The translations under genes were made by a program, and so were the position numbers. From the IMG/VR virus record IMGVR_UViG_2541047715_000004: a stretch of 64,000 nt of DNA. One strand, written 5' to 3'. This document shows positions 1 to 64,000 of the stretch, in pieces; the first letter of the stretch is position 1; the number at the start of each line of letters is the position of its first letter. This stretch comes from a virus. Lineage: Duplodnaviria > Heunggongvirae > Uroviricota > Caudoviricetes. The notes beneath the pieces were generated by a model. That model was not told the DNA's origin, did not search any database, and worked only from the letters and a program-made list of their open reading frames with translations.

Positions 1-1050
1 CAAAAATACCGTGATTTTGAAAAGTTGATTGAACGTCAATTGTCTTTCTTCTGGCGGCCGGAAGAAGTTGATATTTCGAGTGATCGTATCGACTTCAACA
101 CGAAGCTGCGGGACCACGAACGTCACATTTTTCTGAGCAATCTCCGTTATCAAACGTTACTCGATTCAGTTCAGGGACGTAGCCCAAATGCAACGCTTCT
201 GCCGCTTATCTCTATTCCTGAACTGGAAACGTGGGTTGAAACATGGTCTTTCTCTGAGACTATCCATAGCCGCAGCTACACCCACATTATTCGTGGCATG
301 GTGGACGATCCGAGTATTGTTTTTGACGGTATTGTTACGGATGAAGAAATCATCAACCGAGCGATCAGTATCTCTGCTGAATATGACAGGCTTTATGGGA
401 TGACCTGCGAGCGCCAGTCGTTAGGTGAGAAAGAGTTTGAACGTCTGTACGTAAATGAATATGGCTGGGAGCCATACCCTTTGCACCGTCAGCTTTTCCG
501 CACGTTGGTGTCCATTAATGCGCTTGAGGCGATCCGTTTCTATGTAAGTTTTGCATGTACGTTTGCCTTTGGCGAACGGAAGTTGCTTGAGGGTAACACC
601 AAAATTATGCGCTTTATTGCCCGTGATGAAGCTCTGCATTGCGAAGGAACTGAACGCATGATCCGCTTCATGCGTACCGGTCGCGAAGGCTTATTGTGGA
701 AAGAGATTGCTGCTGATGAAGAAAACGTCATTTACGACACCATGAAATCAGTCGCCGAACAAGAAATGAACTGGGCAGACTATCTCTTCAAAGACGGTTC
801 GATGATTGGTTTAAACGCGGATATTCTGAAGACCTATGTAAAATACCGCACCAATCTGGCTATGAATCGTCTTGGCCTGAAGGCTTTATTTCCAGAAGTT
901 ACCACAGATCCGCTGGTCTGGATGAACAAGTGGTTGTTAACCGACACACTGCAAATTGCACCACAAGAGGCAGAGCAAAGCACATATCTGGTAGGTCAGA
1001 TCGATTCTACCGTGGATAAGGCTTCTCTAAGCCAGTTTGCAGACCTGTAA
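1..1050 (+). CDS. nrdB: ribonucleotide reductase class Ia beta subunit, 5' end cut by window edge
   Basis: Frame open from nt 1; motifs [44 protein letters not shown] match NrdB along whole length. Confidence 0.9.
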
Positions 1051-1127
1051 ACCGATACAAAGCATTATGTGGCCTGGCAACGCTGGGCCACAATGGATCA
1101 CAAGAATTAAGAAGGAACAAAACTAGT

Positions 1128-1997
1128 ATGAACTTTACCAAACTGACTGACCACCTGAAACTTGCCACCGATCGACTCATTGGATTTAAGCCAGAACCAT
1201 ATGAGTTGCATGAAGGCCATGGTGTAGCCACTGAAAGTATTTACAAGATGGTCGATCAGTTTCATGAACTCTTCCAGCATCCGAGACGCGTTATGCCGAC
1301 ACCAGAGCTGCTTCGTCTCCGTGCAAGCCTGATTCATGAAGAAGCTGTAGTGGAAGGTATTCCAGCCGCAATGAATGGGGATATTGAGCAACTGCTGGAT
1401 GCAATGGCCGACTTTTTATACGTTGGTGTTGGTACGATGGTCGCCATCAAAGGTGGTATTTCTACCGGCATGACCTATTACACGCAGGAACAGAGCATTG
1501 ATCGCTTTATGCAGACAATTTTTGTGCCCGGTAACACTGTTTTCGATGATATGGCAATGCCATTTCAGGAAGCTCGTGAGGCGTCATGTATGCTCGAAGA
1601 GCTGGCAGATAAACTTGAGAACAAGACTGTTAAGGATTCTGAGCTGATTCAGGAACTGCGCCGTGTCATGAACAAAATCTATGTGGCGTGCATGATGACC
1701 TATCGACTGGCTGATTTCCTCGGTATCAATGTAGTCGAGCTGGTTGGCGAAATTCATCGGTCTAACATGACAAAATTATGGCCTGCTGATGTAGAGGAAC
1801 GTCGCCAGGCTGTGGCCAACTGCAAATACGACTCTTCAGACCTGGGATTTCGCCATGCTGATGGTACCGATAAGATGATCGGTTTTCGAATTTCCGATGG
1901 AAAGATTCTGAAGTCTCCAACCTATAGTGATGTCGATTTATCCTCCTTTGTTGAGCAAGCTAAAGCCTCAGCAATGTACGGAATGATCAAAAAATAA
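1128..1997 (+). CDS. hypothetical protein; possibly an all-alpha nucleotide pyrophosphohydrolase (MazG/HisE-like), uncertain
   Basis: 289-aa ORF with RBS; acidic helical EExxE-type segments; sits between nrdB and thyA. Confidence 0.45.
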   Translation: MNFTKLTDHLKLATDRLIGFKPEPYELHEGHGVATESIYKMVDQFHELFQHPRRVMPTPELLRLRASLIHEEAVVEGIPAAMNGDIEQLLDAMADFLYVGVGTMVAIKGGISTGMTYYTQEQSIDRFMQTIFVPGNTVFDDMAMPFQEAREASCMLEELADKLENKTVKDSELIQELRRVMNKIYVACMMTYRLADFLGINVVELVGEIHRSNMTKLWPADVEERRQAVANCKYDSSDLGFRHADGTDKMIGFRISDGKILKSPTYSDVDLSSFVEQAKASAMYGMIKK

Positions 1998-2167
1998 TTG
2001 TAGGTAGTTATCTATCTGTGTATATTTAACATGCGTAATAAAACTCTGGAATGACTATTCGTTTTGGTGGCCTATGGCCACCATTTTTTTATCTGTCTGG
2101 TCTTGTTCTCTCAATGAATGTAAACTCACACGATGAATAAGTAATTACTTATATTTGTGAGGTTTTT

Positions 2168-3271
2168 GTGTCACTCCTTTTGAATCGAGAGCATACGAAC
2201 GGTCAGGTAACAAACGCATCGTATGCAAAAGTTATTGAGACGGTGCTTAAAAGCGGCGTGCAGGCTGATGATCGCACAGGCACTGGTACTTTAAGCACCT
2301 GCTACGTTCCCTCTTACTACATGCTTACTGGTGGGACTGTGCCGCTTATTTCTGGAAAGGCGGTAAATCTTAAGCCACTACTTGTCGAACTTGAGTGGTA
2401 TCTGAAAGGCACGGGCAACATCCAATTTCTCAAGGATAACGGCGTTAAGATTTGGGATGCATGGGCCGATGAGAATGGCGATTTGGGGCCGGTTTACGGT
2501 AAGCAGTGGCGTCGATGGGAAGATACCCGCATCGTGAGCCATAGTGAATATCTGAGCAAGATCGCTACTTTCCGTGAACGCGGGTACAAAGTCGAGGGAT
2601 ACCTGGGTATCAGTGAAGATCGCGTAGTGCTGTCCCGTGAAATCGATCAGCTACAGCGTATTGTCGATACACTGCGCACGAACCCTACCGATCGTCGCAT
2701 CATGCTTAACGCATGGAACGTAGGCGAGCTTGAGGATATGAAACTGCCACCTTGCCACTTTGTCTTCTCTTTGTGGAGTCGTGAGCTGGATTTTGAAACC
2801 CGTTTAACGATGGCAACTGACATTGGTCTTCAACACAGTCGCCTCGGTTACGAGTCTATCTACACCAAGATGCTATACGATCTGGAGATGGACGGCAGTG
2901 TTACTGAAGCTGAACTGGATGAACTTGGAATCCCCAAACGCATCCTCAACTCCTGCCTCGTACAGCGTAGCGTAGACACTTTTGTTGGTATGCCATTCAA
3001 TATTGCTGGCTATGGCATTCTCACTCATTTTCTCGCGAAGATTACGGGTCACATGGCCGGTGCATTTGTGCATTTTGGCTTTGACGTGCATTTGTACAAC
3101 AACCACATGGAAGGTGTGTGTGAGCTAATGAAACGACAGGCTCCAGAGCATTCAGATCCGGTCGTTATTTTCCCTCATGAATGGTCAGAGTTGGATGATT
3201 TCAAATGGGACGAGGTTTTAATTCTTGGCTATGACCCTCTACCGTGGATCAAGGTTCCAGTGGCGGTGTGA
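2168..3271 (+). CDS. thyA: thymidylate synthase with two in-frame insertions
   Basis: GTG start with upstream GAGG; motifs DRTGTGT, GDLGPVYGKQWR, catalytic PPCHFVF, GMPFNIAGY, GYDPLPWIKVPVAV; 367 aa versus about 264 aa for E. coli ThyA. Confidence 0.9.
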   Translation: MSLLLNREHTNGQVTNASYAKVIETVLKSGVQADDRTGTGTLSTCYVPSYYMLTGGTVPLISGKAVNLKPLLVELEWYLKGTGNIQFLKDNGVKIWDAWADENGDLGPVYGKQWRRWEDTRIVSHSEYLSKIATFRERGYKVEGYLGISEDRVVLSREIDQLQRIVDTLRTNPTDRRIMLNAWNVGELEDMKLPPCHFVFSLWSRELDFETRLTMATDIGLQHSRLGYESIYTKMLYDLEMDGSVTEAELDELGIPKRILNSCLVQRSVDTFVGMPFNIAGYGILTHFLAKITGHMAGAFVHFGFDVHLYNNHMEGVCELMKRQAPEHSDPVVIFPHEWSELDDFKWDEVLILGYDPLPWIKVPVAV

Positions 3272-3272
3272 T

Positions 3273-3686
3273 ATGGCAAGAGGTATGTATGTCTTATGCG
3301 AAATTGAAGGTGTGCTGGCAAATGCCAGCCATCGTAAATCAGTATCTGACGCGGATGCAGGCCAGCTCATTGCCGGTGATGAACTCATTTTCCCCACCAG
3401 CCGTATGTTGCGTGGTTTTGCTCGCTCAGGGGCTGAAGTGGTGCTTATCAGTAGCCGCTCTGAAACTCTTGAAGCGCCAACTAAACGATGGCTGAAAGAT
3501 TTTGGCGTTGATTATGACTGGCTTCATCTTGTACCGAATGGCACCAGTTATGAGAAGCATATTAAGCGCACATTAGCGGAGCATAAAGGCGATCTGCTTA
3601 TCGCTGCGCTGGTGCACGATCCTCGACTCCGTGCCGCTTTAGCCGACTCTCACCATCGACCGGTCATCTATGAGGTGAGCAAATGA
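3273..3686 (+). CDS. hypothetical protein
   Basis: ATG 1 nt after thyA stop; ends overlapping DHFR start. Confidence 0.45.
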   Translation: MARGMYVLCEIEGVLANASHRKSVSDADAGQLIAGDELIFPTSRMLRGFARSGAEVVLISSRSETLEAPTKRWLKDFGVDYDWLHLVPNGTSYEKHIKRTLAEHKGDLLIAALVHDPRLRAALADSHHRPVIYEVSK

Positions 3687-4159
3687 AGATGATCGCTGCT
3701 GTTGGCCGTAACTATGAGATCGGCATAGCGAATGAACTCCCCTGGCGTTGTTCTACCGATCTGAAGCTATTTAAGAGACTCACCAAAAACGCCACTGTCG
3801 TTATGGGGCGTAAAACGATGGAAAGTCTCAAACGCCCTCTTCCAGAGCGTCATAACCTCGTTTTGACGCGCTCTCATGGCTTTGTACCAAATGGATTCTA
3901 CCCTGCTGGTGTGGATGATGTGTTGCGATTACCAGAGCCTGTGTGGGTGATTGGCGGGGAACAAATTTACTCGCTATTCATGCCGCATGTTGAAGAGATT
4001 TGGCTCTCCCACATCGGCGTTGATGTACCAAACGCCGATGCATTCTTCCCGGCAAGCATGATGCGTAACTTAGGCTTTGTGCCTGTTGAAACAGCTTATA
4101 CCCAACGAGCCAGCGAGGAAGAGCCTGGCTTTTCGCAGATCGTATACAGAAGGTCGTAA
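3683..4159 (+). CDS. folA: dihydrofolate reductase
   Basis: MIAAVGRNYEIGIANELPW, VVMGRKTMESL, VIGGEQIY typical of DHFR; 158 aa. Confidence 0.85.
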   Translation: MKMIAAVGRNYEIGIANELPWRCSTDLKLFKRLTKNATVVMGRKTMESLKRPLPERHNLVLTRSHGFVPNGFYPAGVDDVLRLPEPVWVIGGEQIYSLFMPHVEEIWLSHIGVDVPNADAFFPASMMRNLGFVPVETAYTQRASEEEPGFSQIVYRRS

Positions 4160-4803
4160 TGGATTACCGGATTGGGATCACTGGTGCTCAGGGCAGTGGG
4201 AAAACAACCCTGGCAAAATATATCGACAAACATTACGGAATCCCTTACGTGGATGCTGGTGTCGGAAGTTTGATGAGCCGCCTCGGTGTTCGAGTAGGTG
4301 AGTCTATGCCTCTATATGAGCGGCTTCAGATTCAAATGGAAATAGCAAAGCATATAGAGCTACTTACGCGTGGTGTTGAAGGCTTTGTTATCGATCGCAC
4401 ACCTGCTGATGTTATGGCCTACACGTTGGATTTGGTCGGCCATACCAATGAAGATCGATGTATTGAGTTAGCCCTCGATATCGAAAAGTTTTGCCACAAA
4501 ACTGCTATTTCAAACTTTAACGCCATTGCTGGCTTACGCCCGGGAGTCGCTCTCTCAGAGCGAGATTACTTGCGATCACAACGAGCATCATTAGACCGTC
4601 TGTATGTCGCTCGTATTGATGCGTTGATGTGCGGGGAACTGACAAAAATTCACCTGCATCCGCAAAGGGGGGATCTGCAAACCTTCGTCGTTTCCAACCG
4701 ATATCGCACGGTTGAAGCAAGAGCCAGATCAGTGATGAGAATGCTAGATAACGCTGTAGAAAAGATAGAAAACCGGTTCTGTGGCCGAGTGACCGTTCAT
4801 TAG
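4159..4803 (+). CDS. P-loop NTPase, putative nucleotide kinase
   Basis: Walker A GITGAQGSGKTT at N-terminus; ATGA overlap with DHFR stop. Confidence 0.5.
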   Translation: MDYRIGITGAQGSGKTTLAKYIDKHYGIPYVDAGVGSLMSRLGVRVGESMPLYERLQIQMEIAKHIELLTRGVEGFVIDRTPADVMAYTLDLVGHTNEDRCIELALDIEKFCHKTAISNFNAIAGLRPGVALSERDYLRSQRASLDRLYVARIDALMCGELTKIHLHPQRGDLQTFVVSNRYRTVEARARSVMRMLDNAVEKIENRFCGRVTVH

Positions 4804-4864
4804 AAATTGTTCGCCTCTTCGACATTGCGACAATAAAACTCTCAAAATGGGTTAAGGATAAAAA

Positions 4865-5284
4865 ATGTTTAGTGAAATGTTGCTTGAAGATGAACTGGAT
4901 CGGAAAACAACAGAGGCTTTGATTCGTGTAGCGGACGAACATTCCCGGTCGCTTATGAGCGATCGAGAGGCTCGTCTGGCTATTCGTGCCATATTCGAAA
5001 CTGCGCAGGGGCTTGTTGGCGCACAAGTAGGTGAAGCCATTAACATCGCCATGTCTCAGTTCAGTGAAGACAGTAAAAAGCCTCTGTTTCCTATGCATTT
5101 GATGCTGGCTGGTGGCACGGTGCTTTATATCTCTGTTTGTCTGGATAGCAACCAAATCAATATTCTCAACACTGCGTCAGGTAAGTGGAAAGATCCGATT
5201 GTCTGTGAAACCAGTGAAGAAACTTTGAAAAAAGCGGCTCAATTTGTACGTAGCGCACTACTTAAGGGCGCTAAGAAGTTGTAA
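4865..5284 (+). CDS. hypothetical protein
   Basis: 139-aa ORF with AAGGA RBS. Confidence 0.45.
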   Translation: MFSEMLLEDELDRKTTEALIRVADEHSRSLMSDREARLAIRAIFETAQGLVGAQVGEAINIAMSQFSEDSKKPLFPMHLMLAGGTVLYISVCLDSNQINILNTASGKWKDPIVCETSEETLKKAAQFVRSALLKGAKKL

Positions 5285-5293
5285 GGAGTTCTG

Positions 5294-5851
5294 ATGACAA
5301 CGATTGTTGCAGGCATCGATATCGAGTCTACGGGACTGGATTTCCTTGCTGGTCATAAAATTATTGAAATCGCAATTACCCGCTATGAACTGGAGACACA
5401 GAGACATATTGATAGTCTGGAGATGCGTTTTAACCCTCGCAGAAACATAGATCCGAAAGCTCAAGCCGTTCATGGCATTTCATTAGAACAGCTCGCAGCT
5501 GAACCTTTGTTGTCAAATCATGCCAGCGAAATTGGCGCTTATATGGGGGCATGTAGTGCGTGGATTGCTCATAACGGCGAAGCGTTTGATATACCATTTA
5601 TTCGACACGAGTTTTCAGGGTATGGAGTAAGACTGCCAGACGTTCCCGTTATAGATACTATGTTATCGGGATTGTGGGCCACAGAAGACGGTAAACGTCC
5701 TCGCCTTGAAGAGTTGGCCTTCTCTCTTGGCTTTATATACGATCATGCCAAAGCACATAGTGCCTTATATGACACAAACTTAATGATGCAATGCTTCTTT
5801 AAGGCACGTAATAAGTACGGATTTTTTAAATTACCCTCTGAAATTGTGTAA
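5294..5851 (+). CDS. DnaQ-like (DEDDh) 3'-5' exonuclease
   Basis: Exo I motif GIDIESTG, Exo III motif HSALYD; 185 aa. Confidence 0.7.
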   Translation: MTTIVAGIDIESTGLDFLAGHKIIEIAITRYELETQRHIDSLEMRFNPRRNIDPKAQAVHGISLEQLAAEPLLSNHASEIGAYMGACSAWIAHNGEAFDIPFIRHEFSGYGVRLPDVPVIDTMLSGLWATEDGKRPRLEELAFSLGFIYDHAKAHSALYDTNLMMQCFFKARNKYGFFKLPSEIV

Positions 5852-6011
5852 AACAAAAGCCTACTTTAAAGAGAGTTTAAAGTAGGCTTTCTTTTAAAGA
5901 ACAGCCGCCTTTCAATCATTTCCTGCCTGTATTTAATACTTTTCCGCCTGATAGGTTTAGTCAAAATGTAGCTATCGAAACGCAAATGTAACCAAGCAGA
6001 AGGAGACTTAC

Positions 6012-6821
6012 ATGAGTTCGGTTGAAAATGTAATGACAAATGATGATCTGGACGAGCTGACAGCCATGTTGCAATCACTTGATGAACCAGTAAAAAAAGC
6101 CGCACAGGTTGAAAATACTGATGATATTGACGATCTGCTGCTCGGCCTCGATGCTGGCGTAGCCATGAGTTCTGATGATGTTGCCGAAGAACTGTTCAAT
6201 GAAGAAAAAGCAGGTGATTTCAGCTCTGCTTTAAATGAGTTGGAGTTAGCGCATGAGCCTATAAACGTAATTAACGCTGAAAGTGTTGAATCTGCCGAAA
6301 ACGAGCCAGAACAATTGGGATTGATTGAGGTTGAAGAGTGTGTTGATGTTAATGATGAATTAAAAGTTCAACAGTCAAATGATAGCAACACAAATAAAAA
6401 AGCGCGTACTGCAAGAGGTCCTCGTTTTACTTTAAGTGATAAAGATGATTCGTTTTTCAATAAAGCAGGCTTAGAAACAGATATTTTCTTAGACGCTTAC
6501 GAAAACGCGCCTGTCAAAGCAAAGGATAAGATATTAAACCTTCTTAATTGGTTTAGCGGAGGTCCAGATATTAGTGTTTACACGGTAATTTCCATGAGAC
6601 ACCTTCTCACAGAAAAGAAGGCTACAAGTAATAGTATTAAGATTGCTTTAATGAGCAATCCAGAAAAACCGTATCCGCTTAACACTGCGTCAACTCAGGC
6701 TGGGCAAATGATGGCTGTATTTCCAGCGACAGGAATTGCCGTTAGAGACGGTGGAAATCTAACATTGAACGAAGAATCACCGATCGTTAAGAAGTTTGTA
6801 GCGGAGTACACTATTGGATGA
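6012..6821 (+). CDS. hypothetical protein with strongly acidic N-terminal half
   Basis: 269-aa ORF; first ~110 aa are D/E-rich. Confidence 0.5.
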   Translation: MSSVENVMTNDDLDELTAMLQSLDEPVKKAAQVENTDDIDDLLLGLDAGVAMSSDDVAEELFNEEKAGDFSSALNELELAHEPINVINAESVESAENEPEQLGLIEVEECVDVNDELKVQQSNDSNTNKKARTARGPRFTLSDKDDSFFNKAGLETDIFLDAYENAPVKAKDKILNLLNWFSGGPDISVYTVISMRHLLTEKKATSNSIKIALMSNPEKPYPLNTASTQAGQMMAVFPATGIAVRDGGNLTLNEESPIVKKFVAEYTIG

Positions 6822-7004
6822 CGTCCCCCTACTGAAAATAAAGCCCATAGAGAGCTTTATAGTGCTGGGTAAGCCAATCACATATCCAGCACCACAAAAA
6901 CGCGCCAGAGAGCTTCTCGTTTGCATTTCTGGCGCGTTTTATTTGATTGCCAGACATAAAATCAAATGCAAAAATAGGTAATCACTTACCTATCGAGAAA
7001 GACG

Positions 7005-7598
7005 ATGATTGCAGCCGAAAAAATCAAACAGCGAAAGCGCGACAACTCTCTTCGTGACCTCTGGAGAACACCTGACTGGCTGTTTTCTGCCATTCAACGT
7101 TATCTTGGAGTGACATTTGATGTTGACGTTGCCTGCAACAAGGACAATGCGAAGCTGCCTAATTTCATAGGCGTTGAGCGTGATGCTTTGAAATCTGAAT
7201 GGGGACAGCCAGGTACAATTGCCTTCCTCAATCCACCCTACTCCAAAATCTCCCCCTGGATTGATGCGGCTATACGTGAGCAGGCTCGCGGAGTTACAAC
7301 AGTGATGCTAATTCCTCAATCCCTCGATACAAAGTGGTATGAGCGTGCAACAGAGTGTGCGAATGAGACGATTATTCTGTCTGGTGGCCGCGTAGCGTTT
7401 GTCGAGCCTGACGTCAATTTGGGTCAGGTAGAAGTAAACATCAACCCCGGTGGCAGTATGCTCGTTGTTTTTCGAGGATTCTGTCAGGACGCTGGGCACT
7501 CTATAAGCAAGATCCCTTTGGACGTCATGAAAAGTCTGGGAGGGTATGATCCTGCGAATGTGATCAGGAAAAAAAGACAATCAAAGAAGGCTGCTTAG
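7005..7598 (+). CDS. dam: phage-type DNA N6-adenine methyltransferase
   Basis: FLNPPYS motif IV; ~200-aa size typical of small phage Dam enzymes. Confidence 0.7.
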   Translation: MIAAEKIKQRKRDNSLRDLWRTPDWLFSAIQRYLGVTFDVDVACNKDNAKLPNFIGVERDALKSEWGQPGTIAFLNPPYSKISPWIDAAIREQARGVTTVMLIPQSLDTKWYERATECANETIILSGGRVAFVEPDVNLGQVEVNINPGGSMLVVFRGFCQDAGHSISKIPLDVMKSLGGYDPANVIRKKRQSKKAA

Positions 7599-7619
7599 TT
7601 TGTTCTGGCGTCTGTAATT

Positions 7620-7685
7620 AGCCTGCTTCTGTATATATAAATAACTACATATTAATTATTAATATACGGAAGCAGGCTGTTTTAT
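7620..7685 (+). terminator. long hairpin (17-bp arms) followed by T-rich tract
   Basis: AGCCTGCTTCTGTATAT ... ATATACGGAAGCAGGCT then GTTTTAT; a second copy with the same arms is at 37341-37393. Confidence 0.5.
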
Positions 7686-7784
7686 ATCAGAGACTCCCAG
7701 ACCTGAACACCACTACAGAATCCACTAGAACCCCTTCCCAGACGCTTTAAAATCGATTTTATGAACCACTTTAAGGAAACCAAC

Positions 7785-8015
7785 ATGTCATACCCGACTA
7801 ATGTCGTTGCGCTCGTAGAGAGCGATTTTCTGGCCCAGGCTCGTGAAATGATGAAAGATCGTGAGCAGGCTTTCAACTTGTACGAATGGGCAATTAAGTG
7901 CTTGCATCTTGGGGAGCATCGCGAACTTGTTGAACAGCTTTTAGGTGAGTTGATCAACGAGGTGTTTGCCTTGAATGTTCAACTACATGGTCGAAAAAAT
8001 AATCAATCGAAATGA
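7785..8015 (+). CDS. hypothetical protein
   Basis: ATG at 7785 preceded by AAGGAAACC. Confidence 0.4.
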   Translation: MSYPTNVVALVESDFLAQAREMMKDREQAFNLYEWAIKCLHLGEHRELVEQLLGELINEVFALNVQLHGRKNNQSK

Positions 8016-8601
8016 TAGATAAGTACAAACTATTCATAAAGTGAATTGTAAGTGCTAAGATCTGATAGTTTCCAGTCGTAGACTGGAGGCTCGACCTGAT
8101 GGGTGGGGGTAAGCGTCACTGGCGTCAGGTTTAAAAAAGCTCACTACCAGCGTAGAACCGGCACCGTTTAGGGGTTGGGGAAGGGGGAACCAAAGTGAGC
8201 AGAGACAAGGGTCACTTTATGATTGTCGAGTCTGGGGTGTTTCGAGAGGTTGAATCCAGTACTCCCCTTCATAAAGTGTGGGAAGATCTCGGTTCTGGGG
8301 TGCTGTCATCCATAACTTCCCAAGCCTAAGCTGGCAGTAGACTTAGGTCATAACTTTTCAGGTTATGAAACGACCAGGTTGGTGAGGAAATTTTGTACTC
8401 ACCTCCCTGGGAGAGTATTACCTGAAAAGACAACCTCTCACTTCGTTCGAGGTGAACTTCACTCACTTCGTTCGTTCAGTTCAGGTTTATAAAAACCTGT
8501 TCTGGGAAGTAATTTGTTTATTTTAATAATTATTAACACGCACGCGTGTGCGCACGCGCGAGGAAAAAAAAATCGGCGCGGCGCTTGATTCAGGAGTTTA
8601 T

Positions 8602-9192
8602 ATGACGACGAAGACACCAGCCCGATCGCAAGCAAAAACTCGCAAAAATGACAAAAACAAAAATTCTCCCCGCACCAATTCCACAACGCCTGTCGTAGAG
8701 TTCAATCCCCAGCTTAAAACCGTGAAAATCTTCAGTGATGGCTCTTGCCTTAAAAATCCGGGTGGCCCGGGCGGTTACGGTATAGTTCTCCAGTATGGTG
8801 GTGAGGAACGCGAGTTCTCAGATGGTTTTCATAGCACCACCAATAACCGCATGGAGATGATGGGGGCACTTATCGGGCTGGAGCGTTTGAAATATCCATG
8901 CAACGTTATTTTGTACTCTGATAGCCAGTATCTGAAAAACGGCATGACACAGTGGATGAAATGGTGGAAACGCAATGGATGGATGACTTCTGACAAAAAA
9001 CCGGTAAAGAATGTTGATCTGTGGAAGCGTCTGGATGAGGCCGCAAGTCGACATAATGTTCGCTGGAAGTGGGTTAAAGGTCACGCCGGGCATCGTGAAA
9101 ATGAAATATGTGATCGACTCGCGAAGATCGCAGCTTTTTCAGCAGCAGATATGCCTCACAAGAAAGATATTGGTTTTGTTTATAACAAGTAG
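8602..9192 (+). CDS. rnhA: ribonuclease HI with basic N-terminal extension
   Basis: [21 protein letters not shown], catalytic core and [11 protein letters not shown]; AGGAG RBS before ATG 8602. Confidence 0.85.
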
Positions 9193-9340
9193 TAAGTAAG
9201 TGTTTACCTATCATTTTAAATCATGTATCTTATCAGCGTCAGGATGACAATGTGTCGGTAAGACACAGTTCCAGGATGGAACGAGAAAGGCGGCTGGCGA
9301 TCGCCAGCCGCAACTCTTTCTGACACTGGATGGAGTCCAC

Positions 9341-9835
9341 ATGGCACGTCAAACCTATTTCACTTCTGCAACTAAACGTCCTCGTTCTTTACGTCAAATT
9401 TTGGCCGAATTGTTTAGCGGTCGTGTTATGTCACGTCTTGATGAACTAGAGACTACCGTTCGGTTGCTGAATGAACGTTTAGATAATCAAGCGTCAGTTG
9501 TTGCGAACGTGGGGGCGATTGTTGCCTCTGGTTCTTCACGCGAAGCGAAAAGTACACGGCCTTTAGTGAAGGAGAAAAACAACAAGGACAGTTCGAATGG
9601 AAAATTTTCAAAGAAAGAGGCTGAAACCAATGGCCTACGTTCTCATTATAGTTTCACTGGCGACGGTAGCCGTTCCAGCCGGCCAGAGCCTTTTGATGCC
9701 GGGTTCATCCATCACCACACCTCCGTCGACGACAATTACCACCACTCCAGTAGAGCGTCCTGTCACTCTGGATGGGATGACGGTGGATGCGATACCTCAA
9801 GTTCATCCAGTTACTCAGGATCATGTTGTGACTAA
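9341..9835 (+). CDS. hypothetical protein (coiled-coil N-terminus; C-terminal part may be out-of-frame read-through)
   Basis: ORF overlaps 9630-9848 in another frame. Confidence 0.3.
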   Translation: MARQTYFTSATKRPRSLRQILAELFSGRVMSRLDELETTVRLLNERLDNQASVVANVGAIVASGSSREAKSTRPLVKEKNNKDSSNGKFSKKEAETNGLRSHYSFTGDGSRSSRPEPFDAGFIHHHTSVDDNYHHSSRASCHSGWDDGGCDTSSSSSYSGSCCD

Positions 9836-9848
9836 GGTGGTTGTATGA
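9630..9848 (+). CDS. hypothetical small membrane/secreted protein
   Basis: Hydrophobic N-terminus MAYVLIIVSLATVAVPA; ATGA overlap with next ORF. Confidence 0.35.
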   Translation: MAYVLIIVSLATVAVPAGQSLLMPGSSITTPPSTTITTTPVERPVTLDGMTVDAIPQVHPVTQDHVVTKVVV

Positions 9849-10033
9849 ACTGGCTTTCAAATCACTTTGGGAAAATTTGGCTGGCAATTCTGGCTCTCAT
9901 GGCCGCCGGTTGGGTATCCAACATTATAAAACTCGTTTGCTCAGGTGATCTCCAGTTTCAGGCTGGCATGACCTTGGCTCGTGTAGTTGGGATTTTTATT
10001 TTTCCAGTCGGTTCGGTACTTGGTTATTTCTGA
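9845..10033 (+). CDS. small membrane protein
   Basis: 62 aa with two hydrophobic helices; translationally coupled to upstream ORF. Confidence 0.4.
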   Translation: MNWLSNHFGKIWLAILALMAAGWVSNIIKLVCSGDLQFQAGMTLARVVGIFIFPVGSVLGYF

Positions 10034-10087
10034 CGGTTGTTAGTGCATATGCATTGACCGTCTTTGCGTAAGCAATTTATGTAACCA

Positions 10088-10104
10088 GAAAACAATTTGT
10101 TTTG
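10088..10104 (+). promoter_or_regulatory. conserved palindrome GAAAACAA-N-TTGTTTT (family 1)
   Basis: About 23-39 bp upstream of ATG 10127; recurs at 10817, 23557, 23608, 26416, 26900, 27804, 28568, 37428, 37455. Confidence 0.5.
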
Positions 10105-10126
10105 ACAAATAGCAAAAGGAAAACAC

Positions 10127-10552
10127 ATGTTAGGTTTCTTCAAAAAGAAAACTCGTAAAGCTGTTATCGAAGTCAAAAAAATGGAGAACCGTGATGCGGT
10201 TGAAGCCACCGTGTGGGGCGGGTACATGATCTCCTATGCCAACGGTACATGCGATGCAAAAGAAATTTCCATTCTTGAGAAAACAATTGCAGCTCTGCCT
10301 GCATTTTCTCCTTTTGCTGGTGAGATTGCCCAGATGAGCGCCAATATCCGCGCTCAATACGAAGCCTCACCGCGCCGTGCTAATGCCCAGGCTTTACGTG
10401 AGCTGGCGGATGTGGCCGGGACTGATGATGCAGTAGATGTACTGTGTCTGTGCCTTGATATTGCCGACCAGGACGGCATTGATGAACCAGAAGAGCAGGC
10501 GCTGAAAAAGATCGCCCAGGCGCTTCAGTTGTCACTGGATGCTTATCTCTAA
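10127..10552 (+). CDS. TerB-like domain protein
   Basis: Pattern resembles tellurite-resistance TerB; C-terminal DQDGIDEPEEQALKKIAQALQLS. Confidence 0.5.
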   Translation: MLGFFKKKTRKAVIEVKKMENRDAVEATVWGGYMISYANGTCDAKEISILEKTIAALPAFSPFAGEIAQMSANIRAQYEASPRRANAQALRELADVAGTDDAVDVLCLCLDIADQDGIDEPEEQALKKIAQALQLSLDAYL

Positions 10553-10710
10553 TGCTTGAGAGATTCCGGCTTGTGACCGTCATTGCTCTTCTGGTGATAG
10601 CGGTGTTGGTGGATTTTACGGGAAAGATGATGTCTGTCATTTCTGATGGCGTCCTCATTGGTCTGGCGATCTACTTCGCTTATCCGCTAGTCCGTAAAGC
10701 AACGTGTTAA
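10552..10710 (+). CDS. small hydrophobic protein (52 aa), coupled to TerB-like gene
   Basis: TAATG stop/start overlap; not in ORF track because shorter than 60 aa. Confidence 0.35.
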   Translation: MLERFRLVTVIALLVIAVLVDFTGKMMSVISDGVLIGLAIYFAYPLVRKATC

Positions 10711-10711
10711 T

Positions 10712-10745
10712 GACAAGGGCCAAATGGCCCTTGTGTTTCGTTGAC
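10712..10745 (+). terminator. rho-independent terminator
   Basis: CAAGGGCCAAATGGCCCTTG followed by TGTTTCGTT. Confidence 0.55.
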
Positions 10746-10816
10746 CGAAATAGAGAGTTTGCACCTTTACGTTTAGCTTGCTCCCCTTTTATGCCACATC
10801 ACAATAAAGCCAATAA

Positions 10817-10833
10817 GAAAACAACTTGTTTAA
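10817..10833 (+). promoter_or_regulatory. family 1 palindrome (GAAAACAACTTGTTTA)
   Basis: 17-33 bp upstream of ATG 10850. Confidence 0.45.
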
Positions 10834-10849
10834 GCATTAGGAAAAACAC

Positions 10850-11419
10850 ATGTGCAAGAAATGCAAAGCGATAGCTGATGAACAAAACGCCTTATTCGAA
10901 GAAATGGATGCTAATGAACTGGTCAAAATGTTAGCCATTCTTCGAGGAATAGAAGACGTTTCCATATTTGAGAGAGTGGTTACAGCACTTAATTTTGAGT
11001 CCACCTTTGAAGAGCCAACTCAGGTTGTAGCTTTAGCACATCATTTCGGTGTTCATTATCTTGCTGAAAAAGAGCGCGCTGATAAGTTGCAGGCGACTTT
11101 GGATATGGTGAGCGAGACTCAACGAACTGATGACACTAACAAGAGTGAGGCGATTATTGCCAGCAAAGATCGTGAAATTGCTGGGCTTAAATCCTCTCTA
11201 ACGATGTTGATGTCTGCGTTCAATCTTATGTCTTCTCAGGCGGGTTATAAAATGCCATCACTAAACAGCGATGATCCGATGGCCGTTCGTCAGCTTTTGG
11301 GAGCAATGGCCGACCAACTCGACGACACAAAGAGTCGCCTTGAAGACATGATGCGTGAGTTAAGCCATCGACATAACCTCGCAACACAACCACACAAAGT
11401 CTTTCAAAGCTCTAATTGA
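10850..11419 (+). CDS. hypothetical protein
   Basis: 189-aa ORF preceded by family 1 palindrome and AGGAAA RBS. Confidence 0.5.
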   Translation: MCKKCKAIADEQNALFEEMDANELVKMLAILRGIEDVSIFERVVTALNFESTFEEPTQVVALAHHFGVHYLAEKERADKLQATLDMVSETQRTDDTNKSEAIIASKDREIAGLKSSLTMLMSAFNLMSSQAGYKMPSLNSDDPMAVRQLLGAMADQLDDTKSRLEDMMRELSHRHNLATQPHKVFQSSN

Positions 11420-11473
11420 TCTGATATGGCCGCATGATCGGCCATATTGTGTTGATAAAAACAAGGGTGAAAA

Positions 11474-11755
11474 ATGGCATACGGTACAGGGATTTACAAC
11501 AATAAAGGAATTAACGTTACTGGCTTCCTTACACCTATTTTTTTTCTTGATCGATTTACGGCGTCATCAGGCTCTAAGACGTACTCTAATCCGCCACCGG
11601 GTAAATCACTACATGCCGTGTGGTCATTAATGCCTCTTAACAACGACAACTACATCAATTTACCTGTTCCAAATGTTACTATTAATGGAAATACGGTTAG
11701 TTGGTCAAATTTATATACGGGGCTTGGTTCTTACATATACACATACTGGGGATAA
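11474..11755 (+). CDS. hypothetical protein (N/G/T/Y-rich)
   Basis: AT-rich ORF. Confidence 0.35.
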   Translation: MAYGTGIYNNKGINVTGFLTPIFFLDRFTASSGSKTYSNPPPGKSLHAVWSLMPLNNDNYINLPVPNVTINGNTVSWSNLYTGLGSYIYTYWG

Positions 11756-11757
11756 TT

Positions 11758-12372
11758 ATGTTCGGGATGTCAATTACTCAATCAGATGGAAGTTTGTGGA
11801 TGAGTCCTGAATTTACTCCGCAAAATCTGATTAATAAAGGGACAATGTCTACATCTAAAGGTTCTGTTTTTCAAACATCAATCCCATCAAACAAATCATG
11901 CTTTTTCTTCATAAAAAGCAGCAATAAGGCGAACATGATGTTTATTCATGAACATAGTAACGGATACAATGCTCTCAGATTGCATCAGGTAAATGGTAGC
12001 CCCGGAACAATAACAGTTTATGCTTTTTCTGATATGGTGTTACCACATTCTGGCTATGGCATTGCCATGTATAACAGCGCAGGCGCAATGGTGTATCACG
12101 GTGAGATGATGCCCCTTGATGCAAAACTTATCACTATTACTGACCCACAATTTACAATAGATATGGGGTATCCGTGCGCAGTAATGCCTGCTATGGTTGG
12201 GGTTTATAACTATAGACGAACCGATTACGACAGACCTGTCTATGTAACTATGACCGGTGCAACTGGAAACCAAGTATATAACGGTCAATGGTATTCCGGT
12301 AATGTCACATGGGATATTAAGAAGATTTATACAAACAAAATCCTGGTTATAAATACCTCAAAGTATGATTAG
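11758..12372 (+). CDS. hypothetical protein (beta-rich, N/Y/G/T-rich)
   Basis: ATG 11758 directly after previous stop; AT-rich. Confidence 0.4.
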   Translation: MFGMSITQSDGSLWMSPEFTPQNLINKGTMSTSKGSVFQTSIPSNKSCFFFIKSSNKANMMFIHEHSNGYNALRLHQVNGSPGTITVYAFSDMVLPHSGYGIAMYNSAGAMVYHGEMMPLDAKLITITDPQFTIDMGYPCAVMPAMVGVYNYRRTDYDRPVYVTMTGATGNQVYNGQWYSGNVTWDIKKIYTNKILVINTSKYD

Positions 12373-12475
12373 CAAATACCTTTATTTAAAGGATTGCCTG
12401 TTAATTTCTATTTAGCACCTTTTCATTTTTGAAATAATTGCACTATTAAACAAATCTTTTCTTAATGGTGCAATT

Positions 12476-12952
12476 ATGAATACAGCTCTTTCCATCATCG
12501 ACGATACCAACTCAAACACTGCTATCGATTATCGTCAGGAAATGAACGTCATCCACGAAATCGTAGCCGAGTGCGAGAAAGAGATCGCCTTCATGTATCA
12601 GGTTCACGACTTCGTTTATGGCGACGAACGCCACAACATGATTAATCGCCTGCTGCAACTGAACCATCGACCAGATGAAGAACGCTCACGTTTGAATCGA
12701 GCTTGGCTGGATAAAGTCGATCTGGAATGGGTGAAACAGAATATTTGGGCCGAGTACTGGAGGAAGGTCACGGATATGACTAACGTTTTGCTGATCATGC
12801 CAGCTTCCCGTCGCGACGAGTGGCGTGAGCAGTTTATAGAGGGCAAACAGGAAGTCATCAAAACTGACAGAACCGGCTACCAGATGAAGGTTAAAGAGTT
12901 CGTTGGTGTACCTGAGTTCAAAGTGGATACAAACATCCCTACGATGGTTTGA
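12476..12952 (+). CDS. hypothetical protein
   Basis: 158-aa ORF convergent with hsdR. Confidence 0.45.
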   Translation: MNTALSIIDDTNSNTAIDYRQEMNVIHEIVAECEKEIAFMYQVHDFVYGDERHNMINRLLQLNHRPDEERSRLNRAWLDKVDLEWVKQNIWAEYWRKVTDMTNVLLIMPASRRDEWREQFIEGKQEVIKTDRTGYQMKVKEFVGVPEFKVDTNIPTMV

Positions 12953-13010
12953 TCTGACAGCTATCTGCAATTTGCACAGATGTCTGCCAGATCTGGTTCA
13001 GATTAATACA

Positions 13011-16000
13011 CTATATCTGCCCACCTACTCCTTTGAACTTTTCAATAAACGTGACGATTTTCTGGAAAACGGTCTGTTTTTTCGTTTTATATTGCGGGTT
13101 TAACGGACTAAGTTTTGGTAATGTCTCGTTTAATTCTGTGCCATTTTCGGTGGCGTATTCGCGTTTTAAAGACGTGCGAATATAGCGTTTCGCCGCCTCT
13201 TCATTGAGATTTTCTTCTTTTATCAATGCTTCTGCTTCACGTTGCTGTTCGCGTTGAGCAAACGTAAAGAATGCCTCAATGATACTGGCTTTGTCTGGTA
13301 AATCATCCAGGTTCGTTTGCTGAATAAAATCGACCACCAGGCCCTCTTTCGCCCGGTTCCCCAGGCTTGAACGAATTAAGCGTTTGACCTCTTCGATCAT
13401 TTCGCCCTTGCCTTTATTTTGTCTGTTGTGTTCGAAAATCAGTCCAAGGATATAATCCAGGTTTATTTCCTGAGACTTCAGCAAATCGACCTCAAAAACT
13501 ACGTCATCCCAGTCAGTGGTTGATTTCTCTTTTTTCTCAGCTTCTTTCTCACGGCGCTGCCAGTCGCGAATATCGTTATAGGCAGAACGATAATCCTGAA
13601 TCTTGCGTTCAGCAGGGAGACGAATTGTTTGCAATTCAGCGAACTTTTCATCATCCACATAATGTTCTGCTTTGAATTTTTCTACCGCAACAGGATCGCT
13701 AAGATCGATTTGTTGCAGGGCTTTCAGCGTGGCAAATTCATCATAGTTTTGCAGGATGTTCTCGGCACGCAGGTATTCACCAAACAGTTTTACGAAGTCT
13801 TTCTTCTCTTTTTCACTTTCAATACTGGCAGGGTCAGGGAACCGTTGTTCCAGTTCTGAAACTACTGCCATAAAGCCGCGTTTAGCTTCACCAGTGGCAG
13901 CATCTGTAAAGCCTTCCATATACTCAGCATAACTCTTTTCTAACACCACATTTTTAGTATTTTTATCACCAAACAGCGTTATGGCATCAATGGTTGAGCG
14001 TTCCAGATCCCGAAAAGTGACGATGTTACCGAAGGTTTTAGTAGCGTCATAAATGCGGTTGGTACGGGAGAATGCCTGCATCAGGCCGTGAAAACGCAAG
14101 TTTTTATCGACGAATAGCGTGTTCAATGTTGGAGCGTCGAAGCCGGTTAAAAACATCCCAACGACAATTAACAGATCGATATCCTGATTTTTAACCCGTT
14201 GGGCTAAATCACGATAGTAGTTCTGAAAACCGTTACTGTCGGTGCTGAAGTTAGTTTTAAAATAGCTGTTATACTCACGAATTGCAGCGTCAAGAAACTC
14301 TTTAGCACTGCTGTCCATTGCGCTGGTATCAAAAGTTTCATCGGAAATTTCACCAATGGCATTTTGTTCTTCATTGGCGGCAAAGGAGAAGATTGTTGCA
14401 ACACGCAGCGGTTTATAGGTAGCCGATTTATTAGCTGCTTCCTCTTGTAACCGTTTAAACGTCGCGTAATAGGCTTTCGCGGCATCCACGCTACTCACTG
14501 CCAGCATGGCATTAAAGCCTTTGGAACCTGGGAAAGTACGGTGGGTCTTCTGGCGGAAGTTATTCAGAATATATTGCGTAATTTCCTGTATACGCATGGG
14601 ATGAAGAAATGCCTGCTGATTTTCAGCCGCACTCAGTTTTTTCTCGTCGGTTTCTGTCTCTAAAGATTTAAACTGTGGCCGCACATCGTTGTAGTCCACC
14701 TTGAATTTGAGCACTTTTTCATCACGAATCGCATCGGTAATTACATACGAATGCAATTCACGACCAAATACGCTGGCGGTCGTTTCTGAGCCTAAGGCGT
14801 TTTCCGGGAAAATAGGTGTGCCGGTAAAACCAAACTGATAATAGCGTTTGAATTTCTTCTTCAGGTTTTTCTGCGCTTCTCCAAACTGGCTGCGGTGACA
14901 TTCATCAAATATAAACACCACTTGCTGATTGTATACAGGCAGGTCGCTTTCTGCTTTCATCAGGTTATTAAGTTTCTGAATAGTGGTGACGATAATTTTG
15001 TTATCGTCCTTATCCAGATTGCGTTTAAGACCTGCGGTATTTTCCGAGCCGTTGACGCTGTCTGGCGAAAAACGCTTATATTCATTCATGGTCTGGTAAT
15101 CGAGGTCTTTCCTGTCGACCACGAAGAAGACTTTATCAATAAAGTCCAGCTCTGTTGCCAGACGCGCGGCTTTAAAGCTGGTGAGGGTTTTACCTGAACC
15201 GGTAGTGTGCCAGATATACCCACCGCTTTCCGGTTTTGACCAGTTCTTCGCTGTAAAGGAACTCTTAATTTTCCACAGAATGCGCTCAGTGGCGGCAATC
15301 TGGTACGGTCGCATCACCAGTAGCGTTTGGCTAACATCGAATACGCTGTAGTTCACTAAGACATTAAGCAGGGTATGTTTCTGGAAAAAGGTGGCGGTAA
15401 AGTCTTTGAGGTCTTTAATCAGCGTGTTGTCTGATTTCGCCCAATTCATGGTGAAGTCAAAACTGTTTTTATCGCGCTTTGTCGTGTTGGCAAAGTAACG
15501 GGTATCGGTGCCGTTGGAAATGACAAACAGTTGCAGATACTTAAACAGAGAATTTTCGCTGTTAAAACTCTCTTTGCTGTAACGATGTATCTGGTTAAAG
15601 GCCTCACGAATCGCCACGCCGCGCTTTTTCAGTTCGATTTGTACCAGCGGTAAGCCATTAACCAGGATCGTGACGTCATAACGGTTAGCATGAGAACCCG
15701 TCTGTTCAAACTGCTGGATAATCTGCACCTTGTTGCGCATGAGATTCTTTTTATCTATCAAATAGATGTTCTCAAGACGCTCGTCATCAAAAATAAAGTC
15801 GCAAATATAGTCGATATGGATTTTACGGGTCTTATCCAGGATGCCATCGCTCGGGTTATCCAGATACTGCTCCGTGAAACGCCGCCATTCGCTGTCATTA
15901 AACACCACACCATTGAGGTTCTGAAGCTGTTCCCGAACGTTGGCCAGCATCGCCGACTGAGATTTTACGGAAATAAATTCATAGCCCTGATTCCGCAGAT

Positions 16001-16127
16001 CCTGAATCAGTTCACGTTCCAGGTCCGATTCGCTCTGGTAGCTGTCGCCTGTTTGCTCGGCTTTGATGTACTTATCAAGAACGATAAAGTTATTGGATTC
16101 AGCAATGGTGTGTGTCTGATGAGTCAT
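13011..16127 (-). CDS. hsdR: type I restriction enzyme R subunit, type IC (EcoR124-like)
   Basis: 1038 aa; Walker [13 protein letters not shown]-box FDECHRS, helicase motifs; N-terminus [20 protein letters not shown] matches my recollection of EcoR124 HsdR. Confidence 0.95.
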
Positions 16128-16248
16128 AGCGCATCCTTTGTGCCGTCTGGCAAGGGCCGGAAGGGCTTTAAGGGCGACTTCCGGCGTGTAAAAAATAGTC
16201 TCTATATAGACCGGATGTTAAGGTGATCCGGTCGGTAGCAATGGTCAA

Positions 16249-17496
16249 TTAGTTACTGATAGTTTCAGGTTTGGGAAAACTGAACAGTAAATCACGATAG
16301 TACTCGTATTGTTTCTGGCGCAACTCGATTTCACGCGGAAGACCTTCGGTGATGGAATTGGTCAAAGCATCAAATTTATCCAGTAATTTCACTATTTTTT
16401 GTTGTTCAACTAGCGATCTTTCAGGAGAATCAGGAAATGGTACTGGTATCATAAGTTTTCTTAAGTTATCATTATAAAGTCTTTTAATAGTTCCACCTTC
16501 AGATATTCCCCATTTTGCTATTTTATAGAAATAGAATAAATATTTATTTAAAACTATTTTTTCATTATTTTCAATCCAGACAATATTGCTATCCTGGAAA
16601 TATGATTCCCTACCATCAAATATAACAGTCCTGCCGATGGTCCCACTGGCAGAAATCAATACTTCGCCAACTTTAGGATAACTATATTTTTCTTTAAATT
16701 CATTAAATAGTTTTCTAGATATATAGGAATCGGGTTCCTTACCAAATGTCCCAATTTTATAAAATGGAATCTCTCCCTCAGAAGATGTTTGTGATTTTAG
16801 GATTCGTTTACACATACGAACTTCACCAATTTCCCCCAAAGCTTTCCACTCAACCTCACCCTCTTTAAAACTCAACAACTGGTCGCGATAGTAGTTGTAT
16901 TGTTTTTTACGCATGCTAAGCTCAGCGGTAAGCTCAGCGGTAAGTGCAGTAAATTTATCCAGAATCCTGACGATTTCAGACTGGATAGCCAGCGACTTTT
17001 CCGGGTTGTTGGGGCAAGGGATGGGGATAAGTAATTTACCTATATCTTTAGCATACAAATGATAAACAGTAGAACCTTTAACCATTTGCAATATCTTTTT
17101 TTTGTTATTTATTATGAAATTACTTAGATATCTACCATCAACACCAGAGCATCTAATAATCAAAATATCGCCGCCTAAAATAACGCCACTTTCTTGAATG
17201 CAACTAGCTGTAGCCAAACCTCTTGGTGTAACGTCTGACGTTGGCATTAGAACATCATTTTTTTCAGATAGAATTGACTCATTGATTGCTTGGTTTGTTT
17301 TTGAGCATACTTTGTCAATTATGGGACCATAATGAGTGAAAAGCTCACCGTAATGAATACAATATCTATTGCCATCTGGAGTTATTTTTTCTTTAGGTAA
17401 AGACTTCCCTTTTAAAAAAGTTGCTAATTTATTTAATGCTACCCACTCAACCTCAGCCCCATCCAGCAGTTTTTCCAGATAACTCAGCTCGCTCAT
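16249..17496 (-). CDS. hsdS: type I R-M specificity subunit, type IC with two divergent TRDs
   Basis: Conserved N-terminal, central ([29 protein letters not shown]) and C-terminal ([41 protein letters not shown]) regions; AT-rich variable TRDs. Confidence 0.95.
16918..16941 (-). repeat. 2 x 12-bp tandem repeat in hsdS central region, encoding TAEL-TAEL
   Basis: + strand AAGCTCAGCGGT twice, then a degenerate third copy. Confidence 0.85.
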
Positions 17497-19055
17497 GCCT
17501 GTACCTCGCTACCTTCAATCTCAGCAACAATCGCATCAATATCTTTACGCAACTGGTCGATTTTGCTGACCGTGGTTTTCAGCTCAGCATTCAGCTCAGC
17601 GATATCGATAATTTCGCGAGTATCTTTCGCTTCCACATAGCTGCTCACCGACAGGTTATAGTCATTCGCGACAACAGTCTCAAACGCAACAGATTTCGCC
17701 AGATGAGCAACATCTTCCTTGCTGGCAAATACCTGCATAATCTGTTCGATATGAGCATCGGTCAGAATGTTGTTGTTAGTCTCTTTTTTGAACAGTTCGC
17801 TGGCATCAATAAACTGAACTTTGGTATCCGTTTTATGTTTAGACAGCACCAGAATATTGACGGCAATAGTGGTGCCAAAGAACAGATTCGGTGCCAGTGA
17901 AATCACGGTTTCGACATAGTTATTGTCGACCAGATACTGACGGATTTTCTGCTCCGCGCCGCCACGGTAAAAAATGCCTGGGAAGCAGACAATCGCAGCG
18001 CGACCTTTGGCCGAAAGATAGTTCAGCGCATGTAATACAAACGCAAAGTCAGCTTTGGATTTGGGGGCCAGAACGCCAGCCGGGGCAAAACGTTCATCGT
18101 TAATCAGCGTCGGGTCATCGCTGCCAATCCATTTCACCGAATACGGCGGGTTAGAAACGATGGCATCAAACGGTTTTTCATCTCTGAAGTGCGGCTCAGT
18201 CAGTGTATTACCCAGCTTGATATCAAACTTGTCGTAGTTGATGTTGTGCAAAAACATGTTCATACGCGCCAGGTTATAGGTCGTATGGTTGATTTCCTGA
18301 CCAAAAAAACCTTCTTCGATGATATGGTCATCAAACTGTTTTTTCGCCTGCAACAACAGCGAACCGGAGCCTGCTGCCGGGTCGTAGATTTTGTTAACGT
18401 GGGTCTGCCCGTGCATAGCCAGTTGTGCAATCAGCTTAGAGACGTGCTGCGGTGTAAAGAACTCGCCGCCGGACTTACCGGCATTCGCCGCATAGTTAGA
18501 AATCAGGAACTCATAGGCGTCACCGAACAGGTCAATCTGATGTTCATGGAAGTCACCAAGTTTTAGCCCTTCAACCCCTTTCAGAACCGCAGCCAAGCGG
18601 GCATTTTTATCTTTAACGGTGTTACCCAGGCGGTTACTGGTGGTATCGAAATCAGCAAACAAACCTTTGATGTCAGCTTCTGAAGGATAACCGTAAGCAG
18701 AACTTTCGATAGCAACGAAGATGCTGTTTAAATCTGCATTCAGTCTGTCATTAGTATTTGCTTTCGCAGCTACGTTGCAGAAAAGCTGACTGGGGTAGAT
18801 GAAGTAGCCTTTAGTTTTGATGGCATCGTCTTTAATGTCATCAGTAATTACGCTGTCATCCAGTTTCGCATAACAGATACTGTCATCACCGGCTTCAATA
18901 TAACTGGAAAAATTTTCGCTGATAAAACGGTAAAAAAGCGCGCCCAAAACGTACTGCTTAAAATCCCATCCATCGACTGAACCCCTGACATCGTTAGCAA
19001 TTTGCCAGATCTGGCGATGAAGCTCTGCACGTTGTTGAATACTTGTCATTTTCAT
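17493..19055 (-). CDS. hsdM: type I R-M N6-adenine DNA methyltransferase subunit
   Basis: 520 aa; motif [14 protein letters not shown]; stop overlaps hsdS start (ATGA). Confidence 0.95.
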
Positions 19056-19407
19056 CCACTTATTTCAGGTTTAAGTAATTGGATGTGATTCTACAGCAAC
19101 TTGGATGCTTTAGCAGTTCGGACATTAGGTAACGAATGACCTAATTAGAGCTTTTTGGAAAAGCGGTATTGTCGGTGCGATTTTAGCTATGTCTGGGTGT
19201 GCGATGGTGCAATACAATGACGGTGAAAAGGTTAGCATCCAGTTCGATGGCTGGTATTGGCTTGGATAGCCTGCCAAAAAACGCAGATAAAGCCTGTCAG
19301 CAATACGGAAAGTCTAAAGCTGTATATCTGCATAGCGCGAACGCTAACCCTCATCTTGCGCCTGGTACGGGTGTTCAGAATACCATCTGGAAATGTGAGC
19401 CTTAAAC

Positions 19408-19659
19408 ATGAGCAACTGGAACATAGCAGCCAAAAGCCAGGAAGAAAGGAATAAAGTTAACGTTGACCTGGCTGCCAGGGGGGTTGCCTACAAAGAGCGA
19501 TTGAACATACCCGTCATAGCGGAACAGGTAGCCCGTGAGCAACCTGAGAACCTGCGCACCTATTTCATGGAACGGCTACGGCACTACCGGCAGTTAAGCC
19601 TCCTGCTGCCAAAAGGAAACGATCCGGTATATCAGAAAGAAGATATAGCCAAAAAATAA
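19408..19659 (+). CDS. hypothetical protein
   Basis: 83-aa ORF between hsdM promoter region and UmuD'-like gene. Confidence 0.4.
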
Positions 19660-19719
19660 CGCGCCACCAGACGAGCGCAAAGCATCGCGCTATTGCACAC
19701 TTCAAGCATCTTTAATGTA

Positions 19720-19739
19720 TACTGTATGGATAAACAGTA
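19720..19739 (+). promoter_or_regulatory. LexA operator (SOS box)
   Basis: TACTGTATGGATAAACAGTA fits CTGT-N8-ACAG; 19 bp upstream of ATG 19758. Confidence 0.65.
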
Positions 19740-19757
19740 CTCTGAGGTGAAAACGCT

Positions 19758-20147
19758 ATGGGCTTCCCTTCTCCTGCGGCGGATTATGCTGAGAGCCGTA
19801 TTTCTCTTGATCAGCAGATAATTAGACATCCTTCAGCGACCTACTTCATGAGGGCAGCTGATAGTCATCATCGTGAGGGAATATTACAGGGTGCATTGCT
19901 GGTGGTCGATTCCTCACTTACCCCGGTTGATGGTTCTCTGCTTGTATGCGCTCTGGATGGGGAATATCGCGTAAAAAGATACCGGAAGTACCCACGTCAG
20001 CATCTGGAGGATTTAAGAACCGGTAAGAAGGAAGCATTGCCAAAGGATGACGATGGATGCACGGGCAGCAATGCCGTGTTTGGTGTGATCACTCACATTA
20101 TCAACGACGCAAGAAGTGGCGAGTTTGATGATTGTCCCGTGATGTAG
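19758..20147 (+). CDS. UmuD'-like S24 peptidase-fold protein lacking the cleavable N-terminal arm (HumD-like)
   Basis: Starts MGFPSPAADY, equivalent to UmuD residue Gly25; Ser (ADS) and Lys (RVKRY) dyad positions conserved; GAGGTG RBS. Confidence 0.7.
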   Translation: MGFPSPAADYAESRISLDQQIIRHPSATYFMRAADSHHREGILQGALLVVDSSLTPVDGSLLVCALDGEYRVKRYRKYPRQHLEDLRTGKKEALPKDDDGCTGSNAVFGVITHIINDARSGEFDDCPVM

Positions 20148-20158
20148 GAGAACTGATT

Positions 20159-20184
20159 AGGCGGTGCAATGCACCGCCTTTTAT
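20159..20184. terminator. bidirectional terminator between convergent UmuD'-like gene and apbC
   Basis: AGGCGGTGCAATGCACCGCCT followed by TTTAT. Confidence 0.6.
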
Positions 20185-21284
20185 CACACTGCGCGGAATG
20201 CGATTTCGCCAGGTATTACTTCACCTTGCCAATACATTTGGGCGGCAACGCGATCTGCGAGGTCACGATAAATAGCCGTAAATTCGCTATCTGGACGACT
20301 AATAACGGTTGGTGTTCCGTTATCCAGATCTTCACGAAGAGAGATATGAAGTGGCATTTGGCCTAACAACTGCGTGTTGTATTTCTCGGCCAGTTTCTGT
20401 GCGCCACCGGTGCCAAAAATTGGCTCGTGATGACCGCAGTTACTGCAAATATGCACACTCATGTTTTCGACGATACCCAGTACCGGCACTTCGACTTTTT
20501 CGAACATCACAATGCCTTTCTTCGCATCGATCAGCGCGATGTCTTGCGGCGTAGTTACCACAACCGCACCAGTTACAGGAATGTTCTGCGCCAGCGTCAA
20601 CTGAATATCACCAGTGCCCGGCGGCATATCGAGAACGAGATAGTCCAGATCAGGCCATAGAGTTTCCTGCAACATCTGCATCAGCGCCTTGCTGGCCATC
20701 GGTCCACGCCACACCATTGCATTGTCGTCGGTGACCAGATAACCAATAGAGTTGGTTGCCAGGCCATGAGACATGATAGGTGCCATGTGAGTACCGTCAG
20801 GTGAGGTTGGACGTTGGTTTTCCGCGCCCAGCATGGTTGGAATTGATGGACCATAGATATCGGCATCCAAAATACCAACTTTCGCACCTTCAGCAGCCAA
20901 CGCCAGTGCCAGGTTTACCGCCGTGGAGGATTTACCCACGCCGCCCTTGCCTGAGCTGACGGCGATAATGTTCTTAACGCCATTAATGCCTGGTTGGTTT
21001 TTGACGCGCTTAAGCGTGGCAATGTTGTACGACAGCTTCCAGTCAATAGCCTTTGCGCCAGTGATACGGAGCAGATCACCACTACATTGCTCTTTCAGGT
21101 CTTCAAAAGGCTTATTCCACACGAAAGGCATGATTAGTTCGACATGCAGTGTGTCATCCATCAACGCAACATGGTGTAACGCTTTAAGCGTAGTCAGGTT
21201 GTGTTTCAGGGTTGGGTGCTGAAAATTAGCCAGCGTACCGGCTACCATTGCTCTCAGGGCATCCGGCGATTTGGACTCGCTCAT
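20184..21284 (-). CDS. apbC: Fe-S cluster carrier ATPase ApbC/Mrp
   Basis: 366 aa, GKGGVGKS P-loop; near-identical to E. coli Mrp as I recall it. Confidence 0.95.
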   Translation of the reverse strand: MSESKSPDALRAMVAGTLANFQHPTLKHNLTTLKALHHVALMDDTLHVELIMPFVWNKPFEDLKEQCSGDLLRITGAKAIDWKLSYNIATLKRVKNQPGINGVKNIIAVSSGKGGVGKSSTAVNLALALAAEGAKVGILDADIYGPSIPTMLGAENQRPTSPDGTHMAPIMSHGLATNSIGYLVTDDNAMVWRGPMASKALMQMLQETLWPDLDYLVLDMPPGTGDIQLTLAQNIPVTGAVVVTTPQDIALIDAKKGIVMFEKVEVPVLGIVENMSVHICSNCGHHEPIFGTGGAQKLAEKYNTQLLGQMPLHISLREDLDNGTPTVISRPDSEFTAIYRDLADRVAAQMYWQGEVIPGEIAFRAV

Positions 21285-21441
21285 CCCGTCTCCTTTATTT
21301 TAATTTGCGCAATTGTCGCCTTGTAGTGTACTCCAGCTACGACATTTAATCATTTATGAGAAATGCTGTTATCACATGGCAGACATAAGGCCATTTTGTT
21401 ACTATCAAGCCCCTTTTCACTACAAAGAAGTAATGCCTACT

Positions 21442-23475
21442 ATGACCCAAGTCGCGAAGAAAATTCTGGTGACGTGCGCGCTGCCGTACGCTAACGGCTC
21501 AATCCACCTCGGCCATATGCTGGAGCACATCCAGGCTGATGTCTGGGTTCGTTACCAGCGAATGCGCGGCCACGAGGTTAATTTCATCTGTGCCGACGAT
21601 GCCCACGGTACGCCGATCATGCTGAAAGCACAGCAGCTTGGTATCACACCGGAGCAGATGATTGGCGAAATGAGTCAGGAACACCAGACTGATTTCGCAG
21701 GCTTTAACATCAGCTATGACAACTATCACTCGACGCACAGCGAAGAGAACCGCCAGCTGTCTGAGCTTATCTATACTCGCCTGAAAGAGAACGGTTTTAT
21801 TAAAAACCGCACTATCTCTCAGTTGTACGACCCGGAAAAAGGCATGTTCCTGCCGGATCGTTTTGTGAAAGGCACCTGCCCGAAATGTAAAGCGCCAGAT
21901 CAATACGGCGATAACTGTGAAGTCTGCGGCGCAACATATAGCCCGACTGAATTGATCGAGCCGAAATCGGTGGTTTCTGGCGCTACCCCGGTAATGCGTG
22001 ATTCCGAACACTTCTTCTTTGATCTGCCTTCTTTCAGCGAAATGTTGCAGGCATGGACCCGCAGCGGCGCGTTGCAGGAGCAGGTGGCGAACAAAATGCA
22101 GGAATGGTTTGAATCCGGCCTGCAACAGTGGGATATCTCCCGAGATGCGCCTTACTTCGGTTTTGAAATTCCGAACGCGCCGGGCAAATATTTCTACGTC
22201 TGGCTGGACGCGCCGATTGGCTACATGGGTTCCTTCAAGAATCTGTGCGACAAACGCGGCGACACTACCAGCTTCGACGAATACTGGAAGAAAGACTCCA
22301 CCGCCGAGCTGTACCACTTCATCGGTAAAGATATCGTTTACTTCCACAGCCTGTTCTGGCCTGCCATGCTGGAAGGCAGCAACTTCCGCAAGCCGACCAA
22401 CCTGTTTGTTCACGGCTATGTGACGGTGAACGGCGCGAAGATGTCCAAGTCTCGCGGCACCTTTATTAAAGCCAGCACCTGGCTGAATCATTTTGACGCC
22501 GACAGCCTGCGTTACTACTACACTGCGAAACTCTCTTCGCGCATTGATGATATCGATCTCAACCTGGAAGATTTTGTTCAGCGCGTGAATGCCGATATCG
22601 TGAACAAAGTGGTTAACCTGGCCTCCCGTAATGCAGGTTTTATCAACAAACGTTTTGACGGCGTGCTGGCAAGCGAACTGGCTGACCCGCAACTGTACAA
22701 AACCTTCACTGATGCCGCTGAAGTGATTGGTGAAGCGTGGGAAAGCCGCGAATTTGGCAAAGCTATCCGTGAAATCATGTCACTGGCTGACCTGGCTAAC
22801 CGCTATGTTGATGAACAGGCTCCGTGGGTGGTGGCGAAGCAGGAAGGCCGCGATGCCGACCTGCAGGCGATTTGCTCTATGGGCATTAACCTGTTCCGCG
22901 TGCTGATGACGTACCTGAAACCGGTACTGCCGAAACTGACTGAACGTGCAGAAGCATTCCTGAATACAGAACTGACCTGGGATGGTATCCAGCAACCGCT
23001 GCTGGGCCATAAAGTGAATCCGTTCAAGGCACTGTATAACCGTATCGATATGAAACAGGTGGAAGCACTGGTGGAAGCATCCAAAGAAGAAGTGAAAGCC
23101 ACAGCTGCACAGGTAACTGGCCCACTGGCTGACGACCCGATTCAGGAAACCATCACCTTTGACGACTTCGCCAAAGTTGACCTGCGTGTGGCGCTGATTG
23201 AAAACGCGGAGTTTGTCGAAGGTTCTGACAAACTGCTGCGTCTGACACTGGATCTCGGTGGTGAAAAGCGTAATGTCTTCTCAGGCATCCGTTCTGCTTA
23301 TCCAGACCCACAGGCACTGATTGGTCGTCACACCATTATGGTGGCTAACCTGGCTCCGCGTAAAATGCGCTTCGGTATCTCCGAAGGCATGGTGATGGCT
23401 GCTGGCCCCGGCGGGAAAGATATCTTCCTGTTAAGCCCGGATGCTGGTGCTAAACCAGGCCACCAGGTTAAGTAA
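21442..23475 (+). CDS. metG: methionine--tRNA ligase
   Basis: 677 aa from ATG 21442; HLGH and KMSKS motifs; near-identical to E. coli MetG as I recall it; divergent from apbC as in E. coli. Confidence 0.95.
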
Positions 23476-23494
23476 TTAAACAACCTCTGTTCGC

Positions 23495-23521
23495 AATGCC
23501 CGGCAACACGCTGGGCATTTT
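23495..23521 (+). terminator. putative terminator after metG
   Basis: AATGCCC...GGGCATT hairpin followed by TTTT. Confidence 0.45.
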
Positions 23522-23556
23522 CATATAGACACAACCCCTTCTGACTTTAACAAACC

Positions 23557-23575
23557 CTAAAACAATTTGTTTTCT
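23557..23575 (+). promoter_or_regulatory. family 1 palindrome (AAAACAATTTGTTTT)
   Basis: First phage-type motif right of metG, about 80 bp after the metG stop. Confidence 0.5.
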
Positions 23576-23607
23576 ACCTTTTGTTGATTGAGATAATAAG
23601 CCACATA

Positions 23608-23626
23608 AGAAAACAAATTGTTTCGG
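23608..23626 (+). promoter_or_regulatory. family 1 palindrome (GAAAACAAATTGTTTC)
   Basis: Second copy, 11 bp before ATG 23637. Confidence 0.5.
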
Positions 23627-23636
23627 AGTTGTTGAA

Positions 23637-23936
23637 ATGTTGAACATTACCCAAGCCTACCAGGTGGCATTGATCAGTTCATCTCATACATCAGAGGAAG
23701 ATGCTCGCCGATTCATGATCGCAAGCAATGAGCTGGATTGGGTTTCACAAATTGATGGCGGTTGTATTGTCCACGCCGGGTTACAGGATGATGTCTGGAA
23801 AGATGACTTGCGTCGATATGGTATATCCGAAGGCGCGATTGCTAACATTCAGAAAGTACTTGATGTAGGCTTTGACTCTGTACATTTTGATTGTGGTGCA
23901 CCGGTCGTTGAAGGGCTAGAGTGCTGGCAATGGTAA
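23637..23936 (+). CDS. hypothetical protein
   Basis: 99-aa ORF after tandem family 1 palindromes. Confidence 0.45.
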   Translation: MLNITQAYQVALISSSHTSEEDARRFMIASNELDWVSQIDGGCIVHAGLQDDVWKDDLRRYGISEGAIANIQKVLDVGFDSVHFDCGAPVVEGLECWQW

Positions 23937-23972
23937 TCCGGCAATCGCTTCATACTAGATAACGGAGAATTT

Positions 23973-24158
23973 ATGCTTAAAGAAGACTCATATCTACTAA
24001 AGGCGCTTGAAATGCGTGGCGTTGAACCTACAGTGAAAAACGCTCACGATATCTACCTTCAGTTTTCACCGGAGCTGAAACGGCTCATAAATCAATACGG
24101 GGTTAATGACTCAAGTGTTAAAGCAATGATAGATGATGAATTAGACCATCTCATCTAA
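23973..24158 (+). CDS. hypothetical protein
   Basis: 61-aa ORF with GGAG RBS. Confidence 0.35.
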   Translation: MLKEDSYLLKALEMRGVEPTVKNAHDIYLQFSPELKRLINQYGVNDSSVKAMIDDELDHLI

Positions 24159-24310
24159 TCGTTTCCTATGATAATGGTTTTCACTTTGAGATTGTTATTT
24201 TTCATAGCTAAAGCTGATGTTTGTGGAAGGTGGATTGATAAACGGATGCGTATTTAGGTTATACAAGTGAGAAAATTGATAATATATAAACGCGATTTTT
24301 ATGTGATGGA

Positions 24311-24880
24311 ATGGATGTGATGGAAACCCAGAACCAACAAACAAAACCTCTGAATAACATTTATGCGTGGATTCTAGCGTTCATGCCTTTCTTCTTTGGA
24401 GTATCGCCGGAAGAGTATACCAATTACGCTATTATAATTGGGGGTGTAACTACCATCGGTTTGTTAGTAGCTGACAGAATGGCTCTATCGGAGTCTGGCT
24501 GTGAACCACCTTCAATTCTATGGGGGGTATTCCTCCTGCCTGTCTATCTCTGGAAGCGCGCGACTATTACAAAAGGCAGCAGAGTGCCATTTATCATAAT
24601 CGTTGCGTCGCTGGCTTGGATTATCTTCATCGGCATCCCACACAAGGACGAGGTTGCTCTTGAAGAAGCAGCCTGCCCTCTCGTGACAACTATTCTGAAA
24701 GAGAATAACGGTTCGACTGCACCAAAATGTATGAAGGTGACAATAGAGGACAAGGTGACGGATAAGTTCTATAGAGCAACGGCTACACTAGACAATGGTA
24801 ATGACATTAACATTACTCTGGAACTTACCGGCGACAGGAACTTCTACGTCCGTGTTCCAAATGTTTATCTGAACAACTAA
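24311..24880 (+). CDS. hypothetical integral membrane protein
   Basis: Several hydrophobic helices. Confidence 0.45.
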   Translation: MDVMETQNQQTKPLNNIYAWILAFMPFFFGVSPEEYTNYAIIIGGVTTIGLLVADRMALSESGCEPPSILWGVFLLPVYLWKRATITKGSRVPFIIIVASLAWIIFIGIPHKDEVALEEAACPLVTTILKENNGSTAPKCMKVTIEDKVTDKFYRATATLDNGNDINITLELTGDRNFYVRVPNVYLNN

Positions 24881-25949
24881 CGGTTGTAACTTATTGATAA
24901 TGGCGGTCACAATTTGATTCTTTTCTATAAGAATCCGTTGATCGCCACTACTCCCCTACCATGCCCGCAATCACATCCTTAAATATCAATAAGTTATAGT
25001 TGTTTATACAATCAAGAAAACAACTGAATAACAGATCAACGAAACATCAACGCTTTCACCCGATTTGGTCTAAAAAATTGACGTTTTCACACATCACTGC
25101 TTATACCCGTAATTCTACACAGCAGACAGCGCCACAGCGTCCAATTTTCACCACAGACGACCCAACACACTACCAACAAAAACACATGCTCAAAATCGTT
25201 CCCGTTGCGTTACATAACCATATAAACAACTTATTTTCAGGCATAACAAAACAACTAAATAACACATATGCCATTCCCAAAACAACCAACCTCGTTATGG
25301 CAGGCTACCGAAAAGACCCACCTCTTCTTCCCAGGCTACCGGACAACCAACCTAACTTTCACAGGCAATCCGAAAACATTCATACGCGCGATACCCACGA
25401 CACGCCATTACCCAAACAGCGAAGAAACACCAGAATCACTGAAACCCCAACGAAGCCTGTAACCGCAAGGTTTCTCTCAATCCCAAAAGACACGAAGCAT
25501 AACAATCACGGGAAACGCCATTACCCAATACACGAATAACTACAAAAGCCTTTCACACACTCCAGACAAACAACTCAAACACAATAACGAAAGGAATCGC
25601 CCACCTGCCATTACTCCATACACGGAGAAGAACAATCACCAAAACGACGAGAACACCCCATAGAAGAACCACCGCAAAACTAACGAAACCACATACACCG
25701 ACAGAGAAAACAACACACCCAATTCACCAACAGAAATAGTCGCCGTATAGAACGTTCTGGAAGGAGTGAGCATTAACGCCTATAGAGAGGTTGAGACAGA
25801 TAAAACACGAAGAAAACACAACATGTATAGCGAAGAAGCCAGGTATGTATAAGTGGGGAGGGAAGGAGGGGTGTCGCCTCCTTTTTCGTATTTATTCAAC
25901 TCCTGATTTTATCCCCCGTAAAACCCCTACGGTCAGCCTTCGGTCCATA

Positions 25950-26085
25950 CAGGGAAAAGGTTGCATCCCGCTACAGAAACGGCTGGGTTGCCTTCGGGGA
26001 ACGGCTGGAGGTTTTCAGGGAAACGGTCGAGTTGCCTGTGTGGATTTCGGGAGAAGGCTCGATGCCGGTTCAGGAACGGTGGAGT
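25950..26085 (+). repeat. iteron-like direct repeats (consensus about GGGAAACGGCTGG), 5-6 copies at about 22-bp spacing
   Basis: cagggaaaaggttgc, cagaaacggctgg, cggggaacggctgg, cagggaaacggtcga, cgggagaaggctcga, caggaacggtgga. Confidence 0.6.
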
Positions 26086-26415
26086 ACCGGTATAGCGAGA
26101 GGGAGAGTTGCGGCTATCCACCTGTAATCTGCGGGAAGAAGAGTGGCGCTCACGTGCAGGCGGACTAACTTACCGTTGGACTCCCTCTGAATGCCCAGTT
26201 ACAGCGTAATTGTGCCAGACAGCCAACGGGTCACAATCGATTTCAGTAGGTTTTCGGGGAGATGATTATTCTGCCCACCAGCCACCTTCGGCCACTAAAT
26301 CAGAATAATGTAAAAAGTGTTCTCGGTACTGAACCTGAAAACTCACTGCCAAAACCACATTCACCGGAATAAAATCCTTTTTCGCCTGTGCGTTATTGCG
26401 ATAATAACACCATCA

Positions 26416-26434
26416 AGAAAACATGTTGTTTAAG
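26416..26434 (+). promoter_or_regulatory. family 1 palindrome (GAAAACATGTTGTTT)
   Basis: Upstream of ATG 26444. Confidence 0.45.
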
Positions 26435-26443
26435 GATTGCTTT

Positions 26444-26773
26444 ATGTTTGCAAATATCGACATCAACCAAATCAAGAAATTGACTCAAAAAGAGTTTGAC
26501 CAGTTCTATGAGCTGGAAGGTTGGTCTTCCACTCTGATCAATTCGCGGTGGGTGCTTGAGCTGATGACTCGTGATGACGCACCTGCTTTGATGATTTGCG
26601 ACATGGGTGAAGATGCTGACTTTATGGATATGAGCGAATTTTGTGTGGACACATACAACCGCAGCCAGAAGTACTACTTCACATGCGATAGCGAGAATGA
26701 CGTGATTTCTAAGGTCTATCTTCACCTTGTCCAGCATTGGGACGTTCAGGAGTTTCTTGAAGTATTCGAGTAA
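26444..26773 (+). CDS. hypothetical protein
   Basis: ATG 26444 with AAGGA RBS; earlier ATG in track lies inside the palindrome. Confidence 0.45.
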   Translation: MFANIDINQIKKLTQKEFDQFYELEGWSSTLINSRWVLELMTRDDAPALMICDMGEDADFMDMSEFCVDTYNRSQKYYFTCDSENDVISKVYLHLVQHWDVQEFLEVFE

Positions 26774-26783
26774 ACCTAACCAA

Positions 26784-26806
26784 AGCCAGCATTGCTGGCT
26801 TAATTT
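26784..26806 (+). terminator. putative terminator
   Basis: AGCCAGCATTGCTGGCT followed by TAATTT. Confidence 0.4.
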
Positions 26807-26899
26807 CTCTATAGCCGCAGGGAAGAACCTGCATATCGCTCATGCACCTGATCATTATGCTTTGTAGCCGTTTTCTTACTGGTATTATTTACGCCATTG

Positions 26900-26916
26900 A
26901 GAAAACAAGTTGTTTA
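26900..26916 (+). promoter_or_regulatory. family 1 palindrome (GAAAACAAGTTGTTT)
   Basis: Upstream of ATG 26927. Confidence 0.45.
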
Positions 26917-26926
26917 CGGAGTTGTG

Positions 26927-27238
26927 ATGAAAAAATCATTGGTTCTTGGTCTGGACAAAGACCAGAAGAGAAAAGAGAAGCCTGCGCTGGTTGCTCAATT
27001 AACTTTGCTGGACATCGTTGCCAATGGAACCTCTATTCGTCTGTTCCGTGAAACAGCGGTGTCTTTCGATAAAAACACCTTTACTCGTTATGTAATGAAT
27101 GTTCGTCGCCAGCGTGGAAAAGGCTGGATGGCATTTCAAAGAATGTGGCCGGAACATCAGCTCGAACTGGCTTTGATGGAAGTTAACCGCGTGGCCCAGC
27201 AAGAAATTCAGAGAGCATCAGTGATGGCAATAGCCTGA
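26927..27238 (+). CDS. hypothetical protein
   Basis: ATG 26927; track start at 26897 is TTG inside the palindrome. Confidence 0.45.
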   Translation: MKKSLVLGLDKDQKRKEKPALVAQLTLLDIVANGTSIRLFRETAVSFDKNTFTRYVMNVRRQRGKGWMAFQRMWPEHQLELALMEVNRVAQQEIQRASVMAIA

Positions 27239-27271
27239 TAATGTGCAAGTGGTAATTAGTCGACAGTACGA

Positions 27272-27300
27272 CAGCCCCGCCATCCTTACGGGGCTTTTTT
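27272..27300 (+). terminator. rho-independent terminator
   Basis: AGCCCCGCCATCCTTACGGGGCT followed by TTTTTT. Confidence 0.65.
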
Positions 27301-27364
27301 GTATTGTAAGTACATACTTACGATCATAGAATATAAAAATAACCAATACACTACGGAGAGTGAA

Positions 27365-27760
27365 ATGACCGTTAAACGCGAAAAACTGACTGTTGATGTT
27401 TACTATGCCTCTGAAACCGCCGAAGGTAAGAATGTGGCAAAAATCACCGTTGTTACGTACAACACCGAAACTGGTGCCGAAGTACAGGCCAGTACGATCG
27501 TGCGTAAAGGTGATGCCTCCGGCGGCGAGTACGCGACTCAATACCAGTCCATTCTCGATGCAACTGACCCGCTGCTGCTGAAAATCGAGAACTACTTCCG
27601 CCAGGTTGATGAAGAGGTGTTTGAAACCATGATGAATATGGTTAACACCGTATTCGCCTCCAACCTGAATACCAACACTACCTGGATTGGTCAGTACGGC
27701 CTGCGCATTACCTCTGGCATTCCTGCCGACACCTTAATCCCTGAAAGCGTATTCGCTTAA
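27365..27760 (+). CDS. hypothetical protein
   Basis: ATG 27365 with GGAGAG RBS. Confidence 0.45.
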   Translation: MTVKREKLTVDVYYASETAEGKNVAKITVVTYNTETGAEVQASTIVRKGDASGGEYATQYQSILDATDPLLLKIENYFRQVDEEVFETMMNMVNTVFASNLNTNTTWIGQYGLRITSGIPADTLIPESVFA

Positions 27761-27769
27761 TCCTCTTTA

Positions 27770-27796
27770 AATGGCGCGTAAACCGCGCCATTTTAT
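27770..27796 (+). terminator. rho-independent terminator
   Basis: AATGGCGCGTAAACCGCGCCATT followed by TTATT. Confidence 0.6.
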
Positions 27797-27803
27797 TAAG
27801 CCC

Positions 27804-27820
27804 GATAACAATTTGTTTTC
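27804..27820 (+). promoter_or_regulatory. family 1 palindrome (AACAATTTGTTTTC)
   Basis: Upstream of ATG 27878. Confidence 0.45.
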
Positions 27821-27877
27821 TGCCTTATCTGATTTGTGAAAATGATTTCACTGAAGCAACTTAATAAGGAAACCATC

Positions 27878-28252
27878 ATGGGACTTGATATCTATATCGA
27901 GACACAGCCTAAAAACGATCTGAATAACGAGGCATCCAGAAAGCAGGTTGCTTACTTCCGTAAGTTCAATGCGCTCGTTGGGTGGATGGAGCGCAACGTA
28001 GGTGAAGTCGAAAATTGTGAGCTTTTAGAATTAACGATGAATGACATTTGTTTTCTGAAGGCTCATTTGATGCACATAAACGAAAGCAATTGCGAAGAGT
28101 ACTTGCCTACCCGGGAAGGTTTTTTCTTCGGCAGTCAGGAGTACGATGAAGGTTACTGGCATGACGTGGATAAGCTGAAAAAACTTGTGGAAGACCTGAT
28201 CAGGAACCACGACTTTCACAATAACAGACTGACCTTCTGCGCCTGGTGGTAA
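27878..28252 (+). CDS. hypothetical protein
   Basis: ATG 27878 with AAGGAAACC RBS. Confidence 0.45.
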   Translation: MGLDIYIETQPKNDLNNEASRKQVAYFRKFNALVGWMERNVGEVENCELLELTMNDICFLKAHLMHINESNCEEYLPTREGFFFGSQEYDEGYWHDVDKLKKLVEDLIRNHDFHNNRLTFCAWW

Positions 28253-28567
28253 ATATGGGCGATTTCAAGAAACGCCTGAAGGAAAGAGCCGAGATGGTCA
28301 GAAAGCAAAACGCCTCTTCTGTCATCAGATACGCAAGGCAGTTTAGTCGCAACAACAAATCAGTTGAGGAAAAGATCCTTAGCGTAATCGTGCGATAATT
28401 ATTAAGGCCATCAGCATTGGTGGCCTTAAATGACCATCTTGTTTCCCGCAGGCTAAAAACACCAACCTCTTACCTCCAGGCAACCGACAAACCCACCTGT
28501 TCCCGTCCGGCTACCGCAACTTTCCACTTTGACGCCTTATTCGTACAACGATAATTAACGCCAACAA

Positions 28568-28581
28568 GAAAACAATTTGTT
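28568..28581 (+). promoter_or_regulatory. family 1 palindrome (GAAAACAATTTGTT)
   Basis: 22 bp upstream of ATG 28603. Confidence 0.45.
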
Positions 28582-28602
28582 ATTTACGATAAGGAATTAA
28601 TC

Positions 28603-29085
28603 ATGAATTTTATCGCTACTGTAAACGCACCCGCACATGGCAATATCGCTGTAACGTTCTCTGACATTGAAAAACGAGTACTTGGTGCATGGCGCGACAA
28701 TGAGACGGTAGAACTGTCAGCACAAGAAAAATGCATTATTGCACGCGACATCATTGGCAATCGTCGTTACTCGCGGGTATTTGAGAAAGCGTATGTGGTA
28801 AATTCTGGATTCGGAACGTTCGTCTTTCCGGTGCGCTCCGGGCGATTCTGCCAGTCCAAGCTGATTGAGTTCGCTACGCAGATTTCTGTCTGGATTAAAA
28901 CTCAATCGTCGTTCAAATTTTCCGACGATGAAGCAGTATCGCAGGGGATGCGGATCGCCAACAATGCGATTAAATGCAAAAACATTACGTATACCGCTGG
29001 CGTTGATACATGGAAACTGTTTTGCGCTAACTTTATGCTGAATGTATACGCAAGCAACCGCATCCACATCCTTGATGGCGTGTAA
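28603..29085 (+). CDS. hypothetical protein
   Basis: 160-aa ORF with AAGGAA RBS. Confidence 0.5.
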   Translation: MNFIATVNAPAHGNIAVTFSDIEKRVLGAWRDNETVELSAQEKCIIARDIIGNRRYSRVFEKAYVVNSGFGTFVFPVRSGRFCQSKLIEFATQISVWIKTQSSFKFSDDEAVSQGMRIANNAIKCKNITYTAGVDTWKLFCANFMLNVYASNRIHILDGV

Positions 29086-29093
29086 CTGAGAAG

Positions 29094-29117
29094 AGGGCCA
29101 GAAACGGCCCTTTCTCT
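29094..29117 (+). terminator. putative terminator
   Basis: GGGCCAGAAACGGCCC followed by TTTCTCT. Confidence 0.5.
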
Positions 29118-29133
29118 ATAGCCACCAGCTGCC

Positions 29134-29214
29134 GCAGGGAAATTTTCAGAAACGGCGAGGAACGTATTCATGAGCCGACGGGGAACGGCCAGGATTTTTT
29201 CGGGAAACGGCTGC
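29134..29214 (+). repeat. second iteron-like cluster (GGGAAACGG family)
   Basis: cagggaaatttt, cagaaacggcgagg, gaggaacgtattc, cggggaacggccagg, cgggaaacggctgc. Confidence 0.55.
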
Positions 29215-29701
29215 ATTCGCCTTTATGTAGAAAAAACATCGGGAAGCTGGTGGAATCCAACCAGCGGTTGTCGGACAGGTGAGCGGGGAAAATTATGATG
29301 ACTTTCGTCGCCTGAGACATCCAGATTTCTTTCGTAGCGTAATCACATATGTGATTAAGTGGTGTGATTATGTGAAAAATCACGCGCACATAATACGAGA
29401 GCGGATACGGAACAAAACAAAATGCCGATCCGCGCCGACAATTAAACGCGGATCACATAGCAAGAATAAAAGCCAATGATTAACCATACACCATAACGCA
29501 ATATAACGCGATTTAAGCGCGTTAATGCGCTAAGTAATGGGTATGTACTGGTAAGGATATAAAAGCGCGTCTATGGCGTTATTTTGGCGCTTATTTTTAT
29601 GTTGTTGGTGTGAGTCAAAGACAATAAAAAAAGCGCCATCATTGGCGCGTTATGGTGGAAGTATTGGAAACGAAAAAAGCGCCCATAGTGGGCGCTCGAT
29701 T

Positions 29702-29932
29702 TTATTTATGTAAACTGATTTCAAATCCCATTTCTACAAACGCTTTTAACATTAAAAATATATCAGCGTCATTCATGTCTGCTTTTTTTCGCTCCTGGTC
29801 GCTCAATAAGTCAATTTTGCGCGTCGTTTCATCTATAAGCTCGACTGCGCGCCCAGCGTAACCAGCGATCCCAGCGATGCGATTAACAAAATATTCATTA
29901 CGTACGTTAACGCCAGCGATAAGAATAAACAT
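29702..29932 (-). CDS. hypothetical small protein
   Basis: AAGGAG RBS; minus-strand terminator GCGCCCACTATGGGCGC plus T6 right after stop. Confidence 0.45.
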   Translation of the reverse strand: MFILIAGVNVRNEYFVNRIAGIAGYAGRAVELIDETTRKIDLLSDQERKKADMNDADIFLMLKAFVEMGFEISLHK

Positions 29933-29979
29933 GATTAAGCTCCTTAAAAGCGCCCATAGTGGGCGCAAGATTCCATTAA

Positions 29980-30630
29980 TTACGCTTTGAAAGCATCAGC
30001 CAGATAGTTATAGAAATCATTTTTAATGAAGCGATATTGCTGCGTACCAGCTTTTGCGCTTCCCATTCCTTTGACTTTCTCAACAAGTCCAAGACGTTCG
30101 CAAAGATTGATCAACTGGTTGGCTTGAGTATAGCCAGCGTCCAATTTAATTTCGCACGCTTTTTTAGCTTCATTCATTAAATCGAAAACAGCGCCATTGG
30201 TGAACGTGTCGATCTCGTCGTTAATCATATCGATTAAAGCGAATACACGAGATCCTGACATATCAGCGATGGAATAAACGCATTTACCAGCTTTAATTGA
30301 TTTAACCAGATAGACCAGTTTTTCCAGTGAATAACTATTAGTCATTGCATCACGGAAAAATACTTCTGGCGCTTGTTTACTTGCTTTGATCGCATAGTAG
30401 AAAACAGAGCATAATTTTTCGTCTTCTACTGCGTTCACAACGTTGTTGATGAAGTAAGCAAGTTTAGTGGTCGCAGCTTGCATGTTTGCTTTGTCTGCTT
30501 TTGTGTGCGTACCATTTTTATAATGTTCGTTATATGTTTGAGTTGCCAGATCTGCTTTTTCGCGCAGCTCGTCGGATACAATGGCAGCAGCTTCAATGAT
30601 GGATTTTTTAGAAATGATAATGTTAGCCAT
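29980..30630 (-). CDS. hypothetical protein
   Basis: 216-aa ORF followed by the same GCGCCCACTATGGGCGC hairpin. Confidence 0.5.
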   Translation of the reverse strand: MANIIISKKSIIEAAAIVSDELREKADLATQTYNEHYKNGTHTKADKANMQAATTKLAYFINNVVNAVEDEKLCSVFYYAIKASKQAPEVFFRDAMTNSYSLEKLVYLVKSIKAGKCVYSIADMSGSRVFALIDMINDEIDTFTNGAVFDLMNEAKKACEIKLDAGYTQANQLINLCERLGLVEKVKGMGSAKAGTQQYRFIKNDFYNYLADAFKA

Positions 30631-30927
30631 GATTTTATTCCTTAGTATAAATATTAAAATTTAACTCAAGAAAGAAAGTGTTTTGCACTCGTTCCTGATG
30701 CGTTCAATTATCGATACGCGAAAAAAGATTGCAAGTGTTTTTTTAAGTTTTTTTGCAGGGATGAAAGTCTTAGAAATAAAAGCGAGATCGTCGAAGGTGT
30801 TCCCTAAATAAATAATAAATTCCGGCTTTTGACCTTATATATTTATACGGGGGAGAATTGAATGAGTGTTAAACGAATGGCATGTAAAATAATAACCGGA
30901 CTTAGCCGGTTATTACCCTTATAGAAA

Positions 30928-31449
30928 TTAAAACGGAAGGATTCGTTCAACCCAATCGAAGAAAATAAGTATTTTTCTACCGTCTTCCAACTTAAGTGTG
31001 ACTAGACAGGCGTCAACGCCATCTGACGTTCCCTCAATTTCGCGACCGTCTGCCATGTAGACCCTTATAGATTTGCCGTTTTGGTAAGCCTGACGACATA
31101 TCTTAAAAAAGTCACGACGTGATGGCTGATTAACCATCTGTTCATTGTTTAGCGTTAGTCGACCTGTGAATGAAGTGTCAACCTCTTCTATGCCCGACTC
31201 AATTGTGCTAATGCGCTCAAGAGGGAGCCTTATACGATTTGTGTTGCTAAGCGGATCTGGTGTGAGGTTCAGCTTATTTCTTGCGCTCAATAGCCCGTAG
31301 ACATACATGCAAAACACTTGGCCGTCTTCGAGAGTGACTCTTACAGGAAATTTTGCACTCCGCCAGAAGAGCAAGGTGCGCTCAGCATGTTCGTAGTCTC
31401 GCGGCCAGACTTCAGCCGGTATGCCGTAGGTGATGTCCAATGTTCTCAT
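30928..31449 (-). CDS. hypothetical protein
   Basis: 173-aa ORF, overlaps upstream gene by 4 nt. Confidence 0.45.
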   Translation of the reverse strand: MRTLDITYGIPAEVWPRDYEHAERTLLFWRSAKFPVRVTLEDGQVFCMYVYGLLSARNKLNLTPDPLSNTNRIRLPLERISTIESGIEEVDTSFTGRLTLNNEQMVNQPSRRDFFKICRQAYQNGKSIRVYMADGREIEGTSDGVDACLVTLKLEDGRKILIFFDWVERILPF

Positions 31450-32039
31450 TCTGATACTCTTAGAGGTGTTTTCAGCAACCCAAATTTAAATTCTTTGTTA
31501 CCAACGACAAAGAAGGGAACCTCAACATAGATTTTTTTATCGACGGATTTAGAGTTAGCTGTTTTATGTATGTCACGAACGATACGTTTTGAGATATTTT
31601 CATCGATAAACAATACCTTTCCACTTGTATTCCCTTCAGCCTTGGCGTAAGTAACGATAGGCTCTTCATTGCCAACCCTAATGTTTACTTGGCAACCTGT
31701 TGTAGCCATTTCATCACAGTAAAGTGTGCCGTCTTGAACTTCCAAAACAATTCCAGATGGCTTCATGGCTTCGTCAGAGCTTACATTAACGTTTTCTGGT
31801 ACAGCGGTCCCGTTAATTTGCAACCGTAATCTTTCTTTTCCTGCATTAAGTATTGTTTCTTCTGCGTTATCTGAGAATCTGAACCAGACTGGTTGAATCA
31901 GACCTCGTGATTCGTATTTTAGTACGTCTTCAGAAGTATACATGCTGTACGTTTTTTGCATGTCGGAGACGATATCTGACAACGCATTTGCGGAAAATGA
32001 CGAGAGGTATATACAAGCAAGAAGTAACGAACGTTTCAT
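31446..32039 (-). CDS. hypothetical secreted protein
   Basis: N-terminal signal-peptide-like MKRSLLLACIYLSSFSANA. Confidence 0.5.
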   Translation of the reverse strand: MKRSLLLACIYLSSFSANALSDIVSDMQKTYSMYTSEDVLKYESRGLIQPVWFRFSDNAEETILNAGKERLRLQINGTAVPENVNVSSDEAMKPSGIVLEVQDGTLYCDEMATTGCQVNIRVGNEEPIVTYAKAEGNTSGKVLFIDENISKRIVRDIHKTANSKSVDKKIYVEVPFFVVGNKEFKFGLLKTPLRVSE

Positions 32040-32219
32040 TTTTATACAGCGATTATTGCAAAGTAGAATTATAAATATCCAATAGTCTCAAACGATAAGT
32101 TTTCAACTGTAAATAGCAGACGTGTTTCTCTAAAAGCTGTGCGGCAAAGGCGTTGTTGCCGCACTCTGTCTATTAGCTCTTCAAGTCTGGCAATTCTGAA
32201 ATTGACTAAGAATCCAATA

Positions 32220-32498
32220 TTACGGCAGTTTGCTTAGAATTTGCTCTAAATCTTCCTTTGTCATATTAGAGTTCTCATAGATGCGCATGATTTTCTCACG
32301 AGCCTTAGCAGAGACTCCAACGGCAGATGAAACTTTGTCAAATTCAGCCATTGTCATCGCTTCCAGAATGGTATTGATAACTTCAGCCTTAGACATTTTG
32401 ATGTTTTTTTCTTTTAGTTTCATTTGAAACTTTCCAAGTTTGTCATTGGCCTTATCGGACAATGCCACCTGACAATAAGTTGTTTTCTTTTCGCTCAT
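32220..32498 (-). CDS. hypothetical protein
   Basis: 92-aa ORF immediately downstream of helicase. Confidence 0.4.
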   Translation of the reverse strand: MSEKKTTYCQVALSDKANDKLGKFQMKLKEKNIKMSKAEVINTILEAMTMAEFDKVSSAVGVSAKAREKIMRIYENSNMTKEDLEQILSKLP

Positions 32499-32500
32499 AA

Positions 32501-34060
32501 CTAATCTCGTTTCAGAACTCCAAAATCGAATGCGCCATCAATAGGCAATACACCTTCTGCAAAGCCAGGTGTGGTGTCGATGATGTGTTTTCGCTCATAA
32601 GAGTGAGACAACAGGTATTTGTTGCTAATGTCAATGAAATCAGTGATAAAACACACGTTTGCCTGATTTTTTTTGGCTCGTAAGCCACGACCGACACGCT
32701 GTCTCATTTCAACTTCTGCTTTCCCACCACCAGCAAGAATGACCGCACCAACGCTTGGCACATCAACACCGACATCCAGAATAGTCGAGCCTATTAAAAC
32801 ATCTATTTCTCCAGACGCTAAACTGTTCAGCTTTGCTTGCCTTGTCGCCTGGTTAGATTCCCCATAGATGAAGTCAACTCTAAGGCCGGACTCTTTCATC
32901 ATTTCCATCAGGATTTGCCCGTGGCGTTTAAGACGAACCAGAGTCATACAATTGAGAGAATGTTGCTTATAGAGCAATGCTTCGCGAACAATGGCCTCGT
33001 TACGTCCCAAATTATACACGATCCCCAACTGATAAGCCTTTTGGTAGGCGGTGCTCATACCAACTCTAAAATTGAGGTGTTTGTTGGCAAGTTCGGCCTT
33101 GATTCTGGCCTCGTCTGGCTTGTAGGCAACTTTATGATAAAGGAAGTACGGCTTTGCCAGAATGCCTCGATCAATCAGGTACTTTTCTGTGACTTTAATT
33201 TCAATTCGCCCGGCCACCGCCATCAGGCGCATGTTGGCTTCCGTCGAATCCTTCATGAACGGCGTGGCTGTAAGCGCCAGACGATAGTCTGCGTTCACAC
33301 ATAATCTGGCGATGTCATAGAAATTTGAGCCTGAAGACTCATGCGCCTCTTCCAGAATAAGAAGAGAGACACTTGAAAGGAAGCGTTTCACCAACTCCCG
33401 ACGTTTGAGGTGGTAGCTCTTTTTATCTGGTGTTGCATCGCGTGGTGGTTCTTCGAGGAAACTTGCAAGAGTTTGAACTGTAGCGACGTTGATATGTCGT
33501 GATACCTGGAACTCACCCGAGCCAATGACTCCAACCTTTTGGTCTTTTAACCACGGTTCGCCATTTTCGGCGCGGTAGTCGATGGATCTCTGGAAGTTTT
33601 CGGCCATTTGAAACATCAGAACAGAGCGGGTTGTTAAAAATAATGTCATTCGACCGATACGTGCAGCTGCTTTGCAGGCAACATTAGATTTCCCGCCACC
33701 AGTAGCGATCTGCGCAATCATCATTCCCTCTCGAACCAGTGTTTCCACAGTCTGATCCTGATACGCATAATCAGGATTGTATGGGAATGGGTTAACCGCC
33801 GGATTTGGTTTTCCAAGCGCCGGGGCTTTGTCTTTGCGGATATGAACACATTTGATGCCCGCCTTGTTCAAGTTCGCCGCTACAGGCTTGGCAAAGCCAG
33901 CAGGGAACGAGTTTTTACTCCAGTTGAACATCGTGCTTGTGCCCTTCCAGTCGCCAGTCTCGACTTCGTAGCTCAACATTTGCTGCACCAGTTGCTTTAC
34001 CTTGTCATCTGCGCCAGAAATAAGCGCATTTACTGCGTTAGATACAATCCGAACAGTCAT
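32501..34060 (-). CDS. superfamily 2 (DEAD/DEAH-like) helicase
   Basis: Walker A ATGGGKS, motif II LEEAH, motif III TATP, motif VI QRVGRGLR. Confidence 0.75.
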   Translation of the reverse strand: MTVRIVSNAVNALISGADDKVKQLVQQMLSYEVETGDWKGTSTMFNWSKNSFPAGFAKPVAANLNKAGIKCVHIRKDKAPALGKPNPAVNPFPYNPDYAYQDQTVETLVREGMMIAQIATGGGKSNVACKAAARIGRMTLFLTTRSVLMFQMAENFQRSIDYRAENGEPWLKDQKVGVIGSGEFQVSRHINVATVQTLASFLEEPPRDATPDKKSYHLKRRELVKRFLSSVSLLILEEAHESSGSNFYDIARLCVNADYRLALTATPFMKDSTEANMRLMAVAGRIEIKVTEKYLIDRGILAKPYFLYHKVAYKPDEARIKAELANKHLNFRVGMSTAYQKAYQLGIVYNLGRNEAIVREALLYKQHSLNCMTLVRLKRHGQILMEMMKESGLRVDFIYGESNQATRQAKLNSLASGEIDVLIGSTILDVGVDVPSVGAVILAGGGKAEVEMRQRVGRGLRAKKNQANVCFITDFIDISNKYLLSHSYERKHIIDTTPGFAEGVLPIDGAFDFGVLKRD

Positions 34061-34142
34061 AAACCTCTTTCCTTAGTGCCTTTTGTATGTTATTTGGCTA
34101 TTATAATAAGTAAGTGATTACTTAGTGGATTGTAGCAATAAA

Positions 34143-34823
34143 ATGGATGTAAAAATCACGATTTTGCAGGTTGATGTTGCCAACCTTCGCCCGAATACCT
34201 GGAACACCAATTCGGTTGGTGCGCAGAATTTTGAAAAACTGAAAGGTTCTATCGAAAAATTGGGCTTTTTTAAGCCAATTTTGGCTCGTGAACTTGAAGA
34301 TGGATTTTTTGAAATCCTAGGCGGCGAACATCGCTGGCGTGCTGCTATTGAGCAAGGAATTTCAACGGTTCCGGTGCTTTCTGTGGGCAAAATTAGCGAT
34401 GTCGTAGCTAAACAGATGTCACTGGTGGACAACGAGCGATACGGTGAAGACGACCAAATCGCATTGCAACGCTTCATTGAAGAAATTCAGTCAGAACTTG
34501 ACTATCAACTGTCTGAAATCGCCCCGTATGACGACGAAATCTCGATGGTTTTAGCAAAAGAGGCGGCAATCGACCTTGAAGCACTGGAGGCGTTGTCTCG
34601 TGGTAGTGATGAGCCTGTCGATACCGACAAACGAGAGAAAACCGAACGTGTGGGGGCGGAACATCAGACCATGCGCTTCAAAGTAACTTTCGATGCGTCA
34701 GATCGTGTTGCAGAAACCATAAAAAACATCATCAAAGAGCAGGCTATTAACACCGGTAATGAAATGGAGAACGCTGGTGAGGCTCTGGTGTGGCTGGTCG
34801 ACTACTACAAGGAGCGTATGTAA
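34143..34823 (+). CDS. ParB/Srx-like N-terminal domain protein
   Basis: ILGGEHRWRAA box; start set to ATG 34143 (track start is GTG 34125). Confidence 0.6.
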   Translation: MDVKITILQVDVANLRPNTWNTNSVGAQNFEKLKGSIEKLGFFKPILARELEDGFFEILGGEHRWRAAIEQGISTVPVLSVGKISDVVAKQMSLVDNERYGEDDQIALQRFIEEIQSELDYQLSEIAPYDDEISMVLAKEAAIDLEALEALSRGSDEPVDTDKREKTERVGAEHQTMRFKVTFDASDRVAETIKNIIKEQAINTGNEMENAGEALVWLVDYYKERM

Positions 34824-35491
34824 TGACCAAAAAGTTTGAAATCGTATATCGCGACCCGGCAGATCTTATTCCCTATGAGATGAATGCCAAAAAGCATGAT
34901 GAACAGCAGATCCGAGATCTGGCCGCAGCCATTAAAAAGCGCGGATTTGACCAGCCAATTACGGTCGATAAGAACGACGTAATTATTACTGGCCACGGCC
35001 GCCGTGAGGCTGCAATTTTTGCTGGACTTGAGCGCGTGCCGGTTATTGTTCGCGATGATCTGAGTGATGACGAGGTACGTGCAAAGCGCCTTGAAGATAA
35101 CCGACTTGCCAGCATTGATTACGATGCAATTAAGCTACAGAAAGAGCTTGAGTCGCTTGTTCTGGACGATATCGAGGTTTTCGGCTTCGAAGAGCGTGAG
35201 TTGAATGTTCTCGTTGGCAGTATGACAGAAGAAATGGACACCGACTCGCTAGTTATCGATCTTGGCGAAGAAACTAAACGACAGAAGGATGAACACACCG
35301 AGATCAGTCGTGAAGTTGCAGCGGAAGAAGTACGTGTTGTCGACGTATTGGGCTTTAAAACGCTCCCTGCTGGCTCTGCCATTGTTGTTGGTGATTTGCT
35401 TGCCCATATGGAAGAAATGACGGGAGAAAGCGGGGTAGACGCATTTGTGGCATATGCGGAGAAGATCTCTTCCGGGGAGATGGCTGCATGA
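34823..35491 (+). CDS. ParB/Srx-like N-terminal domain protein (second copy)
   Basis: ITGHGRREAA box; TAATG overlap with upstream gene. Confidence 0.6.
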   Translation: MTKKFEIVYRDPADLIPYEMNAKKHDEQQIRDLAAAIKKRGFDQPITVDKNDVIITGHGRREAAIFAGLERVPVIVRDDLSDDEVRAKRLEDNRLASIDYDAIKLQKELESLVLDDIEVFGFEERELNVLVGSMTEEMDTDSLVIDLGEETKRQKDEHTEISREVAAEEVRVVDVLGFKTLPAGSAIVVGDLLAHMEEMTGESGVDAFVAYAEKISSGEMAA

Positions 35492-36153
35492 GCAAATACA
35501 TCATCAACGTATCGTTTCAGACACGCGTAAATAAAACCACGCGCACGTTGGAAATCGCTGAGTCGTTCGGGCTTGGCCTGGACGAAAAAGAGTGGACGCT
35601 TTACGACAATCTGGAGCTGGAAGTGAAGCAGGGCGATGTGGTGTACATCACCGGCCAATCCGGTTCCGGCAAATCCGTTGTGCTGCGCGAGTTGCAACGA
35701 CAGATGAAGGATGAAGGGCTGTCTGTAGCCTCCATCGATGATTTTACCTTCGATAATGAGGTTAACGTCATCGATCAGTTGGGCAAAACGACCAGTGATG
35801 CGCTTGGGTTGTTATCTATGGCTGGTCTGAACGATGCATATCTGTTTGTTCGCAAGCCTTCTGAAATGTCAGACGGCCAGAAATATCGTCTCAAGATTGC
35901 CAAACTGATTGAGTCAGGCGCTAAAGTATGGGCTGCTGACGAGTTCGGCGCTGTTCTCGACCGTGTAACCGCTCAGGTTGTGGCGTCTAACCTCCAGCGT
36001 GCCGCTCGAAAGGTTGGTGCGACGGTAATGGTGGCGACGACTCACGAAGACCTGAAGAACGCGCTGCGCCCTGATATGCAGATCACCAAGCACTACAAAG
36101 AACGCGTGAAGGTGGAATATCACAATGGTAGTCATGATGAGGTCCATTCATGA
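35488..36153 (+). CDS. ABC-type ATPase without transmembrane domain
   Basis: Walker A GQSGSGKS, signature-like SDGQKYRL, Walker B VWAADEFGAVLD; ATGA overlap. Confidence 0.6.
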   Translation: MSKYIINVSFQTRVNKTTRTLEIAESFGLGLDEKEWTLYDNLELEVKQGDVVYITGQSGSGKSVVLRELQRQMKDEGLSVASIDDFTFDNEVNVIDQLGKTTSDALGLLSMAGLNDAYLFVRKPSEMSDGQKYRLKIAKLIESGAKVWAADEFGAVLDRVTAQVVASNLQRAARKVGATVMVATTHEDLKNALRPDMQITKHYKERVKVEYHNGSHDEVHS

Positions 36154-37040
36154 CGGACATCATCATTAAACGCTACCGCCCTGAAGAGTTTCCGCGTCAT
36201 CTGGACTTTCTGGAGCGAATGACTGTTACAAAGGGAACTGTAGAGGACTGGCACGCTCTTAAATCGCTTCACTACAAAACAGACGGCAAACCTTTCGCGC
36301 CAACATACTATCGCTGCGAACTGGATGACCGTCTGGTGGGCGTCGTGGTTATGGCTTACCCGAAACTTCTGCTGGCACCTCGCCATCGCATGTTTCCTAA
36401 GTTGAAACCAACTACCAATACCACCGTGGCTAACCAGTACTGGGGTCGGTACGTGAATAACAACTTTGCGGTGATCAGCCGCTCAGTTGTGGATACTCAG
36501 TACCGTGGCGTAGGCGTCTCTTATCGAATGATTAACCTGGTTAGCAGGATGCATGACCGGCCAATCATTGAGATCCAGTCATCGATGAGCAAATACAATC
36601 CCTTCGCCATGAAAGCAGGGTTTAAGTTCATCCGCCCTGAGCGACCGAAGAGCTATGAAAGTGCACTGCGTGTATTCCAGCGCCATTTCCGTTCCGACCC
36701 GGGTGATAACGAGGCGATCGTCAAAGAGTTGTTCGCAATGAGCGAGTCTCGTCGTCGCCGTGCACTGCGTGATCTGGTGGCGGACTACCACAAGAACAGT
36801 TCCCTGGCAAAAGCTGGGCGGAATCGTGGCACGACGATTCAGGACATTGCCGACAGTCTGGTGGACGAGGCCAGCATTGTGAAGCTGCTCAAGGACATTC
36901 ACAACCTGAGCTTTACGTCTCCGTTGTATGGTGTGTACCGAAACCCTGACTTTGGCCGTCGACTGCCTGACACGCTGCCACTGCTGGCATTCGACAAACA
37001 ACCTTTGGATAAACCGTTAGAAATTGCTTTACCGGCATAA
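36150..37040 (+). CDS. hypothetical protein with possible GNAT acyltransferase motif
   Basis: VISRSVVDTQYRGVGVSYRMINLV resembles GNAT motif A; ATGA overlap with ATPase gene. Confidence 0.4.
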   Translation: MTDIIIKRYRPEEFPRHLDFLERMTVTKGTVEDWHALKSLHYKTDGKPFAPTYYRCELDDRLVGVVVMAYPKLLLAPRHRMFPKLKPTTNTTVANQYWGRYVNNNFAVISRSVVDTQYRGVGVSYRMINLVSRMHDRPIIEIQSSMSKYNPFAMKAGFKFIRPERPKSYESALRVFQRHFRSDPGDNEAIVKELFAMSESRRRRALRDLVADYHKNSSLAKAGRNRGTTIQDIADSLVDEASIVKLLKDIHNLSFTSPLYGVYRNPDFGRRLPDTLPLLAFDKQPLDKPLEIALPA

Positions 37041-37049
37041 GGATTTGCC

Positions 37050-37316
37050 ATGACGTTAACCGATAAACAAAAGGACATCATCAAAACGCTCAATCTCGGT
37101 TATGAGCGAGGTCATCTACTTGACCTGGACGAATTGCTTGAAGTTTTGCCGTACAAGACAACCAAGCAAAGTATCCAGTTCTCAATTCGCGCTCTGATAA
37201 AAAAGGGGCTGGTGGAGAAAGGGCATACGCGCCAACGCAGTGACAATCGCTATCACCGCCGGACTCTTGGGTTAACCACTTTAGGTCGAGCCAAAGCGAA
37301 GTTACTGGTGATGTAA
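37050..37316 (+). CDS. small basic protein, putative DNA-binding
   Basis: 88 aa, basic C-terminus. Confidence 0.4.
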   Translation: MTLTDKQKDIIKTLNLGYERGHLLDLDELLEVLPYKTTKQSIQFSIRALIKKGLVEKGHTRQRSDNRYHRRTLGLTTLGRAKAKLLVM

Positions 37317-37340
37317 TCGGTCTGGGAGCTTATTTAAAGA

Positions 37341-37393
37341 CCTGCTTCTGTATATAAATAATAAGTAACTTATTAAATATATACGGAAGCAGG
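37341..37393 (+). repeat. second copy of long hairpin with same 16-17-bp arms as 7620-7678
   Basis: CCTGCTTCTGTATATA ... TATATACGGAAGCAGG, same arm mismatch as copy 1. Confidence 0.6.
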
Positions 37394-37454
37394 CTTCGTA
37401 AGACATGCCAGACCTAATTAAACACCCCAGAAAACAAGTTGGTTAGCAGATGCA

Positions 37455-37473
37455 GTAAACAAGTTGTTTTAGA
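37455..37473 (+). promoter_or_regulatory. family 1 palindrome (GTAAACAAGTTGTTTTA), plus half-site at 37428-37445
   Basis: Upstream of ATG 37510. Confidence 0.4.
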
Positions 37474-37509
37474 GCGCATGGACGCGCTCTGTGTGTTTTA
37501 GAGGGATCT

Positions 37510-38142
37510 ATGACGGTCGAAAAAGACGAGGTAAAAACTCGCCTGACACCAGCGGAGTGGGCCGAAGCTGAAGCCAAATGGACGTCAGGCGAATATACAC
37601 TCTCAAAGCTGGAGGAAGAGTACGGCATTCGTCGTGAAACACTCTCCAGACATTTCAAAAAGCGAGGATTAGAGAAAGGCGCGGACTCTGTTGGGAAGAT
37701 GGTTCGTGAGTCTCTTAAATCTGACGCAGAGCTTCGCGCTAAAGCCCGTGCGGAAAAGATAGAAGAACGTCGTACACGTTATGACGGCTGGGCGTATGCG
37801 TTGGGGCAGATGGTGATGGTCGAAGTCACTACGGCCAAACGTGAGGGTAAGCCTTTAGGGGCGATTGAGGATTCTCTCAAGAGCTTACAGAGAGCCAGTA
37901 ATACCCTTGCAAAATGCTTTGAAGTTTCGTCCAAAGCATTGGGCATGGATCATGCGGAAAATGACGAGGAAGAAATTCCGAACCTGGTATTTGGTGAGCT
38001 TACGCCTTCCCAGGTGGCGAAATTACGTCAGGAAGACGACGAGCCTGAAATCATCGATGACGAATTGCTTGAGACGTTGGAAGAAGAAGCTCTAAGCGAA
38101 TTTGATGCGACAGATGATGGAATTGAAGGGGAGGACGAATAA
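37510..38142 (+). CDS. putative terminase small subunit
   Basis: Directly upstream of and overlapping TerL (TAATG); helical N-terminus, acidic C-terminus. Confidence 0.5.
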   Translation: MTVEKDEVKTRLTPAEWAEAEAKWTSGEYTLSKLEEEYGIRRETLSRHFKKRGLEKGADSVGKMVRESLKSDAELRAKARAEKIEERRTRYDGWAYALGQMVMVEVTTAKREGKPLGAIEDSLKSLQRASNTLAKCFEVSSKALGMDHAENDEEEIPNLVFGELTPSQVAKLRQEDDEPEIIDDELLETLEEEALSEFDATDDGIEGEDE

Positions 38143-39398
38143 TGGCAATCCCGTCCTCGCTCAGTCTTGTGCAACTGCATTCTGGACAGATGAAAGTCTT
38201 CCAGTCTCCGCATCGATTTAAAGTTGTTTGTGCTGGTCGACGCTGGGGAAAATCCCGGTTGTCGATCTCCACTATTATTCGTGCGGCGGCAAAGGAAAAA
38301 AAGCAAAGAGTCTGGTATGTCGCTCCTACTTACCAGATGGCTCGCCAGATTTTGTGGGACGATCTACAGGAAGTTCTGCCTCGTAAGTGGGTTAGGAAAA
38401 AGAACGACACCACGATGACAATCGTGTTGAAGAACGGTTCGGAGATCGCCCTCAAAGGTGCTGATAAGCCTGACACTCTGCGCGGCGTAGCGTTGCATTT
38501 TGTAGTGCTTGATGAATTTCAGGATATGAAGGCTGACACCTGGTACAAGGTGTTACGACCTACTCTTTCATCGACACGCGGCGGTGCACTGATCATTGGT
38601 ACGCCAAAAGGCTTCTCGGAATTTCACAAACTGTGGACTATAGGCCAGAACGTAGAGCTGCAAAGAAAGGGACAGTGGAAGAGCTGGCAGTTTGTAACTG
38701 CCGATTCTCCGTTTGTACCTACGGCGGAAATTGAAGCTGCTAAGAACGATATGGACCCGAAATCGTTCGCTCAGGAGTACCTGGCGAGCTTTGAGAACAT
38801 GTCCGGGCGCGTTTACTACCCGTTCGATCGTAACGTGCATGTAAAACCGCTTCAGTTCAACCCTCGGTTGCCTATATGGGTAGGGCAGGACTTCAACATT
38901 GACCCGATGTCTTCAGTAATTTTGCAACCTCAGCCAAATGGTGAGCTATGGGCAATTGATGAATTGGTGCTCTTTTCCTCTAACACGGCAGAGGTTTGTG
39001 ATGAGCTTGAGAGACGCTTCTGGCGCTGGAAATCACAGATAACGGTATTTCCAGATCCGGCAGGTGCTTATCGCCAACATGCTCGCGGGGAGTCTGACGT
39101 CGACATATTCAAAGAGAAGGGATTCTTACGTGTCGATTATTCGAAAAAGCACCCGCCAATTGCGGATCGTGTTAATGCTGTTAACCGAATGCTGATGTCC
39201 GCATCTGGAGATATCCGGCTGTATATCGATCCGAAGTGCAAGCATTTGATTGATTCACTGGAAAAAGTCATCTACAAGCCTGGAACACGAGATATGGATA
39301 AGACAGGTGGCATTGAGCATAGTGCAGACGCATTGGGCTATCCAGTACATCGTAGGTATCCAGTCAAAAACCGTGTTATTCTTGGTGGTTCTCGATAG
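38142..39398 (+). CDS. terminase large subunit
   Basis: ATPase motif VCAGRRWGKS, Walker B VVLDEF, followed by nuclease-like region; precedes portal. Confidence 0.8.
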   Translation: MAIPSSLSLVQLHSGQMKVFQSPHRFKVVCAGRRWGKSRLSISTIIRAAAKEKKQRVWYVAPTYQMARQILWDDLQEVLPRKWVRKKNDTTMTIVLKNGSEIALKGADKPDTLRGVALHFVVLDEFQDMKADTWYKVLRPTLSSTRGGALIIGTPKGFSEFHKLWTIGQNVELQRKGQWKSWQFVTADSPFVPTAEIEAAKNDMDPKSFAQEYLASFENMSGRVYYPFDRNVHVKPLQFNPRLPIWVGQDFNIDPMSSVILQPQPNGELWAIDELVLFSSNTAEVCDELERRFWRWKSQITVFPDPAGAYRQHARGESDVDIFKEKGFLRVDYSKKHPPIADRVNAVNRMLMSASGDIRLYIDPKCKHLIDSLEKVIYKPGTRDMDKTGGIEHSADALGYPVHRRYPVKNRVILGGSR

Positions 39399-39424
39399 GT
39401 AAGTAATTATCTAAGGTTATTCAA

Positions 39425-40999
39425 ATGGAATTGAACGACAAACAAATTAAGGATCTGGTGGCGCGACGCCACCCGGAATACGAAAAGAAAAAAGAACATT
39501 GGGACTTCCTCGCCAGCACTTACGCTGGCGGGCGTGGTTGGTTTACAGACAATATCTTTCGTTACTTTAAAGAGGGAGATCAGGAGTTTAAGGAGCGAGT
39601 TGAACGTGCTTATCGCTTCAACCACACTCGTGAGGTGGTAAACCTCATCAACAAATATCTCTTTAAAGAAGACATTCATAGAAATATCGAAGAGGCACCA
39701 GAGCAGATCCGCAATTTCTGGAAACGTGCGACTCGCCAGAATGCCTCTATTGACTCATTTATGGCCGCTATTGATTTGCAGTCGTCTATTTACGGTCGCA
39801 TATGGGTTGTTGTCGATAGCACGATGAGTGGTGATGTTGAGTCAGTAGCTGACGAGAAAAAGAAAGATGCTCGCGCCTACGCCTACTGGATTTCACCTCA
39901 GCAAATGCTGGATGTGGCATGGGACGACGACGGGAATATGTTGTGGGCGTTAATTGTGGAAGTCGCTCGTGATGACGCAGATCCTTTTACTTCTACAGGT
40001 CAGGAATACCAACGTTATCGTCTGTGGACACAAAACGAGTGGTATCTGTTCCGTGAGGAAGTGAAGAAGGGCGCTGGTGGAGCAGGTCGCCGTCAGGCAA
40101 AAGTTATTTTAGAGGATAGCGGTGAGCATAATCTCGGCGTAGTTCCTGTGTTTCCTGTTGATTGTATTGGAGAAAGTGAATCACCGTATTTCAGCCCATC
40201 GTTGATCGATGATATCGCTTATCTTGATCGTGCGGTTGCAAACTATCTGTCAAACCTTGATGCCATTATTCAGGATCAGACATTTAGCCAGTTGGCTATA
40301 CCGGTACAGTCGCTTTTACCTGGTGATGAAAACCACACTAAAGTGCTTGAAATGGGCACAAAGCGAGTCTTCACCTACGATTCTGAAGGTGGAAACCAGC
40401 CGTTTTATCTGTCACCAGACCCGAAACAAGCTCAGATGATCATCACTACGATTAAGACGGTGATTAACGAAATCTACCATTCAGTTGGTGTAGCTGGTGA
40501 GCGAACGAAGCAGGACAACGCACAGGGAATCGATAACTCATCTGGTGCCGCAAAAATGTATGACTTCCAGCGTGTAAATAGCTTGCTTGTCACAAAAGCA
40601 GAGCGTCTGGAAAGGGCTGAACGCCAAATCATGCTACTGGTTGCGAAATGGATGGGGGTAGATCTGGACGAAGACCACTCATTAATTGCGTATCCAGAAA
40701 GTTTCGATATTCGTGGCCTTACTGATGAATTTTCTGTTGCCGAGAAACTGTCGTTACTTCAGGCACCGGACTCTGTACGTCGTCACCAGATGGAAATGCT
40801 GATTGAGAAGATTTTCCCGAACATCACTGAGGCGATGAAGAAGGAATTTGATAAAGATCTCTTGAATTTTCCGCCAAAAAATGATCTAAATACTCTTGAA
40901 AATAAGTCAGTACTTACTTATGATCAAGGCGCAGCCCAAGAAAGCGGGCAAGATCAACCCCGAGGGAATGGGGACTCATCTACTCAAGAGAACGAGTGA
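39425..40999 (+). CDS. portal protein
   Basis: 524 aa directly after TerL. Confidence 0.7.
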   Translation: MELNDKQIKDLVARRHPEYEKKKEHWDFLASTYAGGRGWFTDNIFRYFKEGDQEFKERVERAYRFNHTREVVNLINKYLFKEDIHRNIEEAPEQIRNFWKRATRQNASIDSFMAAIDLQSSIYGRIWVVVDSTMSGDVESVADEKKKDARAYAYWISPQQMLDVAWDDDGNMLWALIVEVARDDADPFTSTGQEYQRYRLWTQNEWYLFREEVKKGAGGAGRRQAKVILEDSGEHNLGVVPVFPVDCIGESESPYFSPSLIDDIAYLDRAVANYLSNLDAIIQDQTFSQLAIPVQSLLPGDENHTKVLEMGTKRVFTYDSEGGNQPFYLSPDPKQAQMIITTIKTVINEIYHSVGVAGERTKQDNAQGIDNSSGAAKMYDFQRVNSLLVTKAERLERAERQIMLLVAKWMGVDLDEDHSLIAYPESFDIRGLTDEFSVAEKLSLLQAPDSVRRHQMEMLIEKIFPNITEAMKKEFDKDLLNFPPKNDLNTLENKSVLTYDQGAAQESGQDQPRGNGDSSTQENE

Positions 41000-41020
41000 T
41001 AAGTAACAAAGGGAATTTTT

Positions 41021-41908
41021 ATGCAACTGTGGCAAATGCTTTTGGCCCGTCGTGGTCTGATGGGTGTTGCTGAAGCGCATGAGCGTGGAGGCGCTGGCGG
41101 TGTAGCTGCTGATAATGAGCAGAGTACACAAGATCCTGACAAACAGGGTGAACAAAAAGAGCAGCCGAAGGGCGATGACGAATACGCTGGCATGACTCAG
41201 GAAGAGTTACTGGCCGAACTTCGTAAAACCAAGAAAGCTGGTGCTGAACTGCTGAAGGAGAACATGAAGCGCAAAGAGAAAGAGCGCACATTGGCCGATC
41301 AGCTTGCTCAGTACGGTGATATCGATCCGGCTCGTGCTCGCCAGCTTTTAGAAGCTGAACAGGCCGCAGAAAACGCACGTCGTGAGGCGGAGCAAGCTGA
41401 ACTGGAGCGTCGTGGTGAGTTCGATGCTGTTAAAAAACAGATGATCGAAGCACACCAGGCAGAGCTGGCACAGCGTGACGAACGTTATGCAGCACTGGAA
41501 AGTGAAAACGCATCACTGAAATCTCAATTAGTCGAGATGACCGTGGGCGCTTCCTTCAGTAACTCTCTCTTCCTACGTGACAAAGTTCTGATGACCCCGG
41601 CAAAAGCCCGCGTGATCTACGGTTCTCATTTTGAAGTGGGTGAAGACGGTAGCGTAGTGGGTTATGACAAACCGGCAGGTCACAAAGAACGAGCTGTTCT
41701 GGTTGACGGTGAAGGTAAGCCGTTGCCGTTTGAATCCGCGATTGAACGCATTGTGCGGGCAGATCCGGAAGCTGACGCATTGATGCGTAGCGAAGCCAAG
41801 CAGGGTGTAGGCTCACATTCCAAATCGACCTACACAATATCCCAACCGAAGAACAAGTCGACTATGGATAAGTTGGCCTCCGGTCTGGGGAAAATTGGAC
41901 TTAAGTAA
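41021..41908 (+). CDS. putative scaffolding protein
   Basis: Charged coiled-coil-rich protein between portal and capsid genes. Confidence 0.45.
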   Translation: MQLWQMLLARRGLMGVAEAHERGGAGGVAADNEQSTQDPDKQGEQKEQPKGDDEYAGMTQEELLAELRKTKKAGAELLKENMKRKEKERTLADQLAQYGDIDPARARQLLEAEQAAENARREAEQAELERRGEFDAVKKQMIEAHQAELAQRDERYAALESENASLKSQLVEMTVGASFSNSLFLRDKVLMTPAKARVIYGSHFEVGEDGSVVGYDKPAGHKERAVLVDGEGKPLPFESAIERIVRADPEADALMRSEAKQGVGSHSKSTYTISQPKNKSTMDKLASGLGKIGLK

Positions 41909-41933
41909 CATCTAAATCAAAGGGAATTGATAG

Positions 41934-42809
41934 ATGCCATTACTGCGTGAAGAAGCTGAAAAGCTGTCTAACAACGAACTTGAACAGGGTGTGATCGAAA
42001 CTATCATCGATCGCGATGACCTGTTTGCCATCCTGCCTTTTATGAAAATTAATTCAAAGGCATATCTGTACAACCGTGAAAAAACGCTGAGTGAAGCTAC
42101 CTTCATCGACGTTAACGACACCATCCCTGAAGGTGCAGCAACCTTCGAAGAATGCGTTGCGAAACTGCGTATTCTGGCTGGTGACGTAGACGTTGATAAA
42201 TTCCTGGCGACCACTATGGCCGACACCAACAACCAGTTGGCTATTCAGGTTCGTCAGAAAGTTAAAGGTCTGGCTCGTGCGTTCCGTCGCAACCTGATTT
42301 TGGGTGACTCCAGCTCCAACAACAAGGCGTTTGACGGCATTCCACGCCTGATGCACGCAGATCAGAAGATCGATATCGCCGGTGCATCTATGACTTTCTC
42401 TATGTTCGACGAACTGGTCGATGCGGTGAAAGATCTTGGTGCTGACTGCATCATGATGCGTTCAGAGCACCTGCGTGCTTACCGTGCGCTGCTGCGTACA
42501 GTAAACGTAGGCCCGTCTGAAATCATGATGGAGAACTTCGGTCGTCCGATGCTGTGTCATAACGGCGTTCCGTTCATCATCAACGACTTCATCCCGACCG
42601 ATTCTGGCAAAGCAAGCATCTACTGCCTGCATCTGTCAGAAGAGAACGGCGTTACTGGTCTGTATGGCGGCGACAACGCAGGTATCGTTGTTGAAAACAT
42701 TGGCACTGTACAGAACAAAGACGCAGTACGTACCCGTGTGAAGTGGTACTGCTCTCTGGCGAATAAGCACGATAAGGCTATCGCTGCACTGACCAATGTA
42801 AAAATTTAA
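41934..42809 (+). CDS. putative major capsid protein
   Basis: Position after scaffold; followed by strong terminator. Confidence 0.55.
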   Translation: MPLLREEAEKLSNNELEQGVIETIIDRDDLFAILPFMKINSKAYLYNREKTLSEATFIDVNDTIPEGAATFEECVAKLRILAGDVDVDKFLATTMADTNNQLAIQVRQKVKGLARAFRRNLILGDSSSNNKAFDGIPRLMHADQKIDIAGASMTFSMFDELVDAVKDLGADCIMMRSEHLRAYRALLRTVNVGPSEIMMENFGRPMLCHNGVPFIINDFIPTDSGKASIYCLHLSEENGVTGLYGGDNAGIVVENIGTVQNKDAVRTRVKWYCSLANKHDKAIAALTNVKI

Positions 42810-42841
42810 TCAGTGCAGTAGATAAGTAATTATCTATGTTA

Positions 42842-42870
42842 AAGGGTGGGCTATACGCCCACCCTTTTTG
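42842..42870 (+). terminator. rho-independent terminator after capsid gene
   Basis: AGGGTGGGCTATACGCCCACCCT followed by TTTTTG. Confidence 0.7.
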
Positions 42871-42882
42871 TAGGAGCAAGAA

Positions 42883-43803
42883 ATGCCAGAACAAAAGATG
42901 AAGATTACGGAAGAAGCATTTTCGGATTTTACGGGGCATATGTGCCGCGCCGGATTTACCAATTCTATCTCCGATGAACCTTTAACCGAGCGGCAACAAA
43001 GTCAGCTATCTGCTTGTTTGCAGGCGGTTCCCCTCTCCCAATCCGTAAACATAACCCCGGCTTCACCGTCAGTTTTGGTTGGGAAAACTGTTCAACTTAG
43101 TGCAGGTATTAGTATGGGTAAGAGTGCCAGTTCATTCACCTGGAAGTCAGCGAATGATCAAATTGCAACCGTTAACGGCACTGGATTAGTAACTGGTGTA
43201 GCACCAGGCAAAGTAAAAATTACTGCAACTGATCAGGAAACCCAGCTTTCCGCGTCAGTGGAAGTCACCGTAAATCCGGTAGCCGTTCAATCCGTAACGG
43301 TAACGCCAGACTCAACCTCTGTTGAGAAAGGGAAATCAGTCAGTCTGAAAGCGAATGTTCAGCCGTCAAATGCGACGAATAAGGCTGTTACCTGGTCTTC
43401 AAAAAATGAAGATAAGGCAACGGTAGACCAGAGCGGGAACGTTACTGGTGTAGAAGTTGGCACTGCGACGATTGAGATCGTTTCCCAAGATGGCAGCAAA
43501 AAGGCAACTGCAACGGTGGAAGTAACTGCGCCTGTTGTGGCTGTTACCGCCGTCGAAATCGACCCAAATAGCACAACCGTTGAGGCAAACAAAACTGTTC
43601 AGCTGACCGCAAATGTCGAGCCGGCAGGAGCCACAAATAAAACCGTTACTTGGGAATCCAAAAATACCGAGTTTGCAACGGTTGACAGCGAAACCGGTGT
43701 TGTAACTGGTGTTGCGGCTGGTACTGCCACAATCGAGGTTACTACCCAAGATGGTAGCCACAAAGCGACAGCAACTGTAGAAGTTACTGCCGCACAGGAA
43801 TAA
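42883..43803 (+). CDS. Ig-like (Big_2-type) repeat protein, probable virion decoration
   Basis: Three repeats of the VTVTP...ATV(D/N)...G.VTGV..GTATI...DG..KATATVEVT pattern. Confidence 0.6.
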   Translation: MPEQKMKITEEAFSDFTGHMCRAGFTNSISDEPLTERQQSQLSACLQAVPLSQSVNITPASPSVLVGKTVQLSAGISMGKSASSFTWKSANDQIATVNGTGLVTGVAPGKVKITATDQETQLSASVEVTVNPVAVQSVTVTPDSTSVEKGKSVSLKANVQPSNATNKAVTWSSKNEDKATVDQSGNVTGVEVGTATIEIVSQDGSKKATATVEVTAPVVAVTAVEIDPNSTTVEANKTVQLTANVEPAGATNKTVTWESKNTEFATVDSETGVVTGVAAGTATIEVTTQDGSHKATATVEVTAAQE

Positions 43804-43847
43804 CCGATATTGGGCGGCTTTCGCCGCCAAAGTGGAGAGAAAGCGTT

Positions 43848-44282
43848 ATGAAACCAGCAAAAATTGTTTTATTAGAACCGCAATTTTCCGGTTATTCGGG
43901 AATGTTGTGCGGCGTTCAGTTCGAGAACGGGGTGTCCGTAGCGGAGTTGCCTTTTATCGATCAGCAAAGGATTTGTGCCTCAATGCGAGCATCAACAGTA
44001 GAGGGCAAAAATGTTTCTCCGTCTGCCGCATACAGTGATCGTGGTGGATTGACAGCAGACCTGATTACCGAGCCAGCAGCGCCTGACATTGTGCCAATGA
44101 AACGTGGGACACCAGATGAACCGGCCAAACAGATCCAGACTTTCACACGAGAAGAACTGGAGTCAATTGCAGACAACGAAGGTATTGCCGGTCTACGAGT
44201 TATTGGTAATCAGGTTGGTGTCAAAGCGAAAGGAATTGTCGAAATGATTGACGGCATCCTGAAAGCACAAGGTGGTGAGTAA
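43848..44282 (+). CDS. hypothetical virion-module protein
   Basis: 144-aa ORF. Confidence 0.45.
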   Translation: MKPAKIVLLEPQFSGYSGMLCGVQFENGVSVAELPFIDQQRICASMRASTVEGKNVSPSAAYSDRGGLTADLITEPAAPDIVPMKRGTPDEPAKQIQTFTREELESIADNEGIAGLRVIGNQVGVKAKGIVEMIDGILKAQGGE

Positions 44283-45115
44283 TGGCGCAGATCGACTCGT
44301 ATCGTAGCGGTGAAGCTGTTTCCCTTTCATTTGCCTTCAACGTGCTGGATATCGAATCTGCTACCTACACAGTAAAGGACAGCACCGGGGCTATTCTCGT
44401 TGATGGCGAGCCGCTAGAAATTACCAGCGGTCAAATGTCGATTCCGGTTGTCGTGTCGGCTGAATATAACCAGCTCTCTGAGAAAGAGCGAGATCTGCGG
44501 TACGTCATTGTGAAGGCTGTTGCATCGGGTCTGACGCATGAAGAGCGGCAAATGTATGTTCTGCTGAATAGTTTTGAACTGTCGATACCAGAACAGTCGT
44601 TTGCAACTGTCGCTGATGCTCAAATGCAGGCGATCGATATGCTGAATGGGGACACTTTGCTGTCGGATGGTGAAGGCTTAATGCGCAAGCGTCTCATTGA
44701 GGCTACCAGACGAATTAAAACTTTACCGTTCTCAATCCGCAAAATTCTACGTATCGACTTTGACCGATACGATCGCCCTCAAAATATGCTGAATGTGTAT
44801 GATATTCCGTGGGGAGCAGATGGAGCGTACCGGCATGATTTAGTCGATTGGGAAAAGATGACGCAGGAGAAGTTTGAAGAGTTCCCTGACTACTTCAAAG
44901 AAGCGTTGATGCTTGCCGTTGTCAACGAAGCGTGTGAGATCGCAAATGGCAATGATGTAGCCGCAGCACGAGAGGATGGCATTTTGTCAGAGTCCATCGG
45001 TGAAACAACCAACATGTACCGTACCGGTAAAGCTGCAAACGTGCATGTGGCTCGTAGCACCTGGCGCTTGCTGGTCAGTTACATCAACAACCGTATGATT
45101 GTTCGCCGTGCGTAA
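44282..45115 (+). CDS. hypothetical virion-module protein
   Basis: ATGA overlap with upstream gene. Confidence 0.45.
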   Translation: MAQIDSYRSGEAVSLSFAFNVLDIESATYTVKDSTGAILVDGEPLEITSGQMSIPVVVSAEYNQLSEKERDLRYVIVKAVASGLTHEERQMYVLLNSFELSIPEQSFATVADAQMQAIDMLNGDTLLSDGEGLMRKRLIEATRRIKTLPFSIRKILRIDFDRYDRPQNMLNVYDIPWGADGAYRHDLVDWEKMTQEKFEEFPDYFKEALMLAVVNEACEIANGNDVAAAREDGILSESIGETTNMYRTGKAANVHVARSTWRLLVSYINNRMIVRRA

Positions 45116-45194
45116 CGCCAGTCGCATTATTTACTTTTGGTCTAAAGGGTTTTTGGCCAGTAATGAGAGCGACCGACAACAACAGGGAGAGAGC

Positions 45195-45539
45195 ATGAAT
45201 ATTTCATGGCAAACAGAAATTGCGATCTACCGCTTTGGCGCAAAGAACGTTTACGGTGAGGCGCAATTACAATTCGTCAGGAAGACGAATGTCGGCGTGG
45301 TTAAGTTCGAACAGAGTAATGAGAAATCGTCAGTTCGTGCTGATAGCTCTGGTAGTCGTGGTAAGGCGAGTCTGGAGCTGTTTGATGCTGTGTTAGTTGT
45401 CCCTTTAGAAGCGGCTGTACAACTTGATGATGTACTGATCCTTGAAGGTCAAAAATTAAAGGTGTCCAGTGTTCATCGCCGCTGGGGGCTACGAGGAAGA
45501 CCTGGGCATCTTGAAGTAGGGGCGAATATATGGGTCTGA
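45195..45539 (+). CDS. hypothetical head-tail joining protein
   Basis: ATG 45195 with GGGAGAGAG RBS. Confidence 0.4.
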   Translation: MNISWQTEIAIYRFGAKNVYGEAQLQFVRKTNVGVVKFEQSNEKSSVRADSSGSRGKASLELFDAVLVVPLEAAVQLDDVLILEGQKLKVSSVHRRWGLRGRPGHLEVGANIWV

Positions 45540-46003
45540 AATACGATGCGCATCAGTTCAAACGTGCGGGGAATAGACTCAACAACAGCCAGAAAGCATT
45601 TAAGCGATATCTTATTCGGGACATGGAAAAGCTGGCGCGTTTGGTTGAGCGCCTCAGCCGTGCAATGGCCCCGCTGGAAACCGGATCTCTGGAGACAGCT
45701 ATCTTTGCCAGGGTGATTAAAGAAGGTTATTCAGGGCTGCGCATTGAGCTTTCTGTGTCTGGAGCAAAACCACGTCAGGGGCATCCGGGTGTAGAAGTAG
45801 GTGACTATGCTAAGTACATGGAGCTGGGTAAATACCGACTCGGTTATCTTTCTCGAATGAAGAACGTGACAAACCCACCAATTGCCGGTGTTAAACCCCG
45901 TGTTGGGCCACACTTTCTGGAAAGAGCGGTGGAAATTAGCGAGAAGCAGTTCTCAGAAGCGATTCTTGAGGCTGCCAGAAAAGCCGGATTTACGAGAGGT
46001 TAA
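45530..46003 (+). CDS. hypothetical head-tail joining / tail completion protein
   Basis: Overlaps upstream stop. Confidence 0.4.
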   Translation: MGLKYDAHQFKRAGNRLNNSQKAFKRYLIRDMEKLARLVERLSRAMAPLETGSLETAIFARVIKEGYSGLRIELSVSGAKPRQGHPGVEVGDYAKYMELGKYRLGYLSRMKNVTNPPIAGVKPRVGPHFLERAVEISEKQFSEAILEAARKAGFTRG

Positions 46004-46004
46004 T

Positions 46005-46388
46005 GTGTTTATTGAAGCGTTTGCAAGTTTGATGCAGAAGGCAAAGATTGGCACGGTCGGGACTGACATTTTCTGTCACTACTTGCCTGCCAATGTGAAA
46101 TCTGGCGTCCTGCTTATTAATCCAAATACCGGCATCAGCATCGATCATGAGCTACAGGGCTTTTATCACGAATCATTCACAATCATTGTGCGTGGTTCGT
46201 CAATTACTACGACGGTTGAGAAAGCCAATAAAATCATTGAGATGTTTCCAGTAGAGGAAACGGAATCTGGTGGTGTGTATTTTCGACTTGTACGACCGAT
46301 GGCGATGCCAATCATTTATCCCAAAAATGATGGGGCATTAATAGAAGCAGGCATTCCTGTTGAATTTGCTGGCTATTTATTGAATTAA
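46005..46388 (+). CDS. hypothetical tail completion protein
   Basis: GTG 46005 after GAGAGG RBS (ATG 46032 is alternative). Confidence 0.35.
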   Translation: MFIEAFASLMQKAKIGTVGTDIFCHYLPANVKSGVLLINPNTGISIDHELQGFYHESFTIIVRGSSITTTVEKANKIIEMFPVEETESGGVYFRLVRPMAMPIIYPKNDGALIEAGIPVEFAGYLLN

Positions 46389-46462
46389 CTCAATTGGTAA
46401 GTATATACTTACTATTAGCGCAATGAATGCGTAGAATTAACGGAAAAAGGAGTTTTCCATCA

Positions 46463-47209
46463 ATGTCTAATACCCATGTAAAAAACATCAAACTTGGTGC
46501 CTGTAAGGTGTCGTTTGGTGGTGTGGATTTGGGTTACACCAAAGGTGGTGTTCAGGTTGAAATCGCAACCGAAACGCTGAAAGTGACCGTAGACCAGCTG
46601 GGCCAGACCACGATCTCCGAGCTGATCCAGGGCCGCAACATCACCATTACTGCGCCGCTGGCTGAATCCGTGTTGAAAAACATGGTCGATCTGATGCCAG
46701 GTTCCACGCTGAGTTCTGGCGAAGATACCGTAACCATCACGTCTGCGCAGGGAGTGAACCTGATCGACGTTGCGAAAGAGTTGGTGCTGACCCCGCAGGA
46801 TGCGACGGATTATGTTCTGACCATCCCTAAAGCAGCAACCGCGGGTAACTTCACCATGACCTACCAGTCTGACGACGTTCGCGTGTTCTCAGTTGAGTTT
46901 TCCGCTTACCCGGACGACGCTGGCGTGTTGGGGAAAATGAGCCTCCCAAAGCCGGTTGAGAGCGTCACGCTGACCCCGTCTTCACCGACCGTAAAAGTGG
47001 GCACTAAAGTTCAATTGAGCGCAACCTTCACCCCGGCCGATGCAACCAATAAGACTGGCGTGTGGAGCTCTGATGCGACTGATAAAGCGACCGTAGATCA
47101 GAACGGACTGGTAACTGGTAAAGCTGTCGGTTCAGCCAATATCACCTTCACAACTAATGACGGTGCCAAGAAGGCGACCAAAGCCGTCTCTGTAACTGCC
47201 GCAAGCTAA
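46463..47209 (+). CDS. major tail tube protein with C-terminal Ig-like domain
   Basis: AAGGAG RBS; C-terminal Big_2-like VTLTPSSPTVKVGTKVQLSATFTPADATNK...; position before G/GT and tape measure. Confidence 0.7.
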   Translation: MSNTHVKNIKLGACKVSFGGVDLGYTKGGVQVEIATETLKVTVDQLGQTTISELIQGRNITITAPLAESVLKNMVDLMPGSTLSSGEDTVTITSAQGVNLIDVAKELVLTPQDATDYVLTIPKAATAGNFTMTYQSDDVRVFSVEFSAYPDDAGVLGKMSLPKPVESVTLTPSSPTVKVGTKVQLSATFTPADATNKTGVWSSDATDKATVDQNGLVTGKAVGSANITFTTNDGAKKATKAVSVTAAS

Positions 47210-47270
47210 ATTGTGATAACCCAAGAGGCCCATGGATGGGCCTCTGTATGAGTTTAAAAGGATTTAAACC

Positions 47271-47588
47271 ATGACCAAATTACTCGATCTCGACTCCATT
47301 CTGCCGCCGAAAAAAAGCATCAAATTTGGTGGCAAAGAATATCCCATCGTTGAAATGACCGTCGGCCTCTTTGTTTCCATCAAGCAGATGGAAGGCAAAG
47401 ATCTCATGAACATGTCTCCTGTTGAGCAAGTGACAGCTTATGCAGATCTGGTTCGTAAGGTTATCCCTTCAGTACCTGACGAAGTTCTTGAAAAACTGAC
47501 TGTTCCGCAACTCCAGCAGATCTTCACCTTCGCTATGGAAGTGATTGATGAAGAAAACGAAAAAGCGGCTGGCGAAGGGGCAAAGTAA
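47271..47588 (+). CDS. tail assembly chaperone (gpG-like)
   Basis: 105-aa acidic protein immediately upstream of tape measure, with overlapping -1 frame ORF. Confidence 0.6.
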   Translation: MTKLLDLDSILPPKKSIKFGGKEYPIVEMTVGLFVSIKQMEGKDLMNMSPVEQVTAYADLVRKVIPSVPDEVLEKLTVPQLQQIFTFAMEVIDEENEKAAGEGAK

Positions 47589-47938
47589 TTTCCCGCGATG
47601 AATCCGGGACAAGGACCGTCTCAATAGATCTCGGATTCTATTTCAGTCGTGTAGTTGCTCACTACGCCGTGTCGCCATTAGAGCTACTGAACGTTCCTCT
47701 CACGATGTTCTGGATGCTCAGTCGCAATATAGACCGTCTGCGTGCGGAAGAGGATGTCCGCAACTTACAAGTCGCTCGTGCGTCCCAGGCGGATGGCGAG
47801 GCTGTGAAGGCGTTCATGGAGGGTTTGCAACTCAGGATTGGAAGACCAGTCGTAACAGATAAAGTCTACGATCCAAGCCAGGATAAGGCAGACCCTGACG
47901 CCAAAGAGCAACTGATGCAAATATTTGGCAGAGGATGA
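47552..47938 (+). CDS. -1 frame extension (gpT-like part of putative G-T frameshift product)
   Basis: -1 frame open from 47552 to 47938, overlaps last 12 codons of G and start of tape measure; A-rich GAAAAAG at 47559-47565. Confidence 0.45.
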   Translation, partial: RKRKSGWRRGKVISRDESGTRTVSIDLGFYFSRVVAHYAVSPLELLNVPLTMFWMLSRNIDRLRAEEDVRNLQVARASQADGEAVKAFMEGLQLRIGRPVVTDKVYDPSQDKADPDAKEQLMQIFGRG

Positions 47939-50900
47939 CAAGGGAATGTCACAAAACGTAGAGTTTATCCTGTCGCTGGAAGACAAACAGTTTACAGCGT
48001 CAATCGATCGTGCGGGGAAACTGCTTACTCGATTTGGTGAGCAGGTAACAAAGCCTGCTCAAAAAATCCAAACCTTTGAACGCTCTTTGGGTTCGGTCGC
48101 CCGTATCATTGGCGTTCTGGAAAGCAAGCTCGATTCTACGGCAGATAAACTACAGGATGTAGCTGCCGGTTTTGAGCTTGCTTCAGATGCTACGCGTAAA
48201 ATGCGTGGCAACATCACCAGCCTCAATTCTGGTCTTAAAGCCCTGATTGAGCGCGTCGATACGACAGCTTCTTCAGTAGATAAACTCACCGCGTCATTAC
48301 GTAAAGTGCAATCAGAGCTAAATGATTTCTCTGATTGGGCGACCTATGCAAGCAAAAGCGCAAGCCGCTTTGGTACGGAGGTCAAAGAAGCCTCTGCGTC
48401 CGTGAGTGGCATGAATACGCGCCTTAATACCACGACGAAGCGACTCAGTAATTGGGGTGTCACAACGAGTCAGGCTGCCGAGGGACTGAAAAAGGTTCGT
48501 GAGCAGATGGACGAAGTTATCGGACGTCAGCAACTGATTAGCAAGCCGGTACGCGTTCGTACATCTGGAAGTGGCGATGGTGGTAGCGGGCGGCGTAGCG
48601 GCGCTTCTGGCCATAGCGGTAAAAGTAACGAAGGAGGTATGTTCTCTGGCCTTCGTGGCAACATTTTCCTGCTTGGCGAGATCGGAGATGCAGCCAGAAC
48701 GGTTACTGACATCATGTTTGGGTGGCAGAAGCCTATTGTTGAAGCTGCGGCCGAAATGGAACGTATGCGGGTGATGCTTCGAGGGTTGAATAAGGAGAAG
48801 TCCAACCCGGGCCAGGCTGCCGCTGATGATATGAAGTACATCGTAGACATGGCGCAAAATGCGCCGTTCGCGATGCAGGCGTTAACAGATTCCTTCGTGA
48901 AGTTTCGTTCTGCTGGCTTAGATCCAACCGATGGTTCTCTGAAGGCGCTGGTGGACTCCGTTGCTCGTTTTGGTGGTGATAGTGAGCTGTTGAAACGTGC
49001 GGCTGTGGCCGTTCAGCAGATGTCCGGTAAGGGCGTTGTGTCAATGGAAGAGCTACGTCAGCAATTAGGTGAAGCCGTTCCTAACGCGATGCAGGCAATG
49101 GCAGACGCCGCAGGCATCACTATGGGGGAACTGACTAAAGCCGTTGCCAGCGGTACGGTTGAGGCAAAACAGGCGTTGTCTCTGATGTTTGTTGGTCTGC
49201 GTGCGGAGAATGAGAACGCAGCGAAAGACATGATGCAAACCTACACAGGTGCGCTGGCGCAACTTCAGACGTCATTCACGTTATTTGCTGATCGGGTTGG
49301 TCAGGCCGGATATCTGGATTCTCTATCGAAGGGGATGAAAGAACTGGCTTCAATCATGAATAGCGCCGAAGGGATTTCGTTTGCCAATTCTTTAGGCTCG
49401 GGGTTAACGACGGCAATCGATGGGTTGCGTCAGCTTGCTCAATGGTTAGCAAAGAACCAAGAGCTGGTAATTAATCTCGGTAAGGTCGTGGCCGCGATGG
49501 TTGCGTTCAAACTGATGCGAGCAGGGATCATGGGGGTAGTTGGCGCAGGCAGCCAGATGGTTAGCACCTTTGCCACGATGGCGACCGCCATACAGACTCC
49601 ATTTAACCTCGGCGCTACAGCAGTAACCCGATTCAATCGTGCGGCACGTATGGGGCTGGCTCCGATCCCCTCTCTTATTTTCGCCATCCGTGGGGCGATT
49701 ACGGGGCTTAAAGGCGCTTTTGCTGGATTAACGGCGTTCATTGCAGCAAACCCTATAGGGGCAGCATTTACAGTTGCCACTGTAGCTGTTGCTGGCCTAA
49801 TCACGTACATGACCATGCTCCGCAGCGAAACTTCAAAGGTCGTTGACGAGATTAGGAAAATACCAGAAGCGATGACAGCGGCCAAACGTGCACAAATGGC
49901 CGACCGCGCAGAAAAGCTCGAAAAGCAGATTCTTGCTGATCAACGAGCATTAAAAACTGGTGAGGGTGTTAATTACGTATCTAACTCTGCCGGTGTTATT
50001 ACTCACAAAGAGTCGAAGGCTGACATCGAAGCACGCCTGAAAAAAAATCAGGAAGAGTATCAAAAGATAACCGGCACGATAGCTCTTGGTGACGGCGCTG
50101 TAGCAAAGCGTTTGGCTAAAGAGGCTGCCGAATCTCAGATTGAGAAAATTCGAGCGGAAAACCAGATTTTTGCGGCAACATTCGTGAAAGCCCGGCAGGA
50201 GGCTCTGGACAAGATCCAGAAAATCAATGATGACGGTTCACTTTCAGATGACGAAAAGAACAAGCTATTGGCACCGTTACGTGAAACGGTAAACAAAAGC
50301 TATCTGGAGCCTGCGCAAAAACTGGTTGATTCACTTTCTTCTCGTAAGAATGCGACCGAGAAGCAAATTGCGACTCTTAATGATCAGCTTGAAAAAGCCA
50401 AAAAGGATGGAAATACCGAGCAAATCCAGAAACTGCAAGGCAGTATCCGTGGTTATCAGGAGCATTTGGAAGCCGTTGCTCAGGAGCTGACTCAGGCAGA
50501 GTTCGAGAGAGATAACGCGGCCAAAACTGGTAAGGGCGTAATGTCAAACCAGGGGACTGTTCTTGGGTTAGGTACAACTGATAAAGCTGCTCAGAAGGCG
50601 CTGGCGCAATATATGCGAAACCAGATGGATTCTGCGACTTATCAACGTACTTTGCCTGACGGCACTCCGATGATGGACTTCGAAGGTAAGCCGATTATTG
50701 GGCCTAAACAACTCAAGACGCAGCTTAATTTGCAGAAAGCATCCAGCGCCAGCTCTCTGGAGAAAATGAGCGATGAAGAGCGTGCCGCAGCCATTGCTGC
50801 ACTGACTAAAGCTCGTGAACAGGATGCAGCAGCTGCCGAGAAAGCAGCCCAACGATCAGCTAACGCCTCGCAGCGTGCGGCAAAGAAGGAACAGGCAGCG

Positions 50901-52517
50901 CAACAGAAACTGGCAGCCGGATACCAGAAGGCTCTGGACAAAGCTGATCAGCTTATGGGGCAAATGGGTGAAAGCTCTAAGGCTACGGTATCGTTTGATC
51001 AGTCTCTTCGCGATACAACGAAATCGCTGACAGATTTGGCTAATGCGGTTCCTAACGAGTTCATCACTCAAGAGATGATCGACAAGGCGAAAAAACGTCT
51101 TGAAGACCTAAAAAATGCGACACCTGAATATCGCGAGATGTTTAATCGCCGCAATGTTGAGCAGATGATCTCCACTTGGGCACCGGAATCAGATTCCATT
51201 ATCAGTGCTGGCTATACGCCGTCTCGTGAAGAGAAAGTTGCTGATTTCGAAGACACCTACAACCGCAATCTCAAAGCGTTGATAGAACTTCGTGATAAGG
51301 CGTCTGATCCTAAAGTTGTGGCGCTTTATACAAAGAAAATCAATCAACTGATTGCTGCTGGCAATACCGCGCTTATTAAAGAGACGGGGACTGCGACGCA
51401 GAAGTTGGCACTGGAATACGAAAACTTGGCAGAGCAGATCGAAAGCACCTGGACTGATTTGTTTAGTGGCTTAACTGATGTCCTGACTGATTTCGTTATT
51501 AACGGGAAGATGAGCTTCTCCAGCCTATCTCAGTCCATTTTGAAAGATATCACCAATATGGTCGTGAAGTCGCAAATCACGCTGCCTCTAATGAACATGT
51601 TGGGGATGGGAACCACCGCAGCTGGTAGTTCACAGAGTGGCAATTTGCTCACTGGAGTTGCTTCTGCCGTTGCCAATCAAGGTGTACGAATGGGCAACAC
51701 TGTTAATGGCGACAAGTCGGTAGGAGAAGCCACGAAGGAGACGTCCAGTTCGGTAACTGGATTGGGGCAAACAACACAGCAGACCACCAGCGCAATTGGC
51801 ACTGCAACAAATGCGATTGGTAGCTGGGTATCAGGGCTATTTGATAGCACTGAAGCCAAAGATGCCGAGACAAAAGCCGTGAAGGACTCCATCTTCTCGA
51901 TGCAGAACCTCAGCTCTGTTACCGGCGCTCTGTCTGCCGCGTTTGCAATGCTTGGAGCTAATGCTTCCGGCTATGGTAATAAGTGGTTGAATTTCGGCGC
52001 GACAGTTGCATCTGGTTTGGTTTCAGTATGGGCTGGTGGTGGATTCGATGGATTGATGTCCGGTTCTTCTGGCTCAACTTCCGGGTTCAACAATCTGACC
52101 AGTTCTGCTGCCGATGGCACGAATGGTATTCCTGCAATTCCGAAGTTTGCAAATGGTGGCATATTCGGAAAAGACGGCGTGATCCCGCTCCGGGCATACC
52201 AGAAAGGCGGTATCGCCAACTCACCTCAATTGGCGTTGTTTGGGGAAGGCGATATGAATGAGGCGTATGTTCCATTGCCTGATGGTCGAACAATCCCTGT
52301 AACGCTCAGTACCGATGGTATGAGTGGAGGAGGAAATGTTCTTTCTCCGGTATCAATTGAGATCAACGTCCATAGTGACGGTAGCACAACTGAATCCGGC
52401 GATACAGAAAGCATATGGAACAATGCCGCTCAACGGATGAAAGCAATCGCGCTTGAGACTATCGCTCAAGAGAAACGCCCTGGCGGATCACTCAACCCAA
52501 ACACTCAACGTAACTAA
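47925..52517 (+). CDS. tail tape measure protein
   Basis: 1530 aa, coiled-coil-rich, Gly-rich hydrophobic central segment. Confidence 0.85.
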   Translation: MAEDDKGMSQNVEFILSLEDKQFTASIDRAGKLLTRFGEQVTKPAQKIQTFERSLGSVARIIGVLESKLDSTADKLQDVAAGFELASDATRKMRGNITSLNSGLKALIERVDTTASSVDKLTASLRKVQSELNDFSDWATYASKSASRFGTEVKEASASVSGMNTRLNTTTKRLSNWGVTTSQAAEGLKKVREQMDEVIGRQQLISKPVRVRTSGSGDGGSGRRSGASGHSGKSNEGGMFSGLRGNIFLLGEIGDAARTVTDIMFGWQKPIVEAAAEMERMRVMLRGLNKEKSNPGQAAADDMKYIVDMAQNAPFAMQALTDSFVKFRSAGLDPTDGSLKALVDSVARFGGDSELLKRAAVAVQQMSGKGVVSMEELRQQLGEAVPNAMQAMADAAGITMGELTKAVASGTVEAKQALSLMFVGLRAENENAAKDMMQTYTGALAQLQTSFTLFADRVGQAGYLDSLSKGMKELASIMNSAEGISFANSLGSGLTTAIDGLRQLAQWLAKNQELVINLGKVVAAMVAFKLMRAGIMGVVGAGSQMVSTFATMATAIQTPFNLGATAVTRFNRAARMGLAPIPSLIFAIRGAITGLKGAFAGLTAFIAANPIGAAFTVATVAVAGLITYMTMLRSETSKVVDEIRKIPEAMTAAKRAQMADRAEKLEKQILADQRALKTGEGVNYVSNSAGVITHKESKADIEARLKKNQEEYQKITGTIALGDGAVAKRLAKEAAESQIEKIRAENQIFAATFVKARQEALDKIQKINDDGSLSDDEKNKLLAPLRETVNKSYLEPAQKLVDSLSSRKNATEKQIATLNDQLEKAKKDGNTEQIQKLQGSIRGYQEHLEAVAQELTQAEFERDNAAKTGKGVMSNQGTVLGLGTTDKAAQKALAQYMRNQMDSATYQRTLPDGTPMMDFEGKPIIGPKQLKTQLNLQKASSASSLEKMSDEERAAAIAALTKAREQDAAAAEKAAQRSANASQRAAKKEQAAQQKLAAGYQKALDKADQLMGQMGESSKATVSFDQSLRDTTKSLTDLANAVPNEFITQEMIDKAKKRLEDLKNATPEYREMFNRRNVEQMISTWAPESDSIISAGYTPSREEKVADFEDTYNRNLKALIELRDKASDPKVVALYTKKINQLIAAGNTALIKETGTATQKLALEYENLAEQIESTWTDLFSGLTDVLTDFVINGKMSFSSLSQSILKDITNMVVKSQITLPLMNMLGMGTTAAGSSQSGNLLTGVASAVANQGVRMGNTVNGDKSVGEATKETSSSVTGLGQTTQQTTSAIGTATNAIGSWVSGLFDSTEAKDAETKAVKDSIFSMQNLSSVTGALSAAFAMLGANASGYGNKWLNFGATVASGLVSVWAGGGFDGLMSGSSGSTSGFNNLTSSAADGTNGIPAIPKFANGGIFGKDGVIPLRAYQKGGIANSPQLALFGEGDMNEAYVPLPDGRTIPVTLSTDGMSGGGNVLSPVSIEINVHSDGSTTESGDTESIWNNAAQRMKAIALETIAQEKRPGGSLNPNTQRN

Positions 52518-52559
52518 CTATCGACTGCCCCGACCGGGGCAGTCTCACAAGGATGTGAG

Positions 52560-52895
52560 ATGGAAAGACAAACGTTTAATTGGTATCCAGATTACGAATC
52601 TGAAAAGAGCGTAAAACCGAATGTAACGGTACTTAATTTTGGTGATGACTACGAGCAGAGACAGGCTCAAGGTCTTAATCGTATTAAAGAAGAATGGTCG
52701 TTAACCTTTACCAGATCATACAACGAAATTAATGCAATCGATGACTTCCTGACTGAGCGAGCAGGCGTTGAGTCGTTCTATTGGGTTAATCCAAGAGGAA
52801 AACGGATTGTAGTTGTATGTGACAGTCATACGGTCAAGCGATATCAGGGGTACTGTGTCTTAACTGCTACATTCAGACAAGTATTTGAGGCTTAA
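52560..52895 (+). CDS. minor tail protein (lambda gpM-like)
   Basis: 111 aa after tape measure. Confidence 0.6.
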   Translation: MERQTFNWYPDYESEKSVKPNVTVLNFGDDYEQRQAQGLNRIKEEWSLTFTRSYNEINAIDDFLTERAGVESFYWVNPRGKRIVVVCDSHTVKRYQGYCVLTATFRQVFEA

Positions 52896-52977
52896 GTATC
52901 TGGATAAGTAAGTACTAATTTACTATCATTGTGGCGCTGACAGGATGTTAGCGCCTACTTATTTTAAGGATGAAACA

Positions 52978-53676
52978 ATGGGAATTAAAGCTGATATTCA
53001 GAGCTTATCTCCCTCTGCACTCATTGAGTTGTTCGTATTGGATATGTCGAACACAACTTCAGGGGGGAAGCTATTCTTCCACGCCGGAACAAACGAACTG
53101 ATGCAACCGGTCGTCTGGCAAGGAGTGACATACGAGCCGTGGCCAATCAAAGCATCAGGCTTTGACAAAACTGGCCAGGGAACGTTGCCACGTCCAAAAA
53201 TTCAGGTATCGAACTTTGCCGGAACCGTCTCTGCGGAAGTTCAGGCGAACGACGATCTTGTTGGCTGCCGCATTATTCGCAAGATGACGCTGGCTCGCTT
53301 CCTCGATGCCGTTAATTTTAAAGACGGCAACCCAACAGCAGATCCAAACCAACATTTCCCGGATGAAATGTGGTTTATCGAACAGAAAACTCTCGAAACT
53401 CATCAGGTTGTCGAGTTTGAATTGTCCAGTGTGTTCGATTTGATGGGGGTGCAACTGCCGTATCGTCAGATCATTAAAAACACCTGCCCGTGGAAATACC
53501 GAGGGCCAGAATGCGGCTATACCGGTCCATATTTCGACAAAAATAACCAGCAGACGTCTATGTCTGGTGCGGATTACTGCACAAAACGTTATGACGCCTG
53601 TAATGCGCGTCGGAATTATTTTGCCGACGGTGTGATCCATTTTGGCGGATTTATTGGAGCTACGCGGTATGGGTAA
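52978..53676 (+). CDS. minor tail protein (lambda gpL-like)
   Basis: 232 aa from ATG 52978; CPWKYRGPECGY matches gpL Cys motif. Confidence 0.7.
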   Translation: MGIKADIQSLSPSALIELFVLDMSNTTSGGKLFFHAGTNELMQPVVWQGVTYEPWPIKASGFDKTGQGTLPRPKIQVSNFAGTVSAEVQANDDLVGCRIIRKMTLARFLDAVNFKDGNPTADPNQHFPDEMWFIEQKTLETHQVVEFELSSVFDLMGVQLPYRQIIKNTCPWKYRGPECGYTGPYFDKNNQQTSMSGADYCTKRYDACNARRNYFADGVIHFGGFIGATRYG

Positions 53677-54466
53677 TAAAGCAATCCCTGAGCTTGGCTC
53701 TGACGTTATGCAGCAAATCTATCTCTGCGCCATAAATCGCTACCCTAATGAAGCGTGTGGCTTTCTGGTTAGAACTAATGGCGACAAATATCGCTTTATG
53801 GAAGCGCGGAATGTTTCGGAGAACCCGCAGAACACTTTTGTAATGCACGTTGACGACATTATGGCGGCAGAGGATGCGGGTGATGTTATCGCAATCTGGC
53901 ATTCACATACTGATGAATCAGCAGAAGCATCTGATGCCGATCGTGCAGGCTGCGAAGCGACGGAAGTTCCGTGGATGATTCTGGCTATTCGCAAGAATGT
54001 TGAGGGAGATGCCCCTTTCCATTTTAGCGAGATGAATGTGATCACACCTGATGGTTTCGAAATGCCATACCTGGGCAGACCGTATGTATTTGGCGTATTC
54101 GATTGCTGGATGTTGTGTCGGGACTATTTGAAGCGTGAGTTTAACGTCGAACTAAACCCGAACGCACACCTGCATATTCCATCGTGGTACACCGGCGATA
54201 ACGACATTCTCGATCAGAACTACCGTAACGAGGGATTGGTGCGTCTTGCGCCCGGAACAGAGCCTCAACGTGGGGACATCTTCTTTATCCAATACGGGAA
54301 AATGCCTGACCACTGCGCGGTTTATATCGGCGATGGAATGATTCTTCATCACCAGATCGACCGCCTTAGTTGTCGTGCTTATTACGGCGGAATGTATCAG
54401 AAACATACGACGCATCACTTGCGTCACAGAGACTTGCTCAAGGGAGATGAGACGTGTCTGAGTTAG
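53669..54466 (+). CDS. tail tip protein (lambda gpK-like) with MPN/JAMM and NlpC/P60 domains
   Basis: JAMM motif HSHTDESAEASDAD; C-terminal Cys...His...His (FDCWMLCRDY, DHCAVYIG, ILHH). Confidence 0.8.
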   Translation: MGNKAIPELGSDVMQQIYLCAINRYPNEACGFLVRTNGDKYRFMEARNVSENPQNTFVMHVDDIMAAEDAGDVIAIWHSHTDESAEASDADRAGCEATEVPWMILAIRKNVEGDAPFHFSEMNVITPDGFEMPYLGRPYVFGVFDCWMLCRDYLKREFNVELNPNAHLHIPSWYTGDNDILDQNYRNEGLVRLAPGTEPQRGDIFFIQYGKMPDHCAVYIGDGMILHHQIDRLSCRAYYGGMYQKHTTHHLRHRDLLKGDETCLS

Positions 54467-55047
54467 TTCATGTGCAGCTTGGCGGCCCTATGGCCAAACA
54501 TTTTGGCCGCCACTGGCATCTAAAGGTGCGCAATACAAAACAGGCTCTGGATTTAATTGAGGCCAACAAGCCTGGGTTTAAAGCATGGATGAAGCGCAAT
54601 ATCAAAACCTATGACCGTTACCACATCCAGATCACCAATAAACAGGGCCACAAGTGGTCTGTTGACGAAAGTGAATATCAGATGATGGGGCAGTCTGACA
54701 ACATTGCCAAAATCCGCATTACACCTGTTCCGCGAGGAAGCGGTGGATCTGCTTTTGGGTGGTTTCAGACGGTAGTAGGGGCCGCTTTGTTGGTTGTATC
54801 GGCGGTAGTGATGCCTGCTTTAGCACCTCTCGGTTTGTCACTGATGATGGGCGGCATATCACAAATCATATCGCCGCAAGCCACTAACGAAAGTGTGAGA
54901 CAGGCAGATAACTCGAACTCTTATTATTTCGACGGCCCTCAAAATACAGAAAACCAGGGCAACCCAGTACAACTTATCTATGGCGAGGAAATTCTGGTTG
55001 GCTCACAGGTTGTGAGTTCTTCAATCACGATTGACCAGCTAATGTAA
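54454..55047 (+). CDS. tail assembly protein (lambda gpI-like)
   Basis: GTG start after GGAGA; hydrophobic C-terminal region. Confidence 0.65.
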   Translation: MSELVHVQLGGPMAKHFGRHWHLKVRNTKQALDLIEANKPGFKAWMKRNIKTYDRYHIQITNKQGHKWSVDESEYQMMGQSDNIAKIRITPVPRGSGGSAFGWFQTVVGAALLVVSAVVMPALAPLGLSLMMGGISQIISPQATNESVRQADNSNSYYFDGPQNTENQGNPVQLIYGEEILVGSQVVSSSITIDQLM

Positions 55048-55065
55048 ACAAGGATTTTTTTGAAC

Positions 55066-58000
55066 ATGGAACAGTTCAAGAAGAAAAAGTTACCGCTGTT
55101 TATTGCAGGTGCGGGTGGTAAAAAAAGCAGCAAAAGCTCTAGCCGTACACCGGTTGAAGCCGACGATACCGTAAATTCTCGTGCAATGGCCGCTATCCTC
55201 GATCTTCTTGGGGAAGGGGTAATTGGCGGCTTGGTAAATGGCGCAAGATCTATTTTTGTCGACGATCTGCCGATTGTAAATGAAGACGGTTCCTCCAACT
55301 TCAGCGGAATCACATGGGATTTTCGCGACGGTTCGCAAGACCAGACTCCAATGTCTGGCTTTGATTTCGTTGAAACGCCTAAATCCGTCAATATCCAGTT
55401 AAAAAAAACACATTATGTAACGGTTTCAATCGATAACGATGAAGCTGATCGGGTTCGTGTCATCATGAAGTTTCCTTCTTTGCGAAGCATAGATAAAAAA
55501 ACTGGTGACACGAACGGTACAACCGTTGAGTACAAGTTCCAGATAGCAAATGGCGACTCAACATTTGTAGATGTGGTCGCAGAAGGTGAAAAAAGCGTTG
55601 GCATTAAGCTAACAGCAAAGAAGACAGGTGTTTATTACCGTAGCTATGAGCTGAAGCTGCCTAAGCCTGGACGCGCGTACAAGGTTCGTGTAGTCCGTAT
55701 TACCGATGATAACAGCAGCCAGTATCTCTATAACGATACATGGGTGGACTCAATAGGTGAGATTGTAGATACACCGATGAACTACCCAAACTCTGTGCTG
55801 GTGGGTCTGAAGGTTAATTCTGAGCAGTTTGGTAGCACCATGCCATCTCGTTCGTATTTGGTACGTGGATTAAAAATTCGCGTGCCGTCAAACTACAACG
55901 AGGCCAGCAACACTTATGATGGTGTATGGGATGGCACTTTTAAGCTGTTGTCTTCTTCAAACCCCGCGTGGATTCTCTTTGATTTGCTTACCAATGCTCG
56001 ATATGGCCTTGGTCAGTATGTGTCGGAATCTATGATTGACCTCGGCCAGCTATACCAGATCGGTCGATATTGTGACGAAGAGGTTGATGATGGCTTTGGT
56101 GGTAAAGAGAAACGCTTTGCAATCAATACGCAGATCACCAGTCGACAGGACGCATACCGATTAATTCAGGATATTGCCGGTGCATTCCGCGGTATGGTGT
56201 TTTGGGCTGGTGGCATGGTTAACATCATGCAGGATAGCCCATCAGATCCGGTAATGATGTTTACCAACTCTAACGTCAAAGATGGATTGTTTACCTATAA
56301 AGGTTCTGCGCGTAAAGATCGCCCATCCGTTGCGCTCGTAACCTACAACAACAAGGAGGACGGTTATAAGCAAAACATCGAGTACGTTGAAGATCAGGAC
56401 GCAATGCGCCGTTATGGTGAGCGTAAGACAGAAGTCGTAGCATTTGGCTGTACAAGCCGAGGGCAGGCTCACCGAGTTGGTTTGTGGCTTTTATATACCG
56501 CCAGAATGGAGTCGGATGTAATTACATTTACTGCCGGCTTAGACGCGTCATTTCTGATGCCTGGTGAAACCGTTCTGATTCAGAACAAATATCGCGCAGG
56601 CAAACGTAACTCAGGTCGAATTGTGGCGTTTACCAAAAACAGCGTCACACTCGATGCGCCGGTGTCGTTAGCCAAAGGCGGCTGCTTTATTCGAATACTG
56701 AATCATGAAGGCAAAATCGTTGAACGCGATGTTCTTGAAACTGGCGAAAATATAACAAAAGTTACGTTTTCAAAATCCCTGTCTTCGGCTGAAACGCCTG
56801 TTTTGAACGGCGTCTGGACTATTACAGAACCAGACCTCGAACCTATGCGCGTTCGCATCGTTAACATCGCGCAGGGGGAAACGCCGGGTAGCTTTGACAT
56901 CACCGCTGTTGAGAACAATCCGTCTAAATATGAGGCGATCGACAATGGTGCAACGCTTATCCCGCAGAATACGACGGTATTGGACCCGACTTACTCCAAG
57001 CCGTCTAATTTGCAAATCACTGAAGGAACTTACCTCTCAAGCCCGGGCAACCTGTCAGTAAAACTGACTGCAACATGGGAAGGGAAATCTCCAGAGTATT
57101 GGATCAGTTGGCGACGTTCTGATGAAAACAATGTATCGAACTGGCAATCGGCGCGTGTAACCGAAGAGCAATACGAAATCGTTAATGTCGCGGAGAATGG
57201 ACGCTACGACTTCCAACTGTATGCGGTTTCATTCAACGGTAAAAAAACAGAGATTATCAGTGCCGTTTATCAGGTGTTGGGCACAATGACACCGCCGGAT
57301 TCCCCAACGTCATTAACGGCCGTTGGAGACTATCGTAATGTAATACTGAATTGGGTTAATCCAGATTCGGTAGACCTTGATCACATTAATGTTTACGCAT
57401 CCCAGACCAACAATCTGGATACGGCGAAACTGATCGCAGAGTCTGCAAGCACCACCTTTACACATGCTGGTCTTGGGGATAGCGAAACGTGGTATTACTG
57501 GGTTCGAGCATCGAACAAGCGAGGTATGTTAAGTCCTCCGAACTCAAACTTGGGTACAGAGGCGACAACTCGCGATGTACTGTCGTTCCTGACTGGCAAA
57601 ATTACATCTTCCGAGCTTGGTCAGGCTCTGCTTGAGGACATCAACAGCAAAGCCTCTCAAGAAGCAGTTGACGAGTTAAATGAGCATATCAACCAGAGCG
57701 TCGAATCTTTGGAGGGGGCGGTAAACGACGTTAAGGAAGATATAGCTGAATTAGATAAGCAGTTCAGCGATAACCTCGCGGATTTTGAAATAAAATTCAA
57801 CGAGCGTAGCGATGCTTTGGAGAACGCACAAACCGAGCTTAAAGGTGAGGTTTCGGCAACGATTGACAAGGTCAATGAAGCGTTTGAAAAAATTGATGCT
57901 ACTGATGCTGCAATTGTTGAAATCGAAAACACCGTATCTGAACACGATAAAGCTCTCGCTAATACAGTCGAGGCAATAAAGGCTGCAAGAGATGAAGCGG

Positions 58001-59793
58001 CGGCTCTTATTGCTAAGGAAAGCGAGGCTCGTGTTGAAGGCGATGCTGCAAACGCTAAACAACTGGAAGTGTTGCAGTCAACGGTAGAGGAAAGCTCCGC
58101 TGCCGTTGAAGAAATGAAAAAGACGGTTGCAGAGGTCGATCGTGCCAGTGCAGAACTGACTACGAACATTGAGGCGTTAGCCAAAACAAATATTGACCTG
58201 GCTCTTCGTCAAGATGAAGACCAGCACAAGCAGATGGTCAATAACGCGAAGATCGCAACAACACAGAAAACCTTTGCTGATGATATGTCTGCAATGGCCA
58301 CGAAGGTTGAGGAAATTCGCGTAGAAATTGGCGAAGACATTAAGGCCAGTATTCTGGAAGAGTCCACCGCGCGTGCCGATGGCGATGAAGCGTTGGCAAA
58401 GCGTGTCACTCAGCTGCAATCTAAGTTTGAAGGAGATATCAGCGCGGCGATTAGTACAGAGCAGGAGGCTCGTACATCTGCCGATGAAGCTCTGACGACA
58501 CAGATCACTCAGCTTGAGTCGAAAGTAAGCAACGATATCGTCGCAGCTATTAAGGAAGAGCAAGAAGCCCGAGCAACGGAAGATTCGGCTCTGGCAAGCC
58601 AGATCACCCAACTTCAGGCAAAGGTTGATGATGATATTTCTGCTGCAATACGTAGTGAGCAGGAGGCTCGAGCAAGCGGGGACTCTGCGTTAGCCAAACA
58701 AATAAACCAGCTTCAGTCAAAGGTTGACGGTGATATATCCGCTGCCATCACTCAGGAGCAGGAGGCCAGGGCAAGTGCTGACCAGGCGCTCTCACGAGAA
58801 ATTAACAGCCTGCGAGCACAAACCGGAACTGATATTGCCGCAGCGGTTGCTGTAGAGACAAAAGCAAGGACTGATGCCGATAGTGCATTGTCTACCCAGA
58901 TTACGTCTCTTACAGCAAAAGCTAATGATCTCGAGGCGTCTCTTGCCAGAGAAACAACGGCTCGTGCAGATGGTGATACCGCTTTAACAAAAGAGGTTTC
59001 AAGTTTAAAAGCACAGACAGCGAAAGATATTAGTGCGGCCGTTGCAGTTGAAACGCAGGCTCGAACTGATGCTGACTCGGCGTTGTCGTCTCAGATCACC
59101 AAGCTGACCTCTCAATACAAAGAGGATATTAAAGCGGCTGTAGCAACCGAAACGAAAACGCGTACAGAGCAAGATGCTGCATTGGCGACTCAAATCACAA
59201 ACTTAGAGTCTCAAACGGCAGCCAACATTTCCGCGGCGGTAACAACTGAAACGACAGCGAGAATGCAGGCAGATAATGCTCTGAGTGGGCGAATCGATAC
59301 TCTGAAAGCAGAGGTGGATGGAAATACCGCGACAATTCAACAGCAGGCAACAGCTATTGCTGATACCAACAAAAAAGTGTCAACCGCGTGGACGTTGAAA
59401 ATGGAAACTTCAACGAGCGGAGGGCAGAAGTATGTTGCTGGTATTGCGCTTGGTATCGACACCACTGGCCTTTCTCAGTTTTTGGTGCAGGCTGACAGGT
59501 TTGGTTTGGTCAACTCTGTTAACGGGAAGATCACAACGCCATTTGTTATCGAAAACAGTATCGCCTATATGAATGGAGCGTATATCAAGGATGGCACAAT
59601 CACCAATGCAAAAGTAGGCGATCTGCAATCTACCAATTTTGTTAGCGGTAGATCTGGATGGCGATTCGGCAAAAATGGAACGCTTGAGATCAACGGTAAT
59701 AGCGGCGGCAATGGGCGATTGGTTATAAATGGTCAGCGGATTGACGTTTATGACGATAACAACGTCTTACGAGTAAGAATTGGCCGTCTGTGA
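55066..59793 (+). CDS. central tail fiber / host specificity protein (lambda gpJ-like) with C-terminal coiled-coil repeats
   Basis: 1575 aa after K/I; about 10 tandem 33-aa repeats near C-terminus. Confidence 0.85.
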   Translation: MEQFKKKKLPLFIAGAGGKKSSKSSSRTPVEADDTVNSRAMAAILDLLGEGVIGGLVNGARSIFVDDLPIVNEDGSSNFSGITWDFRDGSQDQTPMSGFDFVETPKSVNIQLKKTHYVTVSIDNDEADRVRVIMKFPSLRSIDKKTGDTNGTTVEYKFQIANGDSTFVDVVAEGEKSVGIKLTAKKTGVYYRSYELKLPKPGRAYKVRVVRITDDNSSQYLYNDTWVDSIGEIVDTPMNYPNSVLVGLKVNSEQFGSTMPSRSYLVRGLKIRVPSNYNEASNTYDGVWDGTFKLLSSSNPAWILFDLLTNARYGLGQYVSESMIDLGQLYQIGRYCDEEVDDGFGGKEKRFAINTQITSRQDAYRLIQDIAGAFRGMVFWAGGMVNIMQDSPSDPVMMFTNSNVKDGLFTYKGSARKDRPSVALVTYNNKEDGYKQNIEYVEDQDAMRRYGERKTEVVAFGCTSRGQAHRVGLWLLYTARMESDVITFTAGLDASFLMPGETVLIQNKYRAGKRNSGRIVAFTKNSVTLDAPVSLAKGGCFIRILNHEGKIVERDVLETGENITKVTFSKSLSSAETPVLNGVWTITEPDLEPMRVRIVNIAQGETPGSFDITAVENNPSKYEAIDNGATLIPQNTTVLDPTYSKPSNLQITEGTYLSSPGNLSVKLTATWEGKSPEYWISWRRSDENNVSNWQSARVTEEQYEIVNVAENGRYDFQLYAVSFNGKKTEIISAVYQVLGTMTPPDSPTSLTAVGDYRNVILNWVNPDSVDLDHINVYASQTNNLDTAKLIAESASTTFTHAGLGDSETWYYWVRASNKRGMLSPPNSNLGTEATTRDVLSFLTGKITSSELGQALLEDINSKASQEAVDELNEHINQSVESLEGAVNDVKEDIAELDKQFSDNLADFEIKFNERSDALENAQTELKGEVSATIDKVNEAFEKIDATDAAIVEIENTVSEHDKALANTVEAIKAARDEAAALIAKESEARVEGDAANAKQLEVLQSTVEESSAAVEEMKKTVAEVDRASAELTTNIEALAKTNIDLALRQDEDQHKQMVNNAKIATTQKTFADDMSAMATKVEEIRVEIGEDIKASILEESTARADGDEALAKRVTQLQSKFEGDISAAISTEQEARTSADEALTTQITQLESKVSNDIVAAIKEEQEARATEDSALASQITQLQAKVDDDISAAIRSEQEARASGDSALAKQINQLQSKVDGDISAAITQEQEARASADQALSREINSLRAQTGTDIAAAVAVETKARTDADSALSTQITSLTAKANDLEASLARETTARADGDTALTKEVSSLKAQTAKDISAAVAVETQARTDADSALSSQITKLTSQYKEDIKAAVATETKTRTEQDAALATQITNLESQTAANISAAVTTETTARMQADNALSGRIDTLKAEVDGNTATIQQQATAIADTNKKVSTAWTLKMETSTSGGQKYVAGIALGIDTTGLSQFLVQADRFGLVNSVNGKITTPFVIENSIAYMNGAYIKDGTITNAKVGDLQSTNFVSGRSGWRFGKNGTLEINGNSGGNGRLVINGQRIDVYDDNNVLRVRIGRL

Positions 59794-59886
59794 TGGTGGA
59801 AAAAAATTTTTATATCGGTAAAAATAGGTGAGTATCTACTTAATGGCGGGCAAGGATAGCCCGCCAAATCAAGGAGCATATTCAAC

Positions 59887-62800
59887 ATGTGGTACAGGGA
59901 AGGTACTATCACATTTACACAGGGCAGCAATACTCTGGTTGGGGCAGGGACAGCCTGGAACGTAACAGCTAATGGTGTGTTGCCGGGGATGATCGTCATT
60001 GGCCCCGACAATAAGCTGTATGAGATCAAGCGCGTAACCAGTGATACGAACATTGTTCTCTCAGAACCTTATACCGGCGAAACTCAGTCTGAAGTTCCGT
60101 GCCGAATCATTACGACCTATGAAGGCGACTTAACACAGTTTAGCGCGCGCTTTACTGCGCTAATGTCGCGTATGTCGGCTGATTCCAAGTCCATACGCAG
60201 TTGGTTGACTGCGCTGGATGAGGTGACAATCGAGCGTGAAGACGGTACAGAAGTGACCGTTAAGCCGCTAATGCAGATCGTCAACGAGCACAACGAAAAC
60301 GTTGAGTGGTATAAAAATAACACTGACGCGATTGATGCTGCTGGCGACAAAGCTCGTGAGGCGGCGGCCAGTGCTGCCGCAGCAGCAAAAAGCGCCAATG
60401 CCGCTGGAGAAAAAGCCTCTCAAGCGTCTCAAAGTGCATCCGCTGCGGCATCCTCACAAAGTGCCGCAAGTGCGAGTGCAACTGCTGCGAAAAAATCTGA
60501 AACGAATGCTGCAGCGTCACAAAAATCTGCAGCCACTTCTGCATCCACCGCGACCACGAAGGCGTCAGAAGCTGCCACCTCAGCCCGGGATGCGGCGGCC
60601 TCAAAAGAGGCAGCGAAATCATCAGAAACGAGCGCAGCCTCGAGCGCCAGTAATGCCGCTTCCTCGGCAACGGCGGCAGGAAATTCCGCGAAGGCGGCAA
60701 AAACGTCCGAGACGAACGCCAGGTCTTCTGAAACGGCAGCGGGACAGAGCGCCTCGGCTGCGGCAGGCTCAAAAACAGCGGCTGCGTCGTCTGCCAGTGC
60801 CGCGTCAACAAGTGCCGGGCAGGCCTCAGCCAGTGCCACCGCCGCCGGAAAATCGGCAGAAAGTGCCGCATCGTCTGCTTCAACTGCCACAACGAAGGCT
60901 GGCCAAGCCACTGAACAGGCCAGCGCAGCAGCGAGGTCTGCTTCCGCAGCGAAGACATCCGAAACGAACGCGAAAGCGTCGGAAACCCGTGCAGAATCCT
61001 CAAAAACGGCAGCCGCATCGTCCGCCAGTTCGGCGGCGTCATCGGCATCATCGGCGTCTGCTTCAAAAGATGAGGCGACCAGACAGGCGTCAGCAGCGAA
61101 GGGCAGCGCCACGACGGCATCCACGAAAGCAACAGAGGCGGCAGGCAGTGCGACGGCAGCATCTCAGAGCAAAACTGCTGCTGAATCCGCTGCGACCCGT
61201 GCGGAAGCTGCTGCTGATCGTGCTGAAGAGATTGCCGGTGCAGTTGCGATGGAAGACGCAAGCCTTACAACTAAAGGTGTTGTGAAACTTAGCAGTGCTG
61301 TCGACAGCACCAGTGAATCGCTGGCCGCAACGCCAAAAGCAGTTAAAGCAGCCAATGACAATGCGAATAGCAGGGTGCCATCTAACCGAAAAGTTAACGG
61401 TAAAGCACTGACTGCGGATATCAAATTAACGCCGAAAGATATTGGTACTTTAAATTCAGTAACGATGTCTTTCTCTGGCGGGGCAGGGTGGTTCAAACTG
61501 GCTACGGTTACCATGCCACAAGCGAGTTCCATCGTTTACATCGCATTGATTGGTGGCGCTGGTTACAACGTCGGCTCCCCACATCAGGCAGGCATTTCAG
61601 AACTGGTTCTACGAGCAGGCAATGGAAACCCCAAAGGGATTACAGGTGCTTTGTGGAAGCGTACAGCTGTCGGATTAACGAATTTCGCCTGGATCAACAC
61701 ATCCGGCGATACATATGATATTTACGTTGAGATTGGCAATTATGCGACTCGTGTAAATATCCATTGGGATTGTACTGCAAATGCGACAGTTTCTATTTAT
61801 ACCTCGCCAACATATTCAGCGAGTAAGCCTTCCAGCGTTACCGATGGTGTTGTTTATACGATGTATAGCACACATCAGAAACCGACGCCGTTAGATATTG
61901 GAGCACTGCCAACAACCGGAGGAACAGTTTCAGGTCCGTTGTCTGTTACAGGTGGATTAACTGGTTCATTGAATGGTAATGCAAGTACAGCCACGAAATT
62001 GCAGACGGCAAGATCTATCGGTGGAGTTGTTTTCGACGGTTCTGCAAATATTAACCTTCCAGGTGTAAACACTACGGGTAATCAGAACACCACTGGTAAT
62101 GCTGCAACTGCTACAAAACTTCAGACTGCAAGAAAAATATCCGGTGTTCCATTTGATGGTTCTACTGATATCACTTTAACCGCTGCGCATGTTGCCGCTT
62201 TCGCAAGAAGGGCAACAGGGTCATATGCGGATGCTGATGGTGGCGTGCCGTGGAATGCTGAATCTGGTGCTTACAATGTAACTAGAACAGGCGACAGTTA
62301 TATTCTTGCCAACTTTTATACCGGTGTAGGTAGTTGCCGGACCCTGCAGATGAAGGCGCATTACAGAAATGGAGGTCTGTTCTACCGTTCCTCAAGAGAT
62401 GGCTATGGTTTTGAAAGTGGTTGGGAGCAGGTTTACACGACTGGATTTATGCCTCAGCCGGCTGATATAAACGCGCCAACCGCTGCCGCTGGATGGTTAA
62501 ATAGTGGTAACGGAACGGCATTTACGACTGCTCAATTTATAACTTGGCTAAATAATCAGGGGGCATTTACAAACAAACATTGGATCGCACGGTGCTCATG
62601 GGCTTACGCCAACAATAATTATATAGACGACACTGGTTGCGGTAGGATCGATCTATCTGGTTCCGTGATTGAGGTGTTTAGTAATAAGGCAACAAGCCAC
62701 TACACTATTCGTGTTACAACGACAACAACATCGGGTCATGGTGGTGTTAACAATGCGGAATTTATTTATGTGTACAATGGAAGTGATTATGCACCAGGCT

Positions 62801-64000
62801 GGCGTCGTTCTTATAACACTAGAAACAAACCAACAGCTTCTGATGTAGGAGCATTATCGCTTTCTGGAGGAGCGTTAACTGGCGGATTAACTGCTGCTGG
62901 CGAGATTATTTCAAAATCGGCGAATGGTCTGCGCATTGCCTACGGAAACTACGGATTCTTTATCCGAAACGATGGTTCAAGCACATACTTCATGTTGACC
63001 GATTCGGGTAACAGCCTGGGAACCTATAATAGGTTAAGGCCGCTTATCATTAACAATGCCAATGGTGCTGTTACGATCGGTAATGGACTCAATGTTACTG
63101 GCGGCATCAATGGTAGTTTGAACGGTAATGCTGCAACTGCAACAAAACTGCAAACAGCACGCACAATAGGCGGCGTGTCATTCGATGGCTCCGCCAATAT
63201 CAACCTGCCGGGTGTAAACATTGCTGGTAACCAGAACACAACCGGTAATGCAGCGACAGCGACCAAGTTGCAGACAGCATGTACTATCAACGGCGTCTCG
63301 TTTGATGGTTCTAAAAATATTGAGCTAACGGCGGAAGATTTAAATCTACAGGAATTTATTAATAAAGCAAATAATGCCGTTCAGCGTTCAGGCGATATCT
63401 TGTCCGGCGGACTTACTTTTGAAAACGACTCAATCCTTGCCTGGATTCGAAATACTGACTGGGCAAAGATTGGATTTAAAAATGATGCCGATGGTGACAC
63501 TGATTCATACATGTGGTTTGAAACAGGCGACAACGGCAATGAATATTTCAAATGGAGAAGCCGCCGGAGCACCACAACAAAAGACCTGATGACGCTGAAA
63601 TGGGATGCGCTAAATATTCTGGTAAATGCCGTCATTAATGGCAGTCTTGGAGTTGGTACGACGAATGCGTTAGGTGGTAGCTCTATTGTTCTTGGTGATA
63701 ATGACACCGGATTCAAACAGAATGGTGATGGTATTCTGGATGTTTACGCTAATAGTCAGCGAGTATTCCGCTTTCAGAATGGAGTTGCTATTGCTTTTAA
63801 AAACATTCAGGCTGGTGATAGTAAAAAGTTCTCGCTATCCAGCTCCAACACCTCCACAAAGAATGCAACGTTTAATTTATGGGGTGCTTCAACCCGTCCA
63901 GTAGTTGCAGAGTTAGGCGATGAGGCAGGATGGCATTTCTATAGCCAGCGAAATACAGATAACTCGGTAATATTTTCTGTTAACGGTCAGATACAGCCCA
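59887..64000 (+). CDS. side tail fiber protein, 3' end beyond window
   Basis: ATG 59887 after AAGGAG; frame appears open to window end; Ala/Ser-rich segment then repeated GNAATATKLQTAR...FDGS fibre motifs. Confidence 0.75.
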   Translation, partial: MWYREGTITFTQGSNTLVGAGTAWNVTANGVLPGMIVIGPDNKLYEIKRVTSDTNIVLSEPYTGETQSEVPCRIITTYEGDLTQFSARFTALMSRMSADSKSIRSWLTALDEVTIEREDGTEVTVKPLMQIVNEHNENVEWYKNNTDAIDAAGDKAREAAASAAAAAKSANAAGEKASQASQSASAAASSQSAASASATAAKKSETNAAASQKSAATSASTATTKASEAATSARDAAASKEAAKSSETSAASSASNAASSATAAGNSAKAAKTSETNARSSETAAGQSASAAAGSKTAAASSASAASTSAGQASASATAAGKSAESAASSASTATTKAGQATEQASAAARSASAAKTSETNAKASETRAESSKTAAASSASSAASSASSASASKDEATRQASAAKGSATTASTKATEAAGSATAASQSKTAAESAATRAEAAADRAEEIAGAVAMEDASLTTKGVVKLSSAVDSTSESLAATPKAVKAANDNANSRVPSNRKVNGKALTADIKLTPKDIGTLNSVTMSFSGGAGWFKLATVTMPQASSIVYIALIGGAGYNVGSPHQAGISELVLRAGNGNPKGITGALWKRTAVGLTNFAWINTSGDTYDIYVEIGNYATRVNIHWDCTANATVSIYTSPTYSASKPSSVTDGVVYTMYSTHQKPTPLDIGALPTTGGTVSGPLSVTGGLTGSLNGNASTATKLQTARSIGGVVFDGSANINLPGVNTTGNQNTTGNAATATKLQTARKISGVPFDGSTDITLTAAHVAAFARRATGSYADADGGVPWNAESGAYNVTRTGDSYILANFYTGVGSCRTLQMKAHYRNGGLFYRSSRDGYGFESGWEQVYTTGFMPQPADINAPTAAAGWLNSGNGTAFTTAQFITWLNNQGAFTNKHWIARCSWAYANNNYIDDTGCGRIDLSGSVIEVFSNKATSHYTIRVTTTTTSGHGGVNNAEFIYVYNGSDYAPGWRRSYNTRNKPTASDVGALSLSGGALTGGLTAAGEIISKSANGLRIAYGNYGFFIRNDGSSTYFMLTDSGNSLGTYNRLRPLIINNANGAVTIGNGLNVTGGINGSLNGNAATATKLQTARTIGGVSFDGSANINLPGVNIAGNQNTTGNAATATKLQTACTINGVSFDGSKNIELTAEDLNLQEFINKANNAVQRSGDILSGGLTFENDSILAWIRNTDWAKIGFKNDADGDTDSYMWFETGDNGNEYFKWRSRRSTTTKDLMTLKWDALNILVNAVINGSLGVGTTNALGGSSIVLGDNDTGFKQNGDGILDVYANSQRVFRFQNGVAIAFKNIQAGDSKKFSLSSSNTSTKNATFNLWGASTRPVVAELGDEAGWHFYSQRNTDNSVIFSVNGQIQP

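Follow-up and report, generated by a model that had tools for sequence, protein, structure and literature searches.

The window, the whole 64,000-nucleotide stretch of DNA that was analysed, is a phage-plasmid of the SSU5 type that shares about 97% identity with the E. coli phage Cyrano/pLF82. An earlier note had described a palindrome recurring about ten times ahead of small open reading frames on both sides of a host-like block. All ten copies are present, at coordinates that shift by 0-2 nt (corrected starts: 10088, 10817, 23558, 23609, 26417, 26901, 27804, 28568, 37430, and 37455), and a position weight matrix (strong sites at >=16 bits, background at <=11 bits) yields 12 strong sites in the window, adding those at 25222 and 32471. 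The copies indeed flank the host-like block, as the matrix finds no strong site at 11000-23500, upstream of 10000, or in the structural genes beyond 37471. The sites and their neighbouring features are as follows.

10054-10059: predicted -35 hexamer TTGACC of the 10088 copy's promoter
10088-10104, plus strand: copy GAAAACAATTTGTTTTG (24.7 bits), 4 nt after a -10-like TATGTA (10078-10083)
10127-10552: TerB/TciA-like ORF (Pfam TerB), ATG 22 nt after the 10088 copy
10817-10833, plus strand: copy GAAAACAACTTGTTTAA (23.6 bits), class A (downstream type)
10850-11419: ORF, ATG 16 nt after the 10817 copy
23558-23574, minus strand: copy TAAAACAATTTGTTTTC (24.8 bits), class B (upstream type), reverse orientation
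23589-23597, plus strand: extended -10 TGAGATAAT, between the 23558 and 23609 copies
23609-23625, plus strand: copy GAAAACAAATTGTTTCG (21.6 bits), downstream type, 11 nt after the -10
23637-23936: DUF5983 ORF, ATG 11 nt from the 23609 copy
25222-25238, minus strand: weaker orphan copy ATAAACAACTTATTTTC (16.5 bits) in a C/A-rich non-coding stretch
26397-26433, plus strand: promoter unit, extended -10 TGCGATAAT (26397-26405), 11 nt, then a copy
26417-26433, plus strand: copy GAAAACATGTTGTTTAA (19.9 bits), adjoined by the Shine-Dalgarno (SD) sequence AAGGA; likely ATG at 26444
26880-26917, plus strand: promoter unit, extended -10 TGGTATTAT (26880-26888), 12 nt, then a copy
26901-26917, plus strand: copy GAAAACAAGTTGTTTAC (25.3 bits), adjoined by SD GGAG; ATG at 26927
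27804-27820, minus strand: upstream-type copy GATAACAATTTGTTTTC (23.6 bits), in a unit spanning 27804-27843
27835-27843: extended -10 TGTGAAAAT, with 17 nt between the 27804 copy and the -10
28547-28584, plus strand: promoter unit, -35 TTGACG (28529-28534), -10 GATAAT (28550-28555), 12 nt, then a copy
28568-28584, plus strand: copy GAAAACAATTTGTTATT (20.3 bits); ATG at 28603
32471-32487, minus strand: weak copy (16.1 bits; 13.1 in Cyrano) over codons 4-9 of a 92-aa ORF
37430-37446 (20.0 bits) and 37455-37471 (23.6 bits), plus strand: tandem copies in the terminase operon leader, 25 bp apart
37472-37500, plus strand: terminator-like hairpin GAGCGC-ATGGAC-GCGCTC and T-rich run

Lying 4 nt past its -10-like element, the 10088 copy overlaps the predicted start site. 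Exactly 17 nt separate the end of the 23558 copy from the -10 hexamer, so that the copy covers about -46 to -30, overlapping the -35 position; its centre is 51 bp from that of the 23609 copy, which is adjoined by an SD sequence (GGAG). With a likely SD at 27866 and ATG at 27878, the 27804 copy falls outside the predicted 5' UTR of that gene. The orphan copy at 25222 has no standard -10 at the usual spacing and occupies the same place in SSU5 and pJN2-26, and the weak copy at 32471 is possibly a chance or coding-driven match. The terminase leader carries two copies in SSU5 as well and one in Klebsiella pJN2-26; the terminator-like hairpin sits directly 3' of the second copy and 5' of the terS SD and ATG (37501/37510).

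The conserved unit is GAAAACAAnTTGTTTA. Its palindromic part is limited to the 13-bp core AAACAAnTTGTTT, and symmetry is lost at the outer positions, positions 2/16 being A-A in 40 of 67 distinct copies. The palindrome of 15-17 bp first described is imprecise here, since perfect 17-mers do not occur among the copies. For mirror pairs 3-8, complementarity is seen in 53-66 of the 67 distinct copies, with 0 compensatory double changes; what is conserved is the sequence and not a structure. The motif is far above chance: allowing <=3 mismatches to GAAAACAANTTGTTTTC, the window contains 13 matches against 0.70 expected, a number reached by none of 100 dinucleotide shuffles, and in Cyrano 18 sites reach >=16 bits, where Markov-1 random genomes give 0.26. 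Nor is it found equally inside genes, since 15 of the 18 Cyrano sites are intergenic in a genome that is 13% intergenic (binomial P = 3e-11), and at least two of the three "coding" ones look like mis-set start codons. What did not survive is a fixed distance to the start codon. The range is 9-63 nt, and three of the ten copies lie at 57-63 nt instead of 10-40; the constant distance is to the -10 promoter element.

This geometry was measured over 123 sites in 12 SSU5-like sequences, counting sites with an extended -10 (TGnGATAAT) within range. Among the 26 downstream-type sites, the motif begins 11 nt past the -10 hexamer in 20 cases and 12 nt past it in 6. All 30 upstream-type sites end exactly 17 nt before the hexamer; after removal of redundancy, 19 downstream-type and 21 upstream-type units are left. 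The predicted spans are about +6 to +22 and -46 to -30, respectively. In some promoters the two copies occur together at a spacing of 51 bp, or about five helical turns; this places both on one face of the helix, where cooperative binding would be possible. In full, the promoter unit runs TTAAACAAnTTGTTTTC, TgCCTTtTcTnatt, TGnGATAAT, AAcaCCAacAA, GAAAACAA(nTTGTTTA), SD, ATG, and many promoters have the downstream half-site GAAAACAA alone, next to the SD. Conservation runs along the whole unit of about 90 bp rather than the palindrome alone; the half facing the promoter is always the better-conserved, G-extended one, and the distal halves are also strongly conserved. We infer the promoters and start sites from consensus only, and a simple -35/-10 scan calls none of these promoters because the -35 is weak.

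Motif and geometry are the same in Salmonella, Klebsiella, and divergent metagenomic relatives. Salmonella SSU5 has 21 sites and Klebsiella pJN2-26 has 13 (in 40 kb), and these, like the sites of L112, the divergent lineages L122/L154, and plasmid CP027615, stand at orthologous promoters, around which the flanks change and the motif stays constant. Of 46 distinct regions upstream of parA, 45 share an identical copy and the last differs at the unconstrained central base only, and the elements with the invariant motif come from Escherichia, Salmonella, Klebsiella, Enterobacter, and metagenomic lineages. About 20 promoters carry the motif, serving early, replication, nucleotide-metabolism, and accessory genes; parA and the terminase (late) operon leader are targets too, so that the regulon is not purely early/middle as proposed. 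Structural genes lack sites, as do the genes that the lysogen expresses, apart from parA. In the LF82 lysogen transcriptome, genes directly after sites are near the background median of 9.8 (terS 7.1, cobT 7.8, CYRAN_58 5.7, nrdB 12.9, CYRAN_101 7.5, helicase 21), whereas the site-bearing parA is about 5-fold above it (PMC9928086 S1 Table), which counts against repression.

Its fixed places in some 20 near-identical promoters make the docking site of one repressor the most likely role of the palindrome. As far as sequence can tell, it is probably a DNA operator in extended -10 sigma-70 promoters that form a dispersed repressor regulon in SSU5-type phage-plasmids. We infer repression as the mode of action: a repressor bound at -46 to -30, over the -35 position, or at +6 to +22 would block RNA polymerase binding or escape, and promoters with two copies would permit cooperative binding across the same DNA face. 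The suggestion of an operator for a dimeric regulator agrees well with the anatomy (a palindromic, sequence-conserved core with base-pair-exact spacing to an extended -10 at about 20 promoters), and for the binder itself there are candidates. Against an operator, the motif is unchanged where all candidate regulators have diverged strongly (CYRAN_29 to 48% identity, the FljA homologue to 36-38%, a 92-aa ORF to 33%), an uncommon pattern for a phage repressor and its operator, and one with which a host factor would be compatible. A symmetric dimer would also bind the lone half-sites poorly, and the fixed spacing could stem partly from common descent of duplicated promoter cassettes instead of operator function. 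Three candidate genes lie in the window.

30928-31449, minus strand: FljA-family gene (PF03614, full length, E = 1.4e-68), candidate RNA-level regulator
32220-32498, minus strand: 92-aa ORF, homologue of CYRAN_117, resembling a ribbon-helix-helix protein by eye
37050-37316, plus strand: 88-aa ORF, homologue of CYRAN_123, resembling a winged helix by eye, 84-100% conserved

A fourth lies beyond the window and is our tentative choice, though rather doubtful as yet: the 119-aa protein encoded directly after a small ParA (222 aa, Pfam), CYRAN_29 in Cyrano, where it is annotated as a toxin. We read it as a putative ParG/omega-type ribbon-helix-helix centromere-binding protein. It is 91-100% identical across 80 viral loci and >=90% identical in 736 of 797 plasmids, its segment IKSRTMSxEDE...FTRSDVIRAAI is invariant even between lineages 49% identical overall, and its operon promoter carries the motif at about +7. 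It has no match in Pfam or PDB, and its low-confidence monomer model (pLDDT 64) contains only helices after a disordered N-terminus, so that the fold assignment is putative only. In the lysogen, CYRAN_29 is expressed (89), CYRAN_117 is well expressed, and CYRAN_123 is at background (PMC9928086 S1 Table). The putative DNA-contact residues of the 92-aa ORF differ between lineages, a poor fit to an invariant motif; the 88-aa ORF lies immediately 5' of the terS leader copies.

At the RNA level, the self-folding 5'-UTR hairpin offered earlier as the other option finds no support: fold energies are -0.2 to -1.8 kcal/mol (z about 0), compensatory changes are lacking among the 67 distinct copies, there is no Rfam match, and upstream copies are not part of the 5' UTR of the gene that follows. 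Since an FljA homologue is encoded by the element, the downstream copies could still act as an unstructured RNA operator bound by protein. FljA of Salmonella represses fliC mRNA translation and RegA that of many T4 early mRNAs, the latter through A/U-rich ribosome-binding-site sequences. Here the homologue would bind the +6 to +22 copy as largely unstructured A-rich/U-rich RNA and block translation of early mRNAs, perhaps on top of a DNA-level repressor, an account that we consider unlikely. The homologue matches PF03614 over its full length and shares 35% identity with bona fide FljA over 168 aa, and its model of two tandem Sm/Hfq-like domains fits translational control through 5'-UTR copies. 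Among 50,697 phage records an FljA-type gene occurs in SSU5-like elements only, apart from two sub-5-kb fragments (one of them a fljBA locus), and it is retained in Klebsiella elements; to our knowledge, K. pneumoniae lacks flagella. The downstream copy would be transcribed into a short 5' UTR, with the SD beginning 0-8 nt after the motif in 19 of 19 non-redundant units, much as the FljA operator lies in a short fliC 5' UTR just 5' of the SD; the 8-mer CAAGTTGT is common to the motif centre and to that leader, where it stands just 5' of the SD. However, FljA has one known target against about 20 sites here, the fliC leader as a whole scores only 1.6 bits, and in roughly half of the units a copy precedes the -10, outside the predicted 5' UTR, where all 30 upstream-type sites would have no role. 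Single-strand recognition would need no conserved strict palindrome. The homologue is also among the most variable of the conserved proteins (75% between window and Cyrano, neighbours 98-100%), falls to 36-38% and lacks the WPRDY motif in a lineage whose palindrome is identical, and shows only modest expression in the LB lysogen (18, with the background at 9.8; PMC9928086 S1 Table). RegA sites differ in overlapping the start codon and in being non-palindromic, and no RegA homologue was identified here. We take the RegA SELEX consensus AAAAUUGUUAUGUAA to resemble the motif in composition.

It is improbable, in our estimate, that the motif belongs intrinsically to a class of phage promoters and is not a repressor site, its halves TTGTTTTC (upstream) and GAAAACAA (downstream) and a TGCCTTtT box being read by RNA polymerase or by an element-encoded activator or sigma-appropriation factor, and its palindromic look and exact spacing stemming from promoter function and cassette duplication. 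The conservation of the whole unit and the constant orientation of the better-conserved half suit such a class, as do the last bases of the upstream copy, which with one T (TTTTCT) occupy the -35 hexamer position, and the conserved box at about -29 to -22, which presumably recalls the T4 MotA box loosely. Weak -35 hexamers make an activator conceivable, but the extended -10 makes one unnecessary, +6 to +22 is not an activator position, and a role as -35 or initial transcribed region leaves the conserved distal halves unexplained; those proteins that were scanned included no MotA/AsiA-like or sigma factor. Binding by an Enterobacteriaceae-conserved host protein (IHF, another nucleoid-associated or global regulator, or an uncharacterised factor), which would tie element expression to host physiology, seems more improbable still. 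It would account for a motif invariant across hosts while element-encoded candidates fall to 33-48% identity, yet the invariant segment of CYRAN_29 means that an element-encoded binder can explain this too. Part of the motif is similar to H', an IHF site of lambda (TATCAATTTGTTG). When it is compared by inspection with the IHF consensus WATCAANNNNTTR, two specified positions differ, with A for T and T for R, and conservation falls on positions that IHF leaves free; the symmetric 13-bp core suggests a specific dimer rather than IHF. Nor does the motif match LexA, CRP, Fur, FNR, TyrR, PurR, Cra, KdgR, NrdR, or Fis, in agreement with the original remark that it is no recognised host operator.

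The architecture that we favour, a repressor regulon, is reminiscent of P1, a plasmid-prophage of about 100 kb in which one repressor, C1, acts at many dispersed operators that overlap lytic and accessory gene promoters. The two systems are alike in site number (about 20 here) and in intergenic placement, whereas P1 operators are asymmetric 17-mers, ATTGCTCTAATAAATTT, the motif here is palindromic, and the regulator is at the candidate stage. The ribbon-helix-helix proteins omega (pSM19035) and ParG (TP228), together with KorB/KorA (RK2), are global regulators that double as partition proteins; such small ParA-adjacent proteins bind short repeats or palindromes at several promoters of their own replicon, their own operon included. 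This pattern is matched by the motif's place at about +7 in the parA promoter and by the invariant putative DNA-binding core of the ParA partner, and the lone half-sites and variable unit numbers and orientations recall omega heptads. Differences are that fold and DNA binding of CYRAN_29 are putative, that a look next to parA turned up no clustered centromere array of the motif, and that the targets here are mostly phage lytic genes. For these phage-plasmids, the operator reading would mean that one element-encoded repressor holds the lytic-phase promoters off in the plasmid-prophage state.

The repeated palindrome is a real feature of the window, and the observation in the earlier note was essentially right: all ten copies that it had placed near start codons were found, 0-2 nt from where it had put them, and matches with three or fewer mismatches to GAAAACAANTTGTTTTC number 13, against 0.70 expected. 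When sites are scored with a symmetrised weight matrix, the scores in the window are bimodal, with 12 sites at 16-25 bits and all else at 11 bits or below; by this matrix, no strong sites occur in the structural genes, the host-like block, or the window's first 10 kb. The complete genome of the related Escherichia coli phage Cyrano contains 18 sites of at least 16 bits, compared with 0.26 in random Markov-1 genomes. The sites are not equally frequent inside coding sequence, as 15 of the 18 Cyrano sites are intergenic in a genome of which 13% is intergenic (P = 3e-11), and for two of the three "coding" sites the Shine-Dalgarno sequence (SD) and ATG that come next are better than those of the annotated start. 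The annotated start codons of the Cyrano genes CYRAN_105, 108, and 110 lie inside the palindrome or the -10 element, and the window has annotated/downstream start pairs at 26423/26444 and 27842/27878; for these three genes and for window 26444 and 27878, the downstream ATG with its proper SD is the more plausible start.

In terms of gene content, window positions 22000-30000 are 94-97% identical to Escherichia phage Cyrano (pLF82), PhiR41_1, and CMS-2020a, and Salmonella phage SSU5 and Klebsiella phage-plasmids are more distant relatives. The window corresponds to Cyrano from ~70.5 kb through the end of the record to ~26.6 kb and therefore carries nucleotide metabolism genes, a block of small early ORFs, a leftward operon running from the helicase to an FljA-like gene, ParB-like genes, and the terminase and structural genes. 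It also contains a four-part host-like block (13011-23475), in which a type I restriction-modification system is followed by holE-like and umuD-like genes and by an mrp/apbC-like ATPase gene adjoining metG. Cyrano carries DUF4942/Ea22-type genes in place of the restriction-modification part.

Genes of the host-like block (window coordinates)
13011-16127, minus strand, hsdR, type I restriction-modification
16249-17496, minus strand, hsdS, type I restriction-modification
17493-19055, minus strand, hsdM, type I restriction-modification
19408-19659, holE-like gene
19758-20147, umuD-like gene
20184-21284, minus strand, mrp/apbC-like ATPase gene
21313-23475, metG

The conserved unit, GAAAACAAnTTGTTTA, is asymmetric. 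Of the site described as a 15-17-bp palindrome, only a 13-bp core, AAACAAnTTGTTT, is palindromic; a perfect-palindrome search returned no perfect 17-mer, and positions 2/16 are A-A in 40 of 67 distinct copies. The proposed fixed distance from start codons does not hold, since this distance varies from 9 to 63 nt within the window. The fixed quantity is instead the distance from the -10 element, as revealed by an analysis anchored on the extended -10 that replaced a simple sigma-70 scan, which misses these promoters because their -35 elements are weak. The start sites and promoters described here are in silico predictions from the -10 consensus.

Copies fall into two classes. Class A copies have the GAAAAC end 5' on the strand of the gene and begin 11 nt (20 cases) or 12 nt (6 cases) past the -10 hexamer, a geometry that holds in 26/26 cases and places them at approximately +6 to +22; the hexamer usually lies within an extended -10 (TGnGATAAT), and, with start sites as predicted, an SD follows the copy by 0-8 nt in all 19 non-redundant units. 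Class B copies are in reverse orientation and end exactly 17 nt before the -10 hexamer in 30/30 cases, at approximately -46 to -30, such that their last five bases plus T (TTTTCT) fill the -35 position. Several promoters have both classes, with the two copies always 51 bp apart, center to center.

Examples of promoters carrying both classes of copy
Window, 23558/23609
SSU5, 88317/88368
SSU5, 93660/93711
Klebsiella phage-plasmid pJN2-26, 16813/16864

The whole unit has the consensus gCC-TTAAACAAnTTGTTTTC-TgCCTTtTcTnattTGnGATAAT-AAcaCCAacAA-GAAAACAA(nTTGTTTA)-SD, in which the promoter-facing half is always the better-conserved, G-extended one. The half-site GAAAACAA stands alone downstream at many class B promoters. 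Each unit also contains a conserved TgCCTTtT box at approximately -29 to -22, between the upstream copy and the -10 (for example, window 23575-23582 and 27821-27828), which we take to be loosely like the T4 MotA box (TGCTTtA).

The earlier note had offered two readings of the motif, a dimeric-regulator operator or a 5'-UTR RNA hairpin, and the data support the former and not the latter. In downstream-type copies, no stable RNA fold is predicted, the motif with 3 nt on either side giving only -0.2 to -1.8 kcal/mol (z = -0.9 to +0.6 versus shuffles). The 67 distinct copies contain no compensatory changes, every departure from complementarity being one-sided, and their outer pairs 1/17 and 2/16 are mostly non-complementary. 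The whole window has no Rfam match at gathering thresholds. Class B copies, moreover, lie upstream of the -10 and hence outside the 5' UTR of the gene behind them. Taken together, the negligible fold, the uncompensated departures, the lack of an Rfam match, and the class B position leave a self-folding hairpin unsupported, and the spacing of copies on either side of the -10, exact to the base pair, points to a role at the DNA level that involves contact or competition with RNA polymerase. A host IHF site was also considered and rejected by inspection: relative to the asymmetric IHF consensus WATCAANNNNTTR, AAACAAnTTGTTT has A for T and T for R, and the N positions of IHF are conserved symmetrically in it.

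Sites stand before a TerB/TciA-like gene, several functionally uncharacterized small ORFs, a DUF5983 ORF, parA, the replicative helicase gene, cobT, nrdB, CYRAN_58, and the terS leader. Published RNA-seq of the LF82/Cyrano lysogen places the genes downstream of sites mostly near the background median of 9.8, with a range of 5.7-21 (terS, 7.1; cobT, 7.8; CYRAN_58, 5.7; nrdB, 12.9; CYRAN_101, 7.5; helicase, 21); the exception is parA, at 49.8 despite its site (PMC9928086 S1 Table). Ciprofloxacin induces Cyrano 39-fold. Promoters that are silent, have a good extended -10, and carry a site over -35 or +14 are consistent with repression while the element is a plasmid-prophage, whereby one repressor bound to the conserved sites would silence promoters that are otherwise good. 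We consider it probable, although by no means assured, that the motif is a DNA operator for transcriptional repression.

Dispersed operators of this kind are known. In the P1 C1, pSM19035 omega, ParG, and KorA/KorB systems, a single small protein recognizes a short repeat that is present at many of the promoters on its replicon. The present sites resemble the P1 (C1) dispersed operators and the omega/ParG/KorA/KorB global regulons in being repeated at many promoters of one replicon, and their copy number, their promoter overlap (in silico), and the near-background expression of most of their genes in the lysogen are those of a dispersed-operator regulon of the P1 C1 or omega/KorB type. The motif sequence, however, differs from the P1 C1, omega, ParG, and KorA/KorB operators.

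The terS leader has further features. A terminator-like hairpin (window 37472-37500, plus strand; GAGCGC-ATGGAC-GCGCTC followed by a T-run) separates the operator copies from the ribosome-binding site of terS. SSU5 and pJN2-26 have it too, and its conservation suggests that leader termination or antitermination is a further control on the late operon. Upstream of the leader, window 37340-37394 contains a large inverted repeat, CCTGCTTCTGTATATA...TATATAC(A/G)GAAGCAGG, that recurs in Cyrano after the parA operon (31157-31213, locus L002); candidate roles are those of a bidirectional terminator, a packaging site, and a partition site. Elsewhere, window 24990-25890 (plus strand) is a stretch of ~0.85 kb that is C/A-rich, G/T-poor, and without a convincing ORF. 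Within it are three repeats of the GCCATTACCCAA type, three tandem units of 31 nt, a weak copy of the motif, and a pair of GAAAACAA half-sites. The stretch is closed by a strong terminator-like hairpin (25860-25890) and could be a non-coding RNA or an origin.

The sites are retained across the family. SSU5 has 21 at orthologous places (the terS leader pair, parA, helicase, cobT, nrdB, and the small-ORF block) in diverged flanks, pJN2-26 has 13 within 40 kb, and an E. coli element with a 56%-identical FljA-like protein has nine of at least 14 bits in 20 kb, of which seven reach at least 16 bits. Scanning IMG/VR with an exact 16-mer revealed many SSU5-like contigs with multiple sites, and in a divergent lineage (loci L122, L154, L170, and L212) up to 10 sites occur in 11 kb with the geometry unchanged. 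Among 46 distinct regions upstream of parA, which are otherwise unrelated beyond approximately -45, 45 carry the identical copy GAAAACAAGTTGTTTCA; the remaining copy differs only at the unconstrained central base. A 207-kb IMG/VR contig, L195, has seven similar palindromes in ~130-bp tandem repeats (8338-8720), reminiscent of "hr"-type repeat regions. The contig seems to belong to a large virus with no relation to these elements, its ORFs being eukaryote-virus-like by inspection (RING-finger type); the resemblance would be coincidental, and the contig is uninformative.

Which protein binds the operator is a separate matter, and for any particular binder our confidence is low. Three candidates for a DNA-binding repressor were considered.

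Candidate DNA-binding proteins
Cyrano 29975-30334 (locus L002; outside the window), CYRAN_29, 119 aa, directly after a 222-aa ParA
32220-32498, 92-aa ORF (CYRAN_117), ribbon-helix-helix by eye, lysogen expression 114
37050-37316, 88-aa ORF, winged-helix-like by eye

CYRAN_29 is the candidate that best fits an invariant operator. Although annotated in Cyrano as a "RelE/ParE putative toxin," it looks like a ParG/omega-type centromere-binding protein from its position after a small ParA and its sequence pattern. The segment IKSRTMSxEDE...FTRSDVIRAAI, which we read as the putative strand and second helix of a ParG/omega-type ribbon-helix-helix, is invariant between lineages only 48-49% identical overall. 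Identity of the protein is 91-100% across 80 viral loci, and in 736 of 797 plasmids it is 90% or higher; the gene is expressed in the lysogen (89). Its operon promoter has -35 TTTACA, a 17-nt spacer, and -10 TAGGCT, with the motif 13 nt past the -10. Because CYRAN_29 has no Pfam or PDB match and its monomer model is of low confidence (pLDDT 64), as might be expected of an obligate dimer, both its fold and its binding are things that we infer. One plasmid match, H74, is an IS5-cut remnant of the ParA-partner gene and is uninformative.

The other candidates fare less well. In the 92-aa ORF, the putative strand residues facing DNA vary between lineages. The 88-aa ORF and the ParB-like proteins are highly conserved, yet their expression in the lysogen is at background. 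CYRAN_45, the annotated putative repressor of Cyrano, was rejected as a universal binder because it is absent from the whole genome of SSU5 and from the fetched stretches of pJN2-26 and L112, all of which bear the motif.

The main rival to a DNA-level repressor, possibly acting alongside one, is an RNA-level operator recognized by the FljA homologue of the window (30928-31449, minus strand). This protein is a full-length PF03614 match (E = 1.4e-68) and is 35% identical to FljA of the Salmonella hin-fljB-fljA locus. For class A copies, its putative target would lie in the 5' UTR, between the predicted start site and the SD. The PF03614 family has no solved structure in the PDB; an AlphaFold model and fold searches predict two tandem Sm/Hfq-like domains, and hhalign of the FljA halves against each other and against Hfq and Rof sequences gave nothing significant. 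The RNA model, however, assigns no role to class B copies at -46 to -30. The Salmonella fliC leader, the known FljA target, scores only 1.6 bits on the motif matrix and shares just the 8-mer CAAGTTGT; among the fliC leaders of ~100 Enterobacterales genomes, this 8-mer is the overlap and is confined to the Salmonella type, the E. coli leader being further from the motif. The FljA homologue is also variable, with 75% identity between the window and Cyrano versus 98-100% for its neighbors, and only 36-38% identity in a lineage with an identical motif. We regard as unlikely the wider proposal that SSU5-type phage-plasmids use their FljA-family protein, with its tandem Hfq-like and RNA-binding character, as a global translational repressor of ~10-20 phage mRNAs, acting through an A-rich/U-rich element by their ribosome-binding sites, with Salmonella FljA a domesticated single-target offshoot.

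Between the 92-aa ORF and the FljA-like gene, the window has a 197-aa ORF (31446-32039, minus strand) with a signal-peptide-like N terminus and no counterpart in Cyrano, SSU5, pJN2-26, or L112. Different lipoprotein genes occupy this position in these four relatives, and it appears to be a swappable slot.

Among SSU5-type phage-plasmids are the S. Typhi element pHCM2, the pLF82/Cyrano element of adherent-invasive E. coli, and plasmids of Klebsiella, Enterobacter, and E. coli that number in the hundreds; the gene for the ParA partner by itself occurs in 797 PLSDB plasmids. The searchable literature on SSU5, pHCM2, and phage-plasmid regulation yielded no description of the motif or of SSU5-type lysis-lysogeny control. 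One invariant operator in some twenty promoters provides a direct handle on that control, defines a regulon, and predicts which promoters fire together upon induction, and the single 17-mer offers both a simple bait for the master regulator and a one-site mutational test. Should the partition protein prove to be the binder, a single protein would link plasmid segregation to lytic-gene silencing; should it be the FljA homologue, a fold, an ancestral function, and many new targets would be added to the family known for a textbook phase-variation switch.

Follow-up and report, generated by a model that had tools for sequence, protein, structure and literature searches.

An overlapping TerB-family and DUF3927 gene pair of an Escherichia/Shigella phage-plasmid, almost certainly orthologous to P1 tciA-tciB, belongs to a near-invariant pairing across unrelated phages

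The window analysed in this study is the whole stretch of 64,000 nucleotides of viral DNA, and at 10127-10710 it carries two overlapping genes on the + strand. We call these genes tciA and tciB after the gene pair of phage P1, of which they are almost certainly, as judged from the sequences, the orthologues, forming a two-gene, translationally coupled accessory cassette. The features of this locus are as follows.

10044-10053, no strand: perfect 10-bp palindrome TGCATATGCA, 11 nt past the stop codon of an upstream 62-aa ORF and overlapping the inverted repeat I15
10088-10103, no strand: operator-like palindrome GAAAACAATTTGTTTT, 24 nt upstream of the tciA ATG
10116-10121, + strand: Shine-Dalgarno-like AAGGAA, 5 nt before the tciA ATG, as read from the sequence
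10127-10552, + strand: tciA, ATG start, 141 aa, cytoplasmic TerB-family protein
10550-10554, + strand: TAATG stop/start overlap between the tciA end and the tciB start, a putative translational coupling signal
10552-10710, + strand: tciB, ATG start, 52 aa, DUF3927 small hydrophobic protein
10713-10734, + strand: stem-loop and then a moderately T-rich tail, GTTTCGTT, directly 3' of the tciB stop codon, from the terminator scan
10817-10832: second copy of the GAAAACAATTTGTTTT-family palindrome, upstream of the gene after tciB

The TAATG overlap had been pointed out in the earlier note on this DNA, together with the absence of the 52-aa ORF from the ORF track, and both statements were correct; the latter may be explained by default omission of ORFs shorter than 60 aa. 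The Shine-Dalgarno sequence of tciB itself, as read from the sequence, is weak, which fits translational coupling to tciA. The stem-loop behind tciB (RNA fold of -21.6 kcal/mol, z = -5.7) is a probable intrinsic terminator closing the two-gene unit and, taken together with the overlap, indicates that tciA and tciB make a compact unit of their own. The sigma-70 scan did not reveal a convincing promoter in front of tciA; inspection by eye alone showed a TTGACC at 10054-10059, whose -10 partner is poor. The Rfam search over 9000-12000 gave no meaningful match, and none of TerC, TerD, TciC and a second tciAB copy was detected by tblastn in the 64-kb window (best E of 0.9 for phage TerC/TerD), TerZ, TerA and TerE being likewise not found.

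The 1.4 kb around the pair is 95-98% identical to Escherichia phages PhiR41_1, CMS-2020a and Cyrano (107-109 kb), with which the replicon groups as a phage-plasmid of roughly 108 kb from Escherichia/Shigella. The pair is phage-borne as the earlier note had claimed, the carrier being a phage-plasmid rather than a generic lytic phage; that the pair lies in an early region is a supposition of the note. In Cyrano, which shows 96% DNA identity over the tciAB region, the two proteins are already annotated as 'P1 TciA-like' and 'P1 TciB-like', and no Ter gene is annotated within 6 kb of them. Identical or near-identical tciAB copies are carried by phage-plasmids of about 107-115 kb from Escherichia, Shigella and Klebsiella. 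In PLSDB, TciA was detected in 666 plasmids, 652 of which are non-mobilizable, and the carriers are mostly 92-115 kb in size among the 30 records listed; 100% identical copies, in Shigella sonnei and Escherichia albertii, are among them. A survey of phage-plasmids gives 'DUF3927 family' and 'tellurite/colicin resistance' among the genes of the pSLy3-type group (PMC9600943). The pair is therefore not novel, since it is named in P1, annotated in the relatives of the replicon and filed in Pfam and PHROGs, but a known, catalogued pair, of which the window copy is an ordinary member in view of the identical TciA and TciB in public collections and the annotation of the pair in close relatives. What we did not find stated in the papers searched is the near-invariant coupling to DUF3927, the shuffling of the partners and the absence of DUF3927 where TerC is present; an experimental test of TciA or TciB function was not found in the searchable literature either.

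As a test of the description of the first ORF as TerB-like in the earlier note, the HMM search proposed there was carried out, and TciA gave a significant match to the Pfam family TerB (PF05099; E=1e-5, 26.2 bits for a gathering cut-off of 24.4, residues 33-136). Against PHROGs it matched phrog_632 'tellurite resistance' (2.8e-61), and NCBIfam includes no family for TciA or TciB. A phmmer search of PDB with the single TciA sequence gave noise only. Using a profile of 12 divergent phage TciA homologues, we identified in PDB the Klebsiella TerB structure 2jxu (E=5.7e-17), with query positions 14-138 aligned nearly full length on chain positions 20-145, and all 12 homologues matched PF05099 (best E=1.8e-17), indicating that the marginal Pfam score of TciA is not a false positive. 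By sequence criteria, TciA is a genuine TerB-family protein.

The body of TciA is an acidic (-12) six-helix TerB domain with a TerB-like all-helical fold, and the search of the viral fold library gave four phage TerB-like matches. The N-terminal tail MLGFFKKKTRKAVIEVKK, residues 1-18, is basic (+6) with a hydrophobic patch, and its low pLDDT suggests that it is disordered on its own. Among the 12 divergent phage homologues, K7 and K18 in the tail and D23, G40, E46, D95 and E122 in the body are invariant. TciA contains a duplicated acidic motif, ...DG.....E..., one in each half of the domain (N39-G40...E46 and D116-G117...E122), that lines up with SDG..SEE and SDG..DDE of 2jxu. Position 39 is N in the window copy and D in most homologues, D39 being nearly invariant next to the invariant G40, E46 and E122. 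The literature on TerB-containing defence systems treats TerB as amphitropic, a peripheral protein of the membrane whose domain possibly serves in membrane surveillance.

The second ORF, noticed in the earlier note as tiny and hydrophobic, is a real gene for a membrane-type protein, in agreement with its hydropathy, its family match and the selection acting on it (see below). TciB has a GRAVY value of 1.37, with K/R at both ends and two hydrophobic segments, about residues 7-20 and 27-44. It matched Pfam DUF3927 (PF13064; E=3.3e-12, 46.7 bits for a cut-off of 25) over residues 4-51 of 52, and phrog_1470 'TciB-like' of PHROGs (5.6e-20). The conserved motif VDF[TS][GS][KR]xMSxxxDG is flanked by the two hydrophobic segments, and R6, D21, S28, D32, G33 and P45 are invariant in 30 sequences. 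The hydropathy and K/R distribution of TciB fit a hairpin with both ends in the cytoplasm, whereas AlphaFold2 predicted instead one continuous helix of residues 2-51 (pLDDT 90.6, pTM 0.45). A profile search of 1.8 billion representative proteins gave 182 DUF3927 clusters at 50% identity, and the members are almost all 45-65 aa in length and standalone. The four longest matches inspected were chimeric or frameshifted, and three other long proteins (83-92 aa) carry a genuine charged tail at the C terminus. Candidates for a natural TerB-DUF3927 fusion were rejected, one (P0097) being a P1-like pair whose genes are fused by a frameshift of one base in a single contig, and the others (P0259, P0311, P0338 and P0312) being chimeras or frameshifts. 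Likewise rejected was TciB as a fragment of TerC, with an hhalign probability of 0.05% and no sequence similarity.

The pairing of TerB with DUF3927 is near-invariant across unrelated phages. In the whole set of phage, prophage and genome loci fetched, a DUF3927 ORF lies directly downstream of 207 of the 213 full-length TerB-like genes, and the small ORF, whose lack of conservation in relatives was named in the earlier note as a refutation, is thus conserved. The pair was present in 160/160 IMG/VR loci sampled with either of two TciA seeds, that of the window and that of lambdoid JLK-2012 (mutually 40% identical), and in all 20 full-length GTDB genome loci, where TciA is 38-84% identical. These loci were gathered with single-sequence seeds plus a 6-sequence alignment, the nickie seed giving 2 loci only. 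In 156 of the 160 viral loci the TciB HMM alignment starts no more than 3 nt away from the final base of the tciA stop codon, and an intact DUF3927 ORF still stands beside TerB where TciA identity has dropped to 30-40%. Annotated or detectable copies of the pair occur in P1, lambdoid JLK-2012, the Klebsiella phage-plasmid pJN2-26 and the Erwinia jumbo phage ChrisDB, as well as in the N4-like Salmonella phages SP-076 and SP-058, Pantoea phage LIET2 and Pseudomonas phage nickie. Reverse look-up of four DUF3927 proteins showed a TerB gene immediately upstream at every place shown. The exceptions include two closely related Vibrio N4-like phages with the order TerD-TerD-x-TerC-TerB(TciA-like) and no DUF3927 gene, Pseudomonas phage AF, in which DUF3927 gives way to a 73-codon ORF that is not annotated, has a single TM and overlaps the stop codon of the TerB gene, and phage PMBT3, with a TerB gene and no small partner. 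The Pseudomonas phages with a TerB gene and without DUF3927 are two in number.

Both tciA and tciB are under purifying selection, as dN/dS against the window copy is 0.05-0.16 for tciA and about 0.2-0.3 for tciB in diverged pairs, for which dS is saturated. The pairwise identities of TciA and TciB are only weakly correlated (r = 0.43), and discordant pairs were found in both directions, such as SP-076/SP-058 with TciA 34% and TciB 98% identical, and others with TciA 87-88% and TciB 27% identical. The weak correlation and the discordant pairs together indicate that the partners have been exchanged by recombination and are still compatible. Such discordant divergence argues against a co-evolving, lineage-specific interface between TciA and TciB, and the free exchange of partners implies that any contact between the two uses the invariant features, or else that both act on a common third party.

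The palindrome upstream of tciA, which the earlier note had assigned to a family, indeed belongs to one, as GAAAACAATTTGTTTT-family sequences gave 27 strand-matches in the window for 5.2 expected, with a shuffle maximum of 12. The family makes up about 14 intergenic sites in the window, and a GATAAT-like hexamer is located 11-12 nt upstream of several of them. A site of this family was also written as GAAAACAANTTGTTTT. The palindrome in front of tciA is kept at -39 to -42 in 51 related phage-plasmid loci, including those of Klebsiella, and is absent from all other tciAB contexts compared (P1, lambdoid and lytic). Its presence upstream of tciA only in phage-plasmid relatives indicates that it is a regulatory element of the replicon and not a part of the cassette, being probably the operator of a regulon of the host replicon. 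For the protein that binds this palindrome, we searched ten palindrome-adjacent genes against Pfam and PHROGs, and only families of unknown function were found.

The location of the pair differs from one phage group to another. In P1 the C1-controlled Pban promoter/operator lies on one side of the tci genes and ban, on the same strand, on the other; many lambdoid prophages have the pair between the antiterminator gene Q (often after an N6 methyltransferase gene) and the holin gene; and P22-like prophages have it directly behind cI/N, within the leftward early operon and with kilR and gam/erf further downstream, which we take to be the position where lambda and P22 carry sieB and ral. Accessory genes of lambdoid phages at such operon positions include sieB, ral and rex, and the interval from Q to holin is a general slot for accessory genes (morons), of which stx, between Q and S, is an example. 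Strictly lytic phages (N4-like and jumbo) have the pair as well. In the temperate phages, wherever the neighbouring genes were readable, the operon that contains the pair is one of lytic growth. Taken together, the P1, lambdoid, P22-like and lytic contexts and that of the window point to expression in lytic development rather than lysogenic conversion, and lytic-phase expression of tciAB is to be expected for the present replicon. The proposal of the earlier note, that the two genes form a membrane-associated host-takeover or exclusion pair, is a reasonable guess, with which the lytic-growth operons and the P22-like sieB/ral slot are consistent.

On the basis of these findings, our preferred reading, to which we give a probability of roughly 40%, is that tciAB works at the inner membrane as a minimal Ter-type module, not essential, that protects or polices the envelope of the infected cell. 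TciB would be an inner-membrane protein, most likely a hairpin of two helices whose ends both face the cytoplasm, and its conserved Asp/Ser/Gly motif would occupy the turn as well as the outer half of helix 2. TciA, as a soluble protein of TerB fold, would be recruited to the membrane from the cytoplasmic side, close to TciB or at it, by its conserved basic, hydrophobic N-terminal tail and its duplicated acidic DG...E motifs; the recruitment may be due to the basic tail, to TciB or to both, and translational coupling would supply the two proteins in roughly fixed proportion. In this arrangement the 52-aa TciB would fill the place that the large membrane protein TerC takes in full ter clusters, a view for which the evidence is that two Vibrio phages, close relatives of each other, carry TerC and have no DUF3927. 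Synthesis of the module would belong to lytic development and not to lysogenic conversion, plaque formation would not require it, and the envelope may be guarded against membrane-directed insults such as superinfecting phages, pore-forming colicins and abortive-infection effectors of the host. The analysis shows the identity of both proteins, their fold and hydrophobicity, the tight coupling, the purifying selection and the operon contexts, from which we infer a physical complex of TciA and TciB, the topology of TciB, the timing of expression in this replicon and the biological role.

Several other explanations were considered. The pair might work in exclusion as a sensor and an effector, TciA sensing a second infection through a membrane or small-molecule signal and then releasing or activating TciB, which would oligomerise, depolarise the membrane and abort the competitor, as a miniature of the defence systems that combine TerB with a pore-forming protein. 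The gene order, with TerB first and a coupled small membrane protein second, suits a regulator and its effector, the invariant D21, S28, D32 and G33 of TciB lie in or at the edge of the hydrophobic segments, the operon is in a highly variable region of P1-like elements, and the P22-like position after cI/N, upstream of kilR, is the presumed sieB/ral slot. A TerB-like protein and a pore-forming toxin make up such a pair in Dionysus, and TerB occurs in Bunzi and Shango; however, no PADLOC model matches TciA or TciB, and self-killing is harder to rationalise for the strictly lytic N4-like and jumbo carriers, so that we consider this explanation unlikely. The two pseudogenised tciB copies found beside intact tciA fit strongly neither with this scheme nor with the envelope module. 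As a decoy in counter-defence, the phage TerB could, by analogy, mimic the host TerB of the ter operon, which has a phage-inhibition phenotype, or of Shango, Bunzi or Dionysus and blind membrane surveillance, with TciA at the membrane competing for the ligand or the docking site of host TerB. The presence of TerB domains in several validated defence systems, the distribution of the pair in lytic-phase operons of many unrelated virulent and temperate phages, and its shuffling and loss like other arms-race genes are in line with such mimicry, but the argument is purely analogical, TciA is full-length TerB-like rather than a truncated mimic, and the need for a dedicated and strongly conserved membrane partner is left unexplained; we judge it quite improbable.

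A role in metal or ion homeostasis, with TciB modulating a host transporter as other very small membrane proteins do and TciA binding a divalent metal through DG...E in order to tune the Mn/Ca/Zn or proton balance for replication, would account for the duplicated acidic motifs and the invariant D23, G40, E46, D95 and E122 of TciA. Metal binding was reportedly predicted for Ter proteins in a comparative-genomics paper, and the Vibrio phage TciA-like genes stand beside TerC/Alx 'metal homeostasis' genes. A recent paper connects terC with resistance to zinc in addition to tellurite, in favour of the same role. No transporter is encoded nearby in the window, tblastn revealed neither TerC nor TerD, and TciB is without similarity to TerC, all of which speak against this role and leave it with a poor chance. 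That the pair tunes holin triggering through the energised membrane, and thereby the timing of lysis, is suggested by its position immediately upstream of the holin/endolysin genes in many lambdoid prophages; this is a long shot, since lysis genes are not adjacent to it in the window, P1, P22-like prophages and lytic phages, and the Q-to-holin interval is, as mentioned, open to morons in general. The view that only the TerB gene is real and the 52-codon ORF a chance reading frame, for which its short length and weak Shine-Dalgarno sequence could be quoted, is practically negligible against the 46.7-bit Pfam match, the intact ORF beside TerB in 207/213 loci, the six residues invariant in 30 sequences, the 182 clusters and a dN/dS of about 0.2-0.3 at saturating dS.

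Beyond the envelope module, a bolder and rather doubtful generalization may be put forward, namely that tciAB is the smallest self-contained TerB system, consisting of a TerB sensor and a 52-aa membrane effector, that occurs in at least seven unrelated phage lineages with its parts shuffled, and that excludes competitors or blinds TerB-based immunity during lytic growth. If true, this would give a tractable model of two genes in which the action of the TerB domain can be studied. Besides the classical ter cluster, several anti-phage systems validated in recent years have this domain, and its function is still called unknown in the papers. With two genes in about 590 bp, non-essential and carried by P1 and hundreds of clinical Escherichia/Klebsiella phage-plasmids, tciAB makes a convenient test system for TerB.

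Among the known systems, the pair resembles most directly that of P1 (AF234172), with TciA 80% identical (tblastn) and 141 aa long in both, DUF3927 as the second gene in the same gene order, and the overlap TGATG in P1 in place of TAATG here. The tciA function is named in P1 'by homology' only, and tellurite/colicin resistance and phage inhibition likewise. In contrast, TciB is only 38% identical between the two; P1 carries a third small gene, tciC, where the window has the terminator after tciB and no TciC match; tRNA genes flank the pair in P1, whereas none was found in the window; and the C1-controlled ban operon of P1 is replaced here by the palindromic operator-like site. CRISPRi knock-down of tciA, tciB and tciC in P1 leaves plating unaffected, with efficiencies of 0.65 to 1.3 (PMC10695390).

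The ter cluster terZABCDE(F), known for tellurite resistance, colicin resistance and phage inhibition, shares with the pair a TerB of the same size, as Klebsiella TerB (2jxu) shows full-length profile homology to TciA including the duplicated ...DG.....E... motifs. It differs in that TerC, TerD, TerZ, TerA and TerE are all missing from the window, where the partner is a 52-aa membrane protein instead, and in that the single-sequence TerB HMM match is marginal and tblastn does not reach IncHI2-type TerB. To our knowledge, such a 52-aa membrane partner is not part of ter clusters. The likeness to the lambdoid accessory genes (sieB, ral, rex and morons) is positional only, as no similarity was found by the Pfam and PHROG scans. 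Dionysus (DinA/DinB/DinC), Bunzi and Shango resemble the pair in combining a TerB-type protein with membrane-embedded partners, for which membrane surveillance has been proposed. PADLOC-DB 2.0.0, which dates from 2023 and precedes the posting of Dionysus in 2025, gave no family at E<=1 for TciA or TciB. In Dionysus the TerB-like protein has a four-TM pore-forming toxin as its partner, and TerB is likewise present in Bunzi and Shango; the partners in these systems are larger, multi-domain proteins (the toxin, or a helicase and an ATPase), and the systems are host-encoded defences, whereas tciAB is phage-encoded and located in lytic operons. On the phage side, a survey of jumbo phages recorded standalone TerB in Erwinia phages and suggested that Ter genes serve in competition with superinfecting phages (PMC7824862).

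The palindromes GAAAACAANTTGTTTT form one family in the window, being intergenic and located immediately 5' of small genes of unknown function, and this set looks like the candidate operators of a single regulator. The sites and the other features around tciA (TerB-family gene) and tciB (gene for the small hydrophobic DUF3927 protein) are as follows.

GAAAACAANTTGTTTT palindrome sites: 10088, 10817, 23558, 23609, 25222, 26417, 26901, 27804, 28568, 30961, 32471, 37430 and 37455
13065: weak GAAAACAANTTGTTTT palindrome site
9845..10033, + strand: 62-aa ORF (phrog_6006), directly 5' of tciA
10044-10053: perfect palindrome TGCATATGCA, between the stop of the 62-aa ORF and the TTGACC hexamer
10054-10059: TTGACC hexamer, directly 3' of TGCATATGCA
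about 10742-10747: second TTGACC, upstream of the next gene after tciB
10850..11419, + strand: next gene after tciAB, 189 aa (phrog_5508), unknown function

Members of the GAAAACAANTTGTTTT family are paired as double sites at 23558/23609 and 37430/37455, and a GATAAT-like hexamer is located 11-12 nt upstream of several sites. The upstream layout of the phrog_5508 gene matches that of tciA, a GAAAACAANTTGTTTT-family palindrome followed by AGGAAAAACACATG, and this gene is probably under the same control as tciA.

As judged by eye, the product of the phrog_6006 ORF has two hydrophobic stretches and resembles a small membrane protein. The ORF is conserved in Klebsiella relatives, because in the database protein P0034 its homologue reads through into the frame of TciA (the tciA product), and it is missing in the P1 and lambdoid contexts. 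As to other neighbours, tciAB adjoins tRNA genes in four unrelated phages, P1 (L003), JLK-2012 (L004), ChrisDB (L005) and nickie (L012), with tRNA-Asn and tRNA-Thr directly upstream of the pair in both P1 and JLK-2012; no tRNA genes were found anywhere in the window.

The tciB gene is now and then frameshifted beside an intact tciA (IMG/VR loci L073 and L084), and in a single P1-like contig a one-base frameshift gives a TciA-TciB fusion (database protein P0097); the database protein P0311 belongs with these cases. They reflect errors in sequencing or, alternatively, degeneration of tciB. Three divergent DUF3927 proteins from the representative library (P0359, P0371 and P0380) retain the DF.S..SV..DG core and carry an additional charged, coiled-coil-like C-terminal tail of 30-40 residues, which suggests that partners may bind DUF3927 proteins at the predicted cytoplasmic C-terminus.

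One of the two partners has clearly been replaced in the sister N4-like Salmonella phages SP-076 (L006) and SP-058 (L007): tciA-tciB occupies the same genomic slot in both, and TciB is 98% identical, whereas TciA is only 34% identical. In Pseudomonas phage AF (L008, positions 1932-2153), a 73-codon ORF that carries no annotation and encodes a single hydrophobic segment begins at the stop codon of the TerB-like gene. It could encode a membrane partner of non-homologous origin, or the reading frame could have arisen by chance. The N4-like Vibrio phages BUCT194 (L009) and vB_VpaP-MS02 (L205) carry, in the early region, a multi-gene Ter cluster without DUF3927, consisting of TerD, TerD, a TerB-like gene, TerC/Alx and a TciA-like TerB.

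What the first reader, a model, noticed from the sequence alone, without database searches (positions are those of the whole stretch)
11474..12952. AT-rich unusual-composition ORFs directly abutting the hsdR end
ORFs 11474-11755 and 11758-12372 are N/Y/G/T-rich with few charged residues and sit in adjacent frames (one frameshifted gene or two genes). Together with 12476-12952 they form the last phage-side genes before hsdR, where accessory or anti-defence cargo often accumulates.
Basis: seen in the sequence. Interest (0 to 1): 0.4.

Follow-up and report, generated by a model that had tools for sequence, protein, structure and literature searches.

The report
Displaced phage tail-tip adhesin gene pair
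The two odd-looking genes are most likely a known pair of phage tail-tip host-recognition genes sitting in an unusual place in an SSU5-like phage-plasmid, and the third ORF is the stump of a DNA methyltransferase gene cut off by a restriction-modification cassette; this is interesting housekeeping, not a new system.

The parts
11399..11466 (.). Left junction of the insertion. It aligns with neither SSU5 nor JenP2 and contains the hairpin ATGGCCG-CATGAT-CGGCCAT (11427-11446).
   Evidence: blastn boundaries (SSU5 homology ends at 11398, JenP2 homology starts at 11467); sequence.
11467..12372 (+). Two-gene cassette shared as a unit with other phages, running from the ribosome-binding site to the stop codon of the second gene.
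   Evidence: 76.2% nt identity over 906 nt to Nonagvirus JenP2 and 65.4% to Stx phage PA2, ending exactly at 12372. GC 38.7%.
11474..11755 (+). ORF93: small beta-sandwich protein (PHROG 557), the 'Ig-like' partner of the tail-tip pair.
11758..12372 (+). ORF204: 'hand-like' all-beta protein (PHROG 425) with the fold of a solved siphophage receptor-binding protein.
12434..12477 (.). 21-nt inverted repeat overlapping the RBS and ATG of the methyltransferase stump. It belongs to the SSU5-type backbone.
   Evidence: the repeat finder I1, 86% complementary. SSU5 homology resumes at 12396.
12476..12952 (+). ORF158: 5' remnant (codons 1-158) of the 561-aa DUF4942 DNA methyltransferase gene (SSU5_095 / CYRAN_90).
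   Evidence: phrog_6263 'DNA methyltransferase', profile positions 1-150 of 548, E 2e-68. Homology to Cyrano runs to 12949 and stops at the stop codon. DUF4942 lies at residues 140-295 of the full protein.
12950..19709 (-). Type I restriction-modification block: hsdR 13011-16127, hsdS 16249-17496, hsdM 17493-19055, plus 654 bp containing an 83-aa ORF. It replaces the methyltransferase 3' part and the ead / ea22 / eaa / eae-type genes of Cyrano.
   Evidence: ORFs. Cyrano homology breaks at 12949 and resumes at 19710, which corresponds to a 5.9-kb stretch of Cyrano.
55060..59793 (+). J-like central tail fibre (1577 aa). Its C-terminal tip is the presumed docking site for the pair, 43 kb away.
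   Evidence: Pfam Phage_Tail_Tip PF09327 at residues 1425-1559. The last 70 aa are identical apart from one or two residues in SSU5 and pHH12_P1 and in pECAZ162_2. The terminal motif VYDxNxxLRVRIGRL is shared with the J-like proteins of JenP2, tonijn and Stx phage PA2 but not with Rtp43.

Best explanation
ORF93 and ORF204 are two separate, translationally coupled lytic-cycle genes. Together they most likely encode a two-component adhesin for the tip of the phage's central tail fibre.

Proposed mechanism:
- The 204-aa protein has the fold of the LptDE-binding receptor-binding protein of phage Oekolampad.
- Its conserved N-terminal segment, and that of the 93-aa beta-sandwich partner, dock on the conserved C-terminal tip of the J-like fibre (window 55060-59793).
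- The more variable C-terminal parts contact an outer-membrane receptor of unknown identity. Relatives in the wider superfamily are linked to LptD (shown), FhuA (predicted RBP; the receptor itself was identified experimentally) and BamA (predicted RBP; the receptor itself was identified experimentally).
- The role is accessory or host-range-modulating rather than indispensable.

History in this lineage: an allele closest to those of Nonagvirus phages was inserted by horizontal transfer between the SSU5_094-like gene and the DUF4942 methyltransferase gene. The ancestral pair and the cor exclusion gene next to the lateral tail-fibre genes are absent.

ORF158 is a separate matter. It is the inactive 5' stump of that methyltransferase gene, left when a 6.8-kb hsdRSM block replaced about 5.9 kb of backbone.

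Shown here: family membership, fold, synteny elsewhere, insertion and replacement boundaries, purifying selection, and absence of the native pair. Taken from published data on near-identical or related copies: no expression in lysogeny, and dispensability in a Stx phage. Inferred: incorporation into virions, docking on J, and receptor binding.
For: Identity and fold:
- phrog_557 (E 6e-29) and phrog_425 (E 2e-72).
- ORF204 matches the Rtp44 family weakly: phrog_1265 E 3.4e-6, and hhalign of 94 against 12 sequences gives 75% probability, E 2.6e-5.
- Single-chain relatives of 309-323 aa carry phrog_557 at the N terminus and phrog_425 at the C terminus. That is the size and layout of Rtp44-type RBPs.

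Context:
- In 54 of 54 non-SSU5 viral loci the pair abuts the 3' end of a gene ending in the J-tip motif: 48 Stx podophage-type loci, 3 Nonagvirus, 2 Drexlerviridae and 1 lambdoid-like contig.
- SSU5 has its own pair next to cor.
- The J tip is shared between cassette-only, native-only and both-type phage-plasmids.
- Cassette-bearing elements lack the native pair and cor: NZ_CP010144 and Cyrano.
- Among 250 plasmids with a homologue there are 261 matched places, so at most 11 records can carry two copies.

Selection: dN/dS is 0.08-0.09 between two alleles at the same phage-plasmid site, which are only 77-89% nt identical while the flanks are 94-100%. The N-terminal segments are the best-conserved parts between cassette and native versions.

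Not membrane proteins or defence genes: no signal peptide, lipobox or TM segment, and no PADLOC hit.

Literature:
- PMC12309495 models the phi24B homologues (61-63% identical) as tail-spike tip proteins.
- PMC8594841 and bioRxiv 10.64898/2026.04.02.716166 link the locus downstream of gpJ to receptor specificity.
- CYRAN_88 and CYRAN_89 read 7.6 and 11.4, against a Cyrano median of 9.8 and a moron cut-off of 49, in LF82 (PMC9928086).

ORF158.
Against: - The pair lies 43 kb from the tail genes, inside a run of early / DNA-metabolism-type genes. No late promoter was identified.
- In Stx phage Sp5 the homologues ORF72 (92 aa) and ORF73 (205 aa) were individually deleted and are not among the nine genes needed for plaques or lysogeny on K-12, whereas the J-like ORF71 is (PMC5155283). 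The pair therefore cannot be an indispensable RBP there.
- I found no virion proteomics or binding data for any PHROG 425/557 member. The published tail-tip models are in silico only.
- The ORF93 model has no specific structural match.
- Sequence links to the validated Rtp44 / Oekolampad family are weak. The fused relatives do not hit phrog_1265, and their alignment scores only 0.1% probability against the Rtp44 family in hhalign.
- Only 2 of the 250 plasmids with a detectable pair are Klebsiella, although Klebsiella accounts for 184 of the 545 plasmids that matched the region at nucleotide level. Up to 11 plasmids may have two copies.
- The cassette-versus-native anticorrelation is not corrected for phylogeny.
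Confidence: 0.6

Rival explanations
1. Non-structural tail-assembly factors. The pair would act as chaperones that help fold or trim the J-like fibre or the lateral fibres, and would not end up in the virion or touch the receptor.
For: It has the same synteny as tail-fibre assembly genes, next to fibre genes. It is dispensable in Sp5 on K-12. PMC12309495 itself allows 'structural or chaperone-like roles'. A trans-acting assembly factor would tolerate an ectopic location.
Against: The only strong structural match of ORF204 is a bona fide receptor-binding protein seen bound to its receptor. The allelic diversity and local divergence hot spot resemble host-range determinants more than chaperones. 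The locus type correlates with receptor specificity in small siphoviruses.
Confidence: 0.15
2. Lysogen-benefit or defence cargo. The cassette would be a captured RBP used against other phages. It could poison or mis-target tail assembly of superinfecting phages with a compatible J tip (Nonagvirus, Stx phages), or act as a superinfection-exclusion factor.
For: It sits in a variable accessory region next to TciA/TciB-like genes, a methyltransferase gene and a type I R-M block. It is foreign in origin and AT-rich. The J-tip motif is shared with the donor-type phages, so cross-assembly is conceivable.
Against: The near-identical Cyrano genes are at transcriptional background in lysogeny and were not called morons. 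There is no signal peptide or lipobox, so it cannot reach an outer-membrane receptor the way Cor, Llp and Rtp45 do. There is no PADLOC match. Elements that carry it tend to lack the native pair, which suggests substitution rather than an added weapon.
Confidence: 0.1
3. A decaying hitch-hiker or assembly artefact: one gene broken by a frameshift, or two non-functional relics.
For: The ORFs are in adjacent frames separated by 2 nt. Fused single-chain relatives exist.
Against: The split architecture, with the same lengths, is conserved across hundreds of independent genomes with varying spacers. dN/dS is 0.06-0.11 with saturated or high dS. ORF204 is intact and at least 95% identical in 112 plasmids.
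Confidence: 0.03

Closest known systems
[quoted passage not shown] 2025, PMC12309495); PHROG 557 and PHROG 425
   Same: Same two families and the same small-then-large gene order and sizes. The window pair is 61-66% identical to the Stx-phage proteins and 76-82% identical to those of Nonagvirus JenP1 / JenP2. The model is likewise all-beta, with a disordered but conserved N terminus.
   Different: Here the pair is not next to the J-like gene but 43 kb away in an early-type region of a phage-plasmid. The published function is a modelling prediction, not an experiment.
LptD-binding RBPs of small siphophages: RBP of Oekolampad (PDB 9rpt chain C) and Rtp44, PHROG 1265 (Dunbar et al., bioRxiv 10.1101/2025.07.07.663478)
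   Different: Those are single chains of about 310 aa, paired with a lipoprotein exclusion gene (Rtp45), on a J protein with a different C terminus. Here the equivalent is split into 93 + 204 aa, no exclusion gene is adjacent, and the receptor is unknown.
Receptor-specificity locus downstream of gpJ in Drexlerviridae, Dhillonvirus and Queuovirinae (Maffei et al. 2021, PMC8594841; bioRxiv 10.64898/2026.04.02.716166)
   Same: The closest phage relatives of the cassette (JenP1, JenP2, BRET; Warwickvirus tonijn) carry it exactly in that locus, convergent with gpJ. As described for that locus, exchange is modular and horizontal.
   Different: The link between locus and receptor for the non-LptD families is correlative plus AF3 models. 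The JenP-type allele has no assigned receptor in the papers I read.
SSU5's own pair SSU5_023 / SSU5_024 followed by cor (SSU5_025)
   Same: Same two PHROG families, and the same J tip as the window phage.
   Different: Only 24-30% identical. It is located after the lateral tail-fibre genes and before the lysis cassette, and is accompanied by Cor. It is absent from the window-type elements.
DUF4942 DNA methyltransferase of SSU5-like phage-plasmids (SSU5_095, CYRAN_90)
   Same: ORF158 is its first 158 residues, including the native upstream region.
   Different: It is truncated before most of the DUF4942 domain (residues 140-295), so it is presumably inactive.

Membership tests
PHROG 557 / PHROG 425 tail-tip pair (gpJ-associated 'Ig-like' + 'hand-like' proteins) | Sequence match of the small and large protein to the two family profiles | tested here: met
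   phrog_557 E 6.1e-29 over residues 1-93; phrog_425 E 2.2e-72 over residues 1-204.
PHROG 557 / PHROG 425 tail-tip pair (gpJ-associated 'Ig-like' + 'hand-like' proteins) | Small gene immediately followed by large gene on the same strand | tested here: met
   TAA, 2 nt, then ATG. Same order in JenP2, PA2, tonijn, SSU5 and pHH12_P1.
PHROG 557 / PHROG 425 tail-tip pair (gpJ-associated 'Ig-like' + 'hand-like' proteins) | Location directly beside the 3' end of the J-like central fibre or spike gene, or within the tail-fibre module | tested here: not met
   In the window J is at 55060-59793, 43 kb away, and 23 of 23 SSU5-like cassette loci have no J-tip gene within the up to 6 kb of flank held on each side. 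In contrast, 54 of 54 other loci abut a J-tip gene. This is a positional feature, not a property of the proteins.
PHROG 557 / PHROG 425 tail-tip pair (gpJ-associated 'Ig-like' + 'hand-like' proteins) | Soluble beta-rich proteins without export signals, despite the 'membrane' annotation | tested here: met
   Maximum 19-residue Kyte-Doolittle hydropathy is 0.94 and 1.10. No lipobox, and no basic residue in the first 10 residues. The AF2 models are almost entirely beta-strand.
PHROG 557 / PHROG 425 tail-tip pair (gpJ-associated 'Ig-like' + 'hand-like' proteins) | Physical presence at the fibre tip of the virion and binding to a host receptor | not testable with these tools
   Only in-silico complexes are published.
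LptD-type receptor-binding proteins (Rtp44 / RBP of Oekolampad, PHROG 1265) | Fold of the solved RBP (9rpt chain C) | tested here: met
LptD-type receptor-binding proteins (Rtp44 / RBP of Oekolampad, PHROG 1265) | Significant full-length sequence similarity to the family | tested here: inconclusive
   phrog_1265 E 3.4e-6 over 117 residues. hhalign gives 75% probability over 47 columns. The single-sequence comparison and the fused relatives give nothing.
LptD-type receptor-binding proteins (Rtp44 / RBP of Oekolampad, PHROG 1265) | Single polypeptide of about 310 aa with an adjacent Rtp45-like exclusion lipoprotein gene | tested here: not met
   The equivalent here is split into 93 + 204 aa, and no lipoprotein ORF flanks the cassette.
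Superinfection-exclusion lipoproteins of RBP loci (Cor, Llp, Rtp45) | Signal peptide with lipobox; small periplasm-facing lipoprotein; expressed in the lysogen or early in infection | tested here: not met
   No lipobox or signal peptide. The Cyrano copies are at background in lysogeny.
Known anti-phage defence systems (PADLOC-DB) | Match to any defence-system protein model | tested here: not met
   No hit at E <= 0.01 for ORF93, ORF204, ORF158 or the two neighbours tested.
DUF4942 DNA methyltransferase (ORF158) | Presence of the DUF4942 domain | tested here: not met
   No Pfam hit for ORF158. The domain spans residues 140-295 of the intact Cyrano protein. ORF158 ends at residue 158, at the recombination junction.

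The most novel reading that the evidence does not exclude
The host-recognition tip of this phage-plasmid's tail is supplied in trans from a portable two-gene cassette that has been uncoupled from the tail module. The cassette was swapped in from virulent Nonagvirus-like phages because all these phages share a common J-tip docking motif. In the more speculative version, the captured cassette also sabotages or re-targets the progeny of superinfecting phages that share that docking motif.
Probability: 0.15. Interest if true: 0.6.

Novelty: new member of a known kind. Interest (0 to 1): 0.3.

Why it matters
- It corrects a widespread misannotation. "Outer membrane protein" and "membrane associated protein", filed by PHROGs under "other" and "moron", are applied to a gene pair present in hundreds of coliphages, Stx phages and phage-plasmids. 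This analysis ties the pair by fold to an experimentally solved receptor-binding protein.
- It shows that in one common lineage of E. coli SSU5-like phage-plasmids, which includes pLF82 / Cyrano of the Crohn's-associated strain LF82, this host-recognition module sits outside the tail module and exists in divergent alleles. That matters for predicting the host range of elements known to spread resistance genes.
- It is a caution for scans: unusual composition next to a defence island does not by itself indicate anti-defence cargo.

Tried and rejected
- Pfam and NCBIfam scans of the three ORFs found nothing. PADLOC found nothing. Rfam at E <= 0.1 over 10000-20500 found nothing.
- An hmmsearch of the ORF204 profile against PDB sequences found nothing. 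Only fold comparison found the RBP.
- hhalign of the ORF204 alignment against a single Rtp44 sequence was useless, at 1% probability. It needed a family alignment.
- I asked whether the J C-terminus co-varies with cassette versus native pair. It does not: the tip is the same in all SSU5-like elements compared, apart from one or two residues. This argues for a generic docking site and removes a possible proof of pairing.
- I tried to assign a receptor through BASEL and JenP literature. No receptor is given for JenP1, JenP2 or BRET in the papers I read.
- I looked for a promoter or terminator bracketing the cassette. There were no convincing sites, and fewer promoter-like matches than in shuffles.
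- No paralogue of the pair is in the window. The native tail-module site lies just beyond the window end and was checked in full plasmids instead.
- The T1 cryo-EM paper held no information on these proteins.

Full report
**What the window is.** The 2.25 kb around the finding is 100% identical to many E. coli plasmids of about 110 kb (replicon rep_cluster_488). It is 98% identical to Escherichia phage Cyrano, the phage-plasmid pLF82 of strain LF82, and is partly shared with Salmonella phage SSU5. The window is therefore an SSU5-like phage-plasmid. Its tail module lies at about 48-64 kb. The J-like central fibre gene is at 55060-59793, and a lateral tail-fibre gene runs off the window end.

**Checking the observation.** The three ORFs are at the stated coordinates.
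- ORF93 (11474-11755): N+Y+G+T 42%, only 6% charged residues.
- ORF204 (ATG at 11758, ending 12372): N+Y+G+T 31%, 13% charged.
- ORF158 (12476-12952): ordinary, at 18% and 31%.
- The pair has 38.7% GC against a window mean of 46.5% (sd 3.7). That is the 3rd percentile of equal-sized windows, so it is low but not unique. ORF158 has 47.0% GC.
- ORF158 ends 58 bp from the convergent hsdR stop codon at 13011.

The compositional observation is therefore right for two of the three ORFs.

**One gene or two.** Two. The arrangement of a 92-94 aa ORF followed by a 203-206 aa ORF recurs in 278 and 329 phage records and in 250 plasmids. The spacers differ: a 1-nt overlap in pHH12_P1, 2 nt in JenP2 and tonijn, 5 nt in PA2 and 41 nt in SSU5. 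That excludes both a sequencing error and a conserved programmed frameshift.

Both genes are under strong purifying selection. Against the allele at the same site of phage-plasmid PhiR41_1, dN/dS is 0.080 for ORF93 and 0.088 for ORF204. For ORF204 it is 0.061 against JenP2 and 0.109 against Stx phage PA2. Distant relatives of 309-323 aa are natural fusions, with PHROG 557 at the N terminus and PHROG 425 at the C terminus. The split is therefore old and real.

**What the pair is.** Pfam and NCBIfam are silent. PHROGs places ORF93 in phrog_557 ("outer membrane protein", E 6e-29) and ORF204 in phrog_425 ("membrane associated protein", E 2e-72). ORF204 also has a weak hit to phrog_1265 (E 3.4e-6). 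Those names are not supported. Neither protein has a signal peptide, lipobox or hydrophobic segment.

Rtp44, the related LptD-type RBP of phage Rtp, is the phrog_1265 family. A profile-profile comparison of 94 ORF204 relatives with 12 Rtp44 relatives gives 75% probability over a shared central motif. The ORF93 model (pLDDT 83) is a small beta-sandwich with only generic lectin and Ig-like matches.

**Where the pair normally lives.** Among 78 viral contigs encoding a relative, all 54 complete loci outside the SSU5 group have the pair directly against the 3' end of a gene whose product ends in a J-type tip.
- Stx-phage-type loci, 48 of them: the J-tip gene is upstream on the same strand, and lom follows wherever the contig extends far enough.
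- One lambdoid-like contig has the same arrangement.
- Nonagvirus (3 loci) and Drexlerviridae (2 loci): the J-tip gene is convergent with the pair.
- SSU5 has its own distant pair (SSU5_023 / SSU5_024) after the lateral fibre genes, followed by the exclusion gene cor.

This is the locus that Maffei et al. (PMC8594841) and a 2026 preprint (10.64898/2026.04.02.716166) link to terminal-receptor specificity in small siphoviruses. Matusiak et al. (PMC12309495) modelled the phi24B homologues as an "Ig-like" and a "hand-like" protein capping the J-like spike. Those homologues are 61-66% identical to the window pair.

The J-like proteins of JenP2, tonijn, Stx phage PA2 and the window phage share a C-terminal motif of the form VYDxNGxLRVxIGR. 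Rtp43, which carries the single-chain LptD RBP, ends differently.

**What is unusual here.** In the window the pair is 43 kb from J. The unit shared with JenP2 (76% nt) and PA2 (65%) is exactly 11467-12372, from ribosome-binding site to stop codon. Relative to SSU5, about 1 kb (11399-12395) is inserted in the intergenic region between the SSU5_094-like gene and the DUF4942 methyltransferase gene. All 23 SSU5-like viral loci with the cassette have it at this same site.

Elements with the cassette lack the native pair and cor. In NZ_CP010144, which is identical to the window at the locus, and in Cyrano, the lateral-fibre genes run straight into the holin gene.

Across PLSDB, 119 plasmids carry a cassette-type allele (at least 80% aa identity) and 128 carry only a homologue below 60% identity; in the 31 of these listed, this homologue is typically 24-29% identical (one at 55%), and it lies in the tail module in the one checked. 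There are 261 matched places in 250 records, so at most 11 can carry two copies. pHH12_P1 is one example.

The J tip is the same in cassette-only, native-only and both-type elements, apart from one or two residues. Between the cassette and native versions, the best-conserved parts are the N-terminal segments. Between two otherwise 94-100% identical backbones the cassette is only 77-89% identical, so alleles are being exchanged at this site.

**Published experiments that bear on function.**
1. In LF82, the Cyrano copies (99-100% identical in protein) read 7.6 and 11.4 normalised counts in LB. The Cyrano median is 9.8 and the authors' moron cut-off is 49, and they were not listed as morons (PMC9928086). 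This argues against a lysogen-expressed conversion or defence role.
2. In Stx2 phage Sp5, ORF72 (92 aa) and ORF73 (205 aa), the homologues, were individually deleted in frame. They are not among the nine genes required for plaque formation or lysogenisation of K-12, whereas the adjacent J-like ORF71 is required (PMC5155283). The pair is therefore not an indispensable RBP, at least there and on that host.
3. For the siphovirus locus, only the LptD-type RBP has structural proof (10.1101/2025.07.07.663478). The other families rest on correlation and AF3 models, and the swaps in the 2026 preprint were done on T4-like phages only.

**Best explanation.** The pair most likely encodes an accessory, exchangeable tail-tip adhesin. 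It would dock by its conserved N-terminal parts on the generic J tip and contact an outer-membrane receptor that I cannot name. In this lineage it is placed ectopically, and it probably substitutes for the lost native pair. Confidence is about 0.6. The homology, fold, synteny, boundaries and selection are shown. Virion incorporation, docking and receptor binding are inferred. The rivals are a non-structural assembly factor (0.15), defence or decoy cargo (0.10) and a decaying relic (0.03).

**ORF158 and the hsd block.** ORF158 matches the first 150 positions of the 548-position phrog_6263 "DNA methyltransferase" profile. It corresponds to residues 1-158 of the 561-aa CYRAN_90 / SSU5_095 protein, whose DUF4942 domain spans residues 140-295. 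Homology to Cyrano runs to 12949 and ends at the stop codon. It resumes at 19710.

A 6.8-kb block has therefore replaced about 5.9 kb that in Cyrano holds the rest of the methyltransferase gene and the ead / ea22 / eaa / eae-type genes. The block holds hsdR, hsdS, hsdM and an 83-aa ORF. ORF158 is a gene stump, unrelated to the pair.

**Verdict.** This is a correct spot of compositionally odd, horizontally acquired genes, but not anti-defence cargo. It is a new member, in an unusual genomic position, of an already described though still experimentally thin kind of phage host-recognition module, together with a truncated methyltransferase gene. Interest is modest at 0.3. The ectopic, allelically variable placement in a common family of E. 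coli phage-plasmids is the only part a specialist might want to follow up.

Noticed in passing
window 19719-19738 (and ORF 19758-20147): An SOS-box-like palindrome, TACTGTATGGATAAACAGTA, lies 20 nt upstream of a LexA/UmuD-like S24 peptidase gene. It sits where homology to Cyrano resumes after the hsd block.
   Followed up: no
window 12434-12477: A 21-nt inverted repeat (86% complementary, 2-nt gap) covers the ribosome-binding site and ATG of the methyltransferase gene stump. It could be an operator or a translational hairpin of the intact gene.
   Followed up: no
window 25001-26000: This 1-kb bin has GC skew -0.28 and AT skew +0.345, far outside the rest of the window.
   Followed up: no
window 55060-59793 (J-like protein, residues about 980-1330): The J-like fibre contains a run of roughly 33-residue internal repeats. 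The C-terminal 250 aa hit nine or more staggered positions in the same protein.
   Followed up: partly
window 12950-19709: The hsdRSM block is a replacement, not a simple insertion. It removes about 5.9 kb of ead / ea22 / eaa / eae-type genes present in Cyrano. It carries an unannotated 83-aa ORF (19408-19659) with no PADLOC hit.
   Followed up: partly
NZ_CP010144.1 111326-112575 (L008), the region just past the window end: Window-type plasmids have a 'receptor-recognizing protein' and a short 'tail fiber domain-containing protein' where SSU5 has a tail-fibre adhesin, the native pair and cor. The whole distal host-recognition region has been remodelled.
   Followed up: partly
window 11427-11446: The hairpin ATGGCCG-CATGAT-CGGCCAT lies in the 68-bp junction between the SSU5_094-like gene and the cassette. 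The junction aligns with neither SSU5 nor JenP2.
   Followed up: no
L005 6727-7002 (phage tonijn gp18): In Warwickvirus a 91-aa ORF directly precedes the pair. This is the position held by the Rtp45 exclusion lipoprotein in phage Rtp. It has no Pfam hit, and I did not check it for a lipobox.
   Followed up: no

Follow-up and report, generated by a model that had tools for sequence, protein, structure and literature searches.

A recent restriction-modification island beside an older apbC-metG module in a viral contig of very probable SSU5-like phage-plasmid identity

Introduction

How did host-like housekeeping genes and a type I restriction-modification (R-M) system come to lie between two arms of one phage? 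The question is raised by a stretch of viral DNA of 64,000 nucleotides (the window; IMG/VR record IMGVR_UViG_2541047715_000004), in which the block 12953-23556 had been flagged from the sequence. Three explanations were offered in the original prediction: a phage or phage-plasmid that had taken up chromosomal DNA along with a defence cassette, a prime-type element, or a chimeric assembly. The present analysis covers how the block is built and bounded, how it is distributed, how far it has diverged, and whether it is under selection and intact.

Results

The window is very probably part of an SSU5-like phage-plasmid of Escherichia (pLF82/Cyrano, pECOH89, pSLy3/pWPMR2 type), with a two-age block in its accessory region. 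The plasmid CP056788.1 is collinear with the window over 1-62163 at 97-99% identity and matches 12000-24500 at 99.5%. Forty plasmids match at least 80% of the query 12000-24500. Cyrano (pLF82) and complete circular E. coli phage-plasmids of ~110 kb are also collinear with the window at 97-99%. In the annotation of CP056788.1, the left side has nrdAB, thyA, and dam, and the right side the structural set (terminase, portal, capsid, tail, and tape-measure genes). A DHFR gene accompanies nrdAB and thyA among the nucleotide-metabolism genes of the element. Therefore, both flanks belong to one SSU5-like phage-plasmid, as the collinearity and the gene content of both sides indicate. The earlier guess of an SSU5/pHCM2-like element was right, and two separate elements around a normal chromosomal locus are excluded. 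The siphovirus structural and nucleotide-metabolism/early backbone shared by the SSU5 supergroup is present. The twin records are complete circular plasmids of 105-115 kb typed as rep_cluster_488/IncFIB. ParB-like genes are annotated in the window-equivalent part of the twin plasmid, and the replication gene falls outside the 64-kb window. The gene order around DUF4942 in SSU5 is that of the window, and SSU5 is devoid of humD, apbC, and metG. The backbone gene DUF4942 and the DUF5983/DUF1380 genes bound the plastic accessory region that contains the flagged block.

Short palindromes also tie the two arms together, as had been noticed. The palindrome AAACAAWTTGTTT has 8 matches in the window against 0.39 expected (10090, 10819, 23560, 23611, 26903, 27806, 28570, and 37457), none of them inside the flagged block. 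At all three sites checked directly (10090, 10819, and 23611), it lies ~25 nt upstream of a plus-strand ATG. The TAAGTAWWTACTTA palindromes are enriched as well, with 14 matches against 0.64 expected, and are present on both arms. The metG stop (23475) is indeed close to the first right-hand palindrome (23560), at a distance of 85 bp. On the other hand, the TTAAGTAATT motif at 19071, which had been taken as phage-type, is a half-site and shows no enrichment, with 10 matches against 4.9 expected. Moreover, its position is within the imported hsd cassette (13011-19154) and not in the backbone.

The flagged block is composed of modules of very different age and is not one insertion. Its left part, 12950-19709, is a recent, variable island holding an EcoR124-type hsdRSM, a small ORF, and hot. 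The features of this part are as follows.

12476..12952, plus strand: truncated backbone DUF4942 gene, 5' third (158 of 561 codons); homology to full-length versions ends at 12949
12950..19709, no strand: variable accessory island (hsdRSM, small ORF, hot), from blastn breaks against hsd-less relatives
13011..16127, minus strand: hsdR, type IC (EcoR124-type) restriction subunit, 1038 aa (Pfam, PADLOC, structure match)
16249..17496, minus strand: hsdS, specificity subunit with two target-recognition domains (Pfam Methylase_S in two stretches; PADLOC Specificity_I)
17493..19055, minus strand: hsdM, methyltransferase subunit (Pfam HsdM_N and N6_Mtase; PADLOC MTase_I)
19217..19405, plus strand: small ORF, 62 aa, island member; hypothetical in the pTIC annotation
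19408..19659, plus strand: hot, homologue of the DNA polymerase III theta subunit, P1-type (Pfam DNA_pol3_theta)

In blastn against four hsd-less relatives, the match stops at 12949|12950 and restarts at 19705-19712. The true right edge of the variable insert is thus at ~19709 and not at 23556, and the single-block view had merged the recent hsd-hot island with an old, lineage-wide humD-apbC-metG. The island stands in place of the 3' two-thirds of DUF4942 and of ead/Ea22/DUF551 genes retained by relatives. A full-length DUF4942 gene of 1686 bp is found in SSU5, where it is annotated as a DNA methyltransferase, and in Cyrano, AP023193, and the E. albertii plasmid CP099875; a Pfam search with the stump at 12476..12952 gave no match. 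The island arrangement is found in about 40 of the roughly 200 metG-bearing plasmids. The hot gene shows 87% nucleotide identity to P1 hot and is absent from hsd-less relatives. The 62-aa ORF had no PADLOC match.

The hsdM, hsdS, and hsdR genes are located where they had been predicted, with intact ORFs confirmed by Pfam and PADLOC, and all three genes of a type IC system are present. HsdR contains the Pfam domains HSDR_N, SWI2_SNF2, T1R_D3-like, and EcoR124_C (PF12008, 7e-72), scores 1612 bits with PADLOC REase_I, and aligns over its full length to EcoR124 HsdR structures (e.g. 2w00, 2274 bits). The HsdS translation has a central TAELTAEL repeat, and TAEL repeats mark type IC (EcoR124I/II). 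The hsdM and hsdS genes overlap (17493 versus 17496). The cassette, extending over 13011-19154, is common to the P1-like phage vB_EcoM-673R5 and 1162 plasmids at 95-97% identity, and the target-recognition-domain part of HsdS is an unmatched gap against other plasmids and the P1-like phage.

The right part, humD-apbC-metG (19710-23475), belongs to the backbone that is conserved in the Escherichia/Shigella clade.

19758..20147, plus strand: humD, UmuD'-like, S24 peptidase fold, P1 HumD type (Pfam Peptidase_S24)
20160..20183, no strand: GC-rich hairpin with T-runs, likely a bidirectional terminator, AGGCGGTGCAATGCACCGCCTTTT, between the convergent humD and apbC
20184..21284, minus strand: apbC (mrp), Fe-S cluster carrier P-loop NTPase, 366 aa, diverged second copy (Pfam ParA/NUBPL, 2e-102)
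21285..21441, no strand: divergent apbC-metG promoter region, captured together with the genes
21442..23475, plus strand: metG, full-length methionyl-tRNA synthetase, 677 aa, diverged second copy (Pfam tRNA-synt_1g, Anticodon_3, C-terminal tRNA_bind)
23494..23522, plus strand: predicted intrinsic-terminator-like hairpin after metG, AATGCCCGGC...GCTGGGCATTTT
23560..23623, plus strand: two operator-like palindromes AAACAAWTTGTTT, lying upstream of DUF5983 (23637-23936), with which the backbone continues

Whether related phage-plasmids carry metG and apbC, a point raised with the original prediction, was answered by 202 plasmids of E. coli, Shigella, and E. albertii bearing apbC-metG at 95-99.4% identity. 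The humD-apbC-metG set was also found in about 4% of complete E. coli genomes and in the phage relatives Cyrano, CMS-2020a, and PhiR41_1. The UmuD'-like gene noticed earlier is an intact humD with about 87% identity to that of P1. HumD is without the N-terminal part of UmuD, its S24 match beginning at residue 1. In most of the relatives examined, humD adjoins apbC; CP043239, an E. albertii plasmid of 62 kb, has no humD.

The apbC and metG genes are present and intact as predicted. However, the statement that they are near-identical to E. coli chromosomal genes was wrong. Against K-12, apbC shows 82% nucleotide and 93.8% amino-acid identity, and metG 93.6% and 98.5% with 10 conservative substitutions; omega is 0.023 for each. 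For metG, a clean gap separates 215 plasmid copies (95-98.7%) from 5424 E. coli chromosomes (92.6-94.0%). The metG of the window is a distinct, plasmid-borne allele of mosaic appearance with a best match of 98.7%, and none of 5426 E. coli genomes has a chromosomal apbC or metG allele equal to that of the window. The apbC gene is ~82% identical to every sampled chromosome. The MetG translation has a HIGH-type HLGH, KMSKS, and the Cys knuckle CPKC...CEVC, and it matches E. coli MetRS structures. With its catalytic motifs, Zn knuckle, anticodon-binding domain, and C-terminal dimerisation/tRNA-binding domain, it is a class I MetRS of E. coli type.

The identity breakpoints against E. coli, a check suggested at the outset, are sharp. 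Chromosomal homology is confined to the apbC and metG ORFs and their intergenic region, and ends exactly at the two stop codons. The chromosomal flanks yehE and yehF are absent beside apbC-metG, and the humD-apbC hairpin region (20160..20183) has no homology to chromosomal DNA. The 60-nt stretch around the post-metG hairpin (23476-23535) folds at -20.1 kcal/mol; this hairpin had no match in 82 chromosomal loci and is not of chromosomal origin. The architecture of the intergenic region is Citrobacter/Salmonella-like, and is Escherichia-like in the last 47 bp only.

Sequence comparison among phage-plasmid copies shows strong purifying selection on both genes. apbC and metG are intact in 11 of the 11 copies examined. 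Differences among copies are up to 42 synonymous versus 0-2 non-synonymous for apbC and, for example, 108 versus 2 for metG, with omega from 0 to 0.045. The apbC of pTIC has an insertion at its 5' end, annotated as a DNA replication protein and probably an IS. Across the 11 copies, 4 of the 157 sites of the intergenic region are variable, against 17-33% of third codon positions and 19% of downstream non-coding DNA. This ultraconserved intergenic region may be a new observation. Some phage-plasmid metG alleles have tracts identical to K-12. The mosaic look of the apbC/metG module, with metG as a recombination hot spot, may likewise be new.

Discussion

The option of a phage-plasmid that captured chromosomal DNA and a defence cassette was essentially right, and we propose the following history; for expression, the persistence phenotype, and restriction activity of the element, we infer or draw on the literature. 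An ancestor of the Escherichia/Shigella clade would have taken a 3.29-kb chromosomal fragment consisting of apbC and metG with the divergent promoter region between them, and nothing else. The fragment would later have been trimmed down to the ORFs and fitted with new terminators. Selection would have retained apbC-metG, so that lysogens would carry a second, functional MetRS and ApbC. The conserved promoter region that belongs to the two genes would drive their expression, at the copy number of the plasmid (about 5 per cell in Cyrano). Cyrano (pLF82), a relative of the window's element, was reported to form virions and to be present at 5.5 copies per cell (PMC9928086). Later, the EcoR124-type hsdRSM and hot would have replaced part of DUF4942 and small ead/Ea22-type genes. 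Conjugative plasmids and P1-like phage-plasmids are further carriers of this cassette. In the lysogen, it would methylate lysogen DNA and restrict incoming unmodified DNA, and this restriction may protect the host and the element against competing phages and plasmids.

Our reading of the module itself is tentative, and we give it slightly less than even weight: apbC-metG would be a mosaic that is still being rewritten, with a foreign donor of apbC and promoter, an overwritten metG, and a selected promoter region. As parts of this one reading, apbC and most of the promoter region may come from an enterobacterial donor other than E. coli or E. albertii, and metG may have been repeatedly overwritten by exchange with chromosomal metG and other phage-plasmid alleles. 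Within a mobile element, an essential housekeeping gene would thus have become a hot spot of recombination. The divergent promoter region of 157 bp, nearly invariant under selection, would imply a specific regulatory input. If this is true and chromosomes also receive sequence from phage-plasmids by such exchange, the elements would act as vectors remodelling an essential aminoacyl-tRNA synthetase gene in Escherichia/Shigella.

Host-like genes in the middle of a phage and abrupt strand switches could suggest that apbC-metG from the chromosome and an hsd cassette from a plasmid were misjoined into a phage contig. However, the same junctions occur at 98-99.8% identity in many independently assembled complete circular plasmids, dozens of them, about 200 plasmids as well as several phage records contain humD-apbC-metG, and the apbC/metG of the window is the chromosomal allele in 0 of 5426 E. 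coli genomes. A chimeric assembly is therefore excluded for practical purposes. A prime-type event, in which aberrant recombination or transduction recently moved apbC-metG from the chromosome of the present E. coli host to the phage-plasmid, would account for the gene order and divergent layout of the chromosomal mrp-metG locus and for the K-12-identical tracts in some metG alleles. It is hardly credible, since metG and apbC are 6.4% and 18% diverged from every E. coli chromosome, the intergenic architecture is non-Escherichia, no chromosomal flank is kept, and the phage-plasmids sharing the module are themselves 2-5% diverged. The divergence, the absence of yehE/yehF, and the end of homology at the stop codons thus dispose of the prime-type option.

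Given that the chromosome already supplies the essential functions duplicated here, apbC-metG might be a neutral hitch-hiker with no current function, and the pTIC insertion is one counter-example to intactness. Such neutrality is very improbable in view of the low omega, the excess of synonymous differences, the 11 intact copies, and the retention of the module in about 200 plasmids. The main beneficiary of the extra genes could be the phage instead of the host. The spare genes would then mainly serve Met-tRNA charging and Fe-S maturation in lytic growth, for instance of the element's own class Ia ribonucleotide reductase, or shield against stress or toxins hitting methionyl-tRNA metabolism, and host persistence would be a by-product. 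The many nucleotide-metabolism genes (nrdAB, thyA, and DHFR) make metabolic self-sufficiency a theme of the element, and purifying selection on both genes and the ultraconserved regulatory region also fit. On the other hand, SSU5 and other relatives manage without apbC and metG, a chromosomal-type promoter region is kept, the backbone operator palindromes are absent from the genes, and the published phenotype, as summarised, belongs to the lysogen. We regard service mainly to the phage as unlikely, and prefer the captured module retained in lysogens.

The arrangement in the window is real, but this kind of element has already been described. In the literature, SSU5-type elements are described as phage-like plasmids of ~110 kb that are non-conjugative (PMC3999498; PMC9928086; bioRxiv 10.1101/2025.09.12.675607), and phage-plasmid-borne metG and R-M systems on such elements have both been published. 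According to the summary in PMC12452169, Tam et al. 2024 (medRxiv 10.1101/2024.10.27.24316207) described a multi-copy, highly variable second metG on the SSU5-type phage-plasmid pWPMR2, which promotes a persister, antimicrobial-surviving sub-population in Shigella sonnei, most strongly with a "mutated" allele. By analogy with pWPMR2, the metG of the window may confer a similar phenotype. The S. sonnei plasmid LR213459, not necessarily pWPMR2, shares the module with the window, and its metG is 96.3% identical. This copy has 8-10 non-synonymous changes versus 0-4 in the copy of the window; therefore, on sequence grounds, the window's allele may behave differently from the "mutated" pWPMR2 allele as summarised. 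The window resembles pWPMR2 in having a second metG, distinct from the chromosomal allele, on an SSU5-type phage-plasmid. In contrast to the window with its type I R-M system, pWPMR2-like elements (clade K) were reported without defence systems; for SSU5-type phage-plasmids of clade J from E. coli/Shigella, R-M systems were reported (bioRxiv 10.1101/2025.09.12.675607).

In backbone and gene order (97-99.8% identity) and in humD-apbC-metG, the window is like pLF82 (phage Cyrano), pECOH89, pSLy3, pWPMR2, and pTIC. However, at the site of hsdRSM-hot, a full-length DUF4942 and ead/Ea22-type genes occur in Cyrano, the S. sonnei plasmid, and many others. The divergent gene pair with its promoter region is that of the chromosomal mrp(apbC)-metG locus of Enterobacteriaceae, but the window's apbC (82%) and metG (93.6%) differ from those of E. 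coli and are without flanking synteny. Both hot and humD are ~87% identical to those of the P1 hot-lxr-humD region; unlike P1, the window has no lxr, its humD is SSU5-type clade backbone, and its hot is island-borne. The R-M cassette is similar to EcoR124I/II of plasmid R124 in the full-length HsdR match, the TAELTAEL of HsdS, the hsdM/hsdS/hsdR set, the hsdM-hsdS overlap, and the plasmid-borne location. Most related cassettes have other target-recognition domains in HsdS, and so the recognition sequence of the window's system is probably different.

Gene content of the block

The block flagged at 12953-23556 between the two phage arms carries the genes originally listed for it, as established by an ORF map with Pfam and PADLOC scans. 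All seven genes are intact.

Genes of the block, from the ORF map and Pfam (hsd genes also from PADLOC)
13011-16127, minus strand, hsdR
16249-17496, minus strand, hsdS
17493-19055, minus strand, hsdM
19408-19659, plus strand, hot, DNA polymerase III theta homologue
19758-20147, plus strand, humD, UmuD'-like
20184-21284, minus strand, apbC/mrp
21442-23475, plus strand, metG

No tRNA genes as possible metG partners were found within the window, and no Rfam family reached the gathering threshold. Promoter and terminator consensus matches in 18900-23800 were no commoner than in shuffled sequence.

The phage-plasmid backbone

Both flanks belong to one phage-plasmid, as had been claimed. The window is collinear over 1-62163 with CP056788.1, a complete circular plasmid of 111 kb, at 97-99% identity. 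The annotation of CP056788.1 lists nrdAB, thyA, DHFR, dam and rnhA to the left, and ParB-like genes plus the terminase, portal, capsid and tail genes to the right. The nearest phage records are Cyrano (pLF82), CMS-2020a and PhiR41_1, and the backbone order is shared with the phage-plasmid SSU5.

The 'family 1' palindrome AAACAAWTTGTTT is real, with eight matches against 0.39 expected. They are found in both arms and none lies inside the block, the apbC-metG and hsd modules both being free of them. The sites have the form (G)AAAACAAnTTGTTT(TC) and lie at 10090, 10819, 23560, 23611, 26903, 27806, 28570 and 37457. The palindrome looks operator-like because the three sites inspected (10090, 10819 and 23611) each precede a plus-strand start codon of an early or accessory gene by about 25 nt. 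The family probably represents the binding sites of one shared regulator. A second palindrome family, TAAGTAWWTACTTA, gave 14 matches with two or fewer mismatches against 0.64 expected (2138, 27307, 34111, 46398 and 10 weaker sites) in both arms, including the structural-gene region. The TTAAGTAATT motif at 19071, once described as phage-type, is a half-site inside the imported hsd cassette and was rejected as a phage signature for want of enrichment.

The right arm contains about 1.5 kb (24881-26440) with no credible ORF, where CP056788.1 has no annotated CDS either. Its 25000-25730 part is A+C-rich and G+T-poor on the plus strand (GC skew -0.28, AT skew +0.35) and is followed by a G-rich, stem-rich stretch. 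No Rfam family, tRNA or tandem repeat was found in 24881-26440, and relatives keep the stretch from 24893 on. A second small variable patch is located at 23937-24892: the window matches Cyrano and the E. albertii plasmid up to 23936 and again from 24893. The window has here an ORF of 189 aa (24311-24880) with a hydrophobic, membrane-protein-like look. In relatives its place is taken by another gene, or by IS26 in the case of AP023193. Further on, a hairpin-containing element, AAAAGCGCCCATAGTGGGCGC, occurs in two copies (29675-29709 and 29946-29980; 86% alike, 271 bp apart), which look like repeated terminators.

The hsd-hot island

The block had been taken as a single embedded unit. Its hsd part is indeed inserted, whereas humD-apbC-metG lies outside the recent insert. 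Comparison with four hsd-less relatives (Cyrano, an S. sonnei plasmid, E. coli AP023193 and an E. albertii plasmid) placed the breakpoints at 12949/12950 and 19705-19712. These relatives hold a full-length DUF4942 gene of 561 codons and then small genes of the ead/Ea22/DUF551 type. In the window, DUF4942 is cut to a remnant of 158 codons (12476-12952). Therefore, 12950-19709 is a replacement island. A repeat scan gave no convincing IS or att-like repeats at its junctions.

The island core (13011-19154) shares 95-97% identity with an hsd cassette carried by the P1-like phage vB_EcoM-673R5, where this cassette sits between pmgS and phd/doc. The core also matches 1162 plasmids of every mobility class. 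This hsd arrangement occurs in about 40 of about 200 metG-bearing plasmids. The system is assigned to type IC by its predicted proteins, because HsdR is a full-length match to EcoR124 HsdR and has the EcoR124_C domain (Pfam), and the translation of HsdS has a central TAELTAEL repeat. The target-recognition domains of HsdS are the portion that diverges from related cassettes. A mobile type IC defence cassette, with restriction as its putative activity, would thus form the second part of the best explanation of the block.

apbC-metG as conserved cargo

The humD-apbC-metG segment (19710-23475) was present in every relative examined but one, the 62-kb E. albertii plasmid CP043239.1, which lacks humD. 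The search of related phage-plasmids for metG and apbC returned the pair in 202 plasmids, which come from E. coli, Shigella and E. albertii. In contrast, SSU5 is devoid of humD-apbC-metG. On this distribution, the segment is conserved cargo of the Escherichia/Shigella clade and lies outside the recent insert. Two shorter records also carry apbC-metG, CP043239.1 (circular), with a polysaccharide deacetylase gene in place of humD, and CP024264.1 (72 kb, linear, perhaps incomplete). They may be degraded or rearranged phage-plasmid derivatives.

Three other origins of the host genes were considered. Misassembly into a phage contig is excluded, as the same junctions are seen in many independent complete assemblies. 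The near-identity to E. coli originally ascribed to apbC-metG was refuted. Against K-12, metG is 93.6% identical in nucleotides and 98.5% in amino acids, and apbC is 82% and 93.8% identical, respectively. Chromosomal metG in all 5426 complete E. coli genomes is 92.6-94.0% identical to the window copy and plasmid-borne copies (n = 215) are 95-98.7% identical, with none between the two ranges. The identity breakpoints against the E. coli chromosome were located at 20188 and 23476, at the stop codons of apbC and metG. yehE and yehF, which adjoin the pair on the chromosome, are missing, and the pair is directly bordered by hairpin terminators that match nothing chromosomal. Divergence, trimmed edges and distribution all speak against a recent 'prime' capture from the chromosome, which is excluded. 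The reading of two separate elements flanking a chromosomal locus is excluded as well, since the window is collinear with circular replicons of about 110 kb and the chromosomal flanks are missing. The leading hypothesis of the original prediction, a phage-plasmid with captured chromosomal DNA and a defence cassette, was thus broadly right. Neither an artefact nor a recent pick-up accounts for the host-gene signal. It marks cargo conserved in a phage-plasmid family of clinical relevance, which about 4% of complete E. coli genomes contain and which is common in multidrug-resistant S. sonnei.

Ancestry and possible recombination of the pair

By sequence comparison, apbC and metG appear to be of discordant ancestry. 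The window metG is as close to E. coli (93.6% identity) as to E. albertii (93.1%), and these two share 93.2% with each other. For apbC, identity to E. coli, to E. albertii and to Citrobacter is about 82% in each case, although the E. coli and E. albertii genes share 89%. In its architecture the intergenic region follows Citrobacter/Salmonella, with 77-78% identity across 135 bp, of which some 25 nt are missing from Escherichia, and only the 47 bp adjoining the metG start are Escherichia-like. No apbC donor above 82.6% was found among the matches listed in a MetG scan of GTDB contigs, which include E. albertii, Citrobacter, Enterobacter and others and do not include E. fergusonii, E. marmotae or the cryptic clades. 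Apart from the element's own protein (P0003, 100%), an ApbC search, too coarse at 90% clustering to be informative, listed no protein above about 95% amino-acid identity.

Several comparisons point to metG as a recombination hot spot. Even where phage-plasmids share an identical apbC, their metG genes differ by 3-5%. In neighbour-joining trees, K-12 nests within the phage-plasmid metG alleles, and the apbC copies of the phage-plasmids cluster tightly outside Escherichia. Over 344 nt the S. sonnei metG matches K-12 without a single difference (P about 3.5e-6, with divergence taken as uniform), and an ST131 plasmid has such tracts of 237 and 191 nt. The window and CP056788.1 (99.5% overall) show 37 metG differences, all in the 3' 1.2 kb (22254-23457), and no difference at all in apbC or the intergenic region. 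This pattern indicates a putative allele-swap tract in the 3' part of metG, ending where chromosomal-type homology ends. No recent E. coli conversion tract was detected in the window metG, where the longest identical run is 74 nt.

Across 11 copies, just four positions of the 157-bp intergenic region (21285-21441) vary (21339, 21342, 21390 and 21434), and 17-33% of third codon positions differ in the flanking genes. The varying sites are 62 of 367 for apbC third positions, 221 of 678 for metG third positions and 31 of 161 for downstream non-coding sequence (Fisher P from 1e-6 to 2e-18 against the intergenic region). It is possible to read apbC-metG as a mosaic with a hot spot and an ultraconserved promoter. 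The plasmid pTIC (MF554642.1) is 99.83% identical as far as an insertion at the apbC 5' end (equivalent to window 21273). The insertion is annotated as 'DNA replication protein' and is probably an IS. It indicates that apbC or the shared promoter region is open to natural disruption.

Function and selection

In MetG, the HLGH and KMSKS motifs and the zinc knuckle are preserved, as are its anticodon-binding domain and its C-terminal domain for tRNA binding and dimerisation, and 10 conservative substitutions separate it from K-12. All 11 phage-plasmid copies inspected are intact. Both genes are under strong purifying selection: omega (non-synonymous/synonymous) against K-12 is 0.023 for both, and in an example among phage-plasmid copies, synonymous and non-synonymous differences numbered 108 and 2 in metG and 42 and 2 in apbC. 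Cyrano is held at about 5.5 copies per cell (PMC9928086), and metG dosage in lysogens should therefore be several-fold higher. The pair would act as a lysogenic-conversion module supplying a spare MetRS, probably with ApbC as selected partner.

Comparison with known systems

A 2025 survey (bioRxiv 10.1101/2025.09.12.675607) reports that S. sonnei and E. coli commonly carry phage-plasmids of the SSU5 type and that R-M systems occur on the pSLy3-like clade. As cited in PMC12452169, Tam et al. (medRxiv 10.1101/2024.10.27.24316207) describe a multi-copy, highly variable metG on the SSU5-type pWPMR2 of S. sonnei, whose expression gives a sub-population predisposed to gain cephalosporin resistance, and tie the extra metG to antimicrobial persistence. 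The finding is therefore ordinary for the family and already described, and its main worth is the correct annotation of host genes in a phage-plasmid. The discordant ancestry, the putative metG hot spot and the almost invariant promoter region may go beyond the published picture, although Tam et al. may already cover part of them. Together with the chromosome-identical tracts in some alleles, they are handles on how and why a mobile element keeps an aminoacyl-tRNA synthetase. The R-M island, for its part, shows that SSU5-type and P1-type phage-plasmids and conjugative plasmids share one pool of defence cassettes.
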